DNA of 64,000 nt. It comes from Candidatus Hydrogenedentota bacterium. GTDB lineage: Bacteria; Hydrogenedentota; Hydrogenedentia; Hydrogenedentales; SLHB01. Location: the NCBI GenBank assembly GCA_963745075.1, contig CAVUWV010000008.1, forward strand, positions 352,001 to 416,000, written 5' to 3'. The position numbers and the translations under genes are program-made. The notes below the pieces were generated by a model. It had not been told where the DNA came from. It saw nothing but the letters and a program-made list of their open reading frames with translations, and did not search any database. Of this stretch, positions 1-64,000 are shown in pieces; positions within the stretch are counted from its first letter, which is position 1; every line of letters begins with the position of its first letter.

Positions 1-3000
1 CCCGTCGTCGTCCGTACGCTGGTCGGCATCGACAATTGAAGTCTCGGGCTGCGTCGACGTGCCGTACACCTCAACGCCGGGCACAGGGTAGCCGGTTGCA
101 TCTTCCACGACACGGCCCTCCAGCACCAGGCCGGGCTTCAATTGGATATTCGCGGGTTCTCCACGCGAAATAACTTTACGCACCGCCATATAGTCTTTGT
201 CGGGCTTCAGTTCGACGGCATACGTGAGGGGCAGGTCGAAATTGACGTGCTCGACGTGGAACGCGCCGTGCGGTATCGGTGGGGCCAATCTCGTGCCGTA
301 GCCGTGGCTGTACCCGGTTCCCATATGTAACATGACCGCAAGACCCGGACGCGGGTGTGCCGTCGGGAAGCATAACCATGCCTTCGACCGGAATGCCTTC
401 CGCGAAGGTCAGATCTACTTTTTGAATCGGATGCCTTCGGTCAATTTCACGGGATTACTGAGTGTCGCGGCCGCAGCGTTCGTCGCGGCGACAACATAAG
501 TACCTCCCAACGGCAACGCCCCAAACAAATAGGCATTGCGGTCCTCTTCGGTCCCAACTGTCGAGCGGAAAGAGTCGTGATTCGGCGGCGACTTGGCCAG
601 TATAATCCAGACACGTGAACCGACCGGGCGACCCATTCGTGACATCTCCATAAATCGTACCGGCGGGATCTCGGCACGTTCACTACAAACGGCTCGTCGC
701 CTTCCGGGAACTTCGATTTCGAGTGGGGATTTTTCGACGTAGTAGCCGATGGTCCGATCCATGCGGTACGTAATTTTCGTCGGGACGGGCACCTCGTACC
801 GCACTTCTCCGTTCTCAATCGGCAGCGGACACATTCGAGATAGTAGTTGTCGCCGGGGTTCTTGATGTAGTCCAATCGAAACGTCCCCATTGGGCTGGGA
901 TGGCCCGCCGAGAACGTCGAATCGAAGAACGACGGTGCGTATTGGGCACGTTCCGGGCTCTCGGTTTCATCGGCGAGCTGGACCACAACGCCCTTCATCG
1001 GGCTCATGAACGTCAAGCGCAATCGTTCTTCCCCGCCGAAGATTTGACCGTGCCGGGCCATAGATCCTCGATCAAGAACTCACCCTTACCATCCTTCAAG
1101 GTCACGTCCGTGTCGCGAATCGTGCTGTAGTCCTCCCCCGCAAACCGGGCCATGGGACTGTATTCAAGCCGATACGAACCGTCCCACGTGGTGCCGGCGT
1201 CGGGGGCGCCTTCGACAATCCCCGAAATCGTCAATGGGGGTCCGAGTTTACCTCCACAGGGTCTTGGCCCGCGATCAACGGCCATCAAGCATCGTGCGGG
1301 CGCCGCTCGGTCCTTCGACGAAACACCAGTACCGGGTGCCTTCGGTGATCGTATCGAATACAATCCGGCCGCTCGACATCCGAGTCGGCGACGAACTATA
1401 GTTATGATCGAAGGGATCGGTGCCAGGGGATGTAACGGTTCCCGCGCTTCGCACGATGCCCAATCGCGCACCGGTGATGGGTTCGCCCGTTCTCCTTGGA
1501 GCGAACGTTTACGGTCACCGCGTGTGCAGGCGTCAATTTCCAGGCAACGGTCTCGCCGGGAGACAGAGACAACGTTTCCCTGCCTCGATTTCTTGGATAT
1601 CCGCCCTTGCGCAACGACGGTGGCAGCGATGGGCCGGTCCCAACAATGGTCCACCTTCGCGATGCGGCCGTTCGTCCTGGAATCCGGAGGTATTTCCATC
1701 CGGGGCATTTATGCCGTCGGCCTACGCGGGAACTTCCAGAGAATTGGGCGTTGGAAATGGCGCGTCCCTGCTGGTCTTCGACGGCGAACTGCCCGGTGGA
1801 CCCCCGCTGCAGTACCAGATCGACGTTTACCGCCCGGCGCGACGCGGCCGTCCAAAGACGGCCCCAGATCGCAAACGCGAAACCTTCCGCTCGGACCACG
1901 AATAATCCATCCCTGCGATACGCCTCCAATCGTAGAGCTCCCGTTCTTCACGGTGGCCGAGTGGCCCCCATCCTCGCGCTCATGGTAGAACTTTCAAGGT
2001 CGTACTGTTAGGGGTTCAGGCAACGGTACTCCGTCTGCCGTCGATATGGTTCCCATGAAGCTGAAATCTTGCGCCACTATCAGATTCCGGCTCTGCAAAC
2101 TTTCTTGAATCTCTGTCCGAGTCGCTCAATCCGCTCCTGCGGGCTCATCGCTTCCGCAAACAGTTTCACGCCGAGATAGCTGAACCCGCCGAACGCGGCG
2201 AGCAGCACGGTGGCCACGGCGAACAACGCGATCAGGCTGTACCACGGCAAACGGAGTGCGGGACGGTCGTGGGGCTTGAGGATGCGGCGAATGCGGTCGA
2301 GCATGGTGCGTTCCGGTTGGGGGCCGCTCATGGCGAGCGTGGGGGAGGGGGACAGCGCGTGCGCCGCGAAGGCCGCCAGGGCATGGGCGTAATCGGTCGC
2401 GCCGCCGGTGCATCGAATGGCCAGCGCGTCACAACACGCTTCCCGCTCGACGCGAATCTGACGGCTGATCCACCACACCGCCGGATTGAAGAACAAGCAG
2501 CGTCTCCACCAGCAGTTGCGCGAGGTTCACGAGATAGTCGTAGCGCCGGATATGGGCGAGTTCGTGGGCCAACGCGGCGCGCAAATGGTCCGGCGGCACA
2601 CCGGTCATCACGTAGGCGGGCAGCAGGATCGCCGGCGACAGAATGCCCATGACCATGGGACCGTCAATCCGGTCCGACACCCGCAACGCTACATCCCCGG
2701 CGACGCCGAGCGCCTCACGCAGTTCGTCAAGGATGGACTGCATGCCGTCGTTATCGCAAAGAACGCTCCCCCGCCGCAGCCGCCCCGCGCCCCGCACGAG
2801 AAGCGTGGTGCGAACGGCCATCACCAACACGCCCGCCAGCCAGGCGTCGGCCAGCCAAGCGCGCCAGGGGAACGGTGCACTGTGAGTAGGCTCATACGCT
2901 CCCGCCGAAGCTGTTTCCGCGCCGCTGGCATTCGATCGGTCAGATCCGACCGATCGGTCCGGTCCGTCAGATCCGACGCCGCGGCCGCATGAGCGGTCGC

Positions 3001-3235
3001 AGTCTCCCCGGCCCGTTCCAGGTAGACCAGCGCCGACCACGTCACCAGCCATCCGGCGACGACGAATACAAGCCCCGCCAGGCACCAGCCATAGCGCCGC
3101 TCCGGATCGCGTTGCCGGAATGCGCCGTAACATGACCCACAACACCAACACCGCCAGCACGCCCTGCCACAGCGTGTGGAGCAGGGCCATGGGCAATTGC
3201 GCCCAGGCATCGAATACCCACGATGGCACGATCAT
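1..3235 (-). CDS. BlaR1/MecR1-like M56 metallopeptidase fused to a long extracytoplasmic beta-rich region; multiply frameshifted, runs off the window start
   Basis: LLHTLWQG, HELAHIRRYDYLVNL (HExxH) and FFNPAVWWISRQIRVEREACCD across ORFs 2429..3235, 2821..3210 and 2080..2496; downstream fragments in several frames; overlaps the blaI-like stop. Confidence 0.85.
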
Positions 3236-3630
3236 TTCCTGCGCCCCCGTTTCAAAGCGGCCTCATGCTCCGCAATCAGCGCGCGGATTTCATCCAATTC
3301 CTCGGCGGAAACCGTATTCTCCGCCAGCAGATGCTGCACAGCCGTCGACGGACTTCCCCCGAATACATTCGCGACCAGTTGCCGCAGCATGGGACCCAGC
3401 ACCTGCCGTTTCGTCACCGCCGCCGAATACCGGTGCGCGCGCCCCTCCGGCCGGTGTTTTACCAGACCCTTCTTCTCCATTACCTGCAATACCGACAGCA
3501 CCGTCGTGTACGCGCGCCGCTTGCCATCCGGCATCTGGTCGCTCATCTCCCGCGCGGTCAAACCGCCTTCCCGCCACAGCACGGCGAGGACCTGCAACTC
3601 CAACTCCGACGGACGGGCGATAGGGCTCAT
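3232..3630 (-). CDS. BlaI/MecI/CopY family transcriptional repressor
   Basis: SELELQVLAVLW...YTTVLSVLQVMEKKGLV...YSA wHTH signature; GGAGGAG RBS; directly upstream of the M56 gene. Confidence 0.93.
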   Translation of the reverse strand: MSPIARPSELELQVLAVLWREGGLTAREMSDQMPDGKRRAYTTVLSVLQVMEKKGLVKHRPEGRAHRYSAAVTKRQVLGPMLRQLVANVFGGSPSTAVQHLLAENTVSAEELDEIRALIAEHEAALKRGRRK

Positions 3631-3648
3631 GACGGCTCCTCCGGGTTT

Positions 3649-3691
3649 CTACTATGTTCATAGTATCTACTAGAGACATAGTATCTGTCAA
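3649..3691 (-). promoter_or_regulatory. Sigma70-type promoter with two tandem palindromic operators TACTA-N6-TAGTA
   Basis: tACTAtgttcaTAGTa (3650-3665) and tACTAgagacaTAGTa (3668-3683), 18-bp period; TTGACA on minus strand at 3686-3691. Confidence 0.8.
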
Positions 3692-3892
3692 GCTTTTTTT
3701 GCGGAAACGGAGGGCGGGTTTTCCAACCCGCCGCCGAATGCCTGTCCGAACGGAATGTCACGATGCACAATAACAGGGGACTATGGTGAACAACCCCAAA
3801 CCGGGAAGACGCCCTGGGCCCCTATCCATAATCATCGTAACGGACTTTCCCACCTATCACGTCCGCCTCGAGTAGCCGAAACGGCAAGCAAA

Positions 3893-4036
3893 GTAGGACG
3901 GGAATGGTTCCCGTCCAGGGAATTTTGAGAGCGGTGTCCGACTGGAACAGCCCGTATGTTCGGGGCAAGTATGTGGGAATGCCGCGGGCCTGGAGAGGCT
4001 GAGAATGGGACAGGACGGGATTCATTCCCGTCCTAC
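3893..4036. repeat. Inverted pair of GTAG-type REP palindromes (REPIN-like)
   Basis: GTAGGACGGGAATGGTTCCCGTCC at 3893-3916 and an inverted, near-identical copy at 4013-4036. Confidence 0.8.
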
Positions 4037-4119
4037 TCAGAAGCCCGCACCGCGACCGCTCGACCATTTTCGTGGTAGCATGGCGGGACGGTGACTCGAC
4101 ACTTGGAAAGGGTGCGTCT

Positions 4120-5272
4120 ATGCGTAGGGGATTCTCTATTTTCGTGTTGTCATGTGCGGTTTTCGGCGGCGGATTCCATGCTGCCGGCGACGAGGCTACG
4201 GCCGGAGACTGGCAATCGGTGAAAACGCCGGACGGTGTGCTGGCTGTGCATCCCGACGTGGAGTGGAAATCAACCCTCCCGCAAGGGCCCTTCGTGCGCC
4301 TCGGCGACGGCGGCATCCTCGGCGTGAGCGGCACGAACGTATTGGTCAGCCACGACGAAGGTGAGACGTGGGAGACGCGGCCCCTCTTCGCGCCGGACCA
4401 GGATCTGAAGGTGTCGTCGGAGCGCGCCATGGTGCGCACAGCGAACGGGACCATCGTGCTCGTGTTCATGAACATGACCGCGTACACGTGGAAATGGAAC
4501 GCGGAGAAAAGCCTGCCCGAACCCGATTCTGAACTCGACGTGTGGTCCATCCGCAGTGTCGATGATGGCAAGACCTGGATCGACGCGCAGAAGATATATG
4601 ACGGTTACTGCGGCGACGTGCATAGCATGATTCAGACGAGCCAAGGCACGCTGATCACGCCGGTGCAGGAGCTGATGTACGAAGACGGCCGCCACGCGCT
4701 GCGCCCGCGCTACTCGACCGATGACGGCAAGACCTGGCACCGCTCGAACTTCCTCGACATCGGCGGGCGCGGCCATCACGATGGGCTGATCGAAGGCACG
4801 TTGACCGAACTGCGCGACGGCCGCGTCTGGCTGTTGTGCCGCACGAACCTCGGCCAATTCTGGTCCGCCTATTCCGGACAACCAGGGCGAAGACTTTCGC
4901 GTCCTGCAACCTTCCGGCATCCCCGCGAGCAGTTCGCCCGGAACGTTGACGCGCCTCGCCAGTGGACGGCTCCTGCTCGTGTGGAACCGGCCCATCCCCG
5001 AAGGACTCGACGCGACACCGGAAAACCTTATGCGCGGCGGCGACAACCAATGGTCGGACGAACGCGTCAGCAACCACCGCGCCGAACTGTCCGTAGCCTT
5101 TTCCGAAGACGACGGCGCGACGTGGTCGACGCCGGTTGTGATCGCACGCCGCCCGGGCGCGTCGTTGGCGTACTCGTACGTCTTCGAAGCGCAGCCCGGC
5201 GAAATCTGGGTGACGACCATGCAGGGCGATGTGCGCGTGGCGTTTGAGGAAGGGGATTTATTGGGGCGGTGA
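4120..5272 (+). CDS. Secreted sialidase-like BNR/Asp-box repeat protein; frameshift near 4880
   Basis: Signal peptide; Asp boxes SHDEGETW, SVDDGKTW, STDDGKTW, SEDDGATW; C-terminus in ORF 4946..5272. Confidence 0.85.
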
Positions 5273-5277
5273 TCCGA

Positions 5278-5358
5278 GGGACAACAGGAACAACACGAAC
5301 GTGTGTTTCCTGAGGTGCGCTCTGTTCTTCCGAGTCCTTGCTGTCTCTGTTGTCCCTG
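5278..5358. repeat. Inverted cassette of ~9-nt period repeats
   Basis: gggacaacaggaacaacacgaac ... gtccttgctgtctctgttgtccc directly after the stop codon. Confidence 0.65.
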
Positions 5359-5912
5359 GCAAGCTTCCCGGCTACGTCGCGGATCGGCGCCTCAGCACCG
5401 CAAGAGAAAAGAGCAGGAACGCGTTCAGCGTACCGACGATAATGGGTGGCACGATGTTGGACACCGTACGTTACAGGAGGGCCCAGCCCGGCCCAATCGC
5501 CACCTTCGCGCTTTGTTACCTGAGTACACCGAAACCGTTAACCGTCAGGAGATCATGCCGAGCGATTCGGAAACCGAACAGGAAGACCTCAGTAACGCGG
5601 GGGGCGCCAGACCGATCGAGTGGACAAAAATAGAAAGCAACACAGCCCCGCGTACCATCCGGGAATGCCAGTAGGCTATTCCGGCCTGGCTAGCGATACG
5701 ATTAGTCACCTGGGCGTATCCGTGTGACGATCGGTAACGAACCCACGGCGAGCATGCCCATTTCCGCAGGCGCATACGATGCAGATGAGTGCCGCCAACA
5801 CGAGACCAATACGGTCCAACACTCAACCGGCGCAGATTCTGTGGACCGGAAAGCCGTAACGGAATCGCTCGGGATGGATGAGGTCATGCACTTCGTCTCC
5901 CAAAGGCTCGCC

Positions 5913-6459
5913 CTAGTCTCGTCCAAGCGGCGCAGCTTCGCAAGCGGCAGAAACAAGAAGCGCGCAGAGCGCGCCGACGAGGAGAGGCGGCGTCACGCAA
6001 AAGACGTAAGAGGCAAGAACGGCAATCCCCTTCCAATCACCGCCTTTCGCTTCGGACTCCATCGCGACCAGGAAACCCAGGATGGACTGGACAATCATCA
6101 CCGCAATCCCGGCAAACAGGATTCTCCGAGTTACGCGAAGGACAGCCGATCGATCGGGACGCGAAGTAAACCAGGCAACTCAGCCCGGCCAGGATCGGGG
6201 GTATGGACGTAACGCAGCCGGCAAAGCCCCACAGCAGCGCTAAATCCTGAGAATTTCCGTAGGGAGCATTTAGAAACGCCACTGCCACAGAGCCAATGAA
6301 CGCCGAAAGTGCGAGGCACAGGACTGCTGCCGCAACACCGAGCACCGTCCAACGAAGCGAATGAGTCCGGCGCGTCGATGACACGGTACTCTCTGGACTT
6401 TGTGGGGCGGTTGCCATAGCAAATGCCGGCTCCCCTGCTCGTGGATGCTTGCAGCTCAC
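5913..6459 (-). CDS. Possible frameshifted or degenerate membrane protein
   Basis: Hydrophobic segments in ORFs 6037..6459 and 5913..6101 with an internal similarity (CVTSIPPILAGL / CVTPPLLVGAL); no family recognised. Confidence 0.35.
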
Positions 6460-6665
6460 CTTCGCGCGTTAGCGTAGCGTGCCTTTCACGGAAATGCAAA
6501 GGCACGACGTTCGCGGCGATACCCATCGGTGACTGGTCGATCCTCATCGCCGACGCGGCTGCGCCACCCGCGTGCACCGAGCGACGAAAAGGAGAGCGGG
6601 GTTTCCTACCCGCCGATACCCTGGCCTACGTTCCGGGGAATTGATTGACCCACAGCAATTGCACG

Positions 6666-9296
6666 CTACCCGCCCGCCCCTTTCGGCCACTCGGCAACGA
6701 CCGCGTCCCAGAACCCCTGATCGGCGTCTGCTTCGGTTCCGGTAAACGCAAAGTCCTGCTGCAAGGTCTGACCGGTGGCGATGGTTTGCTCCAAACCCGT
6801 GGGCCACGCGCCGCGCGAGTTGGGTTCCAGTTTCCGATAGACCGTAAAAGTCACCGTGCCCGCGGGGACATTCTCCATTCGGTACGTCCCATCCGCCTGC
6901 ACCGGAACCATGATGTGCTCCCGCACGCCCGACGCGTCCACGCAGTCGATCCCGACGCCCATGTTCGGCAACGGCACATCGTTATAGGTCACCACGCCTT
7001 TAACAATGCATTCCTGAGCCGGGAAGACAAAATCCGCGACCGTGGTCTGGCCGGCCTCCACCGCAATGGGAAGGAATCGCATGCATTCATTCATGATGCC
7101 GGGCCCCAGCGAGAAACTGGCGCGGATTTGCCCTTCGCACGCGGACACGTGGTCCATAGCGTACCGGCCCTCCGCATCGGTTTGTGTTGCGGTCCCGCCC
7201 GTTCGAGCGCCTTTCTCAACGAGCAGTTCGATGTGCGCCCCGGCCACCGGTTGGTCGCCAAGCAGAACGCGCCCTTCGATGGCACCGCCGCCGCCGAGCG
7301 TAATGGTTACTGGCGCAGGAGGATTCTTGGTCAGGTCGACCGCGGCAACACCACCGGGCTGGTGATCGGCCTGATACGCCGACACCCACGAACAATCTTT
7401 GGACACATCTTCCAGCACGAACCGGCCGTCGCCGTCCGTGTGCGCCCGCGCTAGCTTGGGGTAGTCCATCGCATACACGCGAGGAATCGGCCCCTCGAAT
7501 ACCAACGCATCCGCAACGGGCGCGTCTGTCGCATCGACCACCCGGCCTTCCACCGAAATGCCCCGCTCAAGGGCAATGACTACGCCAGATGTCGTTACGC
7601 CCGGTTCGATCATTTCACCGGTATGAAACGCCACCGCCCGGCCGGGCGCGCGGACGATCAGGGTTACGTTGCCCGTTTGTGCGTTTTGCAGCGCAAACCG
7701 TCCGGCCTCGTCATGCACGGGTCGCAACGTATAGTCCATACCCCAGGAGAAATCCCGCTGCCAGCCGTCCGCCCAGGCGATCGAGAAATCCGGCAACGGC
7801 GTTCCGGATTCCGCCGCGACGACCTGGCCTTCAATGACCCCTTGACCGCCCAGCGCCAACTCGAACCCCTCGGGATTCGCCACACAATTTGCGAGAAACG
7901 CCGAACCGTACTTCGGATGGGACGCATACATATTGAACGGGCCGTCTTCAAACCGCGTAAACGAAAACTCGCCCTCGGAATTCGTCCGTGCTTCGACCAG
8001 CGGCCCGCCTTTTGAGGAAACCTGCGCATCCGCAACCGGCTTGCCTTCGACGTCCATCACCCGGCCGAAGATTCGGACGCCCTGCGTGCGGTCGTAGACG
8101 ATCTTCATATCGTCAATGGACTCACCTTCGGCGAGCGTAAAACGCTTAAACGATTTCGTCGTGTAGACCGTGGTTCCCGGCAGCAACAATTCCACGTCGT
8201 ACGTGCCCGGCGCTAGGCCGTTCACCGTAAAGGCGCCTTCATCATCGGTCTCGCTCCAAATACTGCCTTTCTCCAATTCTTCCGTGCCGTCCTCTTTCAC
8301 CGTGACCATCCGGGGCAGGATTTTCACATCAGGCATCAGTTTGCCCGTCTCGTCGATCACGTGTCCTTGGATCTGGGGTGACGTTGCGGTCGCGGGCTTG
8401 CCAACGTCAGGTTCGTTCGCGCCAGACGCCACGCTGCCGAGCAGTTGGTTAAAGATCCCTTCACCGGCAGGTGTCTCCGGCGCTGCGTCATTCGTCGCGA
8501 CCACGGGCGGTAGCGGCGGAGCTTTCTCTTCTCTGTTCAATGCCTTCCAAAGTCCAAACCCGCCGACCGCGACCACCACCGCGACCAACGCAATTACCTT
8601 CGGTATAGCCAACGCGGACACGGATGCGGTGGTCCCCGCGAGTCCAGCTGACCCCGTTGCTGCCGTCACCTTCCACGCAACCGGAGCCGCGGCCACTGCG
8701 CCCATAACCTTTTCGACACGCTCCTCGCGAGGCGGCACCTCCGCCGGCGTTTCGCCCAACGCGCGAACCAACCGCTCGCTCAGTACTTCCCGCGCACGAA
8801 CGAGGCGTTTCTGCGCGGCCGCCCGCGAGATATCCAGGATCTGCGCCACTTCGCGCAACGAGTGTCCCGCGAAGTAGTGGAGCAGGATTACCTCGCGCGG
8901 CCCGGCTTCCATCGCCATGAGCTGCGCCCGCACGACCTCATATTCGTCACGCTGTTCCGGTTTCGGTGTTACGTCGGTATTCCTGGGCAGTTGTTCCACA
9001 AGCTTGTCCCTGCGTTGGCGTTTGCGGACCAGGTCGATAGCGGCGTTCCGCGTCAGCGCGGCCAGCCAGGAACCGAAACGCTTGCGGTCCCGCAACGTGT
9101 CCAGGGATTGGTAGGCTTTGAGGAAGGCGTCCTGCGCCGCGTCCTCCGCGTCGGCGTGGTTCCCGCGTATGCGCAAGGCTACGGCGTGCGCCGTTTGCAG
9201 GTACCGCTCGACCAGGCGCGAAAAGGCCTGCTGAGTACCCGCAAGCGTATTGCGCACCAATTCGTCGTCGGATGTCTTCTGCGATCGAAACATCAT
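6666..9296 (-). CDS. ECF sigma factor fused via a TM helix to carboxypeptidase-regulatory-like repeats
   Basis: Sigma2 (DAEDAAQDAFLKAY...FGSWL) and sigma4 (REVILLHYFAGHSLREVAQIL); TM VIALVAVVVAVGGFGLW; repeated GRVVD..G.PVA.A and TD..GRF motifs; GGAGG RBS. Confidence 0.9.
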   Translation of the reverse strand: MMFRSQKTSDDELVRNTLAGTQQAFSRLVERYLQTAHAVALRIRGNHADAEDAAQDAFLKAYQSLDTLRDRKRFGSWLAALTRNAAIDLVRKRQRRDKLVEQLPRNTDVTPKPEQRDEYEVVRAQLMAMEAGPREVILLHYFAGHSLREVAQILDISRAAAQKRLVRAREVLSERLVRALGETPAEVPPREERVEKVMGAVAAAPVAWKVTAATGSAGLAGTTASVSALAIPKVIALVAVVVAVGGFGLWKALNREEKAPPLPPVVATNDAAPETPAGEGIFNQLLGSVASGANEPDVGKPATATSPQIQGHVIDETGKLMPDVKILPRMVTVKEDGTEELEKGSIWSETDDEGAFTVNGLAPGTYDVELLLPGTTVYTTKSFKRFTLAEGESIDDMKIVYDRTQGVRIFGRVMDVEGKPVADAQVSSKGGPLVEARTNSEGEFSFTRFEDGPFNMYASHPKYGSAFLANCVANPEGFELALGGQGVIEGQVVAAESGTPLPDFSIAWADGWQRDFSWGMDYTLRPVHDEAGRFALQNAQTGNVTLIVRAPGRAVAFHTGEMIEPGVTTSGVVIALERGISVEGRVVDATDAPVADALVFEGPIPRVYAMDYPKLARAHTDGDGRFVLEDVSKDCSWVSAYQADHQPGGVAAVDLTKNPPAPVTITLGGGGAIEGRVLLGDQPVAGAHIELLVEKGARTGGTATQTDAEGRYAMDHVSACEGQIRASFSLGPGIMNECMRFLPIAVEAGQTTVADFVFPAQECIVKGVVTYNDVPLPNMGVGIDCVDASGVREHIMVPVQADGTYRMENVPAGTVTFTVYRKLEPNSRGAWPTGLEQTIATGQTLQQDFAFTGTEADADQGFWDAVVAEWPKGAGG

Positions 9297-9396
9297 GTCC
9301 AATTGTCCTCCCGACAAGTAGACGTATCAGCGCCGGAAGTGCAGACATAGTATAAAGGCGCGGAATGCGCTGCGAAAAAGTCGGACTTCCGCAGAC

Positions 9397-9430
9397 AGAT
9401 CGGTCCGATCCGTCGGATCCGTCCGATCGG
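9397..9430. repeat. 9-nt period repeat (gatcggtcc/gatccgtcg)
   Basis: agatcggtccgatccgtcggatccgtccgatc; a related copy lies at 2934-2976. Confidence 0.65.
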
Positions 9431-9551
9431 GATAAGCTCTTGACCGCCGCGCCTTGTCCATTCGGTCCCTGCCGTGTACCATGACTGCCAAACCTCCCGA
9501 TCGCCGAAACACGAGCAATTGCTCCACGAAGCAAGAAGGGAACCCATCACC

Positions 9552-10853
9552 ATGCGCAATCCAACGACCTTCTTTCCGTGCCTTTTCCTCAGTATTCTTA
9601 CCGCCGCCATGCTGATGGGCTGCGGCGGCGAGAACAACGAATCCGGCGTCACCGTGGTGAAGGCCTGGGCGCACAACGGTCAGGAACCCGAACGCCAGGC
9701 CTTGCGGCAATTCGTCGAGACCTTCAATCAAGACCATCCCGACATCCGCGTCGAACTGACGCTGTTGCCGGACGGGTCCTACAACGCGCAGGTCCAATCT
9801 GCTGCGCTGGCCGACGACTTGCCCGATCTCCTCGAGTTCGACGGGCCCTTTGTCTACAACTACTGCTGGCAAGGCCATCTCATCCCCATCGATTCCATGG
9901 TTACGGAGGCGCAACGCGACAACATCATTAAACCCATCCTCGAACAGGGCACCTACCGCGACCACCTCTATTCTCTGGGCATGTACGATTCGGGGCTCGC
10001 ACTCTACGCGCGCAAGAGCATGCTGGAGGCCGTGGGCGCGCGCATCCCAAAAGGGCCGGACGACGCGTGGTCGGTGAAAGAGTTCGACAGCATCCTTGCC
10101 GATCTCGCCGCGAACGATGACGACGGCCAGGTACTCGATCTCAAGTTGAATTACACCGGCGAATGGTTCACGTACGCGTTTTCCCCTGCGCTGCAGTCCG
10201 CGGGCGGCGATCTGATCGCACGGCCGGACTACCAAACCTCGGAAGGCGTGCTGAACGGTCCCGAGTCCGTCGGCGCCATGAAATGGTTTCAGCAATGGGT
10301 CCACGAGAAACATTATGTGGATGCGAATGTGGACGATGACGCCTTCACGGGCGGGCGTGTCGCCCTATCCTGGGTCGGCCACTGGGAGTATCCCCGTTAT
10401 GCCAAGGCGCACGGCGACGACTTGATTCTGATCCCCCTGCCGGACTTCGGCAAGGGCACCCGCACCGGACAAGGTTCGTGGAATTGGGGAATCACTAAGC
10501 ATAGCGAACATCCCGAAGCGGCCATGCAGTTTCTCTCCTTCCTCATGGAAGATCCGCAAATCCTGACCATGACGGAAGGGAATGGCGCCGTCCCCGCGAC
10601 CAAGAGCGCGATTGCCAAATCGGAGTCCTATCAGGAAGGCGGCCCCTTGCGGCTGTATGTGGACCTGCTCACGGGCGGGTATTCTGTTCCCCGTCCGAAG
10701 ACTCCCGCCTATCCCGTCATTACTTCCGTGTTCCAACAGGCCTTCGACGATATCATCAACGGAGGCGACGTCCAGGCCGACCTCGACGACGCCGCGGCCG
10801 AGATCACGGAAGACATCAAGGACAACCAGGGCTACCCGGCACAGGGCGAATAA
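9552..10853 (+). CDS. Sugar ABC transporter substrate-binding lipoprotein (no adjacent permease)
   Basis: Lipobox LMGC; FNQDHPDIRVEL, DLPDLL and LYARKSML motifs typical of SBP family 1. Confidence 0.9.
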   Translation: MRNPTTFFPCLFLSILTAAMLMGCGGENNESGVTVVKAWAHNGQEPERQALRQFVETFNQDHPDIRVELTLLPDGSYNAQVQSAALADDLPDLLEFDGPFVYNYCWQGHLIPIDSMVTEAQRDNIIKPILEQGTYRDHLYSLGMYDSGLALYARKSMLEAVGARIPKGPDDAWSVKEFDSILADLAANDDDGQVLDLKLNYTGEWFTYAFSPALQSAGGDLIARPDYQTSEGVLNGPESVGAMKWFQQWVHEKHYVDANVDDDAFTGGRVALSWVGHWEYPRYAKAHGDDLILIPLPDFGKGTRTGQGSWNWGITKHSEHPEAAMQFLSFLMEDPQILTMTEGNGAVPATKSAIAKSESYQEGGPLRLYVDLLTGGYSVPRPKTPAYPVITSVFQQAFDDIINGGDVQADLDDAAAEITEDIKDNQGYPAQGE

Positions 10854-10892
10854 TAATCGGTGTTACAATGTTTAGAGTAATTGAGACGCAAC

Positions 10893-11543
10893 ATGGGAGC
10901 GCGTATGAAGGTAAGTAAACTCCGGGAGGAAATTGCAAACAGCATCACCCACGGCATCGGGTTTCTTCTCAGCGTCGTGGGTCTCGTGGTCCTGGTCGTG
11001 TCCGCATCCATCGAAGGCGACCCCTGGAAAGTCGTCAGCTTCACGGTATACGGCTCGTCCCTGGTCGCCCTGTATCTCGCTTCGACCTTCTACCATAGCT
11101 TTCATTCCCCCCGCCTGAAACACGCGCTGCGCGTCATCGATCACTGCGCCATCTATTTGCTCATTGCCGGGACCTACACGCCGTTTACGCTCCTGAATAT
11201 GCGGGGACCCTGGGGATGGACCCTGTTCGGCGTTATTTGGGGATTGGCCGCCATCGGCATTGGCGCGAAAGCATTCCACGTGGACCGCTATCCCATCCTG
11301 ACGCCGCTCATCTACATCGCCATGGGGTGGTTGGGCGTTATCGCGCTACGACCCACGCTGGAAACGATTCCCGCGGGCGGCATCGCGCTGCTGGCTGCCG
11401 GCGGAATCACCTACACCGTCGGCGTGATTTTCTACGCCCTCGATCGCCTGCCTTACAACCACGCCGTCTGGCATCTCTTCGTGCTCGGCGCCAGCGCCTG
11501 CCATTTCTTCGCCGTCTTCTTCTACGCCATGCACGCCGGCTGA
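10893..11543 (+). CDS. Hemolysin III / PAQR family membrane protein
   Basis: EEIANSITHG, STFYH, DHCAIYLLIAGTYTP, HAVWHLFV. Confidence 0.95.
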   Translation: MGARMKVSKLREEIANSITHGIGFLLSVVGLVVLVVSASIEGDPWKVVSFTVYGSSLVALYLASTFYHSFHSPRLKHALRVIDHCAIYLLIAGTYTPFTLLNMRGPWGWTLFGVIWGLAAIGIGAKAFHVDRYPILTPLIYIAMGWLGVIALRPTLETIPAGGIALLAAGGITYTVGVIFYALDRLPYNHAVWHLFVLGASACHFFAVFFYAMHAG

Positions 11544-11611
11544 CGCCCGCTCCTTGACTGAGGAATTCCATCCCGCCACAATCGTGTCCGGCTGGTTCAA
11601 GGAGGAATTCC

Positions 11612-12334
11612 ATGGTTGCATCGCAAGAAGCGGCGGTTGACGAATCCACCCCCCAAAGCCAATGGGTCATCGAACGTGTATTCAACCGCAAGCGCGACGG
11701 CTACTTCATCGAGGCCGGCGCCTGCGTCGGCATCGGCGGCTCCAATACCTGCGTGTTGGAACGCGACTACGGCTGGCGCGGGCTCTGTGTCGAGCCGCAC
11801 CCCGATTTGTACGCCGAACTCGTCAAGAACCGCCAATGCGCCACGGCCAACTGCTGTCTTACCGCGCGGGATACGGAAGTGGACTTCCTGGTCAATCCCG
11901 ATCTCCCCGGAACCAGCGGCATTCAGGATACCCTGGCCCCGAACGTGAAGGGTGCGTTTTATCAGGACGACAAGCAGTACCAGGCCATCAAAGTTCCGGG
12001 TCGTCCCCTTTGGGATCTCCTCCGCGAGCACGAGGCGCCGCACACTATTGACTATTTCAGCCTCGACATCGAAGGCGCCGAATACGAGGCCATGAAGGAT
12101 TTTCCCTTCAACGAGTACACCTTTGCCGCCATGACGATCGAACGCGGGTCGAAGGACTATCTGAAACTCCGCGCGCTCATGCGCGAAAATGGTTACCGGC
12201 TCACCATCGTCGACGCGATGGACGATTTCTGGGTGCATGATTCCACGCCCTACGCGATGGGGCTGGGCGACCGTCTCCAAGTTTCCGCCCGTTGTGCCGT
12301 TCAACAGATCAAAGCCGCGCTGCGATCGGGCTGA
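11612..12334 (+). CDS. FkbM family methyltransferase
   Basis: GYFIEAGA, GWRGLCVEP, IDYFSLDIEGAEY. Confidence 0.9.
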   Translation: MVASQEAAVDESTPQSQWVIERVFNRKRDGYFIEAGACVGIGGSNTCVLERDYGWRGLCVEPHPDLYAELVKNRQCATANCCLTARDTEVDFLVNPDLPGTSGIQDTLAPNVKGAFYQDDKQYQAIKVPGRPLWDLLREHEAPHTIDYFSLDIEGAEYEAMKDFPFNEYTFAAMTIERGSKDYLKLRALMRENGYRLTIVDAMDDFWVHDSTPYAMGLGDRLQVSARCAVQQIKAALRSG

Positions 12335-12363
12335 TCGCGGGCCAACTGCTCGAGGACCTTCCG

Positions 12364-12852
12364 TTGCCGTACACGCCGATCCTTGCCACATTGGGCTACG
12401 TCATGTCTCCCAACCGACGTGAAACCCTGATGGTGCACCGCCACAAGCGCGACGACGACCAGCACCTCGGCAAGTACAACGGGCTCGGCGGCAAACTCGA
12501 ACCGGGGGAAGACGTCGTCGCCTGCATGAAACGCGAGATCCGCGAAGAAGCGGGTATCGAATGCCTCGAAATGGTCCTGCGCGGCACCATCAGTTGGCCC
12601 GGATTCGGCAAAGGCGGGGAAGACTGGTTCGCATTCGTCTTTCGCATCGACCGCTTCGACGGAACGCCCCATTCGGAAAACCCCGAAGGCACCCTCGAAT
12701 GGATCCCCGTGGATCGCGTCCTCGACCTGCCCCTGTGGGAAGGGGATCCCCACTTCCTGCCCCTGGTCTTTTCGAACGATCCGCGCCAGTTCCACGGCCT
12801 TATGCCCTACGACGGCGGCCGGCCCCTGAACTGGTCCTACACCCTCTGCTGA
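12364..12852 (+). CDS. Nudix hydrolase (8-oxo-dGTP diphosphatase-like)
   Basis: Nudix box GGKLEPGEDVVACMKREIREEAG; LPLWEGD; start uncertain. Confidence 0.88.
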   Translation: MPYTPILATLGYVMSPNRRETLMVHRHKRDDDQHLGKYNGLGGKLEPGEDVVACMKREIREEAGIECLEMVLRGTISWPGFGKGGEDWFAFVFRIDRFDGTPHSENPEGTLEWIPVDRVLDLPLWEGDPHFLPLVFSNDPRQFHGLMPYDGGRPLNWSYTLC

Positions 12853-12947
12853 CCGCCTTCCCTCGTCCGCATCTTTACTCTCCCGTCGAATTGGGCTAGA
12901 GTGGGGGACGTTTTCCAATCGAATCGAGGGGTATAAGCGAGGGAACC

Positions 12948-13892
12948 ATGCGCAAAACAACGACACGGAGAGAATTCATGAAAACCACAGGCGCCGGAAT
13001 TGCAGCCGCCACCGCGGCATCGGCGGGGTTCAAAGGCGCGAAAGCCGCGCGCGAATACACCATATCGCTGGCGGGGTGGTCGCTCCACCGGACCATCGGA
13101 AAGGGTGAGGGCAAGACGCCCATGCTCGACATGCCCAAACTATCCCGCGAGGAATGGGATATCGGCGCCATCGAACTCGTGAACAACATGCTCGATCCCC
13201 ACGACGAGTCGTTTGCCAATATGAAACCCTACATCGATCAACTCGCCAAGAATGCCGCGTTCCACAACGTTCAATTCATGCTCATCATGGTCGACGGCCA
13301 GGGAAGCATCGGCGGCGAAGAGCAGGCCGAGCGCGATCAAGCGGTCACGAACCATCAGAAATGGATCGACATCTCGAACTATCTCGGCTGCCACTCCATG
13401 CGCATGAACTGGGTCGGCGCGCCGCACAACGTCGTGGAAGACGACGCGGCGTTAACCGCCTTCATCGAACGCTCCGTGCCCGGGTTCCGCGCCTTGTGCG
13501 ATTACGGCGACGGGAAGGACATCAACGTCATCATCGAAAACCACGGCGGCGCGTCCTCCCATCCCGCGGCGGTGGAGAAGCTGATGGCGGCCGTCGATCA
13601 CCCCCGCTTCGGCACCTTGCCCGACTTCGGCAATTTCCCCGATGACGTCGATCTCTACGACGGTATCGACCGGCTCATGAACTTCGCCATCAAAGCCGTC
13701 AGCGCGAAATGTTACGACTTCGACGACACCACCGGCGACGAGACCAAGTTGGATTACCCGCGGATCATCGAGAATGTCGTCGACAAGCACGGCTACCACG
13801 GCCACATCGGCATCGAATTCGAAGGCGACCGGCTCACCGAATTCGAAGGCATCCGCCGCTGCAAAGCCCTGCTCGACCGGCTGATGGCCTAG
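12948..13892 (+). CDS. Tat-exported sugar phosphate isomerase/epimerase (TIM barrel)
   Basis: TRREFMK Tat motif; IENHGG, LPDFGNF, IGIEFEG. Confidence 0.9.
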   Translation: MRKTTTRREFMKTTGAGIAAATAASAGFKGAKAAREYTISLAGWSLHRTIGKGEGKTPMLDMPKLSREEWDIGAIELVNNMLDPHDESFANMKPYIDQLAKNAAFHNVQFMLIMVDGQGSIGGEEQAERDQAVTNHQKWIDISNYLGCHSMRMNWVGAPHNVVEDDAALTAFIERSVPGFRALCDYGDGKDINVIIENHGGASSHPAAVEKLMAAVDHPRFGTLPDFGNFPDDVDLYDGIDRLMNFAIKAVSAKCYDFDDTTGDETKLDYPRIIENVVDKHGYHGHIGIEFEGDRLTEFEGIRRCKALLDRLMA

Positions 13893-13903
13893 AGCGATTC
13901 GTC

Positions 13904-13993
13904 AATGGGACCGATGGGACCCATGCGACCTATTGGCCATCAAAAGCATCGATGTCTGGTTTTATAGGTCTCATTCGTCTCATAGGTCCCATT
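13904..13993. repeat. Inverted cassette of 9-nt period repeats between convergent genes
   Basis: aatgggaccgatgggacccatgcgacctat ... ataggtctcattcgtctcataggtcccatt. Confidence 0.75.
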
Positions 13994-13997
13994 GCAT

Positions 13998-14703
13998 TCA
14001 CGGATTCGTCCCCCAGATATCCATGTCCCGAATCAGCGTGCGCCCCGGCAGGCACGCCATGTGCACGACAGTCGCCGCGATGTCTGCCGCATGCAGGTGA
14101 AGTCCCGGTCCATGGGCGGGCCCATTATCCTCACCGGTGTTGACCGCGCTCGGATTAAGCACCATCACCCGGATATTGTGTCGCCGCACCTCGTAGATCA
14201 GCGCCTGCGAAAACCCCTGCAATCCGAACTTGCTCGTTGCGTAGGCGGCCGCGCCCCGGATCGCCCTTCTTTCCGCTCATGGAACTGATCATGAAGATGT
14301 CGCCGCGCTCCTTCGCGATCATCCCGGGCAGAAACGCCTTCGTCGTAAGAAACACGCCCGTCAGGTTCGTCGCGATCACTTCGTTCCAGTACTCCAGCGG
14401 CAATTCGGCCACTGGCGCACCAAGAAATGCCGCGGCGTTGTTCACGAGAATATCGAGCGCACCCAGATCGCCGGTCACGGCTTTCGCCAACTGTTCAATC
14501 GCTTCCGGGTCGCGCTGATCGCACACATAGGGGCGGCACCGCGCACCGATACTCTCCGCCGATGCGGTAATCGTGTCGCGGTTGCGGCCCGTAATAGCCA
14601 CCGTCGCCCCTGCCTCGTGCAACGCGCGGGCGATATGTTTGCCGATGCCCCGGCTCCCGCCGGTAACCAGCGCCGTTTTTCCGGAGAGGTCATTCTGTTG
14701 CAT
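13998..14703 (-). CDS. Short-chain dehydrogenase/reductase; frameshift near 14255
   Basis: TGGSRGIG, LVNNAA; C-terminus in ORF 13998..14222. Confidence 0.88.
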
Positions 14704-14707
14704 GGGG

Positions 14708-15528
14708 TTACTCCTTGTGCGCGTTCAGGGCGTTGATTAGATCGCCGGAATCGAAGACAAATCCGAACTGCACGGAAACCCGCCACAGCCCCAGGTCCTT
14801 GGCAAGTTGATGCCGCGCCGTTTCCTTCATTTCAACCGCCGTGGTTGCGTCGCGAATCACCGAACACAACACGCCGCGACGATGCATGTCCATCATGCCA
14901 CCCGGCGACGTGAGTAGACACGCGTCCACCGCGAATCCCATGTAGATAAGGTGATTGATCCCGTGTGCCTTGCACAGCGCAAACAACTGATGCGTGTCAT
15001 GCGCAATGGGTTCGTTCGCGAGGGGGTGCGCTTCCGGCGCAAAATCGAGGTGCGCGAACCCGCGGTCGATGTCTTCCAGATTGTCCCGGCCGGGGTACGC
15101 GTGGTCCCGCTTGAACGCGAGCAATGCGTCGCGCACCGGGTCGCTCGGGACTTTCTCTACGTCATCGGATCCGGACTGGCCAGTTCCCGCGTTTGCGCGT
15201 AGCCCGGCAGATTCTTGTAGTACTCGTCGCCGCCCACCACGTGAAACAGCGGCAAGGGGGAGCGCCGGACCGCGGCCAGCAGCGGAGGAAACACCCGCCA
15301 CCCGATCTCCGCCGCGCGCGGGATATACGGCACCGCCCGGTGCCAACCCGGAAACCGCTCTTCATCGCCGCAGTCCCACGCGTGCATGACCGCAACGGCC
15401 GTATGGTCCGGTGCGATCTCAATATCACTACGTTGCCACCCCCCGAACCCCTCTTCGGGCACGTCGCGCGAAAAGTCCGCATCGAAGTGCTGGTAGTAAT
15501 ATGCGGGCAACCGAATCGTCGTTGACAT
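14708..15528 (-). CDS. Cysteine hydrolase / isochorismatase-like protein; frameshift near 15165
   Basis: TAVAVMHAWD, HLIYMGFAVDACLL, IRDATTAVE over two frames. Confidence 0.7.
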
Positions 15529-15647
15529 CGTGCACTCCTCAAGCAGCGCCCCTGTCGGTAACCCCATTTCGCCACGGATACCGCTGCACGATCAACTGCT
15601 CGGGCAAAGTTACGCCCAACCGTCATCCGGGCGCCAGCTTACCACTC

Positions 15648-15792
15648 ATCGTAATCGTGCTCGTTATCGTAATCGAATTGGACTTCCGTGTATCCGCCAA
15701 TAGAAGCACAACACCCGGAATCGGGAAGCTGTAATTTTCGCGATAAATGGAGGTCAATTGATTACGATTACGACAACGATTACGAGCACGAG
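15648..15792. repeat. Inverted hexamer (TCGTAA/TCGTAC-like) microsatellite cassette
   Basis: atcgtaatcgtgctcgttatcgtaatcg ... gattacgattacgacaacgattacgagcacgag. Confidence 0.75.
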
Positions 15793-15869
15793 TTGGGCAA
15801 GGTCTGGCTCGATCGTTGCCAATGGTTCGTGGCACCGCGCGTGCTTTGCTCGGGCTATTCTACCGCGCC

Positions 15870-17584
15870 ATGTTGAACTACCCGACGCAAGCCGTCAGAA
15901 TCTCGCCCATGCTGGATCGCGTCGATAAACCCGTTCCCGAGCCGTCCCGCGAGCCCGGGATCCCTCCGCCGCCACCCTCGGGCGCATGGCGGATGCTCCT
16001 CGAGTACATCCTCTGGACGGCTCTGTTTCTCGCGGGCGTGGCTGATTCTGCACCTGCTCAAACTCGAAGCCATCGACGGCCACGCGACGCCCTTCTACGC
16101 GCTTCCTTCGTCCCCTGCACGAATCGTGGGCCGAAGTGCTGGCCCTCTTCCCGATCATCGTCGTTCCTGCGTATCTGATGCGCGGTGTATTGACGAGAAG
16201 ATGGGCCCCCGGGTGGGGATGGGGCATCCTGCTTGCCGTCGGACTTCATCGCGCCGTGCGCTTTCGTCGCCGAGGTCTATTACGCAAAGACCGGCGGCGA
16301 CGACTATTCGTTGGTTCGCGCTGGCGCGATCGCAACCGTCGTGTTGACGCGCGACAGCGTTCCCGTTCTCATCGCCGAAGCGGGAATCTCTCTCGGCCTC
16401 CTGGGGTTTCGTCATCTCCGCAAAGGCGACCGAAGCCTCTCCGTACCGTGTTCCTATGCCTGTTCCTGCTGGGCGCCATGGCGTGTCTGTTCTTCTTTTC
16501 CGGCGCCATCGCCGAACTCCGACGGAGTTCCGAGCCGTTGACCGACGGCATCACCAAGGCCTACAGCCGAACCACGCAGGAATACATCGCCGACATCGGC
16601 AAGGGCGACACCATTCACGGATTCATGGAGAACTTCATCGCGTTGCACCCCATACTGTCCCACCACCAGCGCGTGCACCCGCCGGGACCGACGATTCTGT
16701 TGTGGTTGCTATCGTTCCTGGTCGGCCGCGGCACGCTGGCCTTGTCCCTCGCCACCATGGCCGGCGCGACGTTGTCGCTCGTTCCCTGTTTCCTGTGGGC
16801 CCGCGAACTTGGCGGCGGACGCATGGGTCTCGTCGCCTGCGCCATCTTCGTCTTCTGTCCCGGAATCGTCGCTTTCACCGCGACCAGCGCCGACATGCTT
16901 TTCATGCCGTTCACGCTCATGGCGTTGTTCCTGTTCGAACGCGCCGTGCGCCGCGAATCCTGGCTGGCCGCGCTGGGCAGCGGGATCTTCTACGCCCTCG
17001 CGGTCTTCTGCTCGTTCAACATCATGTGCATCGGGTTCTACTTCGGACTCGTTGGCCTCTGGGAATTGCGCGACCGCGAAGGACGATTCCCCATCATTCG
17101 CACCGCCGCGCTCATGCTGCTTGGATTCGTGGGTACTTACGGCCTCATGTACCTCTGGTCGGGATTCAACATGATCGACTGCTTCCTCGTCGGCTGGCAG
17201 GAGCAGCGCTTTGATCTTACCACCCAAACCAACCGCTGGGCCGCCCCCTGGTGGCGCTTGTTCCATCCGCTGTCGGTCATCTACTACGTCGGTATCCCCG
17301 TGACGGTTTTGCTTGTCCAGCGGCTGTACCGGCCCGACGCCATTCAGCACCCCACCTTCGTGATGATGGTGCTCACTTTCCTCTTCCTCAACGCCGTCGT
17401 CCCCGCCCGCGGCGAAATGGAGCGCACCGGCCTCTACATGTACCCCTTGCTCATCGCCCCCGCCGCCCACCTCCTAACCACCCGCTGGCAGCAATCCCGT
17501 TCCGAAGCCCCCCTCGCCGTCGCGCTCGGCTTCCTCGCGTTCCAATGCTGGCTGACCGAGTATTTGTTCTGGACCTACTGGTGA
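15870..17584 (+). CDS. Polytopic membrane protein, GT-C (PMT/ArnT-like) glycosyltransferase candidate; 5' part frameshifted
   Basis: Many TM segments, HPPGP motif and terminal GEMER motif in ORF 16136..17584; N-terminal TM fragments in other frames. Confidence 0.6.
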
Positions 17585-17602
17585 TGAGCGAAGCGGCGGA
17601 CG

Positions 17603-17650
17603 CAAATTCGAAATCCAAAACAAATTCGAATGACCGAAACGGGGAAATGT
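17603..17650. repeat. TTCGGATTTCGAAT-family repeat (inverted relative to 18010-18062)
   Basis: caaattcgaaatccaaaacaaattcgaatgaccgaaacggggaaatg. Confidence 0.8.
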
Positions 17651-17775
17651 CAGAAACAAACTGCAATCCGGTCCGATCATGGCCGACAACATTTGCGCGC
17701 AATTCGAGGTTGCCCGTAACCGCCTCCTGCCACGTCGCACGAACCCAAAAATCGCCTCAAAGTCGGGAAGTTCTT

Positions 17776-17898
17776 GCAGGACGGGAATGGTTCCCGTCCA
17801 GTCCTTCCTGATAGACCCTATGCTCGGCCGCCACCCATCGGTATTTTGGCGGACTTACTCAGCCAGAACTCCCGGGACGGAAATCATTTCCGTCCTAC
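17776..17898. repeat. Second inverted GTAG-REP pair
   Basis: gcaggacgggaatggttcccgtcc (17776-17799) and ggacggaaatcatttccgtcctac (17875-17898); same family as 3893-4036. Confidence 0.8.
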
Positions 17899-18009
17899 TT
17901 AGGCTGCCCTCGGCTTGCAAGCCGTAGGACAAGAGAACGCCCGCCATCCACCAGTGCAATCCGAAATCTCAAACCTGAGATACTGCGCGACACGGCCAGT
18001 GTGCGCCGT

Positions 18010-18062
18010 TTCGGTCATTTCCCCTTTTGGTCATTCGAATTTGTTTCGGATTTCGAATTTCT
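18010..18062. repeat. TTCGGATTTCGAAT-family repeat
   Basis: ttttggtcattcgaatttgtttcggatttcgaattt next to the stop at 18066. Confidence 0.8.
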
Positions 18063-18065
18063 CCC

Positions 18066-20225
18066 TCAAGGCAACGTCAGATTCACCGAAACCTCCCCGC
18101 CGTCTGCAACTTGGACATGCTCCGTCGCGATCCGGGTATTGGGAACATTCTGGGGAGTTCCGCTCACCCCCGCAAAGGCGAGCACGGTGTATTCGCCGGG
18201 TTCGATCTCGTCCATATGGAAGGTGCCATCGGGTTGTACCACGCCGCCTCCGATGTAGACTTGTTCGTTGTCCCACCAAAAATCGTGGTCCACGGAGTCA
18301 ATCTGCAGATCGCCACGGAAAACGGCAACGTTGGGCTGGTAGGCGGCGTTCTCCCAGCTCACGGTGCCCGCAATCGCGGCGCCACCCGTGAATTCAACAT
18401 CGTGCCGTGTCACTTGGCCGTCGGAAACATCCACCAGGGCGGAGCGGAATCGTATGCCCTTGTCCGGGGTCTGATAGCTCGCACGCAGGACGGCGTCACC
18501 CACGACCACCCCTTCAAGACGGTAGTGCCCCCTCTTGTCGGCTTGGCCGCCAAAACCTTCTACGATACCCGAAGGGCCGGCGACCGACACGCCGATCGTA
18601 GCACCGGTGACGGGTTTTCCGTCCTTGGTGACGAAACCTTCGACCGTTGCAGTCCCGCCAGCGAGCGCGAAGTCGACGGTGGTCACTTCGCCTTTGGCGA
18701 CGATGGCTTGTCGGCGGGCGCTGTGGCTGGAATCCTTTTGTCGAATGAGAGCGAACACGCGAACGGTGCCTTCAGGAACTCGTTCAATCGAGTATTTACC
18801 GTTGCCGTCCGTCTGTGCGCTCGCACTTCGGTAGACACCCTCTAAGCTATCCACGCTGACGGTTTGCCCCGCTACCGGCTTTCCCGCAACGGTAACATGG
18901 CCTTCAACCGTACCGCCGCGACTGAGTTCGATGGTCACCTGCGTCGTTTCACCGAACGTTACGCTGATCGGCGCCACGCCGGACACGTAGTCGCTATGCA
19001 CCGCTGACACCTTCGATACATCCGGCGCAACCGACGCGATTTGGAAACGCCCGTCCTCGTCCGAGACGGCGGCCGATTCGACATCGTTAGGCGGCGGGCC
19101 GGCCGGCGGGTTGCCAAGGTAGATCCACGCCTTGGAAATTGGCTGACCATCCTTGTCAACAACCCTGCCTTCAATTGTCGCGCCGGGTTCCATTCGGATA
19201 AGTACGCCCGAGACGGTCGCACCTTCACGCACATGCTGGACCACTTGCTGCGTCGTGACGAGTCCTTCCGCCGCCGCCACCACGTAGTTGTCCACGGCCT
19301 CCGCGTTGTCGAGATGGAAATTGCCCTGGGGATCGGTAACGATCGACAAGCGCCCCCGCTCACCGGGCCTGTTCAGATTGAACGGCGAGGACGATGCCCC
19401 AATCTGATACGTGGTGACGGGTTGGCCGGTTCTCGCGTTAATCACGCGGCCCTCGATGCTGCCCCTGCCCGTCAAGGTGAAATTCACGTTGGTCGTATCG
19501 GCTTGGACCGGGTCGCTGACCAGGTAGGTGTAGTCGTGGTGCGACACGAGGATGTGATACGTGCCTTCAAGCAGGTCGTTGAACCGGTAGGCGCCGTTTT
19601 CGTCGGTGTGCGTGTTTCTGACGCCTTCATTGCGGCCATTGTCGGCATTGACCGCCGCGTTCGGAATCGGTTCGCCGGAACCGTTCGTCACGGTACCTGA
19701 AATGAAGTGAATATCCTCACCCGGATACACCAACCGCAGGTCCGCTATCGTCTCATTCGCCGAAACCGTATAACGCCCCGCCGGTTGATCCTCGTATCGG
19801 GGACGCCTAAACGTCAAGTCATACGTTCCCGCGGGAAGACCACGAAGTCGAAAGGCGCCGTCTGTATCCGTTTTCGCACCGCGGATGGCGTTTTCCTTCG
19901 GGCCCTCGGCTGGCACCGCTCCGATGGACATCCTTTCCATGGGTCTCCCGAGCTTGTCAACGACGGTGCCCGCCAACGTAGCGCCCGCATTCGTTGCGTC
20001 GGGCGCCGGCTTCTCAACGTCGGGGTTGGCGACCTCCTCCGCAGGCGCGTTCACGGAATCAGCCGCGCCGGATGCTACGGATACTGCAGCCGGCGCCTTC
20101 GCCAAGTCCGATTTTCCGGCGGGCCTATTGAAAGCGCCCCCGAACAACAGTGCCCACACTGCGACGAGCACCAGGACGGTCACTACTGCGATAACCACTA
20201 AGCGTGTTCGCTTGACTCCAGCCAT
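18066..20225 (-). CDS. Membrane-anchored carboxypeptidase-regulatory-like repeat protein
   Basis: N-terminal TM anchor; repeated G.V.D..G.P and TD.NG.Y motifs; 719 aa. Confidence 0.88.
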   Translation of the reverse strand: MAGVKRTRLVVIAVVTVLVLVAVWALLFGGAFNRPAGKSDLAKAPAAVSVASGAADSVNAPAEEVANPDVEKPAPDATNAGATLAGTVVDKLGRPMERMSIGAVPAEGPKENAIRGAKTDTDGAFRLRGLPAGTYDLTFRRPRYEDQPAGRYTVSANETIADLRLVYPGEDIHFISGTVTNGSGEPIPNAAVNADNGRNEGVRNTHTDENGAYRFNDLLEGTYHILVSHHDYTYLVSDPVQADTTNVNFTLTGRGSIEGRVINARTGQPVTTYQIGASSSPFNLNRPGERGRLSIVTDPQGNFHLDNAEAVDNYVVAAAEGLVTTQQVVQHVREGATVSGVLIRMEPGATIEGRVVDKDGQPISKAWIYLGNPPAGPPPNDVESAAVSDEDGRFQIASVAPDVSKVSAVHSDYVSGVAPISVTFGETTQVTIELSRGGTVEGHVTVAGKPVAGQTVSVDSLEGVYRSASAQTDGNGKYSIERVPEGTVRVFALIRQKDSSHSARRQAIVAKGEVTTVDFALAGGTATVEGFVTKDGKPVTGATIGVSVAGPSGIVEGFGGQADKRGHYRLEGVVVGDAVLRASYQTPDKGIRFRSALVDVSDGQVTRHDVEFTGGAAIAGTVSWENAAYQPNVAVFRGDLQIDSVDHDFWWDNEQVYIGGGVVQPDGTFHMDEIEPGEYTVLAFAGVSGTPQNVPNTRIATEHVQVADGGEVSVNLTLP

Positions 20226-20374
20226 TGTCCCCCCGTGTAGCTCGACCGACTTGTTTTACAAGCCGGTCCCACCAGCTGTGTCTCACTGATACGTCAAATT
20301 CGCCGAAACCCCCTCAACGCCCGAGGCCGGACAAGCTCCGTCGCGTCGCGAGCATAGGTTCGCCGTTTCGGCTC

Positions 20375-20435
20375 TTTCCCCATTTTGGTCATTCGAATTT
20401 GTTTCGGATTTCGATATTCGGATTTCGAATTTCCC
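20375..20435. repeat. TTCGGATTTCGAAT-family repeat
   Basis: ttttggtcattcgaatttgtttcggatttcgatattcggatttcgaattt next to the stop at 20439. Confidence 0.8.
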
Positions 20436-20438
20436 TCG

Positions 20439-23400
20439 TCACGGCAGCGTTAATCGCGCCGAAAACTCCCCATCGCCCGAAACGCTCACGTACTGCGTCC
20501 CAACGCGGGCGTTAGACATGTCCGGGGTCGGGTCACCCGCAAAACCGACGGCCACGACCGTATAGTCCCCGGGGCTCAAACCGCCCACGCGGAAACTTCC
20601 GTCGGGCTGGACCATGGCGTTGCCCACGACCAGTTGCTGATTGGCCATCCAGAAACTCTGATCGATGGTGGTGATCTGCATTTTGCCGGACACGATGACG
20701 ACAAACGTCCGCCCCTCCTGCGACGCGCCGGACACGGTCCCCGCGATCGTCGCCCCCGCGTTGACGTCCACGTCCTGTTGCACCACGCGCCCGTCGACCG
20801 CGTTCACCTGGACCGTTCGCGTCTGCCACTCGTTTTCGGATGCCTGGTAGGCCACGCGCAGCGTGGCCGCTCCCGCGGTCATGCCCTCGATCCGGTAGAA
20901 TCCGTTCCCGTCGACCTGGCTACTGAAGTTCTCCACCGCGCCGGTCGCTCCGGTGACCGACACGGACACCTGCCCCTGCGGCACAGGTTGGCCACCCATG
21001 GTCACATACCCCTCGATGGTCGCGTTCCCGCCCGCAAAGTCGAAATCGACCACGGTCACCTGGTCTTCGGCAACGATCGCGGCTTGATTTGCGCTGCGGT
21101 TCGAATCGCCCTGCCGCAGGTTCACGACTACGATAACGTCACCTTCCGGGATTCCCTTGATGGTATACGTGCCGTCTGCGCCGGTCTCGCCATACTGGGG
21201 CTGCCCGCCGGTGTTCTGGCGCTGAACGTATACGCGCTGGCCACTCGCCGGTTGCCCCGCGACCGTGACCCGGCCCTGGATGGTGCCACCGCCGCCCAGA
21301 CGGATCGTCACCTGCGACGTGCCGCCCGGTGTGACGGTTACCAGCTCGCTTCCGGGTGCGAAATCGCTGTGGACGGCCGACACCATCGTGGTATCGGGCC
21401 CGAGCGAGGTAATCTCGAAGGTGCCATCGGCGCCCGACGTGGCGACCATTTCGCGATCCATACGCCACTGATCGCGTGGCGCCCCACCGAGGTAAATCCG
21501 TGCGCCCGAAACTGGTTGGCCGCTCGAATCGGTGACCAGACCGTCGATGGTCGCGCCCGGATCCAACTTGAATAGAATCCCGGAGACCGTCGCGCCCTCG
21601 CGTACCCCCGTGACCGGCTGTTGCGACGGCGCGTAGCCTTCCGCCGTGACCGCCACGTAGCCGTCGCCCGCTTCAACATTGTTCAGCTTGAAGTTGCCGT
21701 CGGGATCCATAAACGCCGTGAGGTTCCCGTACATGGCCGGCGTCGCGAGGTTAATCTTGCCGCCAAATGAGCCCACTTGGAACTTCGTCACCGGCTGGCC
21801 CGTTCGCGCGCTGACCACGCGGCCTTCGATGGTCCCCCTGCCGGTCAATACAAAATTGACGTTGGCCGTGCCGGCCTGAACTCCCTCTTTGTTTTGATGG
21901 GTGTACTCGCCGTGATAGGCGTAAACGCGGTAAGCGCCCTCCTCCAGGCCCGAGATGGTATACGTGCCGTCCTCATCCGTATTGGCATATCCATACCCGC
22001 GGCCCCGATCCAATTGAGCGTTGATGCTCGCGTTACGGAGCGGTTCGCCGGCGCTGTTCGTGACGCGCCCCGAGATCGTCAGTCCGCCCGCCTCCTCATA
22101 CACTACTTTGATGCCGGTCTTATGTTCGCCCTCGCCGACGGTCACCTCGGTACCCGCCTGCGCCCCTCGGTTGCTATACGAGTTGTACGGCCGGACCCGA
22201 ATCCGGTACGTCGCAGCCATCAACCCCTGAATCTTGAATTTGCCGTCCGCGTCCAGACTGGCACTTTGCGCCTGCGCCTGTTCCCCGTTCGACACCGGTT
22301 CCGCCGTCACGCTGGCTTGTTTCATCGGATTGCCCGTCGCGTCGACCACCACCCCGGCGATGCTGCTGCCGGACCCCATCACGATCTCGACGCCGTTCAG
22401 GTCCGTTTCGCCGATTTCGAGCGGTCCCACCGGTGCGGCCGAATAGCCCGCCTTGGTCGCCGTGATCATGATCTTCTGGTTTCCCGAATACCCCCGGTGT
22501 TCGAACGTGCCGTCTTCGCCGGTGTTCGTATCCTCACCCTCGCCGTTGTCCGTCATCGGCGAACTCGAAACGTGGGCGAACTCGATCGGGTTCCCGTCCT
22601 CATCCACCACGCGGCCGCGAACGAGCAATCCGTACTTCATCGGGAAATCGATGTCCGGCGTCGTCTTCCCGAGTTGGACGTTCACCTTCTTGTCCTCCCG
22701 GCTTTCACCGTGAAGGTATCCAAGCATCCAGTTACGGTGGATCGTATGTGGTCCCTCACCCAGGCCTTCAATCTTGTAGATTCCATTTGCGTCCGAATGG
22801 GCCTGGCGCTGCGGGGTCGCGCCCCCATCCGGTCGGGCACTGATTCGGACGTTTTTCAACGCCTTGCCGGAATCGAACGTCATACGCCCGTCCGGTCACG
22901 ACGCCGCCTATAGCCACGATAAGCCGGAGATCGTCCACGCTGTCGCCCCCGGCAATGGTAAACTCCGGCGGCTTGCCCGAGAGCAGGCGCGTGTCATCCT
23001 CGATCGCGATCCGGTACTTGGCGTCGGCCAGATGCGGAAGCTCGAATCGGCCTTCCTCATCCGTCTTGGCTTCATCTTCGGCGCGTGGCACGTCGCTGGA
23101 TGCAACGACTTTAATGTCGGGGATCGGGTCGCCCGTTTCCGCCGCGACCACTTCGCCCGTCGCATGGCCGCCCGGGCTCAGGACCAGTTCGGCATCCAAG
23201 GTGCCCACCGGAATGTAGTCCGACGCGAGGACGGCATAATTCTCCGCCTTCACGGTCAGTTGCCAGGCGCCTTCCCAGAGATGCGGCAGGTAAAACGTGC
23301 CGTCGTTGTTGGTCGGCACCTGGGCGGCCATGCCGATGGACCCACTCATCCGGTTCCGCTCGTCTTGCGTCTTTTCCGGGTATACCCGCGCGTCCGCGAC

Positions 23401-23988
23401 CGGTTCTCCCGCCTCGTTTATCACGAGGCCAGCGATAGCCCCGGCGGGTTTCATCGTGATGTCCACCACGTCCAACAACTCGTCATCGGTAATCGTGGCC
23501 CCGCCTATCCCGAACAGGTCGTCCGTCGATGCAAGGATCGCGAAGTAACCGTACGGTATCCGTTTGAATTCGTAGGTGCCGTCCGCAGCCGTTTCAGCCT
23601 CCCAGTGGGGACCGTCCTCCAGTTGCTCGCCTCCCGTACCTGCTTCGGTGGTCAGGACGATCCTGACCGTGGCATTCGCAACCGGCGCCTCGCTGTCCGC
23701 CAGTTTCACCGCGCCTTTGATCGTGCCGTTGCCCGTGCGGCGCGGGGCGCGCGGATCCGAGTCCGCCCGCGTGCGGTCGCTACTCACCTGGAAGGGACTC
23801 GCCGGGCGCGCCGCCGTCCGGTCCTCGGTGGGGGCGGGCTCCCCCTCGGGTTCCACAGGTTCGGGCGTAGAAACGGTTTGCGCAACCTCGGTTGTGTCGC
23901 CGCTACGGCCGCTCAAGAAGTACCACGCGCCGCCCACCGCGGCTACGACCAGGACAATCAGGATCCCAAAACGAATATTCTCGTTCAT
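20439..23988 (-). CDS. Larger paralogous carboxypeptidase-regulatory-like repeat protein; frameshift near 22880
   Basis: ORFs 22768..24024 and 20439..22883 join at VTGRAYD/FDSGKAL; collinear with the 18066..20225 protein. Confidence 0.88.
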
Positions 23989-24316
23989 CGGTTCTCCCCA
24001 GTTGGACCGGTTGGAAGCACACATCCCCCCTATATAGACGCACCAGCAAGGCCTTTGGTGACCTTATGGCGCTTTCCGCAAAAGCCGATCGACCGCCTGT
24101 TTCAGTCCCTGATTCTACTAGTGATGACAGATTCTGTAAAGCCTTCCCGGCAGGCCAATCGCACGTAGACGGTCGGTGTGGGAGCGGTCTCAGGAATTCT
24201 TGACGGGCATTTAACCCGGGATCGCTAAGTTTACGGCAGCGTCGCACCGGATGAACGGGGCGCCACTGGGAGCGCCGGGCGCCAGCCTGGCGTAACTTCA
24301 AACCATCGGCGGCTGC

Positions 24317-24346
24317 TTGACTTGCGCACTCGAAATACGCTATTGT
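24317..24346 (+). promoter_or_regulatory. Putative sigma70 promoter for rpsD
   Basis: TTGACT-18 bp-TATTGT. Confidence 0.5.
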
Positions 24347-24519
24347 ACCGGACTTGTTGGCCGTCAGGATTCCAATTCCATTGGCATCGGACGGGCTGGC
24401 CTGTGTCCGCAAACCGGCTCGCACTGGGTCCGGTATGCACCGTATATCGAAATGGGCGACGCGCGTTTATGCCGTCAAGTTAAACGATTTCAATGATTTA
24501 GGAGGACGTAGAGAGGCTT

Positions 24520-25128
24520 ATGGCCAGGAAAACCGGACCAAAACACAAACTCTGCCGCCGCTTGGGCTCCTGCATCTGGGGCGATCCCAAGTGCCCCTCG
24601 CTGCGGCGTCCGTATGCGCCGGGACAACACGGCCAGAACATGCGCCGGAAGATGTCCGTCTATGGGCTGCAACTCCTGGACAAACAGAAGATCCGCACCC
24701 ACTACGGCCTCATGGAAAAGCAGATGCGCCGTACCTTCGCCGAAGCCCAGCGGATGGGCGGCGTGACCGGCACCAACCTGCTCATGCTGCTCGAATGCCG
24801 CTTGGACTGCATCGTCTTTCGCTTCGGCTGGGCTTCCAGCATTCCGGCGGCGCGGCAACTCGTGAATCACGGCCACATCCAGGTCGATGGCAAGAAAGTC
24901 GATATCCCGTCGTTCCGCGTGAAGCCCGGCATGACCGTGAGCGTCCGCGACCGCAGCCGCAAGATCCCGAGCATCGCCAACGGCGCTGAAAACCCGCCTG
25001 CCGTGATGCCCGAATACCTTGAACGCGCGCCGAAATCGTTTGAAGGCAAGATGACCGCCACGCCGAACCTGGAAACCATTCCGTTCAAAGCGGAGACGGC
25101 CGGCATCATCGGTTTCTATTCGCGCTAA
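24520..25128 (+). CDS. rpsD: 30S ribosomal protein S4
   Basis: RRPYAPGQHG, YGLQLLDKQK, LECRLD, ARQLVNHGHI. Confidence 0.97.
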   Translation: MARKTGPKHKLCRRLGSCIWGDPKCPSLRRPYAPGQHGQNMRRKMSVYGLQLLDKQKIRTHYGLMEKQMRRTFAEAQRMGGVTGTNLLMLLECRLDCIVFRFGWASSIPAARQLVNHGHIQVDGKKVDIPSFRVKPGMTVSVRDRSRKIPSIANGAENPPAVMPEYLERAPKSFEGKMTATPNLETIPFKAETAGIIGFYSR

Positions 25129-25251
25129 GCGCACGCAACGTTCAGCAGTTCCCGGGCGGGCCGTGATTTTACGGTCCGCCCGTTTCGTCGTTGTCCCGGA
25201 TCCCGGGCGTGGACACGCGTCCGGCACCGGCAATAAGATCGCAAACCATTC

Positions 25252-28200
25252 ATGGCACTGGCACGATCCCTCCCGAAACTCGGTTTTGTAGACGACATCG
25301 TTCGTAAACTCGAATCCGGCGTCGTCGAAACGGTCGGCCCTTGGGGATCCGGCAAGACCCTCTGTGCCCTCCAATCCGCCGCGGACCGTCCCCTGCTCAT
25401 CGTCGCACCCGGCCGGATCGAAGCCGAAGGTATTTTCGAAGACCTGCTCACCTTTGATGACCCGGAGCGCTGTGCACTCTTTCCGGCCTGGGAGGTGCTC
25501 CCTACCGATGCCATGGCCCCCGCCGACGACATCGTCGCCGAGCGCATGAATACGTTGAAACGCCTGCTCACGGCCCAGAATGACGGAGTGCCCATGCGCG
25601 TCGTCGCCCCGGTTCGCGCGCTGATGCAATTTGTCATCCAGCGCGAACGCCTCGCACAACAAACCGTTTCGCTGGCCGTGGGCGAAGAACACGACCTCGA
25701 AGAACTGGTCGTGCGCCTCACGAAGATGGGATACGAACGCGAACTCATGGTCGAACAGCGCGGTCAAATGAGTCTGCGCGGCGGCATCTTCGACGTGTTC
25801 CCCATTTCCAGCGAGTTGCCTTATCGCCTCGAGTTTTTCGGCGACGAGATCGAATCCATTCGTCGCTTCGAACCCGAAACGCAGCGAAGCGTCAACCCCG
25901 TCGACTCCTTGACCGTATTGCCCCGCTCGGAAAAGACCGTCCTCGCCGCGTCAGTCGACGGTTCCGGTTCCAAATGTTCGCTCCTGGACTACCTGCCCGA
26001 AGACGCGCTCATCGCCATCGACGAACCCGCCGCAGTGCAGACCGAGGCGGAAAAGCTACACACCCAGTTAGCGGACAGTCCGTTCTTCATGGACGTCGAA
26101 GACCTCGAATCGCGTCTCGAACCCCGTAATCGTCTGTCGTTGGGGCAAGTTCCCTTCACGGGTCGCAAAGGCGCGGTCCGCATCGCCGGGTCCATGCGCG
26201 CGCTGGCCGGATGGCAGGGCCATAACGAAGCCTTCTGGAAACAGCTCCAGGACTGGGATCGCGAAAAGTACACCGTCGTGCTCCTTTGTGCCAACTCCGG
26301 CGAACGCAAACGTCTCTTCGAACTCGTGGAGGAGCAGGGCTACCGTATCGGCCACGACGCCTTCGATATCCGGATCGAGATGGGTAGGTTGCGGGCCGGG
26401 TTCGCCTCAACCACTGACCGCCTCGCCGTCCTCAGCGAACGCGAGATGTTCGGGCGCCACTACACGCGCCGGGCGCGCCGCCGCTTCGAAGCCGGCGTGG
26501 CGCTCACCGCGTTCAGCGACCTCAAATCCGGCGACTACATCGTTCACCAGCAACACGGCATCGGCCGGTACCTCGGGCTCAAACGTTTCGAAGGCAAAGC
26601 CGGCGACTTCCTCGCGGTGCAGTACACCGGCGGCGACAAGCTCTACGTGCCCGTCACGCACATCGACATGATCCAGAAATACACCGGCGGCGACGGCGCG
26701 ACGCCCAAGGTCGACAAACTCGGCGGCTCCACCTGGGCGCGGACCAAGGCCCGTGTGAAGAAGGCCGTCCGCGATATGACGGAGGACTTGCTGAAACTCT
26801 ACGCCGCGCGGGAAAGCCGCGAGGGATTCGCGTTCAGCAAGGATACCCCGTGGCAGCTCGAGTTCGAGGAGGCCTTCGAATACGACGAAACCCCGGACCA
26901 AGCCCGCGCCATCGTCGACGTGAAGCGCGACATGGAATCGCCGCGTCCCATGGATCGCCTGGTCTGCGGTGACGTGGGTTACGGCAAGACCGAGGTCGCC
27001 ATGCGCGCCGCCTTCAAGGCCGTCATGGACGGCAAACAGGTCGCCGTGCTTGTGCCGACCACCGTTCTCGCCGAGCAGCACTATCTCAACTTCACCGAGC
27101 GATTCGCCGATTTCCCCATCAAGGTCGAGATGCTCAGCCGATTCCGCAGCGCCAAAGAACTCAAGGCCACCGTCGAGCGCATGAAATCCGGCGAAGTGGA
27201 CGTCGTGGTAGGCACGCACCGGCTCGTATCCAAGGATGTCCAGTTCAAAAACCTCGGCCTCGTGGTGATCGACGAAGAGCAGCGTTTCGGCGTCGCCCAT
27301 AAAGAGCGGTTGAAGCAACTACGCACGACCGTCGACGTGATGACCCTTTCCGCCACGCCCATTCCCCGCACACTCAATATGAGCCTGCTCGGCGTCCGCG
27401 ACATGAGCGTCATCAACACCGCCCCCAACGATCGTTTGCCCATCCACACCTGCATCGAACATTTCGACGAGCAATTGATCCAGGAAGCGATCCAGCGGGA
27501 ACTCGCGCGCGAAGGGCAGGTGTTCTACGTCCACAACCGCGTACAAACCATCCTGCCCGTCGCGCAGATGGTGCGCAAACTCGTGCCCGGCGCCCGCATC
27601 GCCGTCGGCCACGGCCAGATGCCGGAAAAAGAACTCGAGCGCGTGATGACCGCGTTCATGCACAAAGAGGTCGACATCCTCGTGTGCACGACCATCATCG
27701 GTTCCGGGCTCGACATCCCCAACGCGAACACCATCATCATCGACAACGCCAGCTACTTCGGTTTGGCGGAGTTGTACCAACTGCGCGGACGCGTCGGACG
27801 GTTTAAGCACCGGGCCTTTGCCTACCTCCTCGTCCCGGGCGAACGGGCGCTGAGCGAGGACGCCCAGAAACGACTGAAAGCGTTGGAGGAATTCTCGACG
27901 CTCGGTTCGGGATTCCGCATCGCCATGCGCGACCTCGAAATCCGCGGCTGCGGCAACATTCTGGGTGGCGAGCAGCACGGCTACATCGCCACGGTCGGAT
28001 ACGACACCTATACCCAACTCGTCGCGGAAACCGTCGCGGAACTGAAAGGCGAACCGGCCCGCCGCCGCACGCTGCCGCTTTTCGAAGTGGCCGTGGATGC
28101 ATTTATTCCGGAAGCATATGTTCCTTCCGAAGCGCAAAAGATCACACTGTACAAACGCATCGTCGGCATTCAGAGCGAAGATGAAGTCGACGAGATGGAA

Positions 28201-28515
28201 GCCGAACTCGCCGACCGCTTCGGCAAACCGCCCGCGCCCGTACGGCGGCTGCTCGCCATCATGCGGGTACGCGCGCTCGGTGGCGACGCCGGCGTAAAAC
28301 GCATCGTCGCGGCCAAGGGGGCTGTCAGCGTGGAACTCGAATCCGGTCAACTCATGAGCCGGGGCAACCGCGACACCCTCTCCCACGAACTCGGAAACCG
28401 CCTTGATTTTGCCTGGCAGGAACACCCGTCGATTACCATCAAACTGCTCCCCGACGGCCAGGAAAACCCCATCGAAGTCGCCCAGCACCTCCTCCGCGCC
28501 ATGGCCAATCTGTAG
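25252..28515 (+). CDS. mfd: Transcription-repair coupling factor
   Basis: RGGIFDVFP, CGDVGYGKTEVA, DEEQRFG, QLRGRVGR, DLEIRGCGN. Confidence 0.97.
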   Translation: MALARSLPKLGFVDDIVRKLESGVVETVGPWGSGKTLCALQSAADRPLLIVAPGRIEAEGIFEDLLTFDDPERCALFPAWEVLPTDAMAPADDIVAERMNTLKRLLTAQNDGVPMRVVAPVRALMQFVIQRERLAQQTVSLAVGEEHDLEELVVRLTKMGYERELMVEQRGQMSLRGGIFDVFPISSELPYRLEFFGDEIESIRRFEPETQRSVNPVDSLTVLPRSEKTVLAASVDGSGSKCSLLDYLPEDALIAIDEPAAVQTEAEKLHTQLADSPFFMDVEDLESRLEPRNRLSLGQVPFTGRKGAVRIAGSMRALAGWQGHNEAFWKQLQDWDREKYTVVLLCANSGERKRLFELVEEQGYRIGHDAFDIRIEMGRLRAGFASTTDRLAVLSEREMFGRHYTRRARRRFEAGVALTAFSDLKSGDYIVHQQHGIGRYLGLKRFEGKAGDFLAVQYTGGDKLYVPVTHIDMIQKYTGGDGATPKVDKLGGSTWARTKARVKKAVRDMTEDLLKLYAARESREGFAFSKDTPWQLEFEEAFEYDETPDQARAIVDVKRDMESPRPMDRLVCGDVGYGKTEVAMRAAFKAVMDGKQVAVLVPTTVLAEQHYLNFTERFADFPIKVEMLSRFRSAKELKATVERMKSGEVDVVVGTHRLVSKDVQFKNLGLVVIDEEQRFGVAHKERLKQLRTTVDVMTLSATPIPRTLNMSLLGVRDMSVINTAPNDRLPIHTCIEHFDEQLIQEAIQRELAREGQVFYVHNRVQTILPVAQMVRKLVPGARIAVGHGQMPEKELERVMTAFMHKEVDILVCTTIIGSGLDIPNANTIIIDNASYFGLAELYQLRGRVGRFKHRAFAYLLVPGERALSEDAQKRLKALEEFSTLGSGFRIAMRDLEIRGCGNILGGEQHGYIATVGYDTYTQLVAETVAELKGEPARRRTLPLFEVAVDAFIPEAYVPSEAQKITLYKRIVGIQSEDEVDEMEAELADRFGKPPAPVRRLLAIMRVRALGGDAGVKRIVAAKGAVSVELESGQLMSRGNRDTLSHELGNRLDFAWQEHPSITIKLLPDGQENPIEVAQHLLRAMANL

Positions 28516-28568
28516 CCCCACTTCTTCTCAGGGAATACCGTTCACCCGATCCCTATGTTTCCCATCTC

Positions 28569-28604
28569 TAATCGTAATCGTAATCGTAATCGTAATCGTA
28601 ATCG
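28569..28604. repeat. (TAATCG)n microsatellite
   Basis: Six tandem TAATCG units after mfd. Confidence 0.85.
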
Positions 28605-28660
28605 GCCGACCCCATGCGCATAATCCCACCACATACAAAACGCACATGAGCGACACGCCC

Positions 28661-28742
28661 CCGTCATCCTGAGCGAAGCGAAGGATCCCATCACGCCTAC
28701 GCCTATCGGGTCAGAGATCCTTCGCTTCGCTCAGGATGACGG
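28661..28742. repeat. CGTC-type REP-like palindrome
   Basis: Perfect 27-bp arms ccgtcatcctgagcgaagcgaaggatc / gatccttcgcttcgctcaggatgacgg. Confidence 0.85.
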
Positions 28743-28773
28743 TTACGCGTGTGGGAAACAGGGGAGAGCAGTC

Positions 28774-29289
28774 ATGGAACTCAACGCATCAACATTCCGG
28801 CTTCGACCTTGGCGCCTGAACGATGCGGAGTCGCTGGTCGCACACGCCGACAACCCCCGAATCGCCAATAACCTCGGCGACGCCTTCCCCTCGCCGTACA
28901 CCGATGCCGATGCCCGCGAATGGCTGGAAGCCCGGGCAAAAGACGAACCGCCAATCTGCGCATTTGCCATCGACACTGACGATGCGGCCGTCGGCGGTAT
29001 CGGCCTGATGCTGAACGACGGTCCCAAACGCATCGCCGCGGAAATGGGGTATTGGCTGGGCGAATCGTTCTGGGGCCGCGGCATCGGCACCGAAGCGGTG
29101 AGGCTGATGACGCAATACGCCTTCGACACGTTTCACCTGCGCCGTCTCGAAGCGCGCGTCTTTCCGTGGAACCCCGGCTCCATGCGCGTGCTGAAGAAGA
29201 ATGGGTTTATCTTCGAAACCCGCCTACGTAACATCCAGCTCAAGGGCGACGAACCGGTGGATATGCTGCTGTTTGCGATCGTGCGGTAA
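28774..29289 (+). CDS. GNAT N-acetyltransferase (RimJ/RimL-like)
   Basis: AEMGYWLGESFWGRGIGT, NPGSMRVLKKNGF. Confidence 0.92.
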   Translation: MELNASTFRLRPWRLNDAESLVAHADNPRIANNLGDAFPSPYTDADAREWLEARAKDEPPICAFAIDTDDAAVGGIGLMLNDGPKRIAAEMGYWLGESFWGRGIGTEAVRLMTQYAFDTFHLRRLEARVFPWNPGSMRVLKKNGFIFETRLRNIQLKGDEPVDMLLFAIVR

Positions 29290-29333
29290 CCTATCGAGCA
29301 CTCGTGACGCCCGTGTTAGGTCTGGTAGTAGAA

Positions 29334-29687
29334 TCAGCCCGCACCCGACCCATTCCCGTCGTGCCGGTACACGGCCACCTGAATGTTTTCGATGGTGACC
29401 AGACCATTGGTTACCATCGCATTCAAATCCGGCAAGAACGCCTCGATGTTTTCCTTCGAATCGACAATCTCGACAACCAACGGTAAGTCCTCCGACAACC
29501 GCAGAATCTTTGCGGTATGCACCCGGCTGTTCTTGCCGAATCCCATCATCCCCCGGACCACCGTCGCGCCCGCCATTCCCCGTTTGCGAGCCTCCAACAC
29601 GATAACCTCGTACAACGGGCGATGATGGACCTTGTCGCTCTCCCCGATAAAGATGCGAAGCAGTTGAGCCTCCTGCGGGATTTCCAT
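29334..29687 (-). CDS. DUF190 family (PII-like) protein
   Basis: LLRIFIGESDK, GATVVRG, LSEDLPLVVEIVD; usual crcB partner. Confidence 0.92.
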   Translation of the reverse strand: MEIPQEAQLLRIFIGESDKVHHRPLYEVIVLEARKRGMAGATVVRGMMGFGKNSRVHTAKILRLSEDLPLVVEIVDSKENIEAFLPDLNAMVTNGLVTIENIQVAVYRHDGNGSGAG

Positions 29688-29747
29688 AATTGACTCCTTC
29701 TTCCTTGACGAGGGCGTTACTCGTGACCCATCGCGCCCTGCGCCAAC

Positions 29748-29992
29748 CAAATTCTAAATCCGAATCCCGAAATCCGAAACAAATCCAAATGATCGAAATT
29801 CCAATCACCAAAACGGTGCGCAGAACTCATGATTGGGAGACCGTTCTGTCGTTACCCGCATTCAGGGACCACAGCATATACACAAGAACCCGATATCCCG
29901 AAGTCCGGCCTATAGTGTCTTTGGGTTTTGGTCATTCGGTATTAGAACATTCAAATTTGTTTCGGATTTCGTGCTTCGAGTTTCGGATTTCA
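29748..29992. repeat. Inverted pair of TTCGGATTTCG-family repeats inside the crcB-DUF190 operon
   Basis: aaatccgaatcccgaaatccgaaacaaat...accaaaa and ttttggtcatt...aatttgtttcggatttcgtgcttcgagtttcggattt. Confidence 0.8.
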
Positions 29993-29997
29993 TCTAA

Positions 29998-30375
29998 TCA
30001 AATCGTTCTGCCTACGGCAATACCCAGGAAAAGCGCCCCGATGCCCGCGACGACTTGGAGCATCACATTTCCACACGCGGCCAGCAATTCCGAGTCCGCC
30101 AGCAGTTGGCCCGTTTCCGACGCAAACGTGGAAAAGGTGGTAAAGGCCCCCATGAACCCCACCAACAGCACCGTCCGTGTATCACTGCCGAGCCACCCCC
30201 GCTCCGCAGACGTCGTCCATACCATACCAAACAGGAAGCAGCCCAGCAGATTTACGACCGCCGTCCCCCAGGGGAACCCGGCCCCAAGATAGCGTTGCAC
30301 CGCCCCCGCCATGCCGTATCGCGCCAGGGCCCCCATGCCGCCACCCATCGCAATCAACATCAACTTCTGTAACAT
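29998..30375 (-). CDS. crcB: Fluoride efflux channel FluC/CrcB
   Basis: GGGMGALARY, FPWGTAVVN, GFMGAFTTFSTF. Confidence 0.96.
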   Translation of the reverse strand: MLQKLMLIAMGGGMGALARYGMAGAVQRYLGAGFPWGTAVVNLLGCFLFGMVWTTSAERGWLGSDTRTVLLVGFMGAFTTFSTFASETGQLLADSELLAACGNVMLQVVAGIGALFLGIAVGRTI

Positions 30376-30624
30376 CTATCATTCTCCTTCAACCATCGTC
30401 CTATGGAATACAGGCCGACCTTCCCCCTGCGGTGCGCGAAGTCTGACGTCGCGCACCATAGGGGGCGATGTGATAGTGTGGCCTAAATGCCTGTAAATCA
30501 GTGGATTACATCACGATAGAGTCGTTGCGGAAGATTCCCGCTCGCGGCGGGACCGCTCGTCTCCATCCGAACACCTCCACGGCCGTTGCGTCCCGTCAGT
30601 GTTCCGGAGCTGCCCAGACATGAC

Positions 30625-30650
30625 AAAACTCCTGCGGGACCCGCAGGAGT
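30625..30650 (-). terminator. Riboswitch expression-platform terminator
   Basis: ACTCCTGCGGG-T-CCCGCAGGAGT followed by TTT, overlapping the aptamer 3' end. Confidence 0.8.
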
Positions 30651-30696
30651 CATCAGCCTGAACGCGGCGGTCATCGGGGGGACTCCATCCCCAATA
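30643..30696 (-). ncRNA. Fluoride riboswitch (crcB motif)
   Basis: GGGGATGGAGTCCCCC...ACCGCC...GGCTGATGACTCCT matches the consensus; upstream of crcB. Confidence 0.93.
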
Positions 30697-30707
30697 GCTT
30701 GGCACAC

Positions 30708-30736
30708 ACTATACCATGCTGGGATCGTACAGGCAA
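30708..30736 (-). promoter_or_regulatory. Sigma70 promoter for the riboswitch-crcB transcript
   Basis: TTGCCT-17 bp-TATAGT with extended -10 TG. Confidence 0.65.
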
Positions 30737-31015
30737 GCCGCTGCTCCCGGGAACCGTCAAATCCCGCCGCGCGGGCTGCTCCGAATTGAATGCTCCGGTG
30801 AGAATATGCTATAAATAGCGAGCTTCTGCGCACGCAGAGGGGATCCTTTCTGGCGCGCCTTTGTTTGAGATGACGGCCGTTCCCGGCTGGTCTGGACTTC
30901 TCGCACGCACATGGGACCGCTCACGGAGCGAACGTCGACGCCAAAGTTTCCCGGCATTTAACAATTTAACCGCGTTATTTACGGTGTGCGTGCGCGAAAT
31001 CCGGATTAGGAATTT

Positions 31016-31771
31016 ATGGAAAAACCCCTAATCCTCGTAACAAACGACGACGGTATCCAGGCCCCTGGGCTGGCGATTCTCGTCGAAGCATTGGATGCGT
31101 TGGGCGACGTGTGGGTCTATGCCCCCGACCGCCAGCAAAGCGCGGTGGGGCACGGCGTTTCCCTGCACCGGCCCTTGCGCGTGCACGAAGTGCGCGAGCG
31201 CTGGTACATGGTGGACGGAACGCCTACCGACTGCGTCATGTTGGCGGTGCGGGACTTGCTCGCACGCAAGCCCGATCTCGTGGTGTCCGGCATCAACCCG
31301 GGCGCCAATCTGGGCGACGACGTGACCTACTCGGGAACCGTCGCCGGCGCGTATGAAGGCATGTTGCTGGGTATCCGCTCGTTTGCGGTGTCCGACGTGT
31401 CGTACACGCCCGCGCATCTGGATACGGCGGGACGGGTTGCTCGCCACGTGGCGGGGCTGGTGCTGAAAGAAGGGTTGCCCAAGGACACCGTCCTGAACGT
31501 GAACGTCCCCGACGTTCCCTATGACGTATTGAACGGAATGGCCATTACAAAGATGGGTCGCCGCGATTATCAGGACGATATCGTCCGCCGCGAAGACCCC
31601 CGGGGCGGCGCCTACTACTGGATTGGCGGCGCGGAACCCAGTCACGTGGAAGAAGAAGGTACGGACTTCGAAGCCATCGAGCATCGGAGAGTCAGCGTCA
31701 CGCCGCTTCATCGCGACGTTACCAACTATGGGGCGCTGCGCGTGTTGAACGACTGGAGTGGGTCGCTCTAA
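31016..31771 (+). CDS. surE: 5'/3'-nucleotidase SurE
   Basis: ILVTNDDG, GTPTDCV, SGINPGANLG, YSGTVA. Confidence 0.97.
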   Translation: MEKPLILVTNDDGIQAPGLAILVEALDALGDVWVYAPDRQQSAVGHGVSLHRPLRVHEVRERWYMVDGTPTDCVMLAVRDLLARKPDLVVSGINPGANLGDDVTYSGTVAGAYEGMLLGIRSFAVSDVSYTPAHLDTAGRVARHVAGLVLKEGLPKDTVLNVNVPDVPYDVLNGMAITKMGRRDYQDDIVRREDPRGGAYYWIGGAEPSHVEEEGTDFEAIEHRRVSVTPLHRDVTNYGALRVLNDWSGSL

Positions 31772-31810
31772 GCCTGCCCATGTCCCCCGGGGTTGGAGAA
31801 GGGAACGTTC

Positions 31811-32407
31811 GTGAAGTTGCTCCGAAGGCTCTATGACTGGGTCCTGAAGTGGGCCACCACGCCCTATGGCGTTCTGGCGCTTTTCTTCGTCGCCGTCGCG
31901 GAATCGAGCGTGTTCCCGATTCCCCCGGATGTGTTGCTGATCGCCCTGTGCCTTGGCAATCGCAACCGCTGGGTGTGGTTTGCGTCCGTGAGCACGCTGG
32001 GTTCCGTACTCGGCGCCATGATCGGCTATGGGATCGGCTTGGGCCTCTGGGCGGCCGTGAGCCATTTCTTCTTTGCCTATGTGCCCGGGTTTACGCCCGA
32101 CAAATTTGAATACGTTACAGCACTCTACGAACGGTGGAACTTCTGGGTCGTGTTTATCGCCGCGTTTACGCCCATCCCGTTTAAGGTCATCACGATCACG
32201 GCGGGCGTCTGCGCGATCAACTTCCCCATGTTCCTGATCGCGTCCATTGTAGGGCGGGCGGCACGATTCGTGGTCGTGTCATTTCTCCTCTACAAGTTCG
32301 GCGAACCGATTCACGATTTCATCGACCGGCGATTCAATCTGGTCACGATCGTGTTTACGGTTTTACTCGTTGGGGGATTCTTCTTACTGCGATTTGTAGG
32401 CAACTGA
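31811..32407 (+). CDS. YqaA/DedA (VTT domain) membrane protein
   Basis: AESSVFPIPPDVLL, FTPIPFKV, GRAARF. Confidence 0.9.
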   Translation: MKLLRRLYDWVLKWATTPYGVLALFFVAVAESSVFPIPPDVLLIALCLGNRNRWVWFASVSTLGSVLGAMIGYGIGLGLWAAVSHFFFAYVPGFTPDKFEYVTALYERWNFWVVFIAAFTPIPFKVITITAGVCAINFPMFLIASIVGRAARFVVVSFLLYKFGEPIHDFIDRRFNLVTIVFTVLLVGGFFLLRFVGN

Positions 32408-32543
32408 GAAGGGCGCCGGCGTCTCGTCTGGCCATGATTCGACGTCCTACCGCCGGTCGTAAGACAAAGAAATACAGAATCGCGCTCTTTCATGCGCGTT
32501 ACAGCACGCCGCCCAAGGCGGTGCAAAAGGGAGAATAGGAAGC

Positions 32544-34382
32544 ATGTGCGGAATCGTTGGATACCTCGGGGATAACCACAATGCCGTGGACGTTATTATG
32601 GCCGGACTTCACCGGCTCGAATATCGCGGCTACGACTCGGCTGGCGTGGCCATCGTAAAAAACGGCTCCCTCGCGTCCGTCAAGAGCCTCGGTAAACTGG
32701 TTTCCATGGATGCCAAGCTCGAGCAGAGTCCCCTCAACGGCTCGCTCGGCATCGGCCACACCCGCTGGGCGACACACGGCGTGCCCAGCGAAACCAATTC
32801 GCATCCCCACTTCGACGGCGCCATGGAGATTGCGGTGGTCCACAACGGCATCATCGAGAACTACCAGGAACTCCGTGAATCCCTGCAAGCCGACGGCGTG
32901 GTATTCCGCAGCCAGACCGACACCGAGACCATCGCCCACCTCGTGCGCAAGTACTACCAGGGCGACCTCTTCGTCGCCGTAAAGCGCGCCCTCCAGGATG
33001 TGGAAGGCGCCTACGCCATCGGCGTCATTTGCAAAGACAACCCGGACGTGCTGATCGCCGCCCGTCACGGCAGCCCCCTGATCGTGGGGCTCGGCGACAA
33101 TGAAGCCTATATCGCGTCCGACGTGCCCGCCATCATGAAATACACCCGCAAGGTCCTCTACATCGACAACGGCCAGGTCTGCGAAATCCGCCGCGACGGC
33201 TACAAGATCGAAGACCTGCAAGGCAATCCCGTGAAGCTCGAAGTGAAGACCGTCGACTGGGACGACTCCGCCGCCGAGAAGGAAGGCTATCCCCACTTCA
33301 TGTTGAAGGAGATTAACCAGCAGCCCGACGTCATCCGCAACACCCTGCGCGGCCGCGTCACGGAAGGGTCCGACGAGGTCAACCTGCGGGATATGCAATT
33401 GACCGAGCAGGAACTCAAGGACTGCAAGAAGATCGTCATCGTCAGTTGCGGAACGGCATGGCACGCCGGGCTCGTCGGCAAGTATCTCATCGAGAAATTC
33501 GCCCAGGTCCCCGTCGAAGTCGATATCGCGTCGGAGTACCGCTACCGCGATCCCATCGTCTACCCGAACACCATCGTCATCCCCGTGACCCAGTCCGGTG
33601 AAACGGCCGACACGCTGGAGGCCATCCGCATCGCCAAGAGCAAAGGCGCCAAGGTCGTCTCGATTGTCAACGTCGTCGGCTCCAGCATCGCCCGCGAATC
33701 CCACGGCGTGATCTACACCCAGGCCGGCCCGGAAATCGGCGTCGCCTCCACCAAGGCCTATACCTCGCAGATCACCGCCTTCGCCTTGTTCACCATCTGG
33801 CTCGGAGAAACCCGCGGCGTCCTGTCCAAGGCCGAAGCCAAGGAGATGATCACCCATCTGCGCGCTATTCCGGACAAGATCCAGTGGTGTCTCGACAACC
33901 AGGAAGACGTGATTCGCTGCGCCGAGGATCCCAAATACCTCAACGCCCAGAGTGCCCTGTACCTGGGACGCAGCTTCAATTTCCCGAGTGCGCTCGAGGG
34001 CGCCCTCAAGCTCAAGGAAATCAGCTACATTCACGCCGAAGGCTACGGCGCCGGCGAAATGAAGCACGGACCCATCGCCCTGGTGACCGATGAGTTGCCC
34101 GTCGTGTGCGTCGCCGTCAAAGGCGAAACCTACGACAAGATGGTGTCCAACATTCAGGAGATTCGCGCGCGTGAAGGTGTCGTGCTTTCCGTGGCAACCG
34201 TCGGTGACGAAAGCATTGAGAAGCACAGCAAGGACGTCATCTACGTACCGGACTGTTACGAACCTTTCAGCCCCATCGTGGTCGCGGTGCCGCTCCAGTT
34301 GTTGGCCTACTACATCGCCGCCAACCGCGGCTGCGACGTGGACCAGCCACGCAACCTCGCCAAGAGCGTGACTGTCGAATAA
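32544..34382 (+). CDS. glmS: Glutamine--fructose-6-phosphate transaminase
   Basis: MCGIVG, LEYRGYDSAG, GHTRWATHG, PRNLAKSVTVE. Confidence 0.98.
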   Translation: MCGIVGYLGDNHNAVDVIMAGLHRLEYRGYDSAGVAIVKNGSLASVKSLGKLVSMDAKLEQSPLNGSLGIGHTRWATHGVPSETNSHPHFDGAMEIAVVHNGIIENYQELRESLQADGVVFRSQTDTETIAHLVRKYYQGDLFVAVKRALQDVEGAYAIGVICKDNPDVLIAARHGSPLIVGLGDNEAYIASDVPAIMKYTRKVLYIDNGQVCEIRRDGYKIEDLQGNPVKLEVKTVDWDDSAAEKEGYPHFMLKEINQQPDVIRNTLRGRVTEGSDEVNLRDMQLTEQELKDCKKIVIVSCGTAWHAGLVGKYLIEKFAQVPVEVDIASEYRYRDPIVYPNTIVIPVTQSGETADTLEAIRIAKSKGAKVVSIVNVVGSSIARESHGVIYTQAGPEIGVASTKAYTSQITAFALFTIWLGETRGVLSKAEAKEMITHLRAIPDKIQWCLDNQEDVIRCAEDPKYLNAQSALYLGRSFNFPSALEGALKLKEISYIHAEGYGAGEMKHGPIALVTDELPVVCVAVKGETYDKMVSNIQEIRAREGVVLSVATVGDESIEKHSKDVIYVPDCYEPFSPIVVAVPLQLLAYYIAANRGCDVDQPRNLAKSVTVE

Positions 34383-34404
34383 CGGCACTCCGGATCGAAA
34401 ACAC

Positions 34405-34446
34405 AGGCGGCGCTTCCCACGAAAATGGGAAGCGCCGCCTTCTTTT
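34405..34446 (+). terminator. Rho-independent terminator after glmS
   Basis: aggcggcgcttccca-loop-tgggaagcgccgcct followed by tctttt. Confidence 0.85.
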
Positions 34447-34463
34447 GTCTCACTTGTTAGGTT

Positions 34464-34583
34464 CTACGGCACCAGCGCCAGGTAATACGTGGTCACAAAC
34501 ACCAGAATCAAATACAGGGGATACAGGAGTTGGCCGAGTACACCGGAACTCAGCATTTGCAACAGTTGCGTGAAATCAATCAT
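34464..34583 (-). CDS. 39-aa hydrophobic small protein (below ORF-track cutoff)
   Basis: MIDFTQLLQMLSSGVLGQLLYPLYLILVFVTTYYLALVP*, with AGGGAGG RBS at 34594-34600. Confidence 0.6.
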   Translation of the reverse strand: MIDFTQLLQMLSSGVLGQLLYPLYLILVFVTTYYLALVP

Positions 34584-34772
34584 CGTGACGTTTCCTCCCT
34601 TACCGTACCTGGTATAATTACGCCCCACTGGGCCCTGCCGTTACAAGAATCTACCCTTCTGAACGACCCTCATCCTACCGCATAGCAGCGGATTGATGAT
34701 TCGCTATCCAATCCTCGTGCTCGTAATCGTAATCGACAGAGCCGAGAATCCATTTCTGGGCCGTCACCACCT

Positions 34773-35249
34773 TTACCCCGCCGGTCGCCATTCCCGGCCC
34801 GCACGGGCGGCCGAAATCTGTTCAAGATGATGTTCGGTATGCCGGGCGAACCCGGAAATACCCTTACGCACCGTCATCAACCCCGCTTCCGAATGCTCGA
34901 ACTGACGCTCCAACGCCTCATCTTCATGCGTCTCCAGTAGATAGATGAGTTGATTGCGCGCTGCCAGAAATAGATCGCGGCAGATCGGCAGTGGCCGCGC
35001 GGCGTAGTCCAACTCCCGCGCCCACGCGTCCTGGTCAAACCCCTCGATGCGGCTCCCCGGTTCCGCAAGACCCCGGCAAAGCCGCCACAAATACACCACC
35101 TCGCAATCGGTCAAATGCACCAGAATTTCCCGCACGGACCACTTTCCCGCACCGTACGCCTTCGTCAGATCGTTCGCCGGCGCTTCAAACTGCTCCAGGA
35201 CCGCATCCCGGGAACGCGTAAAGGAATCAACAAGTTCAATGCGGTTCAC
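34773..35249 (-). CDS. DinB/YfiT family protein
   Basis: GKWSVREILVHLTDCE, FDQDAWA, HTEHHLEQI. Confidence 0.9.
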   Translation of the reverse strand: MNRIELVDSFTRSRDAVLEQFEAPANDLTKAYGAGKWSVREILVHLTDCEVVYLWRLCRGLAEPGSRIEGFDQDAWARELDYAARPLPICRDLFLAARNQLIYLLETHEDEALERQFEHSEAGLMTVRKGISGFARHTEHHLEQISAARAGREWRPAG

Positions 35250-35309
35250 GGTTCACTCTCCATCCATCGGCACCCACAAGCAATGCTGTCCATCCGCGTC
35301 CGTACATAT

Positions 35310-35440
35310 TTCGTACTCGCTCTCGTACTCGTACGCGTACTCGACAAAATCCCGCGAACTCTCGGGGTAGACAAACAAAGTAATCGCTCACTTCCCTGTG
35401 CTTCCACGCGCGTCTTCTTCGAGTACGAGAGCGAGTACGT
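35310..35440. repeat. Inverted TCGTAC-hexamer cassette
   Basis: tcgtactcgctctcgtactcgtacgcgtactcg ... cgagtacgagagcgagtacg. Confidence 0.75.
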
Positions 35441-35446
35441 TTCGAG

Positions 35447-37372
35447 TCACAACGCCGCGGACGCTAACTCATCCAGTTCGTCTTGAATGCTCTGCGTCAC
35501 CGGGAACCGGAATCCCGTCTTTGGATCCAGGTCGAGATCCAGGACCTTCATCGTCACCGGCAACTGCTCGCGTTTCCACTGATTGTAGGTAAACAGTTTG
35601 CCGAAATTGCTCGTCCACGTGCGAAGCTGCTCCACGTCGTGGTCCGAATGACGATGCACGAGAATACGCCAGCAGTCCGGAAGCGACATCCTGCGCCGCG
35701 CAAACAGGTACAGCAGGTCGTCCAACACCACGTACGGCATCAGGTCCGCCTCATCCTGCTGATCGGGCGCCAGTTCCGCGCTGGGCGGAATATCGAGTAT
35801 CCGTTGCAGTGACTTGATGCCGTCTCGTTTCGCCACGTACTCCAACAACATGGAAACCAGCGTCTTCGGGACGTTCGCAATCGGCGAGTAACCGCCCTGG
35901 TTATCGCCGCCGGTGGTCGTGTAGCCGACCGCCGCTTCGCTCAAGTTTGACGTCACGAGCAACAACGCCTGCGCGCTGTTCGCCCAGTTCAGCATCATGT
36001 TGCCACGGACCCGCGCTTGCAGGTTCTGGCGCGCCAGCGGCGTCACGTGTTCTTCGCCGTCCATCAACTCGCCCGCTTTCTCCAGCGCAACCTTGGCCTC
36101 CTTCTCGATGGACACCACGCGAAACGGCACACCCAGTTCTTTCGCCAGCGCGCGGGACGCCTGACGCGTCGCGCTGCTGCTGTATGCCTTGTTCGGCAGG
36201 TACACCGTCGAAACGCGTTCGGCGTAACGCGACGCGTCACGCCCCTGATTCAGCGCCTTCGACGCATACACCGCAAGCAACAGGCACAGCGCACTGTCGC
36301 GACCGCCGGACAGCGCGATCAGAAACCGTTTGAACGCGCCCACCTTCTCGAAGTAATCCCGCAGCCCCAGCACCAGCGCCTCGAACAGTTCGTCGAAATA
36401 CCGGTTCGCTTCGTTGACCACTCGCGCTTCCCCAGGCACAAAGAAACTTCGTGGAAGCTGCGCCGCAAAATCCTTCGCCGGCGCCGGCACATAGTCGCCG
36501 TCACGCGCATCCACCACAGCAATCGACGCGCCTTCGGCAAGCCGCGACGCTTCCTGACGCCACGTCGTGTTTTCCGACCGCACCCGCGAAATGTCGTCAA
36601 GATTCACGATCCCGGTGGTCAACGTCCACGGTTGCATCGATAACACGTCGCCGTCCGCAATGACCCCTTCGGGGGTGGCGATCATCCCGCCGCCGTCGAA
36701 CACCAACCGGCTGTTGTCGCACCCCAACAGGTTCGCATAGGCGTACACGCAAGCCAGGCTGCCCGCTGCGCCCAGGATCAAGCGCCGGCGCTGCTCGTTC
36801 TTCAACGGCGTAAACGGCGATGCGCTCGGGTTGCAGATGATCTCCGCCCCGGCGCGAACCCGCGCGTACGCGGGTGAATTGGTGGACCATAAGTCCTCGC
36901 ATATCTCCGCGCTGACCTTCCCGTACGGCAGATCGAATACGACCTCGCCCGCCGGCACGCCGTGGACCTCCGTCGCCCCGCTGCGCCACGCGGCCCAGTT
37001 CCGTCCTTCGTAGAAAATGCTGTACGTGGGCAGATACTTCTTCAGTACCAATCCGCGCACGCTGCCGTCGTGGATCAGCGCTGCCGCGTTGTACATCATC
37101 GCGTCGATACGGACCGGCAGCCCCACGAAGACGGAAATCCCCTCGCAATGGTCCGCGAGATCCGTCAAGGCCTGCCAGCTCCGGCGCGCAATATCCGGCC
37201 ACCAGATGCGATCTTCGAGGCTGTATCCCGACAGACATAGTTCCGGCGTGACCAGGAGATGCACGCCCTGTGCCTTTGCCTCGCCGATCACCTCGCGCAG
37301 CCGCCCCGCGTTGCCGGCAAAATCACCGACCTTGACGGATACCGCCGCTACGCCGACTCGAACCAATCGCAT
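35447..37372 (-). CDS. nadE: Glutamine-dependent NAD+ synthetase
   Basis: Nitrilase-fold E-K-C triad (TPEL, KKYLP, EICED) plus SGGRDS, NLQARVRG, PPSAEL. Confidence 0.95.
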   Translation of the reverse strand: MRLVRVGVAAVSVKVGDFAGNAGRLREVIGEAKAQGVHLLVTPELCLSGYSLEDRIWWPDIARRSWQALTDLADHCEGISVFVGLPVRIDAMMYNAAALIHDGSVRGLVLKKYLPTYSIFYEGRNWAAWRSGATEVHGVPAGEVVFDLPYGKVSAEICEDLWSTNSPAYARVRAGAEIICNPSASPFTPLKNEQRRRLILGAAGSLACVYAYANLLGCDNSRLVFDGGGMIATPEGVIADGDVLSMQPWTLTTGIVNLDDISRVRSENTTWRQEASRLAEGASIAVVDARDGDYVPAPAKDFAAQLPRSFFVPGEARVVNEANRYFDELFEALVLGLRDYFEKVGAFKRFLIALSGGRDSALCLLLAVYASKALNQGRDASRYAERVSTVYLPNKAYSSSATRQASRALAKELGVPFRVVSIEKEAKVALEKAGELMDGEEHVTPLARQNLQARVRGNMMLNWANSAQALLLVTSNLSEAAVGYTTTGGDNQGGYSPIANVPKTLVSMLLEYVAKRDGIKSLQRILDIPPSAELAPDQQDEADLMPYVVLDDLLYLFARRRMSLPDCWRILVHRHSDHDVEQLRTWTSNFGKLFTYNQWKREQLPVTMKVLDLDLDPKTGFRFPVTQSIQDELDELASAAL

Positions 37373-37399
37373 GGATTCCGCTTGTCTCCGTTTTATCAA

Positions 37400-37496
37400 C
37401 GTCCCAAAAGATCTGAAGGACCAAAGGGGCCAAAAGGACTCCACTCGATCTGCGGCCGTTGAGGTCCTTCTTGTCCTTTAGGTCGTTTCTTGTCCC
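37400..37496. repeat. Inverted 9-nt period cassette between pncB and nadE
   Basis: aaggaccaaaggggccaaaaggac ... gtccttcttgtcctttaggtcgtttcttgtccc. Confidence 0.65.
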
Positions 37497-37521
37497 GCCC
37501 CCATTCTACACGCCCGCGTCG

Positions 37522-38985
37522 TCACACTGCATCCGTCCGGTTCATCAGCTCGTCCTTCAACGCTCCAACCTTCTCGGACAGCAGAACCTTATAGATCTCC
37601 GGGTTGCGCAGCCGCTTGTACTCTTCCGGCAGTTTGCCCAATTGATCGAGGTACCGCTGACGCATCACCGGCACGGCCTCGTGCTCCCGGCGCTCGCCGT
37701 TCTCGTAGACCGTCTTCAGCAGCGCCTCCGCATGGGTCGCCCGCCGCAGCCGGACCGTCCGGTGCGGTTGCGTGTCGTCCCGTCCCTGGATCGGACCGGA
37801 CGTCGCCCACGTTTCGTCCGCGCCGTACAACACATCGCCCGACGGCTGCTCGAATTCGTCGTAGTAGCGCACCACCATCTTCCGGCACGGGTTCGTCGCC
37901 TTGGCAACGTTGGACGAAATCTTCATGCGCGGCTGCCATGCGCCGTCTTCACGAACGGCCACCAGCTTGTACACGCCGCTCAGCGACGGACAATCCTTCG
38001 ACGTAATCAAATGCGTTCCCACGCCCCACGCGTTGATCTTGGCGCCCTGCCGTTTAAGGTCCGCGATCAAATCCTCCTCGAGGTCGTTCGACGCCACGAT
38101 GGTCGGGTTCTCGATACCCGCCTCCCGCATCATGCGATAGGCGATCTTGCTCAGTTTCGCCAGGTCACCCGAGTCGAGACGAATTGCCGTCCGGACCGGA
38201 ATACCCTGTTCCCGCAGCTCTTTGAACACCGTAATCGCGTTCGGCACACCGCTCTCGATCGTGTCATACGTGTCGACCAATAAGACGCACCGCTCCGGAT
38301 ACCGCCGGGCGAAGGCGCGAAACGCTTCCAACTCACTCGAAAAACTCATCACCCAACTGTGCGCGTGCGTCCCCGAGACGGGGATCCCGTAAATCTTCCC
38401 GGCGAGCACGTTGGACGTAGACGAGCACCCCCCGATGTACGACGCCCGCGACCCGCTCAGCGCCCCGTCCGGACCGTGCGCCCGGCGCATGCCGAACTCC
38501 ATAACCGGATCGCCGACTGCGGCTAAGGTGACGCGCGACGCCTTCGTCGCAATGAGGGTCTGGTAATTCAGCATGTTGAGCAGCGAACTCTCGACCAACT
38601 GCGTTTCGAAGATGCTGCCTTCCACCTGTACGATGGGCTCGTTCGGAAACACCAGTGTCCCCTCCGGCACGGCGCGTACCGTGCACCGGGGCCGGAACTG
38701 GCGCAGATACGAAAGAAATTCGCCGTCGAAAACCTCCTGCGACCGCAGGTACTCGATATCGTCTTCCTCGAATCGCAGATGTTCGAGATAGTCGAGAAAC
38801 GGTCCCAGCCCCGCCGCGACCGCGAACCCGTTGTGGGGCGGCAGATGGCGAAAGAAATACTCAAAACTCACCTGCAAATCGGCGCGCCCTTCCCGCAAGT
38901 ACCCCGCCATCATCGTCAACTCATAAAAATCCGTGAGCAGCGCCATCCCTTCCCGGTTACGCCACGGGTGCGTTACGGGGCTCAT
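37522..38985 (-). CDS. pncB: Nicotinate phosphoribosyltransferase
   Basis: LLTDFYELTM, EFGMRRAHG, GTHAHSWV, IRLDSGDL. Confidence 0.96.
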   Translation of the reverse strand: MSPVTHPWRNREGMALLTDFYELTMMAGYLREGRADLQVSFEYFFRHLPPHNGFAVAAGLGPFLDYLEHLRFEEDDIEYLRSQEVFDGEFLSYLRQFRPRCTVRAVPEGTLVFPNEPIVQVEGSIFETQLVESSLLNMLNYQTLIATKASRVTLAAVGDPVMEFGMRRAHGPDGALSGSRASYIGGCSSTSNVLAGKIYGIPVSGTHAHSWVMSFSSELEAFRAFARRYPERCVLLVDTYDTIESGVPNAITVFKELREQGIPVRTAIRLDSGDLAKLSKIAYRMMREAGIENPTIVASNDLEEDLIADLKRQGAKINAWGVGTHLITSKDCPSLSGVYKLVAVREDGAWQPRMKISSNVAKATNPCRKMVVRYYDEFEQPSGDVLYGADETWATSGPIQGRDDTQPHRTVRLRRATHAEALLKTVYENGERREHEAVPVMRQRYLDQLGKLPEEYKRLRNPEIYKVLLSEKVGALKDELMNRTDAV

Positions 38986-39557
38986 TTCAAGGCTCCCGAT
39001 TCCGCCACCGCCACGCCGGCCAGTTTCATTTCATCGATGGCTGCGTCCCCGCTGCCTTTCGGGTTGTCCACCGCGCGGCACAGGTCCTCGAGCACGACGA
39101 CCGGGAACCCTTCCCGAACCCCGTCGAGCGCGGTCGCCTTGACGCAGTAATCGGTGGCAACGCCGCACACAAAGAGCCGGTCCACGCCGCGATCGCGCAG
39201 GTCCGCGGCCAAGTTCGTATTGTCGAAATCGCTGTAGGCTTCCCGTTCGGGGGTCGTCGCCTTGCTGATTACCCATGCGTTATCCGGAACCTCGAGATCC
39301 GGGTGAAACGCCGCACCGATCGTATCCTGCACGCAATGGGCCGGCCAGCTCCCGTCGACAAATTCGGGATCGTCGCTGAAGCTGCAATGATCGGCGGGAT
39401 GCCAGTCCCGCGTGAAGACGCAGTGGTTGAATCGTTTGGCCAGCGCGTTGATGGCCGGAATGATCGCGTCCCCGCCCTCCACGGCCAGTGCGCCGCCCGG
39501 ACAAAAATCGTTCTGCATATCCACTACGATCAACGCATCGGTCGGCCGCACGTTCAT
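38982..39557 (-). CDS. pncA: Nicotinamidase
   Basis: VVDMQNDFCPGGAL, TRDWHP, WPAHCV, GVATDYCV. Confidence 0.95.
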   Translation of the reverse strand: MNVRPTDALIVVDMQNDFCPGGALAVEGGDAIIPAINALAKRFNHCVFTRDWHPADHCSFSDDPEFVDGSWPAHCVQDTIGAAFHPDLEVPDNAWVISKATTPEREAYSDFDNTNLAADLRDRGVDRLFVCGVATDYCVKATALDGVREGFPVVVLEDLCRAVDNPKGSGDAAIDEMKLAGVAVAESGALK

Positions 39558-39587
39558 GATCGGGTACCTCCCTTGGGTTGCACGCCG

Positions 39588-40124
39588 CTAGGGCAGTTCG
39601 GAAAGCGCGGCCGTGAGCGTGTTCCGCTCGGCCGCAGCATAGGTCGGAGGAATGATGTCGGACGCGCCATCTGGTCGGACGGCGTCATGAAGTCTTCTTA
39701 CAGCGTACTCGACGATCCGATCGTGGTCAAACGCCAGCGGCGGCAGATCGGTTATGGGAAACCATTCCGCCTCCCGGGCATCGTCACCGGCCTTCAACGC
39801 GTGCCGCCGGCAATCGATAAGCGCGAGGTACACGATACTGACCGCCCACCCTCGCGGGTCGCGGCCCGGATCGCCGTAGGCCCGCATCTGTCGTAGCGGC
39901 ACGTTGGACAGCCCGGTCTCCTCTTCCAGTTCGCGGGCCGCCGCCTCATCGAGCGGTTCATTCTCGTTCACGAACCCGCCCGGGATCGCCCAATGATTCT
40001 CATAGGGTTCATGTCCCCGGCGTACCAGCAACAGGCACAGCTCCCCTTCGCGAAGCGTAACGATCACCGAATCCGCCGCCATAATCGGATGCGGGTGATC
40101 GTAGGTATGCTTTTCGTCAGCCAT
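39588..40124 (-). CDS. Nudix hydrolase (ADP-ribose pyrophosphatase / NrtR N-domain-like)
   Basis: WAIPGGFV...AAARELEEETG, RDPRG, LAFDH; no C-terminal wHTH. Confidence 0.88.
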   Translation of the reverse strand: MADEKHTYDHPHPIMAADSVIVTLREGELCLLLVRRGHEPYENHWAIPGGFVNENEPLDEAAARELEEETGLSNVPLRQMRAYGDPGRDPRGWAVSIVYLALIDCRRHALKAGDDAREAEWFPITDLPPLAFDHDRIVEYAVRRLHDAVRPDGASDIIPPTYAAAERNTLTAALSELP

Positions 40125-40151
40125 CGTCTCTCCTTCTAAATGTTTGCCTTT

Positions 40152-40304
40152 GTAATCGTACTCGTTCTCGTACTCGTAATCGAATCACCGAGTGCATCGC
40201 CCCGCGGGAATCGATCCGGAATGGCCGTGTTGGAAGATCCGCTTTCCGAGTCAGGTTTTTGAAAGTTGTCGATTGCGATTACGACACACGAGAACGAGTA
40301 CGAG
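40152..40304. repeat. Inverted TCGTAC/TCGTAA-hexamer cassette
   Basis: gtaatcgtactcgttctcgtactcgtaatcg ... gattgcgattacgacacacgagaacgagtacgag. Confidence 0.75.
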
Positions 40305-40412
40305 CCAGTAGAAGTAGTGGGGGAGACCCCGGTCATTCGAGCGGCTGGAAGCGCGAGGGCGAGGATACACACCCTCGCCCTCGATCACGTCACAGGTTCT
40401 TCCGCATTCGTT

Positions 40413-40937
40413 TTAGTTTGACTCGATAGCGACCTCGAATGTGCCGTTCACGCCGAACGGCTGCACGCCGGCAAGCAGGATCGTGAACGCCCACGTACCG
40501 CTGTACGTGTCCATCGTTCCGTCGCCATCGACGTCTTCGCCGTGGCCCGCCAGACTCAGCACGACGCAGGCCCCCGTGCCGCACCCGCCGGTGAGCAGCG
40601 TCAACTTGCCGTTGTCTTCCAGCAACCCGCCGATGTCGACGATGGTCGGCAACGGCTCATCGGCCCAATCGGGCAATTCGATACACGAATAATCGATCTC
40701 CGCCGAACCCGACACGCCGTGATCGCCGGGATAGCTCGCCGTGAGATCCTGCGCCAGGGTCAGCGTCAACGGACATCCCACCACTTGCTGCGCCTGGTCC
40801 GTCGAGGTGCCGTTCCACACGCCCGAGTACGTCCCCGTCGTGTCGAAGGGCGGTTTGGGAAAGCCGCCTGGACAACCCGCCGCGATCAGACCGAGCGCGA
40901 CCGCCAGACACAATCCACCTGTAATTCGTAACCTCAT
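40413..40937 (-). CDS. Hypothetical lipoprotein
   Basis: Lipobox AAGC after a hydrophobic stretch; GGAGG RBS. Confidence 0.75.
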   Translation of the reverse strand: MRLRITGGLCLAVALGLIAAGCPGGFPKPPFDTTGTYSGVWNGTSTDQAQQVVGCPLTLTLAQDLTASYPGDHGVSGSAEIDYSCIELPDWADEPLPTIVDIGGLLEDNGKLTLLTGGCGTGACVVLSLAGHGEDVDGDGTMDTYSGTWAFTILLAGVQPFGVNGTFEVAIESN

Positions 40938-41171
40938 AGGATTCCTCCCGTACGGTCCAGGCTGCGCGTACCCTCTGCAAACACGCATCTATACGACCCC
41001 GGAAGATAGCTAGAAGGTTTCACTCGGATCGAAAGCGCATCTCCCCATACCCAACACCCATCATGGTCAATTCGTACTCGTTCTCGAACTCGTACGCGTA
41101 CTCGACGAGAACCCCTGATCCGAGATTTCCCATCTCAGTTCGCATTCCCCCGACGGCCGTTCATGCTGTCC

Positions 41172-41221
41172 AAAAAACACAACGCGCGCCGGGACTCACA
41201 TTCGAGTCACCGGCGCGCGTT
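41172..41221 (-). terminator. Terminator after ilvB
   Basis: aacgcgcgccgg...ccggcgcgcgtt stem with a nearby T6 tract on the minus strand. Confidence 0.65.
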
Positions 41222-41245
41222 CAAGCCGTCGCTGGAGTCTTCCGC

Positions 41246-43090
41246 TTAAAACAAATCCGGCATCGCCGCCGCATCCGACGGCTTCGGAATCTCACTCAAC
41301 TCCGGTTTCCGTCCCGGGATATACGGTCCCGTTTCCATATCCTTGTAGCTCATCCCGGGACCGACCATCGGATAAACATGCGCGTTCTGGTCGATCATCA
41401 CTTCAAGAAACGCGGGGCCCTCCGCCTTCACAAAGGCCTCCAACGTCTCCCGGATCTTCGATTTGTCGCTCAGCCGTTCCGCATACGGAAACCCGTCCGC
41501 GCGCGCCGCCATTACGAAATCCTTCTTATGAAGCGATTTGTCGCTGCCCGAGAAGCGTTCGCCGTAATACGTCGTCTGCCACTGCCGCACCATCCCGTCG
41601 CCGAGATTATTCAGCAACAACACCTTCACCGGCGCCCCGTACGTCGTCACGGTTTCCAGTTCGCCGAGATTCATTCGAATGCTACCGTCCCCGTCGATAT
41701 CGATGACCGTTCGGTCCGGGCAGGCAAACTGCGCGCCGATGGCCGACGGCAGCCCGAAGCCCATCGTGCCCATGCTGCCCGACGTGAGCCACGACCGCGG
41801 CTGATGGAAGTCGAAGTACTGCGCCGCCCACATCTGGTGCTGGCCCACGCCCGTACTCACGATGGCGTTGCCTTTCGTAATCTGGTTGAGCACTTCGATG
41901 ACGTGCTGCGGCTGAATGAGATCGGCGTCTTTGTTGTAGTTCAACGCATGGTCGCGTTTGAGCTGTTGCACGTGCTCGTGCCATGCGCCGAAATCCTTCT
42001 TGAACTTCTTTCCACCTTCGCATAGGTCGCGCAGCGTGACGCCCGCGTCGCCCGCGTGCGCCCACGTCACCGCCTTGACCTTGCCGATTTCCGCCGCGTC
42101 GATGTCGATATGGGCGATATGCTTGGCCTTCGGCGCGAATTCCGAAACCTTGCCCGCTACCCGGTCGTCGAATCGCGCGCCGACCGCGATCAGAAAATCG
42201 CAGTCTTCCACCGCGTAATTCGCGAACGCCGTTCCGTGCATGCCCAGCATATGCAGGGACAACCGGTCGGTCGTATCTACGCTGCCGATCCCCAACAATG
42301 TCGTAACGACGGGAATGCCATACGCCTTCGCAAACGCGCGCAGATCCTCCGCGGCATTGCTGTTGATGACGCCGCCACCCGCATAAATCAACGGCCGCTC
42401 GCTCGTGTTGAGCTGCCGGAAGAATTCCTTCATCTCGTCTTGGGTGACCCGGGAACTGTTCAGTTGCGCCATGCGCTCTTCAAATCCCCGGTAATGGAGC
42501 ATCCCTTCGCCCCGGTACTTCGCGACCGCCAACTGAACGTCTTTCGGAACGTCGATAACCACCGGTCCCGGCCGTCCCGACCGCGCGATCGCAAAGGCCG
42601 TCCGGATCGTTTCCTCCAATTCGTCCTCGTTGGAACACAGGAACACGTGCTTCGCGCAGGCGCTCATAATGCTGAAGACCGGCGCTTCCTGAAACGCGTC
42701 GGAACCGATCGACGCGCGCGGAACCTGGCCGCAGATCAACACCACCGGAATGGAATCCGCCATGCAATCCCGGATCGGCGTGACGCAATTCGTGGCGCCC
42801 GGTCCGGACGTGACCAGAAACACGCCGACCCGGCCGCTCGCCCGGGCGTAGCCCGCCGCCATAAATCCCGCGCCCTGCTCGTTCGCCGGAACCACCAGCC
42901 GGATCTGTTCGTCGTTCGGCTTGTCCGCGTTATACCGGAAGATGGCGTCGTACGTGGGAAGTATCGCCCCTCCGCTGTATCCGAATATCGTATCGACCCC
43001 TTCGTCGGCGAGCACCTGGATAATGCGCTCCGCCCCCGACATTTCGGTGCCGACCATCGGATTCTTCTTCGTTGATTTCACCGTTGCCAT
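41246..43090 (-). CDS. ilvB: Acetolactate synthase large subunit
   Basis: TSGPGATN, GRPGPV, TGVGQHQMWAAQ, GDGS ThDP motif. Confidence 0.96.
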   Translation of the reverse strand: MATVKSTKKNPMVGTEMSGAERIIQVLADEGVDTIFGYSGGAILPTYDAIFRYNADKPNDEQIRLVVPANEQGAGFMAAGYARASGRVGVFLVTSGPGATNCVTPIRDCMADSIPVVLICGQVPRASIGSDAFQEAPVFSIMSACAKHVFLCSNEDELEETIRTAFAIARSGRPGPVVIDVPKDVQLAVAKYRGEGMLHYRGFEERMAQLNSSRVTQDEMKEFFRQLNTSERPLIYAGGGVINSNAAEDLRAFAKAYGIPVVTTLLGIGSVDTTDRLSLHMLGMHGTAFANYAVEDCDFLIAVGARFDDRVAGKVSEFAPKAKHIAHIDIDAAEIGKVKAVTWAHAGDAGVTLRDLCEGGKKFKKDFGAWHEHVQQLKRDHALNYNKDADLIQPQHVIEVLNQITKGNAIVSTGVGQHQMWAAQYFDFHQPRSWLTSGSMGTMGFGLPSAIGAQFACPDRTVIDIDGDGSIRMNLGELETVTTYGAPVKVLLLNNLGDGMVRQWQTTYYGERFSGSDKSLHKKDFVMAARADGFPYAERLSDKSKIRETLEAFVKAEGPAFLEVMIDQNAHVYPMVGPGMSYKDMETGPYIPGRKPELSEIPKPSDAAAMPDLF

Positions 43091-43297
43091 TCTATCCTCC
43101 TCAGCGAAAGTGGTTCCGTCATTCCCTCACGACTTCCGCTACGCATGCATACCAATCGTTCCGGCGGGCCGGGTTTTTCATCCATTTTAAGGCAGTTTCC
43201 ACGGATTCGTCCACCCCGCGGCCGCCCCGAAAAGAAAAATGGAGCGCCGGCCACAACACCAGCGCTCCCCAACCGAAAGCCGGATTCGCGTCCGGTC

Positions 43298-45364
43298 TTA
43301 CTCAGTCTTTTCCGCTTCCGTGCCGGAATCTTCCGTCGCCGGCGCATCCGCCGCCGTCTCTTCTGCCGCCGGTGTCTCCGCCGCGGGCGCTTCCTCGGCC
43401 GGTGCCTCCGTCGCAGGCGCAACCGCCGCCGGTGCCTCTTCCGCCGCGGGCGCTTCCTCGGCCGGTGCCTCTTCGGCAGGTGCTTCCGCGGCGGGCGCTT
43501 CTTCCGCCGCCACAGGAGCCGCCGCCGCGGGCGCTTCTTCCTTCTGAAGTTCCGACATCATCTCGTTAGCCGCTTTACCGGGGTCCTGCCCGCCTTCGAG
43601 CAAGGACTTCGGCATGGCGTCGCCAACTACGTCGCCGATGCTGACGGTCTCCTTCGAGCCGCTCGAACCGTACTCGGCCTGGGCCTGACCGTCCAGGTCA
43701 CGCTGGTATTCCCGCAGGCTGAGCCCGATCTTCCGCTCGTTGGAATCGATGCTGATGACCTTCGCCATCACCTTGTCGCCCACCGACAGCACCTCTTCCG
43801 GCTTCTGCACGCGGTTGCTCGAAAGCTCGCTCACGTGAATCAGCCCTTCGATGCCGTTCTCCAATCGGGCGAACGCGCCGAAGCTGACCAGCTTGGCGAT
43901 TTCCACTTCCACGTGGCTCCCGATGGGATGCCCGTCGACCACTTCCTGCCACGGATCCTTGTCCAGTTGCTTGAGCCCTACCCCGATCTTCTCGTTCTGC
44001 GGGTCGATGCTCAGCACCTTCACCTCGATCTCCTGATCCTTCTCCAACACTTCGGAAGGATGGGCGACCTTGCGCGTCCACGAAATGTCGCTCACGTGCA
44101 GCAGCGCGTCGATCCCTTCTTCGATCTCGACAAAAGCGCCGTACTCGGTCAGATTGCGCACCTTGCCTTTGACCACGGAGTTGACCGGATACCGCTGCTC
44201 GATCTCTTTCCAGGGGTTCGGGCGCGTCTGCTTCAACCCGAGCGCGATCTTCTCCGCCTCCGGGTCCACGCTGAGCACCATCACGTCCACCTGTTCGTCC
44301 AGCGACAGGATCTCGTTGGGGTGCCGCACCCGCCGCGTCCAACTCATTTCGCTGACGTGCACCATGCCTTCGATGCCGTCCTCGAGCTGCACGAACGCGC
44401 CGTAGTCCGTCATGCTGACCACACGGCCATGGACCACACTGCCCGGCAGATACCGCGACGACGCCGTCTTCCACGGGTTATCGCTCTTCTGTTTCAGACC
44501 CAGGCTGATCCGCTCCGTCTTGGGATCGAAATTCAATACCATCACTTCAATGCGCTGGCCCACGGACACCACCTGCGAGGGATGCTTCACGCGGCCCCAC
44601 GACATATCCGTCACGTGCAGCAGGCCATCGATGCCGCCCACGTCCACAAACGCGCCGAAGTCCGTAATGTTCTTGACTTCGCCCGGAATGATCTTGCCGA
44701 TCTCGATCGTCGCCAGCAGTTCGCGCTTCTCGCCCGCCCGCTGCTCTTCCAGCAGCTTGCGCCGGCTCACCACCACGTTGCGGCGCCGCTTCGTCAGCTT
44801 AATAATCTTCAGTTCCATCGATTGCCCGATGTACTTCTCGAGATCGCTCGTCGGACGCCACGTCAACTGGCTCGCGGGCATGAACGCGTCAATACCAATA
44901 TCAACCTTCAATCCGCCTTTTACCCGGCGGACGATCCGGCCCTCAATCGTGCCGTCTTCTTCGTAAATCCGCTGGATGTGCGTCCAGTTCTTGATCTTGT
45001 CCGCCTTGATTTTGGACAGGATCGGCATTCCTTCGTCATCTTCCGGTTCTTCGATGAAGATGTCGAACTCATCACCAACCGTGATTTCCGACTTGTTCGG
45101 GAATTCGTCGATGGGGATCGCGCCTTCGCTCTTGTAGCCGATATCGACCAGGACGTAATCATCCGTCAGCCCGACCACCGCGCCGCGCACCACTTCCCCC
45201 TCCTTGAAGTTCTGCATGGTTTCGTTGTAAAGCTCCTCCATGGTTTCCATGGACAGCTCTCCCATGTCATCATCCAAGGCGATGTTTGCAGCCGCACTCG
45301 CCGCCGCAGGTTGCGAAGCCGTTTCTTCAACGACCTCTGTCGTGTTCTGGGTTTCTTCCGTCAT
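43298..45364 (-). CDS. rpsA: 30S ribosomal protein S1 with acidic Ala/Glu/Pro-rich tail
   Basis: Six S1 repeats (DFGAFVD.GG.DGLLH); AAGGAGGT RBS. Confidence 0.97.
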   Translation of the reverse strand: MTEETQNTTEVVEETASQPAAASAAANIALDDDMGELSMETMEELYNETMQNFKEGEVVRGAVVGLTDDYVLVDIGYKSEGAIPIDEFPNKSEITVGDEFDIFIEEPEDDEGMPILSKIKADKIKNWTHIQRIYEEDGTIEGRIVRRVKGGLKVDIGIDAFMPASQLTWRPTSDLEKYIGQSMELKIIKLTKRRRNVVVSRRKLLEEQRAGEKRELLATIEIGKIIPGEVKNITDFGAFVDVGGIDGLLHVTDMSWGRVKHPSQVVSVGQRIEVMVLNFDPKTERISLGLKQKSDNPWKTASSRYLPGSVVHGRVVSMTDYGAFVQLEDGIEGMVHVSEMSWTRRVRHPNEILSLDEQVDVMVLSVDPEAEKIALGLKQTRPNPWKEIEQRYPVNSVVKGKVRNLTEYGAFVEIEEGIDALLHVSDISWTRKVAHPSEVLEKDQEIEVKVLSIDPQNEKIGVGLKQLDKDPWQEVVDGHPIGSHVEVEIAKLVSFGAFARLENGIEGLIHVSELSSNRVQKPEEVLSVGDKVMAKVISIDSNERKIGLSLREYQRDLDGQAQAEYGSSGSKETVSIGDVVGDAMPKSLLEGGQDPGKAANEMMSELQKEEAPAAAAPVAAEEAPAAEAPAEEAPAEEAPAAEEAPAAVAPATEAPAEEAPAAETPAAEETAADAPATEDSGTEAEKTE

Positions 45365-45420
45365 AGGTTTCTTTGGAACCTCCTTAAAATGGATTTGTCT
45401 GTCTACCAGACAGACGCGAT

Positions 45421-45450
45421 AGAATACCACCCTAACCTCAACCGTGTCAA
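45421..45450 (-). promoter_or_regulatory. Putative rpsA promoter
   Basis: TTGACA-18 bp-TATTCT. Confidence 0.6.
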
Positions 45451-45938
45451 ATTCATATCGACACCGTTGTCAACCCCTCCCGGCCTTGCGCTCGCCATGA
45501 CATTGATCCACCCGATCTCCCCGCGCTCGCCATGAATCCGATGAAGTGAAGCACCAACCTGCCGAAATCGGTTCGCGACGAAAACCGCAAACTTCCATAA
45601 AACGTCGACCCAATGACAAAAACACCCAAAAAAGATGCAACCCATGGCGAGTAAGCCACCATTCATCTCAACACAATGCACGCGATCCACGGTCTTCAGA
45701 ATAGCCGCCTTTGGCCTGTGTTTCCCGTATTCACACTTTCGTGCACTGAACTCGTTCGGATGTGTTATAATCGGATTGGGCGCAGGGGGAACGCCCAACG
45801 GACCTTGAATTCGAACTCGCGATCGGGCGCTCGAAGCATACCCGCGGACTGCTCGGGGGATTCTGGAGTACGGCCAAGTGAATGGAGTAGAATTGCGAAA
45901 GATAGACTACTAGTGCGCCAAGAAGGATCATACCGCAC

Positions 45939-46319
45939 ATGAGCAAGCCGCGTCTGTTGGTTGTCGACGACGAAGAGCATATCCGATTCGCATTGCACCG
46001 CTGGTTCGAAGCCTGTGGATTCGAGGTCGACCTTGCCGAAGACGGCGATGTCGCCGTCGGCAAGTGCCAATCCACCAATTATGACGTCATTACGATGGAC
46101 TTGGTCATGCCCCGCATGGACGGGGTGGAGGCCATTAGCGCTATCCGCGACCTCGATCCTCACGTGCCCATCCTCGTCTTTTCCGGCTACCACGAGCGCG
46201 TCGATGAAGCGGTCCAGACCGGCGCCACACGTACCCTGGCAAAACCGCTGACCCTCCACGAACTCGAACGCGAAGTCCGCAGCGTCCTCGTCGAGAAACG
46301 CCGTAAAACCCAGCAATAG
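45939..46319 (+). CDS. Single-domain response regulator (REC)
   Basis: LVVDDE, MDLVMPRMDG, KP. Confidence 0.92.
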   Translation: MSKPRLLVVDDEEHIRFALHRWFEACGFEVDLAEDGDVAVGKCQSTNYDVITMDLVMPRMDGVEAISAIRDLDPHVPILVFSGYHERVDEAVQTGATRTLAKPLTLHELEREVRSVLVEKRRKTQQ

Positions 46320-46418
46320 CCAATTTCGGAAGCCCGGCTTCGCAATCCTTTCTTGCAATTTCGCCCCCGTGAATCTACGCTTGCCTCAGCAACGGGTGAC
46401 GACGAACCGGGGTCCTGC

Positions 46419-47843
46419 ATGAAGCGAATCGATCTGCATTACCAAATCTTGATAGGCATGGGCGTGGGCCTCGTAACCGGATTCGCCCTGCACCTCTTCG
46501 GCGCTCCCGATTCCGCCCCATTCAAGACCACCATCTGGTGGCTCAACCTCGTCGGTAAAGATGTGTTTATCGGCGGCCTCAAAATGATCATCGCGCCGCT
46601 GATCTTCGCCTCCATCGTGACGGGTGTTACCAGCCTGCCCAGCATGCGCGAAATCGGCGCCGTCGGATTCAAGACCTTCGCCTACTACTTTTGCACCACC
46701 GGCATCGCCGTCGCCATTGGCATCGTCGCCGTCGTCATTATCCAGCCCGGCAAACGCGACGCGTCCCAGCAGGTCCGGGCCGACCGCGCCGCCGTGTTGG
46801 ACTCCTACCGGAAAGCCTACACCGAACGAACCGGGAACGACCCCGGCGTGCCCGAGCACCGCGTCGACTACCTGGCCTTCATCAGCCAGCGCGACGGCGA
46901 ACACATCTCCGCGACCGACTTCCGCTCCAAATTCGGCGCCATGAAAGACGCCGAATCCCGCGGCCCCGGCGAACTCTTCCGGCAAGGATTGTTGCTGCCC
47001 ATCCTCACGAATCCCTTCAGCGCTCTGTCGGCATCGCCGCCCAACACCCTGGGCATCATCTTCTTCGCCTTGCTCACGGGGATCGCGTGCCTCGCCGTCG
47101 GCTCCGCCGCCCAGCCCGTGTCCAATTTCTTCAAAGGTTTCAACAACGTCATGATGACCATCACCTTGTGGCTCATGCGTCTCGCGCCGATCTGTATCGG
47201 CTGCATCATCGCATCCCTCATCGCCACCTTGGGCGTCGACGCGCTCCGGTCACTGGCCTGGTACTGCCTCACCGTCGTCGGAGGAATCGGCGTTCACATC
47301 GTCGCCCTCCTCACCCTCGTGGCCGCCGTCGGCCGCATGTCCCCCTGGACCTTCCTCAAAGGCATTCGCGATGCCTGGCTCATCGCCTTCACCACCACCT
47401 CGTCCGCCGCCACGCTCCCCGTCACCATTCACCGGACCAAAACGAATCTGAAAGTCTCCCCGAAGATCGCCGACTTCACGCTCCCCGTCGGCGCCACCAT
47501 GAACATGGACGGCACGGCCCTCTACGAAGGTGTCGCCATCATCTTCCTCATTCAGATGTACGGCGGTCTCGACAACGTCGCCATCAGCCTGTCCGGCGTT
47601 AAGCTCTTCATCATCTTCGTGACCGCCGTCTTCGCATCCATTGGCGCCGCCGCCGTGCCGAGCGCCGGTCTTATCACCATGGCCATCGTCGCCAGCGCCG
47701 TCGGCCTGCCCCTCCACTACATCTTCATCATCTACGCCGTCGACCACCTGCTCGACATGTTCCGCACCTCCACCAACGTCATGGGTGACGCCGCCGGCGC
47801 CGTCATCGTCAACCGCCTCGAACAAAGCCGAATCGGCACCTGA
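46419..47843 (+). CDS. Dicarboxylate/amino acid:cation symporter (GltP family)
   Basis: AFTTTSSAATLP, GATMNMDGTALY, LDMFRTSTNVMGD. Confidence 0.95.
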   Translation: MKRIDLHYQILIGMGVGLVTGFALHLFGAPDSAPFKTTIWWLNLVGKDVFIGGLKMIIAPLIFASIVTGVTSLPSMREIGAVGFKTFAYYFCTTGIAVAIGIVAVVIIQPGKRDASQQVRADRAAVLDSYRKAYTERTGNDPGVPEHRVDYLAFISQRDGEHISATDFRSKFGAMKDAESRGPGELFRQGLLLPILTNPFSALSASPPNTLGIIFFALLTGIACLAVGSAAQPVSNFFKGFNNVMMTITLWLMRLAPICIGCIIASLIATLGVDALRSLAWYCLTVVGGIGVHIVALLTLVAAVGRMSPWTFLKGIRDAWLIAFTTTSSAATLPVTIHRTKTNLKVSPKIADFTLPVGATMNMDGTALYEGVAIIFLIQMYGGLDNVAISLSGVKLFIIFVTAVFASIGAAAVPSAGLITMAIVASAVGLPLHYIFIIYAVDHLLDMFRTSTNVMGDAAGAVIVNRLEQSRIGT

Positions 47844-48189
47844 AGCAGCCAAAGTCCCAAGCCATCCCCGCCCCAGACCCGTGTCGTACTCGTAATCGAC
47901 ACCGCCGACCTTACTTCACCGAACGTCACGACATCATGTACGTAGGTGCCAACACACACATGAGAAAGCAAATTCGTTTGATAAATCGAGCAACGGGATG
48001 ACGAATCGAAGCAAGAAACCGACGGGAAAGGTTGCATTACTCTGTACTACTCACAGTCGAAATCGTGAGATTCTGTCATAATTTGTCAAGGTGAGCGACC
48101 AATTCCCGTGGCTTGGGCATCGTACGCAAGGTCCCAGCGCATCGGCCAACCACACGCCCCAATTCCTTGGGCAAGATGCCCAATCCACA

Positions 48190-48290
48190 GTTTTGGTCAT
48201 TTCGGGTTTGGAACATTAGGATTTGTTTCGGACTTCGTATTGGATCCCGGCCTTGGCCTCGCTGCGTTCTGAAATCTCGAATTCTCGATC
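48190..48290. repeat. Degenerate TTCGGATTTCG-family repeat
   Basis: ttttggtcatttcgggtttggaacattaggatttgtttcggacttcg. Confidence 0.65.
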
Positions 48291-48346
48291 CCAGCATCGC
48301 GCCGCGCGCCAGCCCACACCATTCCCCATCGCGTCGCCGCTGGCAT

Positions 48347-50287
48347 TCACTCCGTGGGCGCGTTGATATAAATATTGCCCCCGTCCACATTCAACTCGAC
48401 CCGGTACTGCCCCCCGTTCAGCGGACCCGTGCCCTGGATCAAATTCCGCTCCATCGTGGCCGTCAACGGCACCGACGAATCCACGATCCCATTCTTCGCT
48501 GTTACCCACAGCGTTGCATCCGCCGTTTCCGGAATGACCAGCTCCAGATTGCCCTTTTCGACGTGCACGTTATATTCGCCCAGCACACCGTCCAACGCCA
48601 GGATGTTCGCATCGCCTCCCCGGCCCCGGACCGTCACTTCCCCCTTGGGCGTATCGACCAGCACCTTGCCCTGTTCCGCCACGATCGTCTGCTTGCCGTA
48701 CACGTTCGCCGTCTTCACGGTACCTTGCCGGGACGTCAGATTAACCGGCCCCTGGCAATCCGACACCGAGACATCCCCCGATTCATTGATGATCTCGAAG
48801 GGCCCGTCGTCCCGTTTGCAGTGTTCCACCGCCACGCTGCCCTTTTGCTGCTCCACCTCGACGCCCGCACCCATGCCCGCGACCGACGTGATCCCGCTCT
48901 CCGCGTGCAGATCGATCGCCGCGGTCCGTGGACACTTGATCTCCAGATCCACGCGGTAATGCGTGCAGCCCAGCGCTTCCATGTTGTCGCGCGCCGCCGT
49001 CGTCACCAGAAGCTTGCCGTCCAATGCTTCCACACTCAGCGCAAGCGCCTCAATCGCCTTCTCCGCGTTGTCCGGAATCTGCACCCGAACCACCTTGGTG
49101 GCTTTGATCTCGAGCCGGTCCGAATCCACGCCTTCGATACGCACGTCCCCGAGCGTCGCCCGGATCTGCACCTGCGTGTCGCCCGGGACGTCCGCCGATT
49201 CCTCCACGCCCCGCGTAATATACTCGCCGCTGTTCTGCACCGGCGGTGTCGGCGACGGTTTCAGGCCCTCCTGATGAAGGAACACATCGTTGAACGTGGC
49301 CCGGATCGACAAATTCTGGGACGACTCCATGTTGACGACATTCGCGAATGACAATGGACCCTGCGTGTACCGGTCGATCGCCACGTCCGACTGGATGCTT
49401 CCGTAGAGCGTCGTCACGGTGACGGACGGTTTCCGGTTCTCCGGAAGGTACACGTTCACCGGCCCGCTGTCGCTCCGAACGTCGATGTCGCACGTGGGCG
49501 CCAACTCCCGAAGCGTCACGCTGCCCATGAAATTGTTGACGTTCAACTGGCCCGCCGCGTTTACAAATTCCGCCTGGGCGTCGCGCAGTTCAAACGTGCC
49601 CCCCTGGCGCAATCCCTCCGCATACAGCGAACATTCGCCCAGCGCTCGCACCGAAACCGACCCCGAGAGGTTGCGCAAATCCACCTGGCCGAATTGCGAA
49701 TCGACCCCCACCATGCCGGTCGTATCGTGAATCACCGTGTCACCGAACTTGTTCGTGCATAGAACGCTCGCGCCCGCCGGCACCGTTAACGCGTAATTCA
49801 CCTCGTGCCGCACCTTGCCGCGATCCCGCATGTCCGGGTACTGCGTGCTCACTTCGATGCGTTCCGGCGTGTCCTCAACGTCAATCGAGAACGCGTCGAC
49901 GAGTTCGTCCGCGATCTCCACCTTCTCCGCGCCCACCGAGATCTCCGCGCGCACCCGAACGATGGGGTTGTCCCACGTGTCCACGCGGACCTCGCCGAAT
50001 TCGCTCTTCACGGAAACCGTGACGTTGGGTCGAACCGGATAATTCTCCTGGAAATCGCGCGCACTCGTCGCCAACCCGCTCCAGTCCGCGCCCCCGAGTT
50101 CTTCCAGGTTGTCGACCCGCGGTTTGATCCACTCCTCCGTCTTGTCCCCGAGGCTCTTGAGCCACCGGCTCACCGTGTCCAACACGCTGGACGGATCCGT
50201 GCGATCGTCTTGACCCTGGGCCGCACACGCGAAGATTGATGCCGCGAGCAGCATGCCGACAGCCGGGTATTTCAACACATTCAACAT
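48347..50287 (-). CDS. Exported DUF4097-like beta-strand repeat protein (two repeat blocks)
   Basis: Signal peptide; NYALTVPAGASV, NKFGD, TLYGSI, NVDGGNI repeats. Confidence 0.8.
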   Translation of the reverse strand: MLNVLKYPAVGMLLAASIFACAAQGQDDRTDPSSVLDTVSRWLKSLGDKTEEWIKPRVDNLEELGGADWSGLATSARDFQENYPVRPNVTVSVKSEFGEVRVDTWDNPIVRVRAEISVGAEKVEIADELVDAFSIDVEDTPERIEVSTQYPDMRDRGKVRHEVNYALTVPAGASVLCTNKFGDTVIHDTTGMVGVDSQFGQVDLRNLSGSVSVRALGECSLYAEGLRQGGTFELRDAQAEFVNAAGQLNVNNFMGSVTLRELAPTCDIDVRSDSGPVNVYLPENRKPSVTVTTLYGSIQSDVAIDRYTQGPLSFANVVNMESSQNLSIRATFNDVFLHQEGLKPSPTPPVQNSGEYITRGVEESADVPGDTQVQIRATLGDVRIEGVDSDRLEIKATKVVRVQIPDNAEKAIEALALSVEALDGKLLVTTAARDNMEALGCTHYRVDLEIKCPRTAAIDLHAESGITSVAGMGAGVEVEQQKGSVAVEHCKRDDGPFEIINESGDVSVSDCQGPVNLTSRQGTVKTANVYGKQTIVAEQGKVLVDTPKGEVTVRGRGGDANILALDGVLGEYNVHVEKGNLELVIPETADATLWVTAKNGIVDSSVPLTATMERNLIQGTGPLNGGQYRVELNVDGGNIYINAPTE

Positions 50288-50491
50288 CGGGTTCCTCGAC
50301 CGTGAGCCTCCAGTTCTTCTCGAAAGCATTTCTCACTGCACCCAAGATATCGGTCGGCAAGGTAACGGCTTTCGCCGCAGTGAGAAATGCGGATTATCAC
50401 CGGCATGAGCATACCAACTCCGGTCGACGAAAAATACCTGAGAAGTACGCGCCCAGGAAAGTGGGGGAGGCCGAAAGGGTGGCGTCGCAGC

Positions 50492-51154
50492 CTACAAACT
50501 GCGTTCAACGTAGTAGAGCGTCTTCAGGGCTTGCGCCTGCCGTTGAATGTTCGAGTTGACGATGCGGTTCGCAAGCTCGCATCCCGGGTTCCGTTGCAGC
50601 GCCGCCCGTGCCGCCGCCAGATCTTCGTCCAGCGCCAGCACCGCCCGCGTCTGCTGCCATTCCCGAAGGTTACGCGGCGCCCGCGTCCGTGAACCCACCG
50701 CCGCCGCCAACGTGTGAATTTCCGACGTGGCCTTGCGAATCTCTTCCGGAGATGGCCCCGTTGCAACCGTTCGCTGCCGCACCGCGACCTGCGTTTCATG
50801 CGTTGCCGCCGGTGCGCCGCCCAAGGCGTGCGAGAAGTAAAACGTCGAGAACAACACGATCCCCGCCGCATAGGCCAGGCCTTTCAACATAATCAACGGC
50901 GTCCGGCCACGGGCCCGGCGTTGCACCCGCCGTTCCGAACGGGCCGCCACAAGGATCTGCGAGGTGAGGTCGTCGGTAGGGCTCAACGCATCGGCCGATG
51001 CCGCGAATTCCATCGAGGTCCGGATTCCCGCCACTTCCTTCGCGCAGACCGTGCATTTCGCTACGTGCCGCGCGGTGGCGGTCGAGATTCCGTGCCCGTC
51101 CACCAAGCCTTCCGCGTAAGCAAGGAGTTCGAGCTTTGACGGGTGACCTAACAT
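50492..51154 (-). CDS. Putative zinc-binding (ZAS) anti-sigma factor with TM helix
   Basis: HVAKCTVC (HxxxCxxC), one TM segment; follows the ECF sigma gene. Confidence 0.8.
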   Translation of the reverse strand: MLGHPSKLELLAYAEGLVDGHGISTATARHVAKCTVCAKEVAGIRTSMEFAASADALSPTDDLTSQILVAARSERRVQRRARGRTPLIMLKGLAYAAGIVLFSTFYFSHALGGAPAATHETQVAVRQRTVATGPSPEEIRKATSEIHTLAAAVGSRTRAPRNLREWQQTRAVLALDEDLAAARAALQRNPGCELANRIVNSNIQRQAQALKTLYYVERSL

Positions 51155-51173
51155 CCCCAGTCTGTCCCTCTTT

Positions 51174-51890
51174 TTAGACGTAGTCCCGGAAGCGGGCCAA
51201 TAAGGGCCGCAGCGCCCGCTCCGCCCGGACCACGCGCGATTTCACCGTGCCCACCGGTGAATCCGTGACCTGGGCGATTTCTTCATAGGAAAGGTCTTGG
51301 AACCGCCGCAACACAAACGCTTCACGCTGATGTTCCGGGAGTTCCTTGAGCGCCGTGTTCACCGCCTCCGAAATCTCGCCCCGCTTAAACGACATCACCA
51401 CGTCGGCACTCTCGTCGCCCACGTGCTCCAGCGGGTCGAACTCGTCTTCCGGGTTTCTGCGCCAACTCCACCCCGAAGACAAGCTCAGGAATTTCGGACG
51501 CCGCTTACGCCGCACCCATTCCTTCGATACAATATTCGATGCAATTGTATACAGATAGGTCGTGAACTTTGCCGTCGGCTGATACCGCTGAGCGTTGCGG
51601 ACCAATGCCACAAACACCTCCTGCGTCAGCTCCTCGGCAATATGCCGGTTTTGCACCATCCGGAATATGTAGTTCAGCACACCTTTCTGATGTCGACGTA
51701 CCAATTCGGCGAATGCGTCTTCCGAGCCCTTGCCATGCTCCAGCATGAGCGCCTCGTCCGACCATTCCTTGAGGGGAAGCCCTTCCGGTCCCAGCACCCG
51801 AAGTCGCTGCTTCCCGGGAAATGGAGTAACTTGTCCGAGTCCTTCCGCCATGGCTCCCCTGCTTTCGCCGTGTAACTCATCGAACTGCAT
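51174..51890 (-). CDS. ECF RNA polymerase sigma factor
   Basis: AEELTQEVF, FTTYLYTIASN, LSYEEIAQVTDSPVGTVKSRV. Confidence 0.94.
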   Translation of the reverse strand: MQFDELHGESRGAMAEGLGQVTPFPGKQRLRVLGPEGLPLKEWSDEALMLEHGKGSEDAFAELVRRHQKGVLNYIFRMVQNRHIAEELTQEVFVALVRNAQRYQPTAKFTTYLYTIASNIVSKEWVRRKRRPKFLSLSSGWSWRRNPEDEFDPLEHVGDESADVVMSFKRGEISEAVNTALKELPEHQREAFVLRRFQDLSYEEIAQVTDSPVGTVKSRVVRAERALRPLLARFRDYV

Positions 51891-52065
51891 ACTTCTATAC
51901 CTTACGCTACGAGAAAGTTCCCCAATGGACCTACCGCTTTCAGACGAGACCTTACCCGCTTCGCTTCAAACATACAGTATAACAAAGTTGAAAAAATTCA
52001 ACCATTCTTCTCTTTGTTAATAGTTAATAGGGCTCCTTTGTCGTAAGTCATTATATATAAAATAC

Positions 52066-53111
52066 TTACTCTGAAATCGCCTTTGCGTTCCGTACGTGCG
52101 CGATCGCGTCTTCGTACGAAATGATCCCCTGCATGTACAACTCCTTGACGCTGCGATCCATCGTCACCATGCCTTCCTTGGTGTTCGTCTCCATAATGCT
52201 GTACACCTGATGCGTCTTGCCCTCGCGGATCAAATTCGCCACCGCCGTGTTGTTGATGAGCAGTTCGCACGCCATGATCCGCCCTTCCTCGTCGACCCTT
52301 GGCAACAGCCGCTGCGACATCACCGCCAGCAGCGTCATGCTCAGCATGAAGCGAATCTGCTGCTGCTGCGCCCCCGGGAACACGTCGATGACCCGGTCTA
52401 CCGACTGGATCGCATCATTCGTGTGGAGCGTGGCCAGCACCAGGTGCCCCGTCTCCGCCGCGCGCAAAGCCGCCTGGATCGTCTCCAGATCCCGCATCTC
52501 GCCGATCAGAATCACGTCCGGATCCTGCCGCAGTACATATTTCAGCGCGTTGATGAAGTCCGTCCGTATCCTGCCCGACCTCGCGCTGGTCCACAATGCT
52601 CTTCTTGTGGGTGTGAACGAATTCGATGGGATCCTCGACCGTAATCACGTGGCATTCCCGCGTATTGTTGACCCGGTCGATGATCGAGGCCTGCGTCGTC
52701 GTTTTCCCGTGTCCGGTCGGCCCTGTTACCAGAACCAATCCCTGTTTAGCCTGCGCAAACTTGGACACGACATCCGGCAAACCCAGATCTTCAAGCTGCG
52801 GAATCTCCTCCGGAATCGGGCGAAACGCCGCCGTCACCGCCTGTTTCTGCAAGTACACATTGACACGAAACCGGTGCTTGCGCCCCACCGCCAGCGAGAA
52901 ATCGAGCTCTTTATTCGCTTCAAAGTGCTTCTTCTGCTCCGCAGTCAGCACCGCGTAGATCATCTTCTTCGTTTGTTCCGGAGGTCAGCGAGTCGCCACG
53001 CGTGCGGAAGAGTTTGCCATTCTTGCGGAGGACCGGAGGTGCACCCGCGCTGATCAGCAGATCAGATGCATTTTCCTTGGTCACTAAATCGAAGAGTTGC
53101 TTCAGTTCCAT
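52066..53111 (-). CDS. pilT: Type IV pilus retraction ATPase PilT/PilU; frameshifts near 52980 and 52565
   Basis: GPTGHGKTTT, ITVEDPIEF, LRQDPDVILIGEMRD, AETGHLVLATLHT. Confidence 0.9.
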
Positions 53112-53234
53112 CTCGGTCCTTTCCCGTCGCGCTGCGGAAGATTCTCCAAAACCACCCAATCCCACGTCATCATACCCCAAGCGATGACTCCGCGCAATAG
53201 GGGTGACCACAACCTGTTGTGGTTTGGCAGGAGG

Positions 53235-54107
53235 TCAGTGGATATAGACGACTTCTTCCTCGAGCGTGACCCCAATCGCTCGAAAACCGTCCGCTTGCAT
53301 AAGTCGATGAGCCAGAGGATGTCCGCGCACGTCGCATTGTCCTCATTCATGATGAAATTCGCGTGCAGCGGACTGATGATCGCCCCACCCCGGCGGGTCC
53401 CCTTCAGATCGCAGGACTCGATCAGACCGGCCCGAATGGTCCCCCTCGGGATTCTTGAAAACGCTCCCGCAACACTTGCCCTGCGGCTGCTTCTCCTTGC
53501 GGCGCTGAATGTAGCGGTCGTAGATGGCTTGCTGGTCTTCAGCCGCCCGGCTGAACCGGAACGTGCCCCCTAGAATCAGCGAGCCCCGCGGACAGAACGT
53601 CTGACCCCGGTAGCTGTACAGCGATTCGTCCATCGGAATGCAACGCAGACCCTCCGGCGTCGCCACGTCCACCGACTCCATCAACATGCACGTCGAACCC
53701 TTGTTCGTCCCCGCATTCATATAGATCGCGCCGCCCACCGTGCCCGGAATTCCCGTCAACCCGCCAACGAGGTCGTAGTTGTTCGCCAGCATCACTTCCC
53801 GGACCATCCGGTCCAGCACCACCCCCGCCAGCACGTGGTACCGGTCATCGCCCAGCGCCTCGATGCCGTCCAGCTTCGTCGTGACATAAACGATCCCGTC
53901 GAATCCTTTGTCATCGATCAACACGTTCGACCCGCCGCCCAGCACGATATGCCGATCCGGCTGTTGCGCCATCCACCGGTACGCTTCGCTCGCCTCATCC
54001 AACGTTCGCGGCAACAACGCCACCCGCGCCGGACCCCCCACCTGATACAACGTCAATGGCGCCAGCGGATACTTCTCCATCGCAAATTCAAACGGCAATG
54101 TTTCCAT
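53235..54107 (-). CDS. murB: UDP-N-acetylmuramate dehydrogenase; frameshifted in the 3' part
   Basis: VGGPA, LGGGSNVL, GIPGTVGGAIYMNAG, GSVFKNP; C-terminus VTLEEEVVYIH* in another frame. Confidence 0.9.
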
Positions 54108-54167
54108 GCAGAGAGGATACAGGAAGAACGACAAGAGTTCCCAACGCCAAACAGATCCTCCCTCCCT

Positions 54168-54201
54168 CTCGTGCTCGTACTCGTAATCGTACTCGTAATC
54201 G
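54168..54201. repeat. TCGTAC/TCGTAA hexamer run
   Basis: ctcgtgctcgtactcgtaatcgtactcgtaatcg. Confidence 0.8.
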
Positions 54202-54269
54202 CTCGCCCCCCTTGCGCCATCGGACGCCATCGCGTACGGTTTACCATCAGAAAACGGGGGAGACGCCGC

Positions 54270-55320
54270 ATGCCGAACGAAACCATGACGCCACGCGAAC
54301 GCTGGCGGGCCGTCCTCGATCGCAAACCACCCGACCGCGTGCCCATGGACATCTGGGCCACCGACGAAGCCTGGACCCGCCTCTGCGCCCACCTCGACTG
54401 CGACCGCGCGGAAGTCTGCCGCCGGCTCCACATCGATCTCCCCGTGACGCTTGAACCCACCTACACCGGACCGCCCCTGACCGACGGCCGCGATATGTGG
54501 GGCATGACCTACCGCGACGTCGACTACGGCACCGGCGTCTACGCGGAATGCGCGTCCCACCCCCTGGCCGACTTCACCAGCGTCGACGAAATCGACGCGA
54601 ACTACACCTGGCCCACGGCGGACTGGTTCGACTTCTCCCAACTGCCCGCCATCGTCGAGGCCAACCGCGACCGGCCCATTCGCGGCGGCGGCTCCGAGCC
54701 TTTCCTCGACTACAAAAATCTGCGCGGCGAAATCCAGGCCTTCACCGACCTCCTCGTCAACCCCGACATCGTCCACTACTGCCTCGACAAGATGTTCGAC
54801 GTTCGCCTACGAGATGACGCGCCGCATCTTCGAGACCGTCCCCGGCGCGGTGATGATCACCTACGTCGCCGAAGACCTCGGCGGACAGGACAACCTCATG
54901 TATTCGCCGGACCAGATCCGCGAGTTCTTCCTGCCCGGCATGAAACGCATGATGGACCTCACCCGCGAACACGGTTCCTACGTCTTCCACCACACCGACG
55001 GCGCCGTCCGCGAAATCCTGCCCGACCTCATCGACGCCGGTATCCAGGTCCTCAACCCCATCCAATGGCGCTGCCGCGGCATGGACCGCGAAGGCCTCAA
55101 ACGCGACTTCGGCGACCGCCTCATCTTCCACGGCGCCGTCGACAACCAGCACACCCTCCCCTTCGGCACGCCCGACGACGTCCGCAACGAAGTCCGCGAC
55201 AACCTCCGCATCCTCGGCCACCACGGCGGCTACATCCTCGCCCCCTGCCACAACATCCAGGCCGTCACGCCGCCGGAAAACATCATCGCCATGTACGAAA
55301 CGGGGTATGAAGAGGGCTAA
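54270..55320 (+). CDS. Uroporphyrinogen decarboxylase (URO-D/MtaA-like) family protein; frameshift near 54805
   Basis: MTPRERW...PDRVP, HTDGAV, LNPIQ, GYILAPCHNIQ..TPPENI. Confidence 0.88.
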
Positions 55321-55386
55321 ACCGGAGCCTTTTCTGAAGAAAAGGCTCCCCAGACCCCTTCCAAAAGACTCTTGGTGGCTTGCTTC
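55321..55386. repeat. Palindromic cassette, copy 1 (copy 2 at 57585-57655)
   Basis: ggagccttttctgaagaaaaggctcc-ccagacccc-ttccaaaagactcttggtggcttgcttc. Confidence 0.85.
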
Positions 55387-55463
55387 CAAGAGCGTGGGCA
55401 TGACGATGCCTAATGCGTGAGGTCGATGTCCACCATCGATGTCTTGACCGAAACCGACACCTT

Positions 55464-56565
55464 CTAACCGTACCTCCTCCGCCAAGACTTCCGACTCCCC
55501 CGCCGGGACGTTCGCAAACGCGTAATGCCCCGCATCATCCGTGTGGACCGACTGCCACGTGAACCCTTCACTCCGCAGCAGCACCAGCACGTTTGCCGCG
55601 GTCCCCGTCGCGGGTGACCGTGCCTTCCACGCGGCCACCCGGCGTCAACACGATTCGCGCGACCGCTCCGCCCGCCTTCTTCGTCTTGACCGTGGCGACG
55701 CCCGGCGCGTACCCGGAATGGTATGCGACGATCGACGGCGTCTCGTCCGGTGACGTCTCCACTTCGAACGATCCGTCCGCATCCGTTTCCGCGACTGCGT
55801 AATCCTCGTGATTGCCGCCCGCCGGCGTCATCGCGTCCAACACAATCTTCGCACCCGCGACCGGCTTCCCGTCCCCGTCGACGACCGTCCCCTTGATCAC
55901 CAGCGACCGCACCAGCGGCACCACCATCCCGCCGATTTGCGCGCCGACCTGGTCGTTCGCGAACCGCACCAGAAACGGCTGATACCCCGGCGCGCGAAAC
56001 ACCACCGCCGGTAGCCGCGACTTGTAGACCGGAATCGTGAACCGCCCCTTCGCATCCTCCACGCGCGTCACCGGTCGGTTCGGCGTCCGTCTTCACACCT
56101 CCAACCCGAAACGCCTCCGTGTCCCAGACCTCCGCACAGTCAAACGCCGGTAACGGCCGCCCCGACTCACGGTCTACGACTACCCCCTCGATGGTCACCC
56201 GTTCCGTCATGATTGACGTGACCCCTTCCCACTTGTGCTCCATCCGCGTCGACGCCGTCACGCTGTACTAAGGTCTTCCGCCACCACCGAATACACCCCA
56301 ATCGCGGTGTTCTCATACGCGTACGCCCCGTCCGCATTCGCCGTAACGTGGTTGATCCCCTCCGGCCCGAACACCAACACCGCCGCCCCCGGCACCGGCC
56401 GCTGCTTCCCATCCAACACCTCCCCGCAATCGACACCTGCGTCCGCCCCGCAAACTGCGCCAGCGCGTCCTCCAACCCCGCCGGTTCCGCCGCATCCGAC
56501 ACGGCACACCACCCCACCGCGGCCATCACCGCAACGATCCCTATCCAACATCGCACCAAGTTCAT
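55464..56565 (-). CDS. Exported carboxypeptidase-regulatory-like repeat protein; several frameshifts, 3' end uncertain
   Basis: Signal peptide; IEGVVVDRESGRP, IKGTVVDGDGKPVAGA, TDADGSF across four frames. Confidence 0.65.
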
Positions 56566-56743
56566 CGTCCACCACCCATACCAAGATCTTATCACGCCGC
56601 TCTGTAGCGCAGGCGTCCCGCCTGCATCTTCGCAGGTCTTCATACTACTCCGTCCCGGCAATCTCTGGTCCGCTTGCACCGTCTCTGCTAAACTCAATCG
56701 CGTCGTGCCTCTTCCAACGAAGCACTACACAAGGGGAGCAACC

Positions 56744-57577
56744 ATGATCCGGCTTGGCGCGCCCGTTTTTGGGCGGTTTGAAGATCCGCGCGACTTGGCG
56801 CGGCGGCACCGGCAACTGGGGTACCGTGCCGCGTACGCGCCGGAGATCGATATCGCCGACGAAGAACTCGTCCAAGCCGTGCGCGACGCCTATGCCGCGG
56901 AAGACGTGGTGCTCGCCGAGGTCGGCGCGTGGTGCAACATGCTCGCCGTCGATTCCGCGCAACGCAAGGCGAACCTCGACCACGTCTGCAAATCCCTCGC
57001 CCTCGCCGACGCCCTCGGCGCACGGTGTTGCGTGAACTACCTCGGCACCCGCGATCCCGATTCCGACTACGGTCCCCATCCCGCGAACCTCACAAACCAA
57101 ACCTTCGACCTCGCCGTCGAGACCATTCGGTTCGTCATCGACACCGTCAAACCCTGGTCCGCCCGGTTCTGCCTGGAAATGATGCAGTGGGTCCTGCCCG
57201 ACAGCGCCGCCGCGTACCGCCAACTCATCGACGCCGTAAACCGTCCCGCCTTCGGCGCGCACCTCGATCCCGTGAACATCATCGTGTCGCCGCGCATGTA
57301 TTTCGACACCGGCGCCGTCATCCGGGATTGCTTTCACCAGTTGGGACCGTGGATCGTGTCGTGCCACGCCAAGGACATCGTGTTACACGGCGACCTCGCC
57401 CTGCATCTCGACGAAGTCCGCCCCGGCCTCGGCAACCTCGATTACGCCGCGTACCTCACCGAACTCGCCCGCATGGACGGACCCGCCCCCCTCATGCTCG
57501 AACACCTCGACACCGAAGAAGACTACTGCCTCGCCCGCGACTACATCTTCTCCGTCGCCGCCGGGTTGGAGTTGTAG
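56744..57577 (+). CDS. Sugar phosphate isomerase/epimerase (TIM barrel)
   Basis: LEMM, HLDPVN, HAKD, PGLGNLDY, MLEH. Confidence 0.88.
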   Translation: MIRLGAPVFGRFEDPRDLARRHRQLGYRAAYAPEIDIADEELVQAVRDAYAAEDVVLAEVGAWCNMLAVDSAQRKANLDHVCKSLALADALGARCCVNYLGTRDPDSDYGPHPANLTNQTFDLAVETIRFVIDTVKPWSARFCLEMMQWVLPDSAAAYRQLIDAVNRPAFGAHLDPVNIIVSPRMYFDTGAVIRDCFHQLGPWIVSCHAKDIVLHGDLALHLDEVRPGLGNLDYAAYLTELARMDGPAPLMLEHLDTEEDYCLARDYIFSVAAGLEL

Positions 57578-57584
57578 ATGGAAG

Positions 57585-57655
57585 ACCGGGGGGAACCTTT
57601 TCTGAAGAAAAGGTTCCCCCGGACCCCCTCCAAAAGACTTTTGGTGGCTTGCTTC
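57585..57655. repeat. Palindromic cassette, copy 2
   Basis: gggggaaccttttctgaagaaaaggttccccc-ggacccc-ctccaaaagacttttggtggcttgcttc. Confidence 0.85.
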
Positions 57656-57814
57656 GCAAGCGGACCGACAATGCCGGCTACTTCTTCACCCCCTTCGCGT
57701 CGAGTGTTCACGGTGAAGCCACGAAGAACAGTCCGGCGAGTGTTCATGAAAATGCGCCAAGATGAAGATTCCATGACGACGCGATTCACGCAAATGCACG
57801 ATGCTTCCTTGTAC

Positions 57815-58020
57815 GCGCTGAAAGCGTGAAACAACCCTAGCCCAGGGCAGAGCGAAGCGGCGCCCTGGGCATGCGGCAACCACCCATCTGCGTAGCCCTG
57901 AAAGGGCGAAACAAGAACTACGCGCCGGCTCCTCCAGAGCTATCATCATTCAAAACAACCAAAAACCAGGGACGTCGCTTCACTTTGCCCCTGGCTAGAA
58001 TTGAGCGGCGCTTTCAGCGC
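57815..58020. repeat. MITE/REP-like element with long imperfect inverted ends
   Basis: gcgctgaaagcg...ctagcccagggcagagcgaagcggcgccctgg / ccagggacgtcgcttcactttgcccctggctag...cgctttcagcgc. Confidence 0.75.
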
Positions 58021-58206
58021 CATGATCAAACGATCTTGATCTTGAATCATAGAACGCGGCATCGCGTTCGCTATACTGGCCCCGGACGGGCCGAAGGAAA
58101 CTAGTCACGCCACCGGCCTGATGAAGCCGAAGGCGTAACCCTGGGTCGACAGGCCACCCCAACTCACACAGCCCCCGAACGGGGGCGCAGGAAACCCGCT
58201 TCCCCG

Positions 58207-59179
58207 CTACTTCTTCACCCCCTTCGCGTCAAGCACCTTGCCCCCGGCCCCGATATCGAGCGCCTTGCGCACGGCGAAATAATCCTCCCGCGACAACGTC
58301 TTGCCCAGCGCACCCGCCGCTTCCTCGATCTGGCTCGGCGTCTTGACGCCGCACACGGCCACGTGAATCGCGGGATGCATCAACGTGGCCGCCAGCACCA
58401 ACTGATAGATCGACAACCCGTACTTTTCCGCCAACGGCTGCAACGACTGCACCGCGTCGCAAATCGCTTTGAACCGGTCTCCCTGAAAATCGGGATGATG
58501 CTGCCGGAAATCCGAAAACGCTTCTGTCCCCGTATACTTGCCGGTGAGCAGCCCCTTGTGAAGCGGCGAATAGATCATCACGCCGATGTTCTCCGCCTGG
58601 CAATAGGGGAGGAGGTCCGCCTCGCCCTCCGGCGCGAGCAAACTGTACGCCGGTTGCGCGATGCAATAGTCCGCGAACCGGCGTTGCGCCCGGAACTGTT
58701 CCACGCTGTGATTGCTTACCCCGATGTACCGAATCTTGCCCTCGTCCCGCAGCGCGTTCAGCGTGTCCGCCACGTCCGCCAGCGGCGTGAGTTGGTCGTA
58801 GAAGTGTAATAGCGCCACGTCGACCGTCTCGATGCCCATCCGTTTCAACGACGCCTCGCACCGTTCCCGCAAATATGCCGGCGACAAATCCGGATACCGC
58901 GACGCGTCCGGATTGAAATGATTGAAGAACTTCGTGCAAATCACGATCTCGTCGCGCGGCATCCCCGCAATCGCCTCGCCCAACACCGTCTCCGCGTACC
59001 CGTCGCCGTAGGCGTCCGCCGTGTCGTAAAAGTTGACGCCCCGGTCGAACGCCAGCCGCATCGCGGCAATGGCGTCCTCCTTAGACTGCTCCCCCCAGAA
59101 CCGCGGACTCAACTGCCACGTCCCAAACGCGATTGGGCGAAACCGAAAGCCCGCTGCTGCCAAACGTTACGCGTTCCAT
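58207..59179 (-). CDS. Aldo/keto reductase; frameshift near 59135
   Basis: MERVTFG start in another frame; FYDTADAYG, GKIRYIGVSN, YSPLHKGLLTGKY. Confidence 0.92.
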
Positions 59180-59267
59180 GATCCCCACACTCCTTTCATC
59201 TTCTGCGATCTGTGCGTCCATCGAGAGTAGCCCCGCGATTCCGCGAATGTCTACCCCGCGCCTCTCA

Positions 59268-59412
59268 ATCGTACTTCGTGCTCGCTCTCGTACTCGTACT
59301 CGACAACACCCAAAGTCCTGACCGGTTGAAGAAATGCTGGGCCGGATTAACTGAATCCATTCTTTCACCGCAAGACGATCCGAGTACGAGTACGAAGTAC
59401 GAGAACGAGTAC
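59268..59412. repeat. Inverted TCGTAC-hexamer cassette flanked by direct repeats
   Basis: tcgtgctcgctctcgtactcgtactcg ... cgagtacgagtacgaagtacgagaacgagtacg. Confidence 0.8.
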
Positions 59413-59511
59413 GGAAAGCCGGCGACGATTGCACGAATGTCTACCCCGCACCCCGCCTCCCCACACAAATTTCTTCTTGACAAATAATACTTTGTGTGTC
59501 TAAATAGTGGC

Positions 59512-59856
59512 ATGAAGAACATCCACGGAAACCTCTTGCGCGGCCACCTCGAAGGAATGGTCCTCTCCGTCCTCGAACGGGGCGAAGGCCACGGCTACGA
59601 CATCCTCAAGCGCTTACAGGACTTAGGCCAGGGCGCCCTGACCTTGAAAGAAGGCTCCCTCTACCCGGCCCTCTACCGCATGGAGGAAGCGGGACTCATC
59701 CGCGCGCGGTGGGAAAGCGACACCGCCAAACGCCGAGGTCCTCGCCGCCGGATCTATGCCCTCACGAACAAGGGACGCAAAGAACTGTTGCGCACCCGCG
59801 AGACTTGGCGTGAATTCGCCGGCGTCGTCGGCCGCATCATGGAGGAACCCACATGA
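59512..59856 (+). CDS. PadR family transcriptional regulator
   Basis: LLRGHLE, HGYDI, EGSLYPALYRME, RRIYALT. Confidence 0.94.
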   Translation: MKNIHGNLLRGHLEGMVLSVLERGEGHGYDILKRLQDLGQGALTLKEGSLYPALYRMEEAGLIRARWESDTAKRRGPRRRIYALTNKGRKELLRTRETWREFAGVVGRIMEEPT

Positions 59857-60677
59857 AAGCCTTGCGCATCCACGTCGAACGCATCGTGCGACCCATCCGC
59901 GGAAGCGTGCCGCGCAAAAACAAAATGCGCGAAGAACTCCTGGCCCATCTGACGGCGGCATACGACGACGAGCGCCCCAACGCGAACACAGAAAAGGATG
60001 CCATCGAGCGTGCCAAGCAACGACTCGGCGATCCCCAGGCGCTTCGCGCTGAACTCCAGTCCGCCGTCCCCTGGTACGAGCGGCTCGGGCATACGCGAAT
60101 CCCGATGCGCATGCAGATCTTTGACTACGAACGCTGCACCACCTACGGCTGGCGCGCATCGGCCCGGTTCGCCACGGAGATCATCATTTGTCTCGTCGTC
60201 AGTTCCCCGGTCCTTTTCGCCCTCGGACGTCACGTGTCCCACAACGGGTTACATCGCCCCGTTGCGGCGGCCCACGCGTGCAGCCCGCTGACCATCGCCG
60301 GTTTCTTGGCGTGCCTGTGGGTTTCCCTGTTTGTGACGTTCTGGCTCGGTGATTCAATCGGCGTGCGGAAACGTCTCGCACCATGGAGCAAGACCCCCGC
60401 TCTCATCAAAGCGACGCTGGCCACCCTGAACTGGATGGTCGCCATCGTGTTGTTTTTGACGTTGGCAACCAGATTCGGCGACTTGGTCCAACCACCCAGT
60501 GGTCCGGACAGTACTGCGACAATTCTGCTTGCCGCGTTCTCCGCAATTCCCTACGCACCCTGGATGGGACTGATATTCGTTGTCGGATTGATTCTCTTCA
60601 CAGCGGTCACCATGAATTTCGAACGCCGCCAGTACGAGAATTGGGCCAGCCTCGATATCGAAGCCGACCCCGAATGA
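59853..60677 (+). CDS. PadR-associated membrane protein
   Basis: EELLAHL...AIERAKQRLGDP cytoplasmic prefix followed by four TM segments; ATGA overlap with padR. Confidence 0.8.
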   Translation: MKALRIHVERIVRPIRGSVPRKNKMREELLAHLTAAYDDERPNANTEKDAIERAKQRLGDPQALRAELQSAVPWYERLGHTRIPMRMQIFDYERCTTYGWRASARFATEIIICLVVSSPVLFALGRHVSHNGLHRPVAAAHACSPLTIAGFLACLWVSLFVTFWLGDSIGVRKRLAPWSKTPALIKATLATLNWMVAIVLFLTLATRFGDLVQPPSGPDSTATILLAAFSAIPYAPWMGLIFVVGLILFTAVTMNFERRQYENWASLDIEADPE

Positions 60678-60708
60678 CCCAACCGGCTACCGACGTGCAC
60701 ACAGTTTG

Positions 60709-60786
60709 ATCCGTGTCCGTCCGTGTCCGTCCGTGTCCGTCCGTGTAGGTCCGTGTAGGTCCGTGTTCGTCCCTGCCCGTCCGTGT
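60709..60786. repeat. (TCCGTG/TCCG)n tandem repeat between convergent genes
   Basis: tccgtgtccgtccgtgtccgtccgtgtccg...; short related copy near 63273-63295. Confidence 0.85.
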
Positions 60787-62132
60787 CATGCCCCCTCAAA
60801 TACCCACGGCGCCCGATACTCCACCTTGTTCAACAGCGCCGAGGCCTCATCGTCCCCGACGATCCGCTCCGTGGCCGGGTCCCACGTCAGCGCGCGCCCC
60901 ACGGCATACGACACATACCCCAGGTGACCCGGCGTCACCGAACGATGGGCCGTCTCGGCCGGCGCAATGCACGCTTCACGCGACTTCACGCAATCCACGA
61001 AATTCCGCGCATGCCCCGGCGACGCGTACGCCTTAATCGACCCCGGATCGAAATCCTCTTCGATCCACTTCGGATCCGACGCCTCCAATTTGCCGCGATC
61101 CACCCAAACCCAGCCGTCTTCGCCGATCCACTTCGTGCCGCCACGGTTCTGGCTGGAGATCGTCGACGCAATACCGCCGTCATACGCACACCGAATCTCA
61201 TAGTCCTTCGGCGTGTTGTACACGTCCGTTTCCGGAAAGACCCAGTTCACCGCCTCCACGCGCTTGGGACCGCTCTTGTCCATCCCGATGCCCCAGTGTG
61301 CGATGTCGTTGTGATGGCCGATCCAGTCCATAAGCACCCCGCCGCCGTACGCCGTGTGCCCTCGCCACCACCGGTGATGCCGCGCCCGCATGTACGGCAA
61401 CACCTCGCTCGGCCCGCACCAGAAGTCGTAATCCAGATGATCCGGTGGATCCTGAATCGTCGTGTCGCCCATCGGTTCCGCGTAGCCCGGCGGCAGCCCC
61501 ACCTCGATGTGCTGTACTCTACCGAGGTGCCCGTTCTGCACCAGTTCCACGGCCCGCCGGAACTCGCGACCGGACCGCTGCTGCGACCCCGCCTGAAACA
61601 CCGCCTTGCACGTCGCCGCCGTGCGATAAACCTCTTGCCCCTCCGGGAACCGATGCGTCAACGGCTTCTCGCAATACACGTCCTTGCCGCGTTGCAGCGC
61701 CTCCACCGTACACCGCGCGTGCCAATGATCCGGCGTGGCGACTACCACCACATCTAAATCGTCCCGCGCGCACAGCTCCCGGAAATCCGAATACGTCTGA
61801 ACCACGTGCGGTCCGCCGTCCGGACGTTTTGCGGCATAGTATTTCTCAATGGAAGCTTTGGCGGGTTCCAATCCGTACGCCGTACCATCGCCCCAAGGCT
61901 TGTCACGGTAATGCTTCGTATCCACATCGCACACCGCCACGATCTGCGTGTCCGGTTGCTGGATGAAATCGCCGATGAGATTAAACGCCCGCGAACCGGC
62001 GCCCACGATGCCAACCACGATCCGTTCGCTCGGCGCTGTTCCTTCTTTACCCAACGCCGTCGCCGGGACGATGAAGGGCGCCACCGCCGTCGCGCCTGCT
62101 CCCCGCAGAAACTCTCTTCGCGTCCAATACAT
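60786..62132 (-). CDS. Tat-exported Gfo/Idh/MocA oxidoreductase
   Basis: TRREFL, ATPDHWH, YCEKP, GSQQRS. Confidence 0.93.
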   Translation of the reverse strand: MYWTRREFLRGAGATAVAPFIVPATALGKEGTAPSERIVVGIVGAGSRAFNLIGDFIQQPDTQIVAVCDVDTKHYRDKPWGDGTAYGLEPAKASIEKYYAAKRPDGGPHVVQTYSDFRELCARDDLDVVVVATPDHWHARCTVEALQRGKDVYCEKPLTHRFPEGQEVYRTAATCKAVFQAGSQQRSGREFRRAVELVQNGHLGRVQHIEVGLPPGYAEPMGDTTIQDPPDHLDYDFWCGPSEVLPYMRARHHRWWRGHTAYGGGVLMDWIGHHNDIAHWGIGMDKSGPKRVEAVNWVFPETDVYNTPKDYEIRCAYDGGIASTISSQNRGGTKWIGEDGWVWVDRGKLEASDPKWIEEDFDPGSIKAYASPGHARNFVDCVKSREACIAPAETAHRSVTPGHLGYVSYAVGRALTWDPATERIVGDDEASALLNKVEYRAPWVFEGA

Positions 62133-62188
62133 ATTTGCTTCACCTTCGCGCAATTGCCGATGCGTCTCCCTGCCCGCTTTTCCTCAAA

Positions 62189-62347
62189 GAACATCCCCCT
62201 TATCCCCCTTCAAATGGGGAATCGGCGCGCCTGTTTGGCGGCGCGAATGCGATCGCAAGAGACTCCGTGACTACAGACTGAACTTATCATCACCTGAGAC
62301 TCAGAGTTCCGAACTCCCCCTTTGAAGGGGGATCAAGGGGGATGTTC
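62189..62347. repeat. Inverted palindromic cassette
   Basis: gaacatcccccttatcccccttcaaatgggga ... tccccctttgaagggggatcaagggggatgttc. Confidence 0.8.
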
Positions 62348-62378
62348 TCCGGAAATCTTCCGGTTGTAAGGGTTGCAC

Positions 62379-63233
62379 TCACAACTCCCGAATCCGAATG
62401 TTCCGCCAACGGCACTTCTTCCCCGTGGGCCAACTCTTCCCGCCATGCACCTGCAAGCCGATGGATCCGCGCTCACCCAGGATGCCGAGTACCCGATCCT
62501 TATCGTAACCCGGCATGGTGCTGGTCTCTCCGTTGAAGTGACAGATCTTCACGCCGTTGATCCACGTCGTGATCTGCGGATACTTGCCCACACAGCGAAT
62601 CCGCGCTTCATTCCAGTCGTCGATCCGCCACGCGCCCATCCACTCCTCCGGCGTGCAGCTATATTCATAGACGCCCTCCGGCCACGTCGCCGTACGCGGG
62701 TCCGGTTTCGATGTGAATCCGACAATCGTGCCGTCCTCGTTCTTCGTTGCCACGATCTGAAACGGCTTCATCGCAAACGCCCCCGGCATTTCCCCCCGCA
62801 GATGGCCGACGTTTCCGCCGTCGTAATAATCCACGTACATCTGAAACCCCGACCCGTCCTCCGTGCACCGGAAAAACACCCCGCTGTCCGGTCCCCAATC
62901 CGGCCGCATTTCGATGGCGAGCTCAAAGTCCCCGTACATGCCGTCCGACAGCAGCAATCCGCCGTTCCCCGACCCCGGCGGGTCCTGCTCCCCCGTGAGC
63001 ACGCCGTCCTCGACCTGCCAGTGTCCGCCCGTGCCGTGCGCAATCTTGCCCGCATTCTTGTGCCAGCCGTTCAGCGTCTTCCCGTCGAAAATCGCCGTGA
63101 ATGCGTCTTCGCCGGCCGGTTCCGCCGCCATGCCCCGCGCGCCCAGCAGCGCCGCACCCGACAACGCCGCCGCCCCAAACTGACGTCGGGTCACCGTTGG
63201 ATTCTCGCTCTGCCTGTCCATGTATCGCTCCAT
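62379..63233 (-). CDS. Tat-exported DUF1080 (3-keto-disaccharide hydrolase-like) protein
   Basis: TRRQF, IFDGKTLNGW, DSGVFFR, IGLQVHG, WRNIRIREL. Confidence 0.9.
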   Translation of the reverse strand: MERYMDRQSENPTVTRRQFGAAALSGAALLGARGMAAEPAGEDAFTAIFDGKTLNGWHKNAGKIAHGTGGHWQVEDGVLTGEQDPPGSGNGGLLLSDGMYGDFELAIEMRPDWGPDSGVFFRCTEDGSGFQMYVDYYDGGNVGHLRGEMPGAFAMKPFQIVATKNEDGTIVGFTSKPDPRTATWPEGVYEYSCTPEEWMGAWRIDDWNEARIRCVGKYPQITTWINGVKICHFNGETSTMPGYDKDRVLGILGERGSIGLQVHGGKSWPTGKKCRWRNIRIREL

Positions 63234-63567
63234 CTCCTCAACGCCCACGCTCGGTCTGCGCCTGCCTGCGGCCGTCCGTGTCCGTCCGTGCCCGCCCAGT
63301 CACCTCCGACCTTGCACCAAACCCCGCGCCCGTTTCAAAGTGCTCCCCGAGTTCACCTTCCCTGCACACCCACGCGCCAAAGTGCCGTAAATCCACAATC
63401 CTTGTCGTTCCTGTCGTCCATTCTGTCCATCTCGTCTATCCGGTTCATCGCCAGCACCAAAAAATCCCATATTCCTGGCAAAATATACTTAACCCACTGC
63501 AATAACATAGCTTACATCACCAGTCCGCGCGCCGTCCCCGCCGCCAAGAAATCACTTGGCATGATTG

Positions 63568-63596
63568 TTGACACGGCCCGTGACTTATGGTAAACT
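63568..63596 (+). promoter_or_regulatory. Sigma70 promoter for rpoB
   Basis: TTGACA-17 bp-TAAACT with extended -10 TG. Confidence 0.75.
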
Positions 63597-63716
63597 CTTT
63601 TTTTGTGCTTCCCTCAGGCAGAAGTGTGTCCATTTGTCGAGACTTGGAATGCGGTAGAACTGTCTTTCGCGCATCCCAAGTCAAATCAACCTTACCGAGA
63701 ATAGAGGGTACTCTGC

Positions 63717-64000
63717 ATGGCCGTAGCTCCCGCGAAACCATCCAGCCGTATATCGTTAGGACGAATCCCGGACGAGATGGAATTGCCCGATCTCATCGAG
63801 ATTCAGACCAAATCCTACGGAGATTTCCTCCAGTGGGACGTGCCACCCGATGAACGCATAACGAGAGGACTCCAGGAAGTTTTCCTCGACGTATTCCCAA
63901 TTTCATCGCCCGACGGCATGACGCGCCTCGAATTCGTGCACTATTCCTTCGCGCCGCCCAAGTATACCGTCCGCGAATGCCAGGAACGCGGCCTCACCTA
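63717..64000 (+). CDS. rpoB: RNA polymerase beta subunit, 5' part (not in ORF track)
   Basis: Manual translation MAVAPAKPSSRISLG...LPDLIEIQTKSY...GLQEVFLDVFPI...PKYTVRECQERGLT. Confidence 0.95.
   Translation, partial: MAVAPAKPSSRISLGRIPDEMELPDLIEIQTKSYGDFLQWDVPPDERITRGLQEVFLDVFPISSPDGMTRLEFVHYSFAPPKYTVRECQERGLT

Follow-up and report, generated by a model that had tools for sequence, protein, structure and literature searches.

Does the stretch of 64,000 nucleotides analysed here (the window) hold a new kind of mobile system, in which short repeat cassettes insert at gene 3' ends and duplicate or replace the terminal codons? A sequence-only reading had proposed this, on the basis of six genes whose ends seemed to recur beside a cassette. 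Some of these duplicated ends are real. The claim of a new cassette-insertion system does not hold: the footprint resembles C-terminal displacement, here at ordinary genes and with the novelty placed after the stop codon.

To judge the duplications, we scored all 4,470 called gene ends on a gene's spacer and took the rank of the gene's own end, for 18 ends in the window (the test of the SDR gene was repeated with corrected ends). Genes were called with a simple caller whose accuracy is reduced by frameshifts, and several window genes are frameshifted. Two of the six named cases passed, the aldo/keto reductase (AKR) and the pair SARLTLP*/SANLTYQ*, each at rank 1/4470, while the remaining 12 window ends were unremarkable (best rank 434/4470). 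No transposase or integrase was found among the 29 window proteins scanned, in agreement with the sequence-only reading. The AKR locus is arranged as follows.

57588..57676 (+): second copy of the hairpin cassette found behind the uroD-like gene, with a tail in common with the copy at 55323..55413
57677..57701 (-): stranded AKR end, then the ancestral downstream flank
57702..58205 (unstranded): non-coding insert of 504 nt, a repeat pile
58206..58230 (-): AKR gene end, copy 1 of the exact 25-bp repeat, stop included
58207..59163 (-): AKR gene (PF00248, E=2.5e-67); start uncertain, the 5' part may be frameshifted

The repeat is exact over 25 bp (57677-57701 and 58206-58230) and extends to 28 bp with one synonymous change, so that by itself it would show no second allele. 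The stranded copy retains the ancestral flank, which begins with CCGG as in G018, G100, G102 and G104. Within the insert, a REP-like family occupies about 58080-58195 and an inverted pair about 57810-58025. The family of the latter flanks RAYT genes: its inverted hairpins border Y1 transposase genes at C1:342972, C10:502343 and C31:13141, and also in G002, where the Y1_Tnp gene lies behind AKR.

The second accepted case lies between two tandem genes with CarboxypepD repeats, P1 and P2.

17604..18061 (unstranded): TTCGAA-type inverted cassette behind P2, complete and with a REP pair nested in it
18066..20225 (-): tandem paralogue P2, 719 aa
20283..20324 (-): stranded homologous gene end SGVEGVSANLTYQ*, 30/42 nt identical to P1 and 29/42 to P2
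20365..20432 (-): lone left arm of a TTCGAA-type inverted cassette, behind P1
20439..22883 (-): CarboxypepD-repeat gene P1 (PF13620), 3' 814 codons

The P1 end (20439-20480) aligns with its copy without gaps and with the stop in register, the next best of all ends being that of P2. The copy, about 60 nt before the P2 start, carries many amino-acid changes. Being equally close to both genes, it may be what is left of a third paralogue. Only one gene occupies this site in G002, G003 and G004 (about 1,180 aa in G002 and G003). The cassette is complete at the P1 site in G003 and G004, and no right arm lies between the left arm and the stranded end in the window. The cassette behind P2 has no gene-end copy.

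The other four named cases were not accepted.

13896..14010 (unstranded): 9-mer inverted cassette between a TIM-barrel gene and the SDR gene
29749..29990 (unstranded): TTCGAA-type inverted cassette between crcB and a DUF190 gene, absent in relatives
37405..37510 (-): pncB-nadE spacer, 9-mer inverted cassette plus a conserved TGTAGAAT motif
55323..55413 (+): hairpin cassette behind a uroD-like gene, GHDDA* segment at 55396-55413; borderline

The borderline pair GYEEG*/GHDDA* matches at 14/18 nt (rank 25/4470 ungapped, 388/4470 gapped), which is not significant once 18 tests are considered. Each of the four codons that differ changes the amino acid, and the GHDDA* segment overlaps the tail common to the second copy of the same hairpin cassette. 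The pncB end ranked at chance level (2087/4470); its proposed second copy precedes the cassette and overlaps a conserved TGTAGAAT motif at 37503-37510 of the pncB-nadE spacer, probably extended -10-like, that is kept in empty sites. At crcB the duplication was likewise not significant (rank 1652/4470, chance level). The 40 nt after this cassette were considered as a stranded end of the G001/G002 type and rejected (142/4470 gapped; the empty site of a close relative lacks them). The SDR repeat, 8 nt at 13896 and 14003, ends before the stop codon and is at chance level, with the gene end at rank 4470/4470 stop-anchored and 739/4470 gapped.

The cassettes themselves are real and mobile and, as had been claimed, fall into many unrelated families. 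Cargo-bearing relatives of the kind that had been suggested also exist, as the RAYT and four-helix-bundle genes found elsewhere in this genome have arms that match two of the families. Two further window cassettes bear on the mode of insertion.

59244..59449 (unstranded): GTACGA-hexamer inverted cassette (about 59261-59416) between direct repeats, intergenic
62185..62350 (unstranded): palindromic cassette, the genome's most abundant; empty site in a relative

The direct repeats at 59244 and 59434 (16 bp exact, 21/23 when extended) are intergenic and involve no gene end, and four other copies of this cassette lack them. Arms with the GTACGA hexamer enclose a four-helix-bundle gene (PF05635) at G000:C32:109022, whereas the window copies are empty; a narrow literature search found nothing in print on such genes between inverted microsatellite arms. 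The cassette at 62185..62350 has no gene-end copy, and none of the three empty-site comparisons (crcB, pncB and this cassette) revealed one. About 99% of cassette-bearing spacers carry no footprint either. Both results argue against delivery with a gene terminus as the insertion route; gene-end scars are likely a rare accident and not the usual way in which small cassettes insert.

Genome-wide, non-coding copies of gene ends within 8 kb (at least 32 bits) lie downstream in 12 cases and upstream in 1, compared with 2 and 3 for gene starts and 1 and 3 for mid-gene segments. In a 60-nt test, 5/695 cassette-bearing spacers scored at least 14 against 0.33 expected, as did 0/665 gene starts. Scars within 1.5 kb occurred in 5/695 cassette spacers versus 3/2118 cassette-free ones (P = 0.026, with spacer length as a confounder). 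The 60-nt test was a rerun of a 27-nt stop-anchored permutation test that undervalued P1. At 27 nt, cassette spacers (n = 626) gave 12 hits versus 6.3 expected at P < 0.01 and 30 versus 31.3 at P < 0.05, and cassette-free spacers (n = 2006) gave 28 versus 20.1. The predicted enrichment of gene ends thus appears at 60 nt and is only slight at 27 nt, indicating that the short 'conservative' copies are mostly chance. In a looser first scan the internal control was as high as the ends (11 versus 9 at a score of at least 13) because coding paralogues had been left in. Orthologue ends from G002 and G003 compared with the spacers (320 pairs) showed no general excess.

The duplications vary in length (17-249 nt) and end at or near the stop. 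Over 14 cases we counted 55 synonymous and 42 non-synonymous codons (P = 0.0025 versus 0.42 expected under neutral decay), a count that takes in C8:153955 (0 synonymous, 4 non-synonymous). In two of the 14, compared over at least 30 nt, non-synonymous changes outnumber synonymous ones, and part of the set may be paralogue remnants or chance. Four long cases, chosen after inspection, gave 29 synonymous versus 6 non-synonymous changes. Such mostly synonymous differences indicate a copy from another working allele rather than a target-site duplication. The proposed origin of the stranded copy from a different functional allele therefore holds, as judged from the codon changes, for the long cases that lie outside the window. 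A transposase target-site duplication, already disfavoured in the sequence-only reading, agrees poorly with copies that are mismatched, of variable length and not abutting the arms; a fixed-length duplication and a CT junction rule were also considered and not seen.

Most inserts comprise 2.5-7 kb of accessory genes, the smallest measuring 113 nt. Their cargo ranges from restriction-modification and an addiction-module gene to HEAT proteins and repeat piles. They are foreign DNA where they lie, and the orthologous sites that were examined lack them; for the argS and ArsR-like copies, the relatives are too distant for polarising the change. The targets are about a dozen unrelated genes, argS included and several of them accessory, one of which we take to be comM-like.

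The footprint is not without a name. At rhs loci, C-terminal displacement brings in a homologous gene fragment of variable length by a crossover, for which a circle has been proposed, and moves the former end further downstream (Jackson et al. 2009, PMC2935791). Like these events, the scars leave the gene intact, with a homologous fragment of variable length stranded behind it. They differ in that displacement at rhs exchanges the tip of the protein and accumulates tips in strings at a dedicated locus (PMC2935791), whereas the scars affect ordinary genes, keep essentially the same C-terminus and are mostly single events; arrays that exchange non-homologous tips at a polymorphic locus were not seen. 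One-sided homology, no recombinase and a variable duplication length are also features of single-crossover partial duplication and homology-facilitated illegitimate recombination (HFIR; PMC3240628) and of the displacement model for Vibrio T6SS (PMC5361080). The E. coli case involved a conjugation substrate and duplications of 109-950 bp in 14 sequenced clones, whereas the scars here are natural and span 17-249 nt. With DNA homologous at one end, 56 of 60 such clones had partial duplications through a single crossover of a trimmed circle (PMC3240628).

We consider it probable that the scars arose when DNA of a related strain, homologous only over the gene end, recombined in through one crossover, displacing the resident end in the downstream direction. 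The donor fragment would comprise the gene end and whatever came next in the donor, trimmed and circularised, and would integrate by a RecA-type crossover; the mark of a linear one-sided event would be identical. Homology would stop at the stop codon because spacers turn over fast between strains, mostly by gain and loss of cassettes, which would make the cassettes frequent passengers and a cause of one-sided homology that do not themselves drive the process. Survival would explain the 3' bias, since a 3' end left behind stays silent and leaves the gene whole. Several points stand against this: donor and recipient alleles were not found, the crossover point and any circle are unseen, and at 25-28 bp the AKR repeat offers RecA little homology. 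Classical linear HFIR, moreover, usually produces deletions and not duplications (PMC3240628), whereas the scars here are duplications; its illegitimate joints are expected to show 3-10 bp of microhomology. A further step, which we regard as doubtful, is that incoming DNA, cut by hairpin-specific single-strand nucleases which a few full cassettes encode, yields circles of gene end plus cassette that enter by one crossover, and that transposase-free cassettes of many families hitchhike between strains in this way. If so, C-terminal displacement would be a general, genome-wide route of integrase-free gene and cassette gain at ordinary genes, argS included. Integrase-free gene gain can be searched for by its scar, a mostly synonymous copy of the last codons just downstream. 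About a dozen of the roughly 4,000 genes here carry one, and defence and addiction-module genes are among those enclosed; counts across genomes would gauge one-sided DNA gain and test whether REP-type nucleases feed it.

Integrative elements such as e14 and phage 21 at icd are driven by an integrase and restore the 3' end of their target gene with a replacement that they carry, and integrase-less remnants of such elements (CIMEs) are known. The scars share with them the polarity, a replacement 3' end that leaves the gene intact, the stranded old end and synonymous differences, and most inserts are of island size and content, with the presumed comM-like gene among the targets. It is nevertheless unlikely that the scars are remnants of such islands, cis-mobilisable after loss of the integrase. 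The targets are many and unrelated, and inserts go down to 113 nt. Searches with PF00589 and PF07508 found four tyrosine recombinases and one large serine recombinase, respectively, all lying outside the inserts. The other argS loci (0/29) and the other AKR loci (0/10) showed neither a duplication nor a tyrosine-integrase match (within up to 1.5 kb, with the genome's own tyrosine recombinases as probes), and at these two surveyed targets the relatives thus show no reuse of a site.

It is less likely still that hairpin-specific single-strand nucleases (RAYT/HUH or Ssn type) cut or circularise DNA near a repeat along with the adjoining gene end, the cassettes thereby spreading anchored to gene ends. 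The genome has 15 Y1_Tnp genes above the cut-off, and a RAYT gene with the repeat family of the AKR insert lies behind AKR in G002. All four non-coding inserts with detected repeats are short repeat piles, as is the ArsR-like one by eye, and one of the junctions is 3 nt away from the base of a hairpin. In vitro, BIMEs are cleaved and recombined by TnpA-REP, and circle models have been proposed (PMC3333891); SsnA cuts single strands near its own repeat and modulates transformation (PMC11893778). However, in the analysis of 14 junctions (C8:153955 left out, P1 put in), a repeat lay within 120 nt in 3/14 cases versus a background of 18.5% (P = 0.50), nine of the 14 scars have repeat-free inserts with gene cargo, and no common junction dinucleotide was visible. 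The scarless cassette spacers and the three empty sites point the same way. REP/BIME elements with RAYT and Ssn/NTS resemble the window in their intergenic hairpin families, one of which flanks Y1_Tnp genes here; IS200/IS605 transposases, related to RAYT, make no target repeats (PMC3333891). The excerpts drawn on draw no link from REP/RAYT or Ssn/NTS to gene-end duplication (PMC3333891, PMC11893778), and a literature search gave nothing relevant on a gene-end footprint beside REP cassettes.

A duplication arising locally in one chromosome and then partly deleted, with the P1 copy as the remnant of a third tandem paralogue, would suit the position of that copy and its equal distance to P1 and P2, the nearly exact AKR repeat and the tandem duplicates elsewhere (a padR pair). 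We hold it to be very unlikely, as the synonymous excess of the long cases exceeds neutral decay and the inserts are foreign to their sites. Assembly artefacts are suggested by the frameshifted window genes, at some of which a relative's contigs differ by single bases, and by AKR junctions that no contig bridges, but they are highly improbable, since read duplication cannot give diverged in-register copies, a 177-nt contig of run X1 equals the AKR insert with no difference (although it may come from the same sample), and like scars occur in other assemblies. Run X2 had no joint spanning either the AKR insert or the P1 spacer, a result that speaks neither for nor against the duplications.

The one-sided entry of donor DNA favoured here also draws support from a ComEC-type gene in this genome and from scars in relatives. 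In relatives, 960 genes gave five downstream matches: two repeat overlaps, one tandem duplication and two clean scars, one in G002 and one in G003 (G005, 0/232). G005 has a scar at an SDR gene, with a 1.4-kb insert. A three-unit array lies at C1:317-318 kb; the other events are single.

The sequence-only reading had proposed that cassettes, short intergenic repeats with palindromic, hairpin or inverted arms, insert at gene 3' ends, bringing a homologous terminus and stranding the old one. We ranked 18 window gene ends, each against all 4,470 gene ends on the same spacer; the window spans C8:352001-416000 of the source genome G000 (6.8 Mb, 36 contigs; genes called with a simple self-trained model, 4,470 calls used). 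The aldo/keto reductase gene (AKR) ranked first (25 bp exact, 504-nt insert between the copies), as did P1, one of two tandem CarboxypepD-repeat paralogues. The P1 end and its copy, SGDGEFSARLTLP-stop against SGVEGVSANLTYQ-stop, agree at 30/42 nt in register, over a longer stretch than had been seen, and the paralogue P2 matches the stranded copy nearly equally (29/42 nt). The copy claimed at a uroD-like gene ranked 25/4470 and is not significant over 18 tests; its changed codons are non-synonymous throughout, and it overlaps a tail also present in the second copy of its cassette. Second gene ends claimed at pncB, crcB and the SDR gene were at chance level in the same ranking. A genuine 16-bp repeat stands at 59244 and 59434 but lies between genes, and it is absent from four other copies of that cassette.

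The genome-wide scan scored 60 nt, anchored at the stop, over 1.5 kb. A score of at least 14 was reached by 5/695 cassette-bearing spacers (0.33 expected, internal control 0) and by 3/2,118 cassette-free spacers (0.42 expected). Among the latter three, two had high internal scores and resemble uncalled paralogues; one is a tandem duplication. One of the five cassette spacers holds an addiction module between the copies and no repeat there. Gene starts, used as a control at the same cut-off, gave 0/665 (cassette spacers) and 3/2,670. Non-coding copies within 8 kb lay downstream versus upstream in 12 vs 1 cases for gene ends, 2 vs 3 for starts and 1 vs 3 for middles. In an earlier scan, with coding DNA not excluded, gene ends did no better than the internal control. 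In a separate test, short matches showed a slight excess only. From the spacer, start/middle and polarity counts, we conclude that the gene-end scar, a gene's last codons standing twice around an insert, is real, 3'-specific and rare.

Repeat length across 14 cases was 17-249 nt, and in most of them the duplicated segment ends at the stop or within a few bases of it. Representative loci, the last of them in a relative, are:

G000:C31:229284-230437 (L129), argS by Pfam: the clearest scar, 92 nt with 7 synonymous changes and 1 non-synonymous; the 1.06-kb insert has no genes and consists of piled-up repeats from several unrelated families
G000:C31:18950-21596 (L132): BsuBI/PstI-type restriction-modification pair within a 249-nt gene-end duplication, no integrase
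G000:C20:149975-150115 (L130): 113-nt hairpin insert separating an overlapping stop/start pair; 29-nt copy that retains the next gene's start, junction 3 nt from the hairpin base
G005:C233 about 9100-10700 (L032, L035): SDR orthologue with a stranded 3' end (unscarred in G000), three synonymous changes over the aligned 78 nt; 1.4-kb insert with a 435-aa ORF lacking a Pfam match

Other scar cargo comprises HEAT-repeat genes or ORFs of unknown function.

At AKR, the insert lies directly 3' of the intact gene, and the stranded end is followed by CCGG, as is AKR itself in G018, G100, G102 and G104. This ancestral-type flank is in keeping with a stranded copy that marks the original site. At the P1 site, G003 and G004 have a single gene and then a complete inverted cassette; the order in G000 is P1, lone left arm, stranded end, P2, complete cassette. 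This layout would follow from one displacement event whose single-gene donor had been broken within the cassette; a remnant of a third paralogue would account for it nearly as well.

Cassette copies with cargo were found for two of the window families. Hexamer arms surround a four-helix-bundle gene at C32:109022, and the 57810-58025 repeat family borders Y1_Tnp (RAYT-type) genes at three places, and a further one directly 3' of AKR in G002, without duplication (G002:C25 about 6100-7150, L011). The copies in the window are empty versions of these gene-carrying cassettes. A second four-helix-bundle gene (G000:C24:310050-310650) has inverted GATCCC-type hexamer arms with a lone TTCGAA arm adjoining; cassettes nest. 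They also turn over fast. Neither the pncB-nadE nor the crcB-DUF190 spacer has a cassette in G001 or G002, and in G003-G005 the pncB-nadE spacer holds another 9-mer cassette. In sequencing run X2, contigs from a close relative skip two cassettes: the one at crcB, where 29702 is joined to 30011 across 15 letters, and the one at 62185-62350, where 62132 is joined to 62378 across a single letter. None of these three filled sites has a significant gene-end copy (0/3); therefore, gene ends are not duplicated when a cassette is gained in the ordinary way. At window 13893-13997 and 37373-37521, the 9-mer or hairpin cassette that occupies the spacer differs from one species of the genus to another, an in-place replacement. 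Fourteen window probes match 2 to 128 loci each, and the window spacers contain many repeat families.

We find the proposed cassette-insertion system unsupported; our verdict is that the scar is genuine but infrequent and varies a known type. Probably, the scars arose by one-sided recombination of a fragment from a related strain. Donor homology would reach only up to the stop codon because spacers differ; the fragment would be trimmed and closed into a circle, and a single crossover would then integrate it, giving intact gene, insert and stranded end in that order. The 3' bias likely reflects survival. Of 60 E. coli clones obtained with one-end-homologous DNA, 56 carried partial duplications of this sort, and homology-facilitated illegitimate recombination proper gives deletions as a rule (PMC3240628). 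G000 has a ComEC-type gene.

That the scars are integrase remnants is unlikely: the four tyrosine recombinases and one large serine recombinase of G000 are located away from them, and neither argS (0/29 other loci) nor AKR (0/10) recurs as a site within up to 1.5 kb. Still less likely is nuclease-driven cassette spread. In the set of 14 used for repeat content (one earlier case dropped, P1 added), 4 inserts have detected repeats, 1 has a hairpin by eye and 9 have none; a repeat lies within 120 nt of the junction in 3/14 scars, against 18.5% at random. Local duplication we hold less probable again; codon changes across the first set of 14 were 55 synonymous and 42 non-synonymous (share of 0.42 expected under simple decay, p=0.0025), and 29 and 6 in four long cases picked after inspection. 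An artefact is very improbable, and relatives bear similar scars, a single one each in G002 and G003 out of 960 genes.

The scars act like rhs C-terminal displacement (PMC2935791) and like the Vibrio displacement model (PMC5361080), but they do not form an rhs-type locus. On the repeat side, the biology is that of REP/RAYT (PMC3333891), and Ssn (PMC11893778) is a lead only. Target-site duplication and an integrase element were also considered; the scars failed the tests for each. The literature searched, which took in few subscription journals, yielded no catalogue of such scars at ordinary genes.

Gene labels assigned from sequence agree with Pfam matches, and a Pfam scan of 29 window proteins bore out the absence of a transposase or integrase from the window. 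Frameshifted genes are numerous at 14000-14703, 22768-24024, 52066-53111, 53343-55320 and 55400-56700; single-base differences from a relative's contigs at 15168, 22876, 52982 and 53233 suggest indel errors in the assembly. A hydrophobic 39-aa small ORF (34464-34583, minus strand), between glmS-like and DinB-like genes, is kept in G002 and G003. GC skew is negative everywhere across the window (1-64000) and stronger toward the right end.
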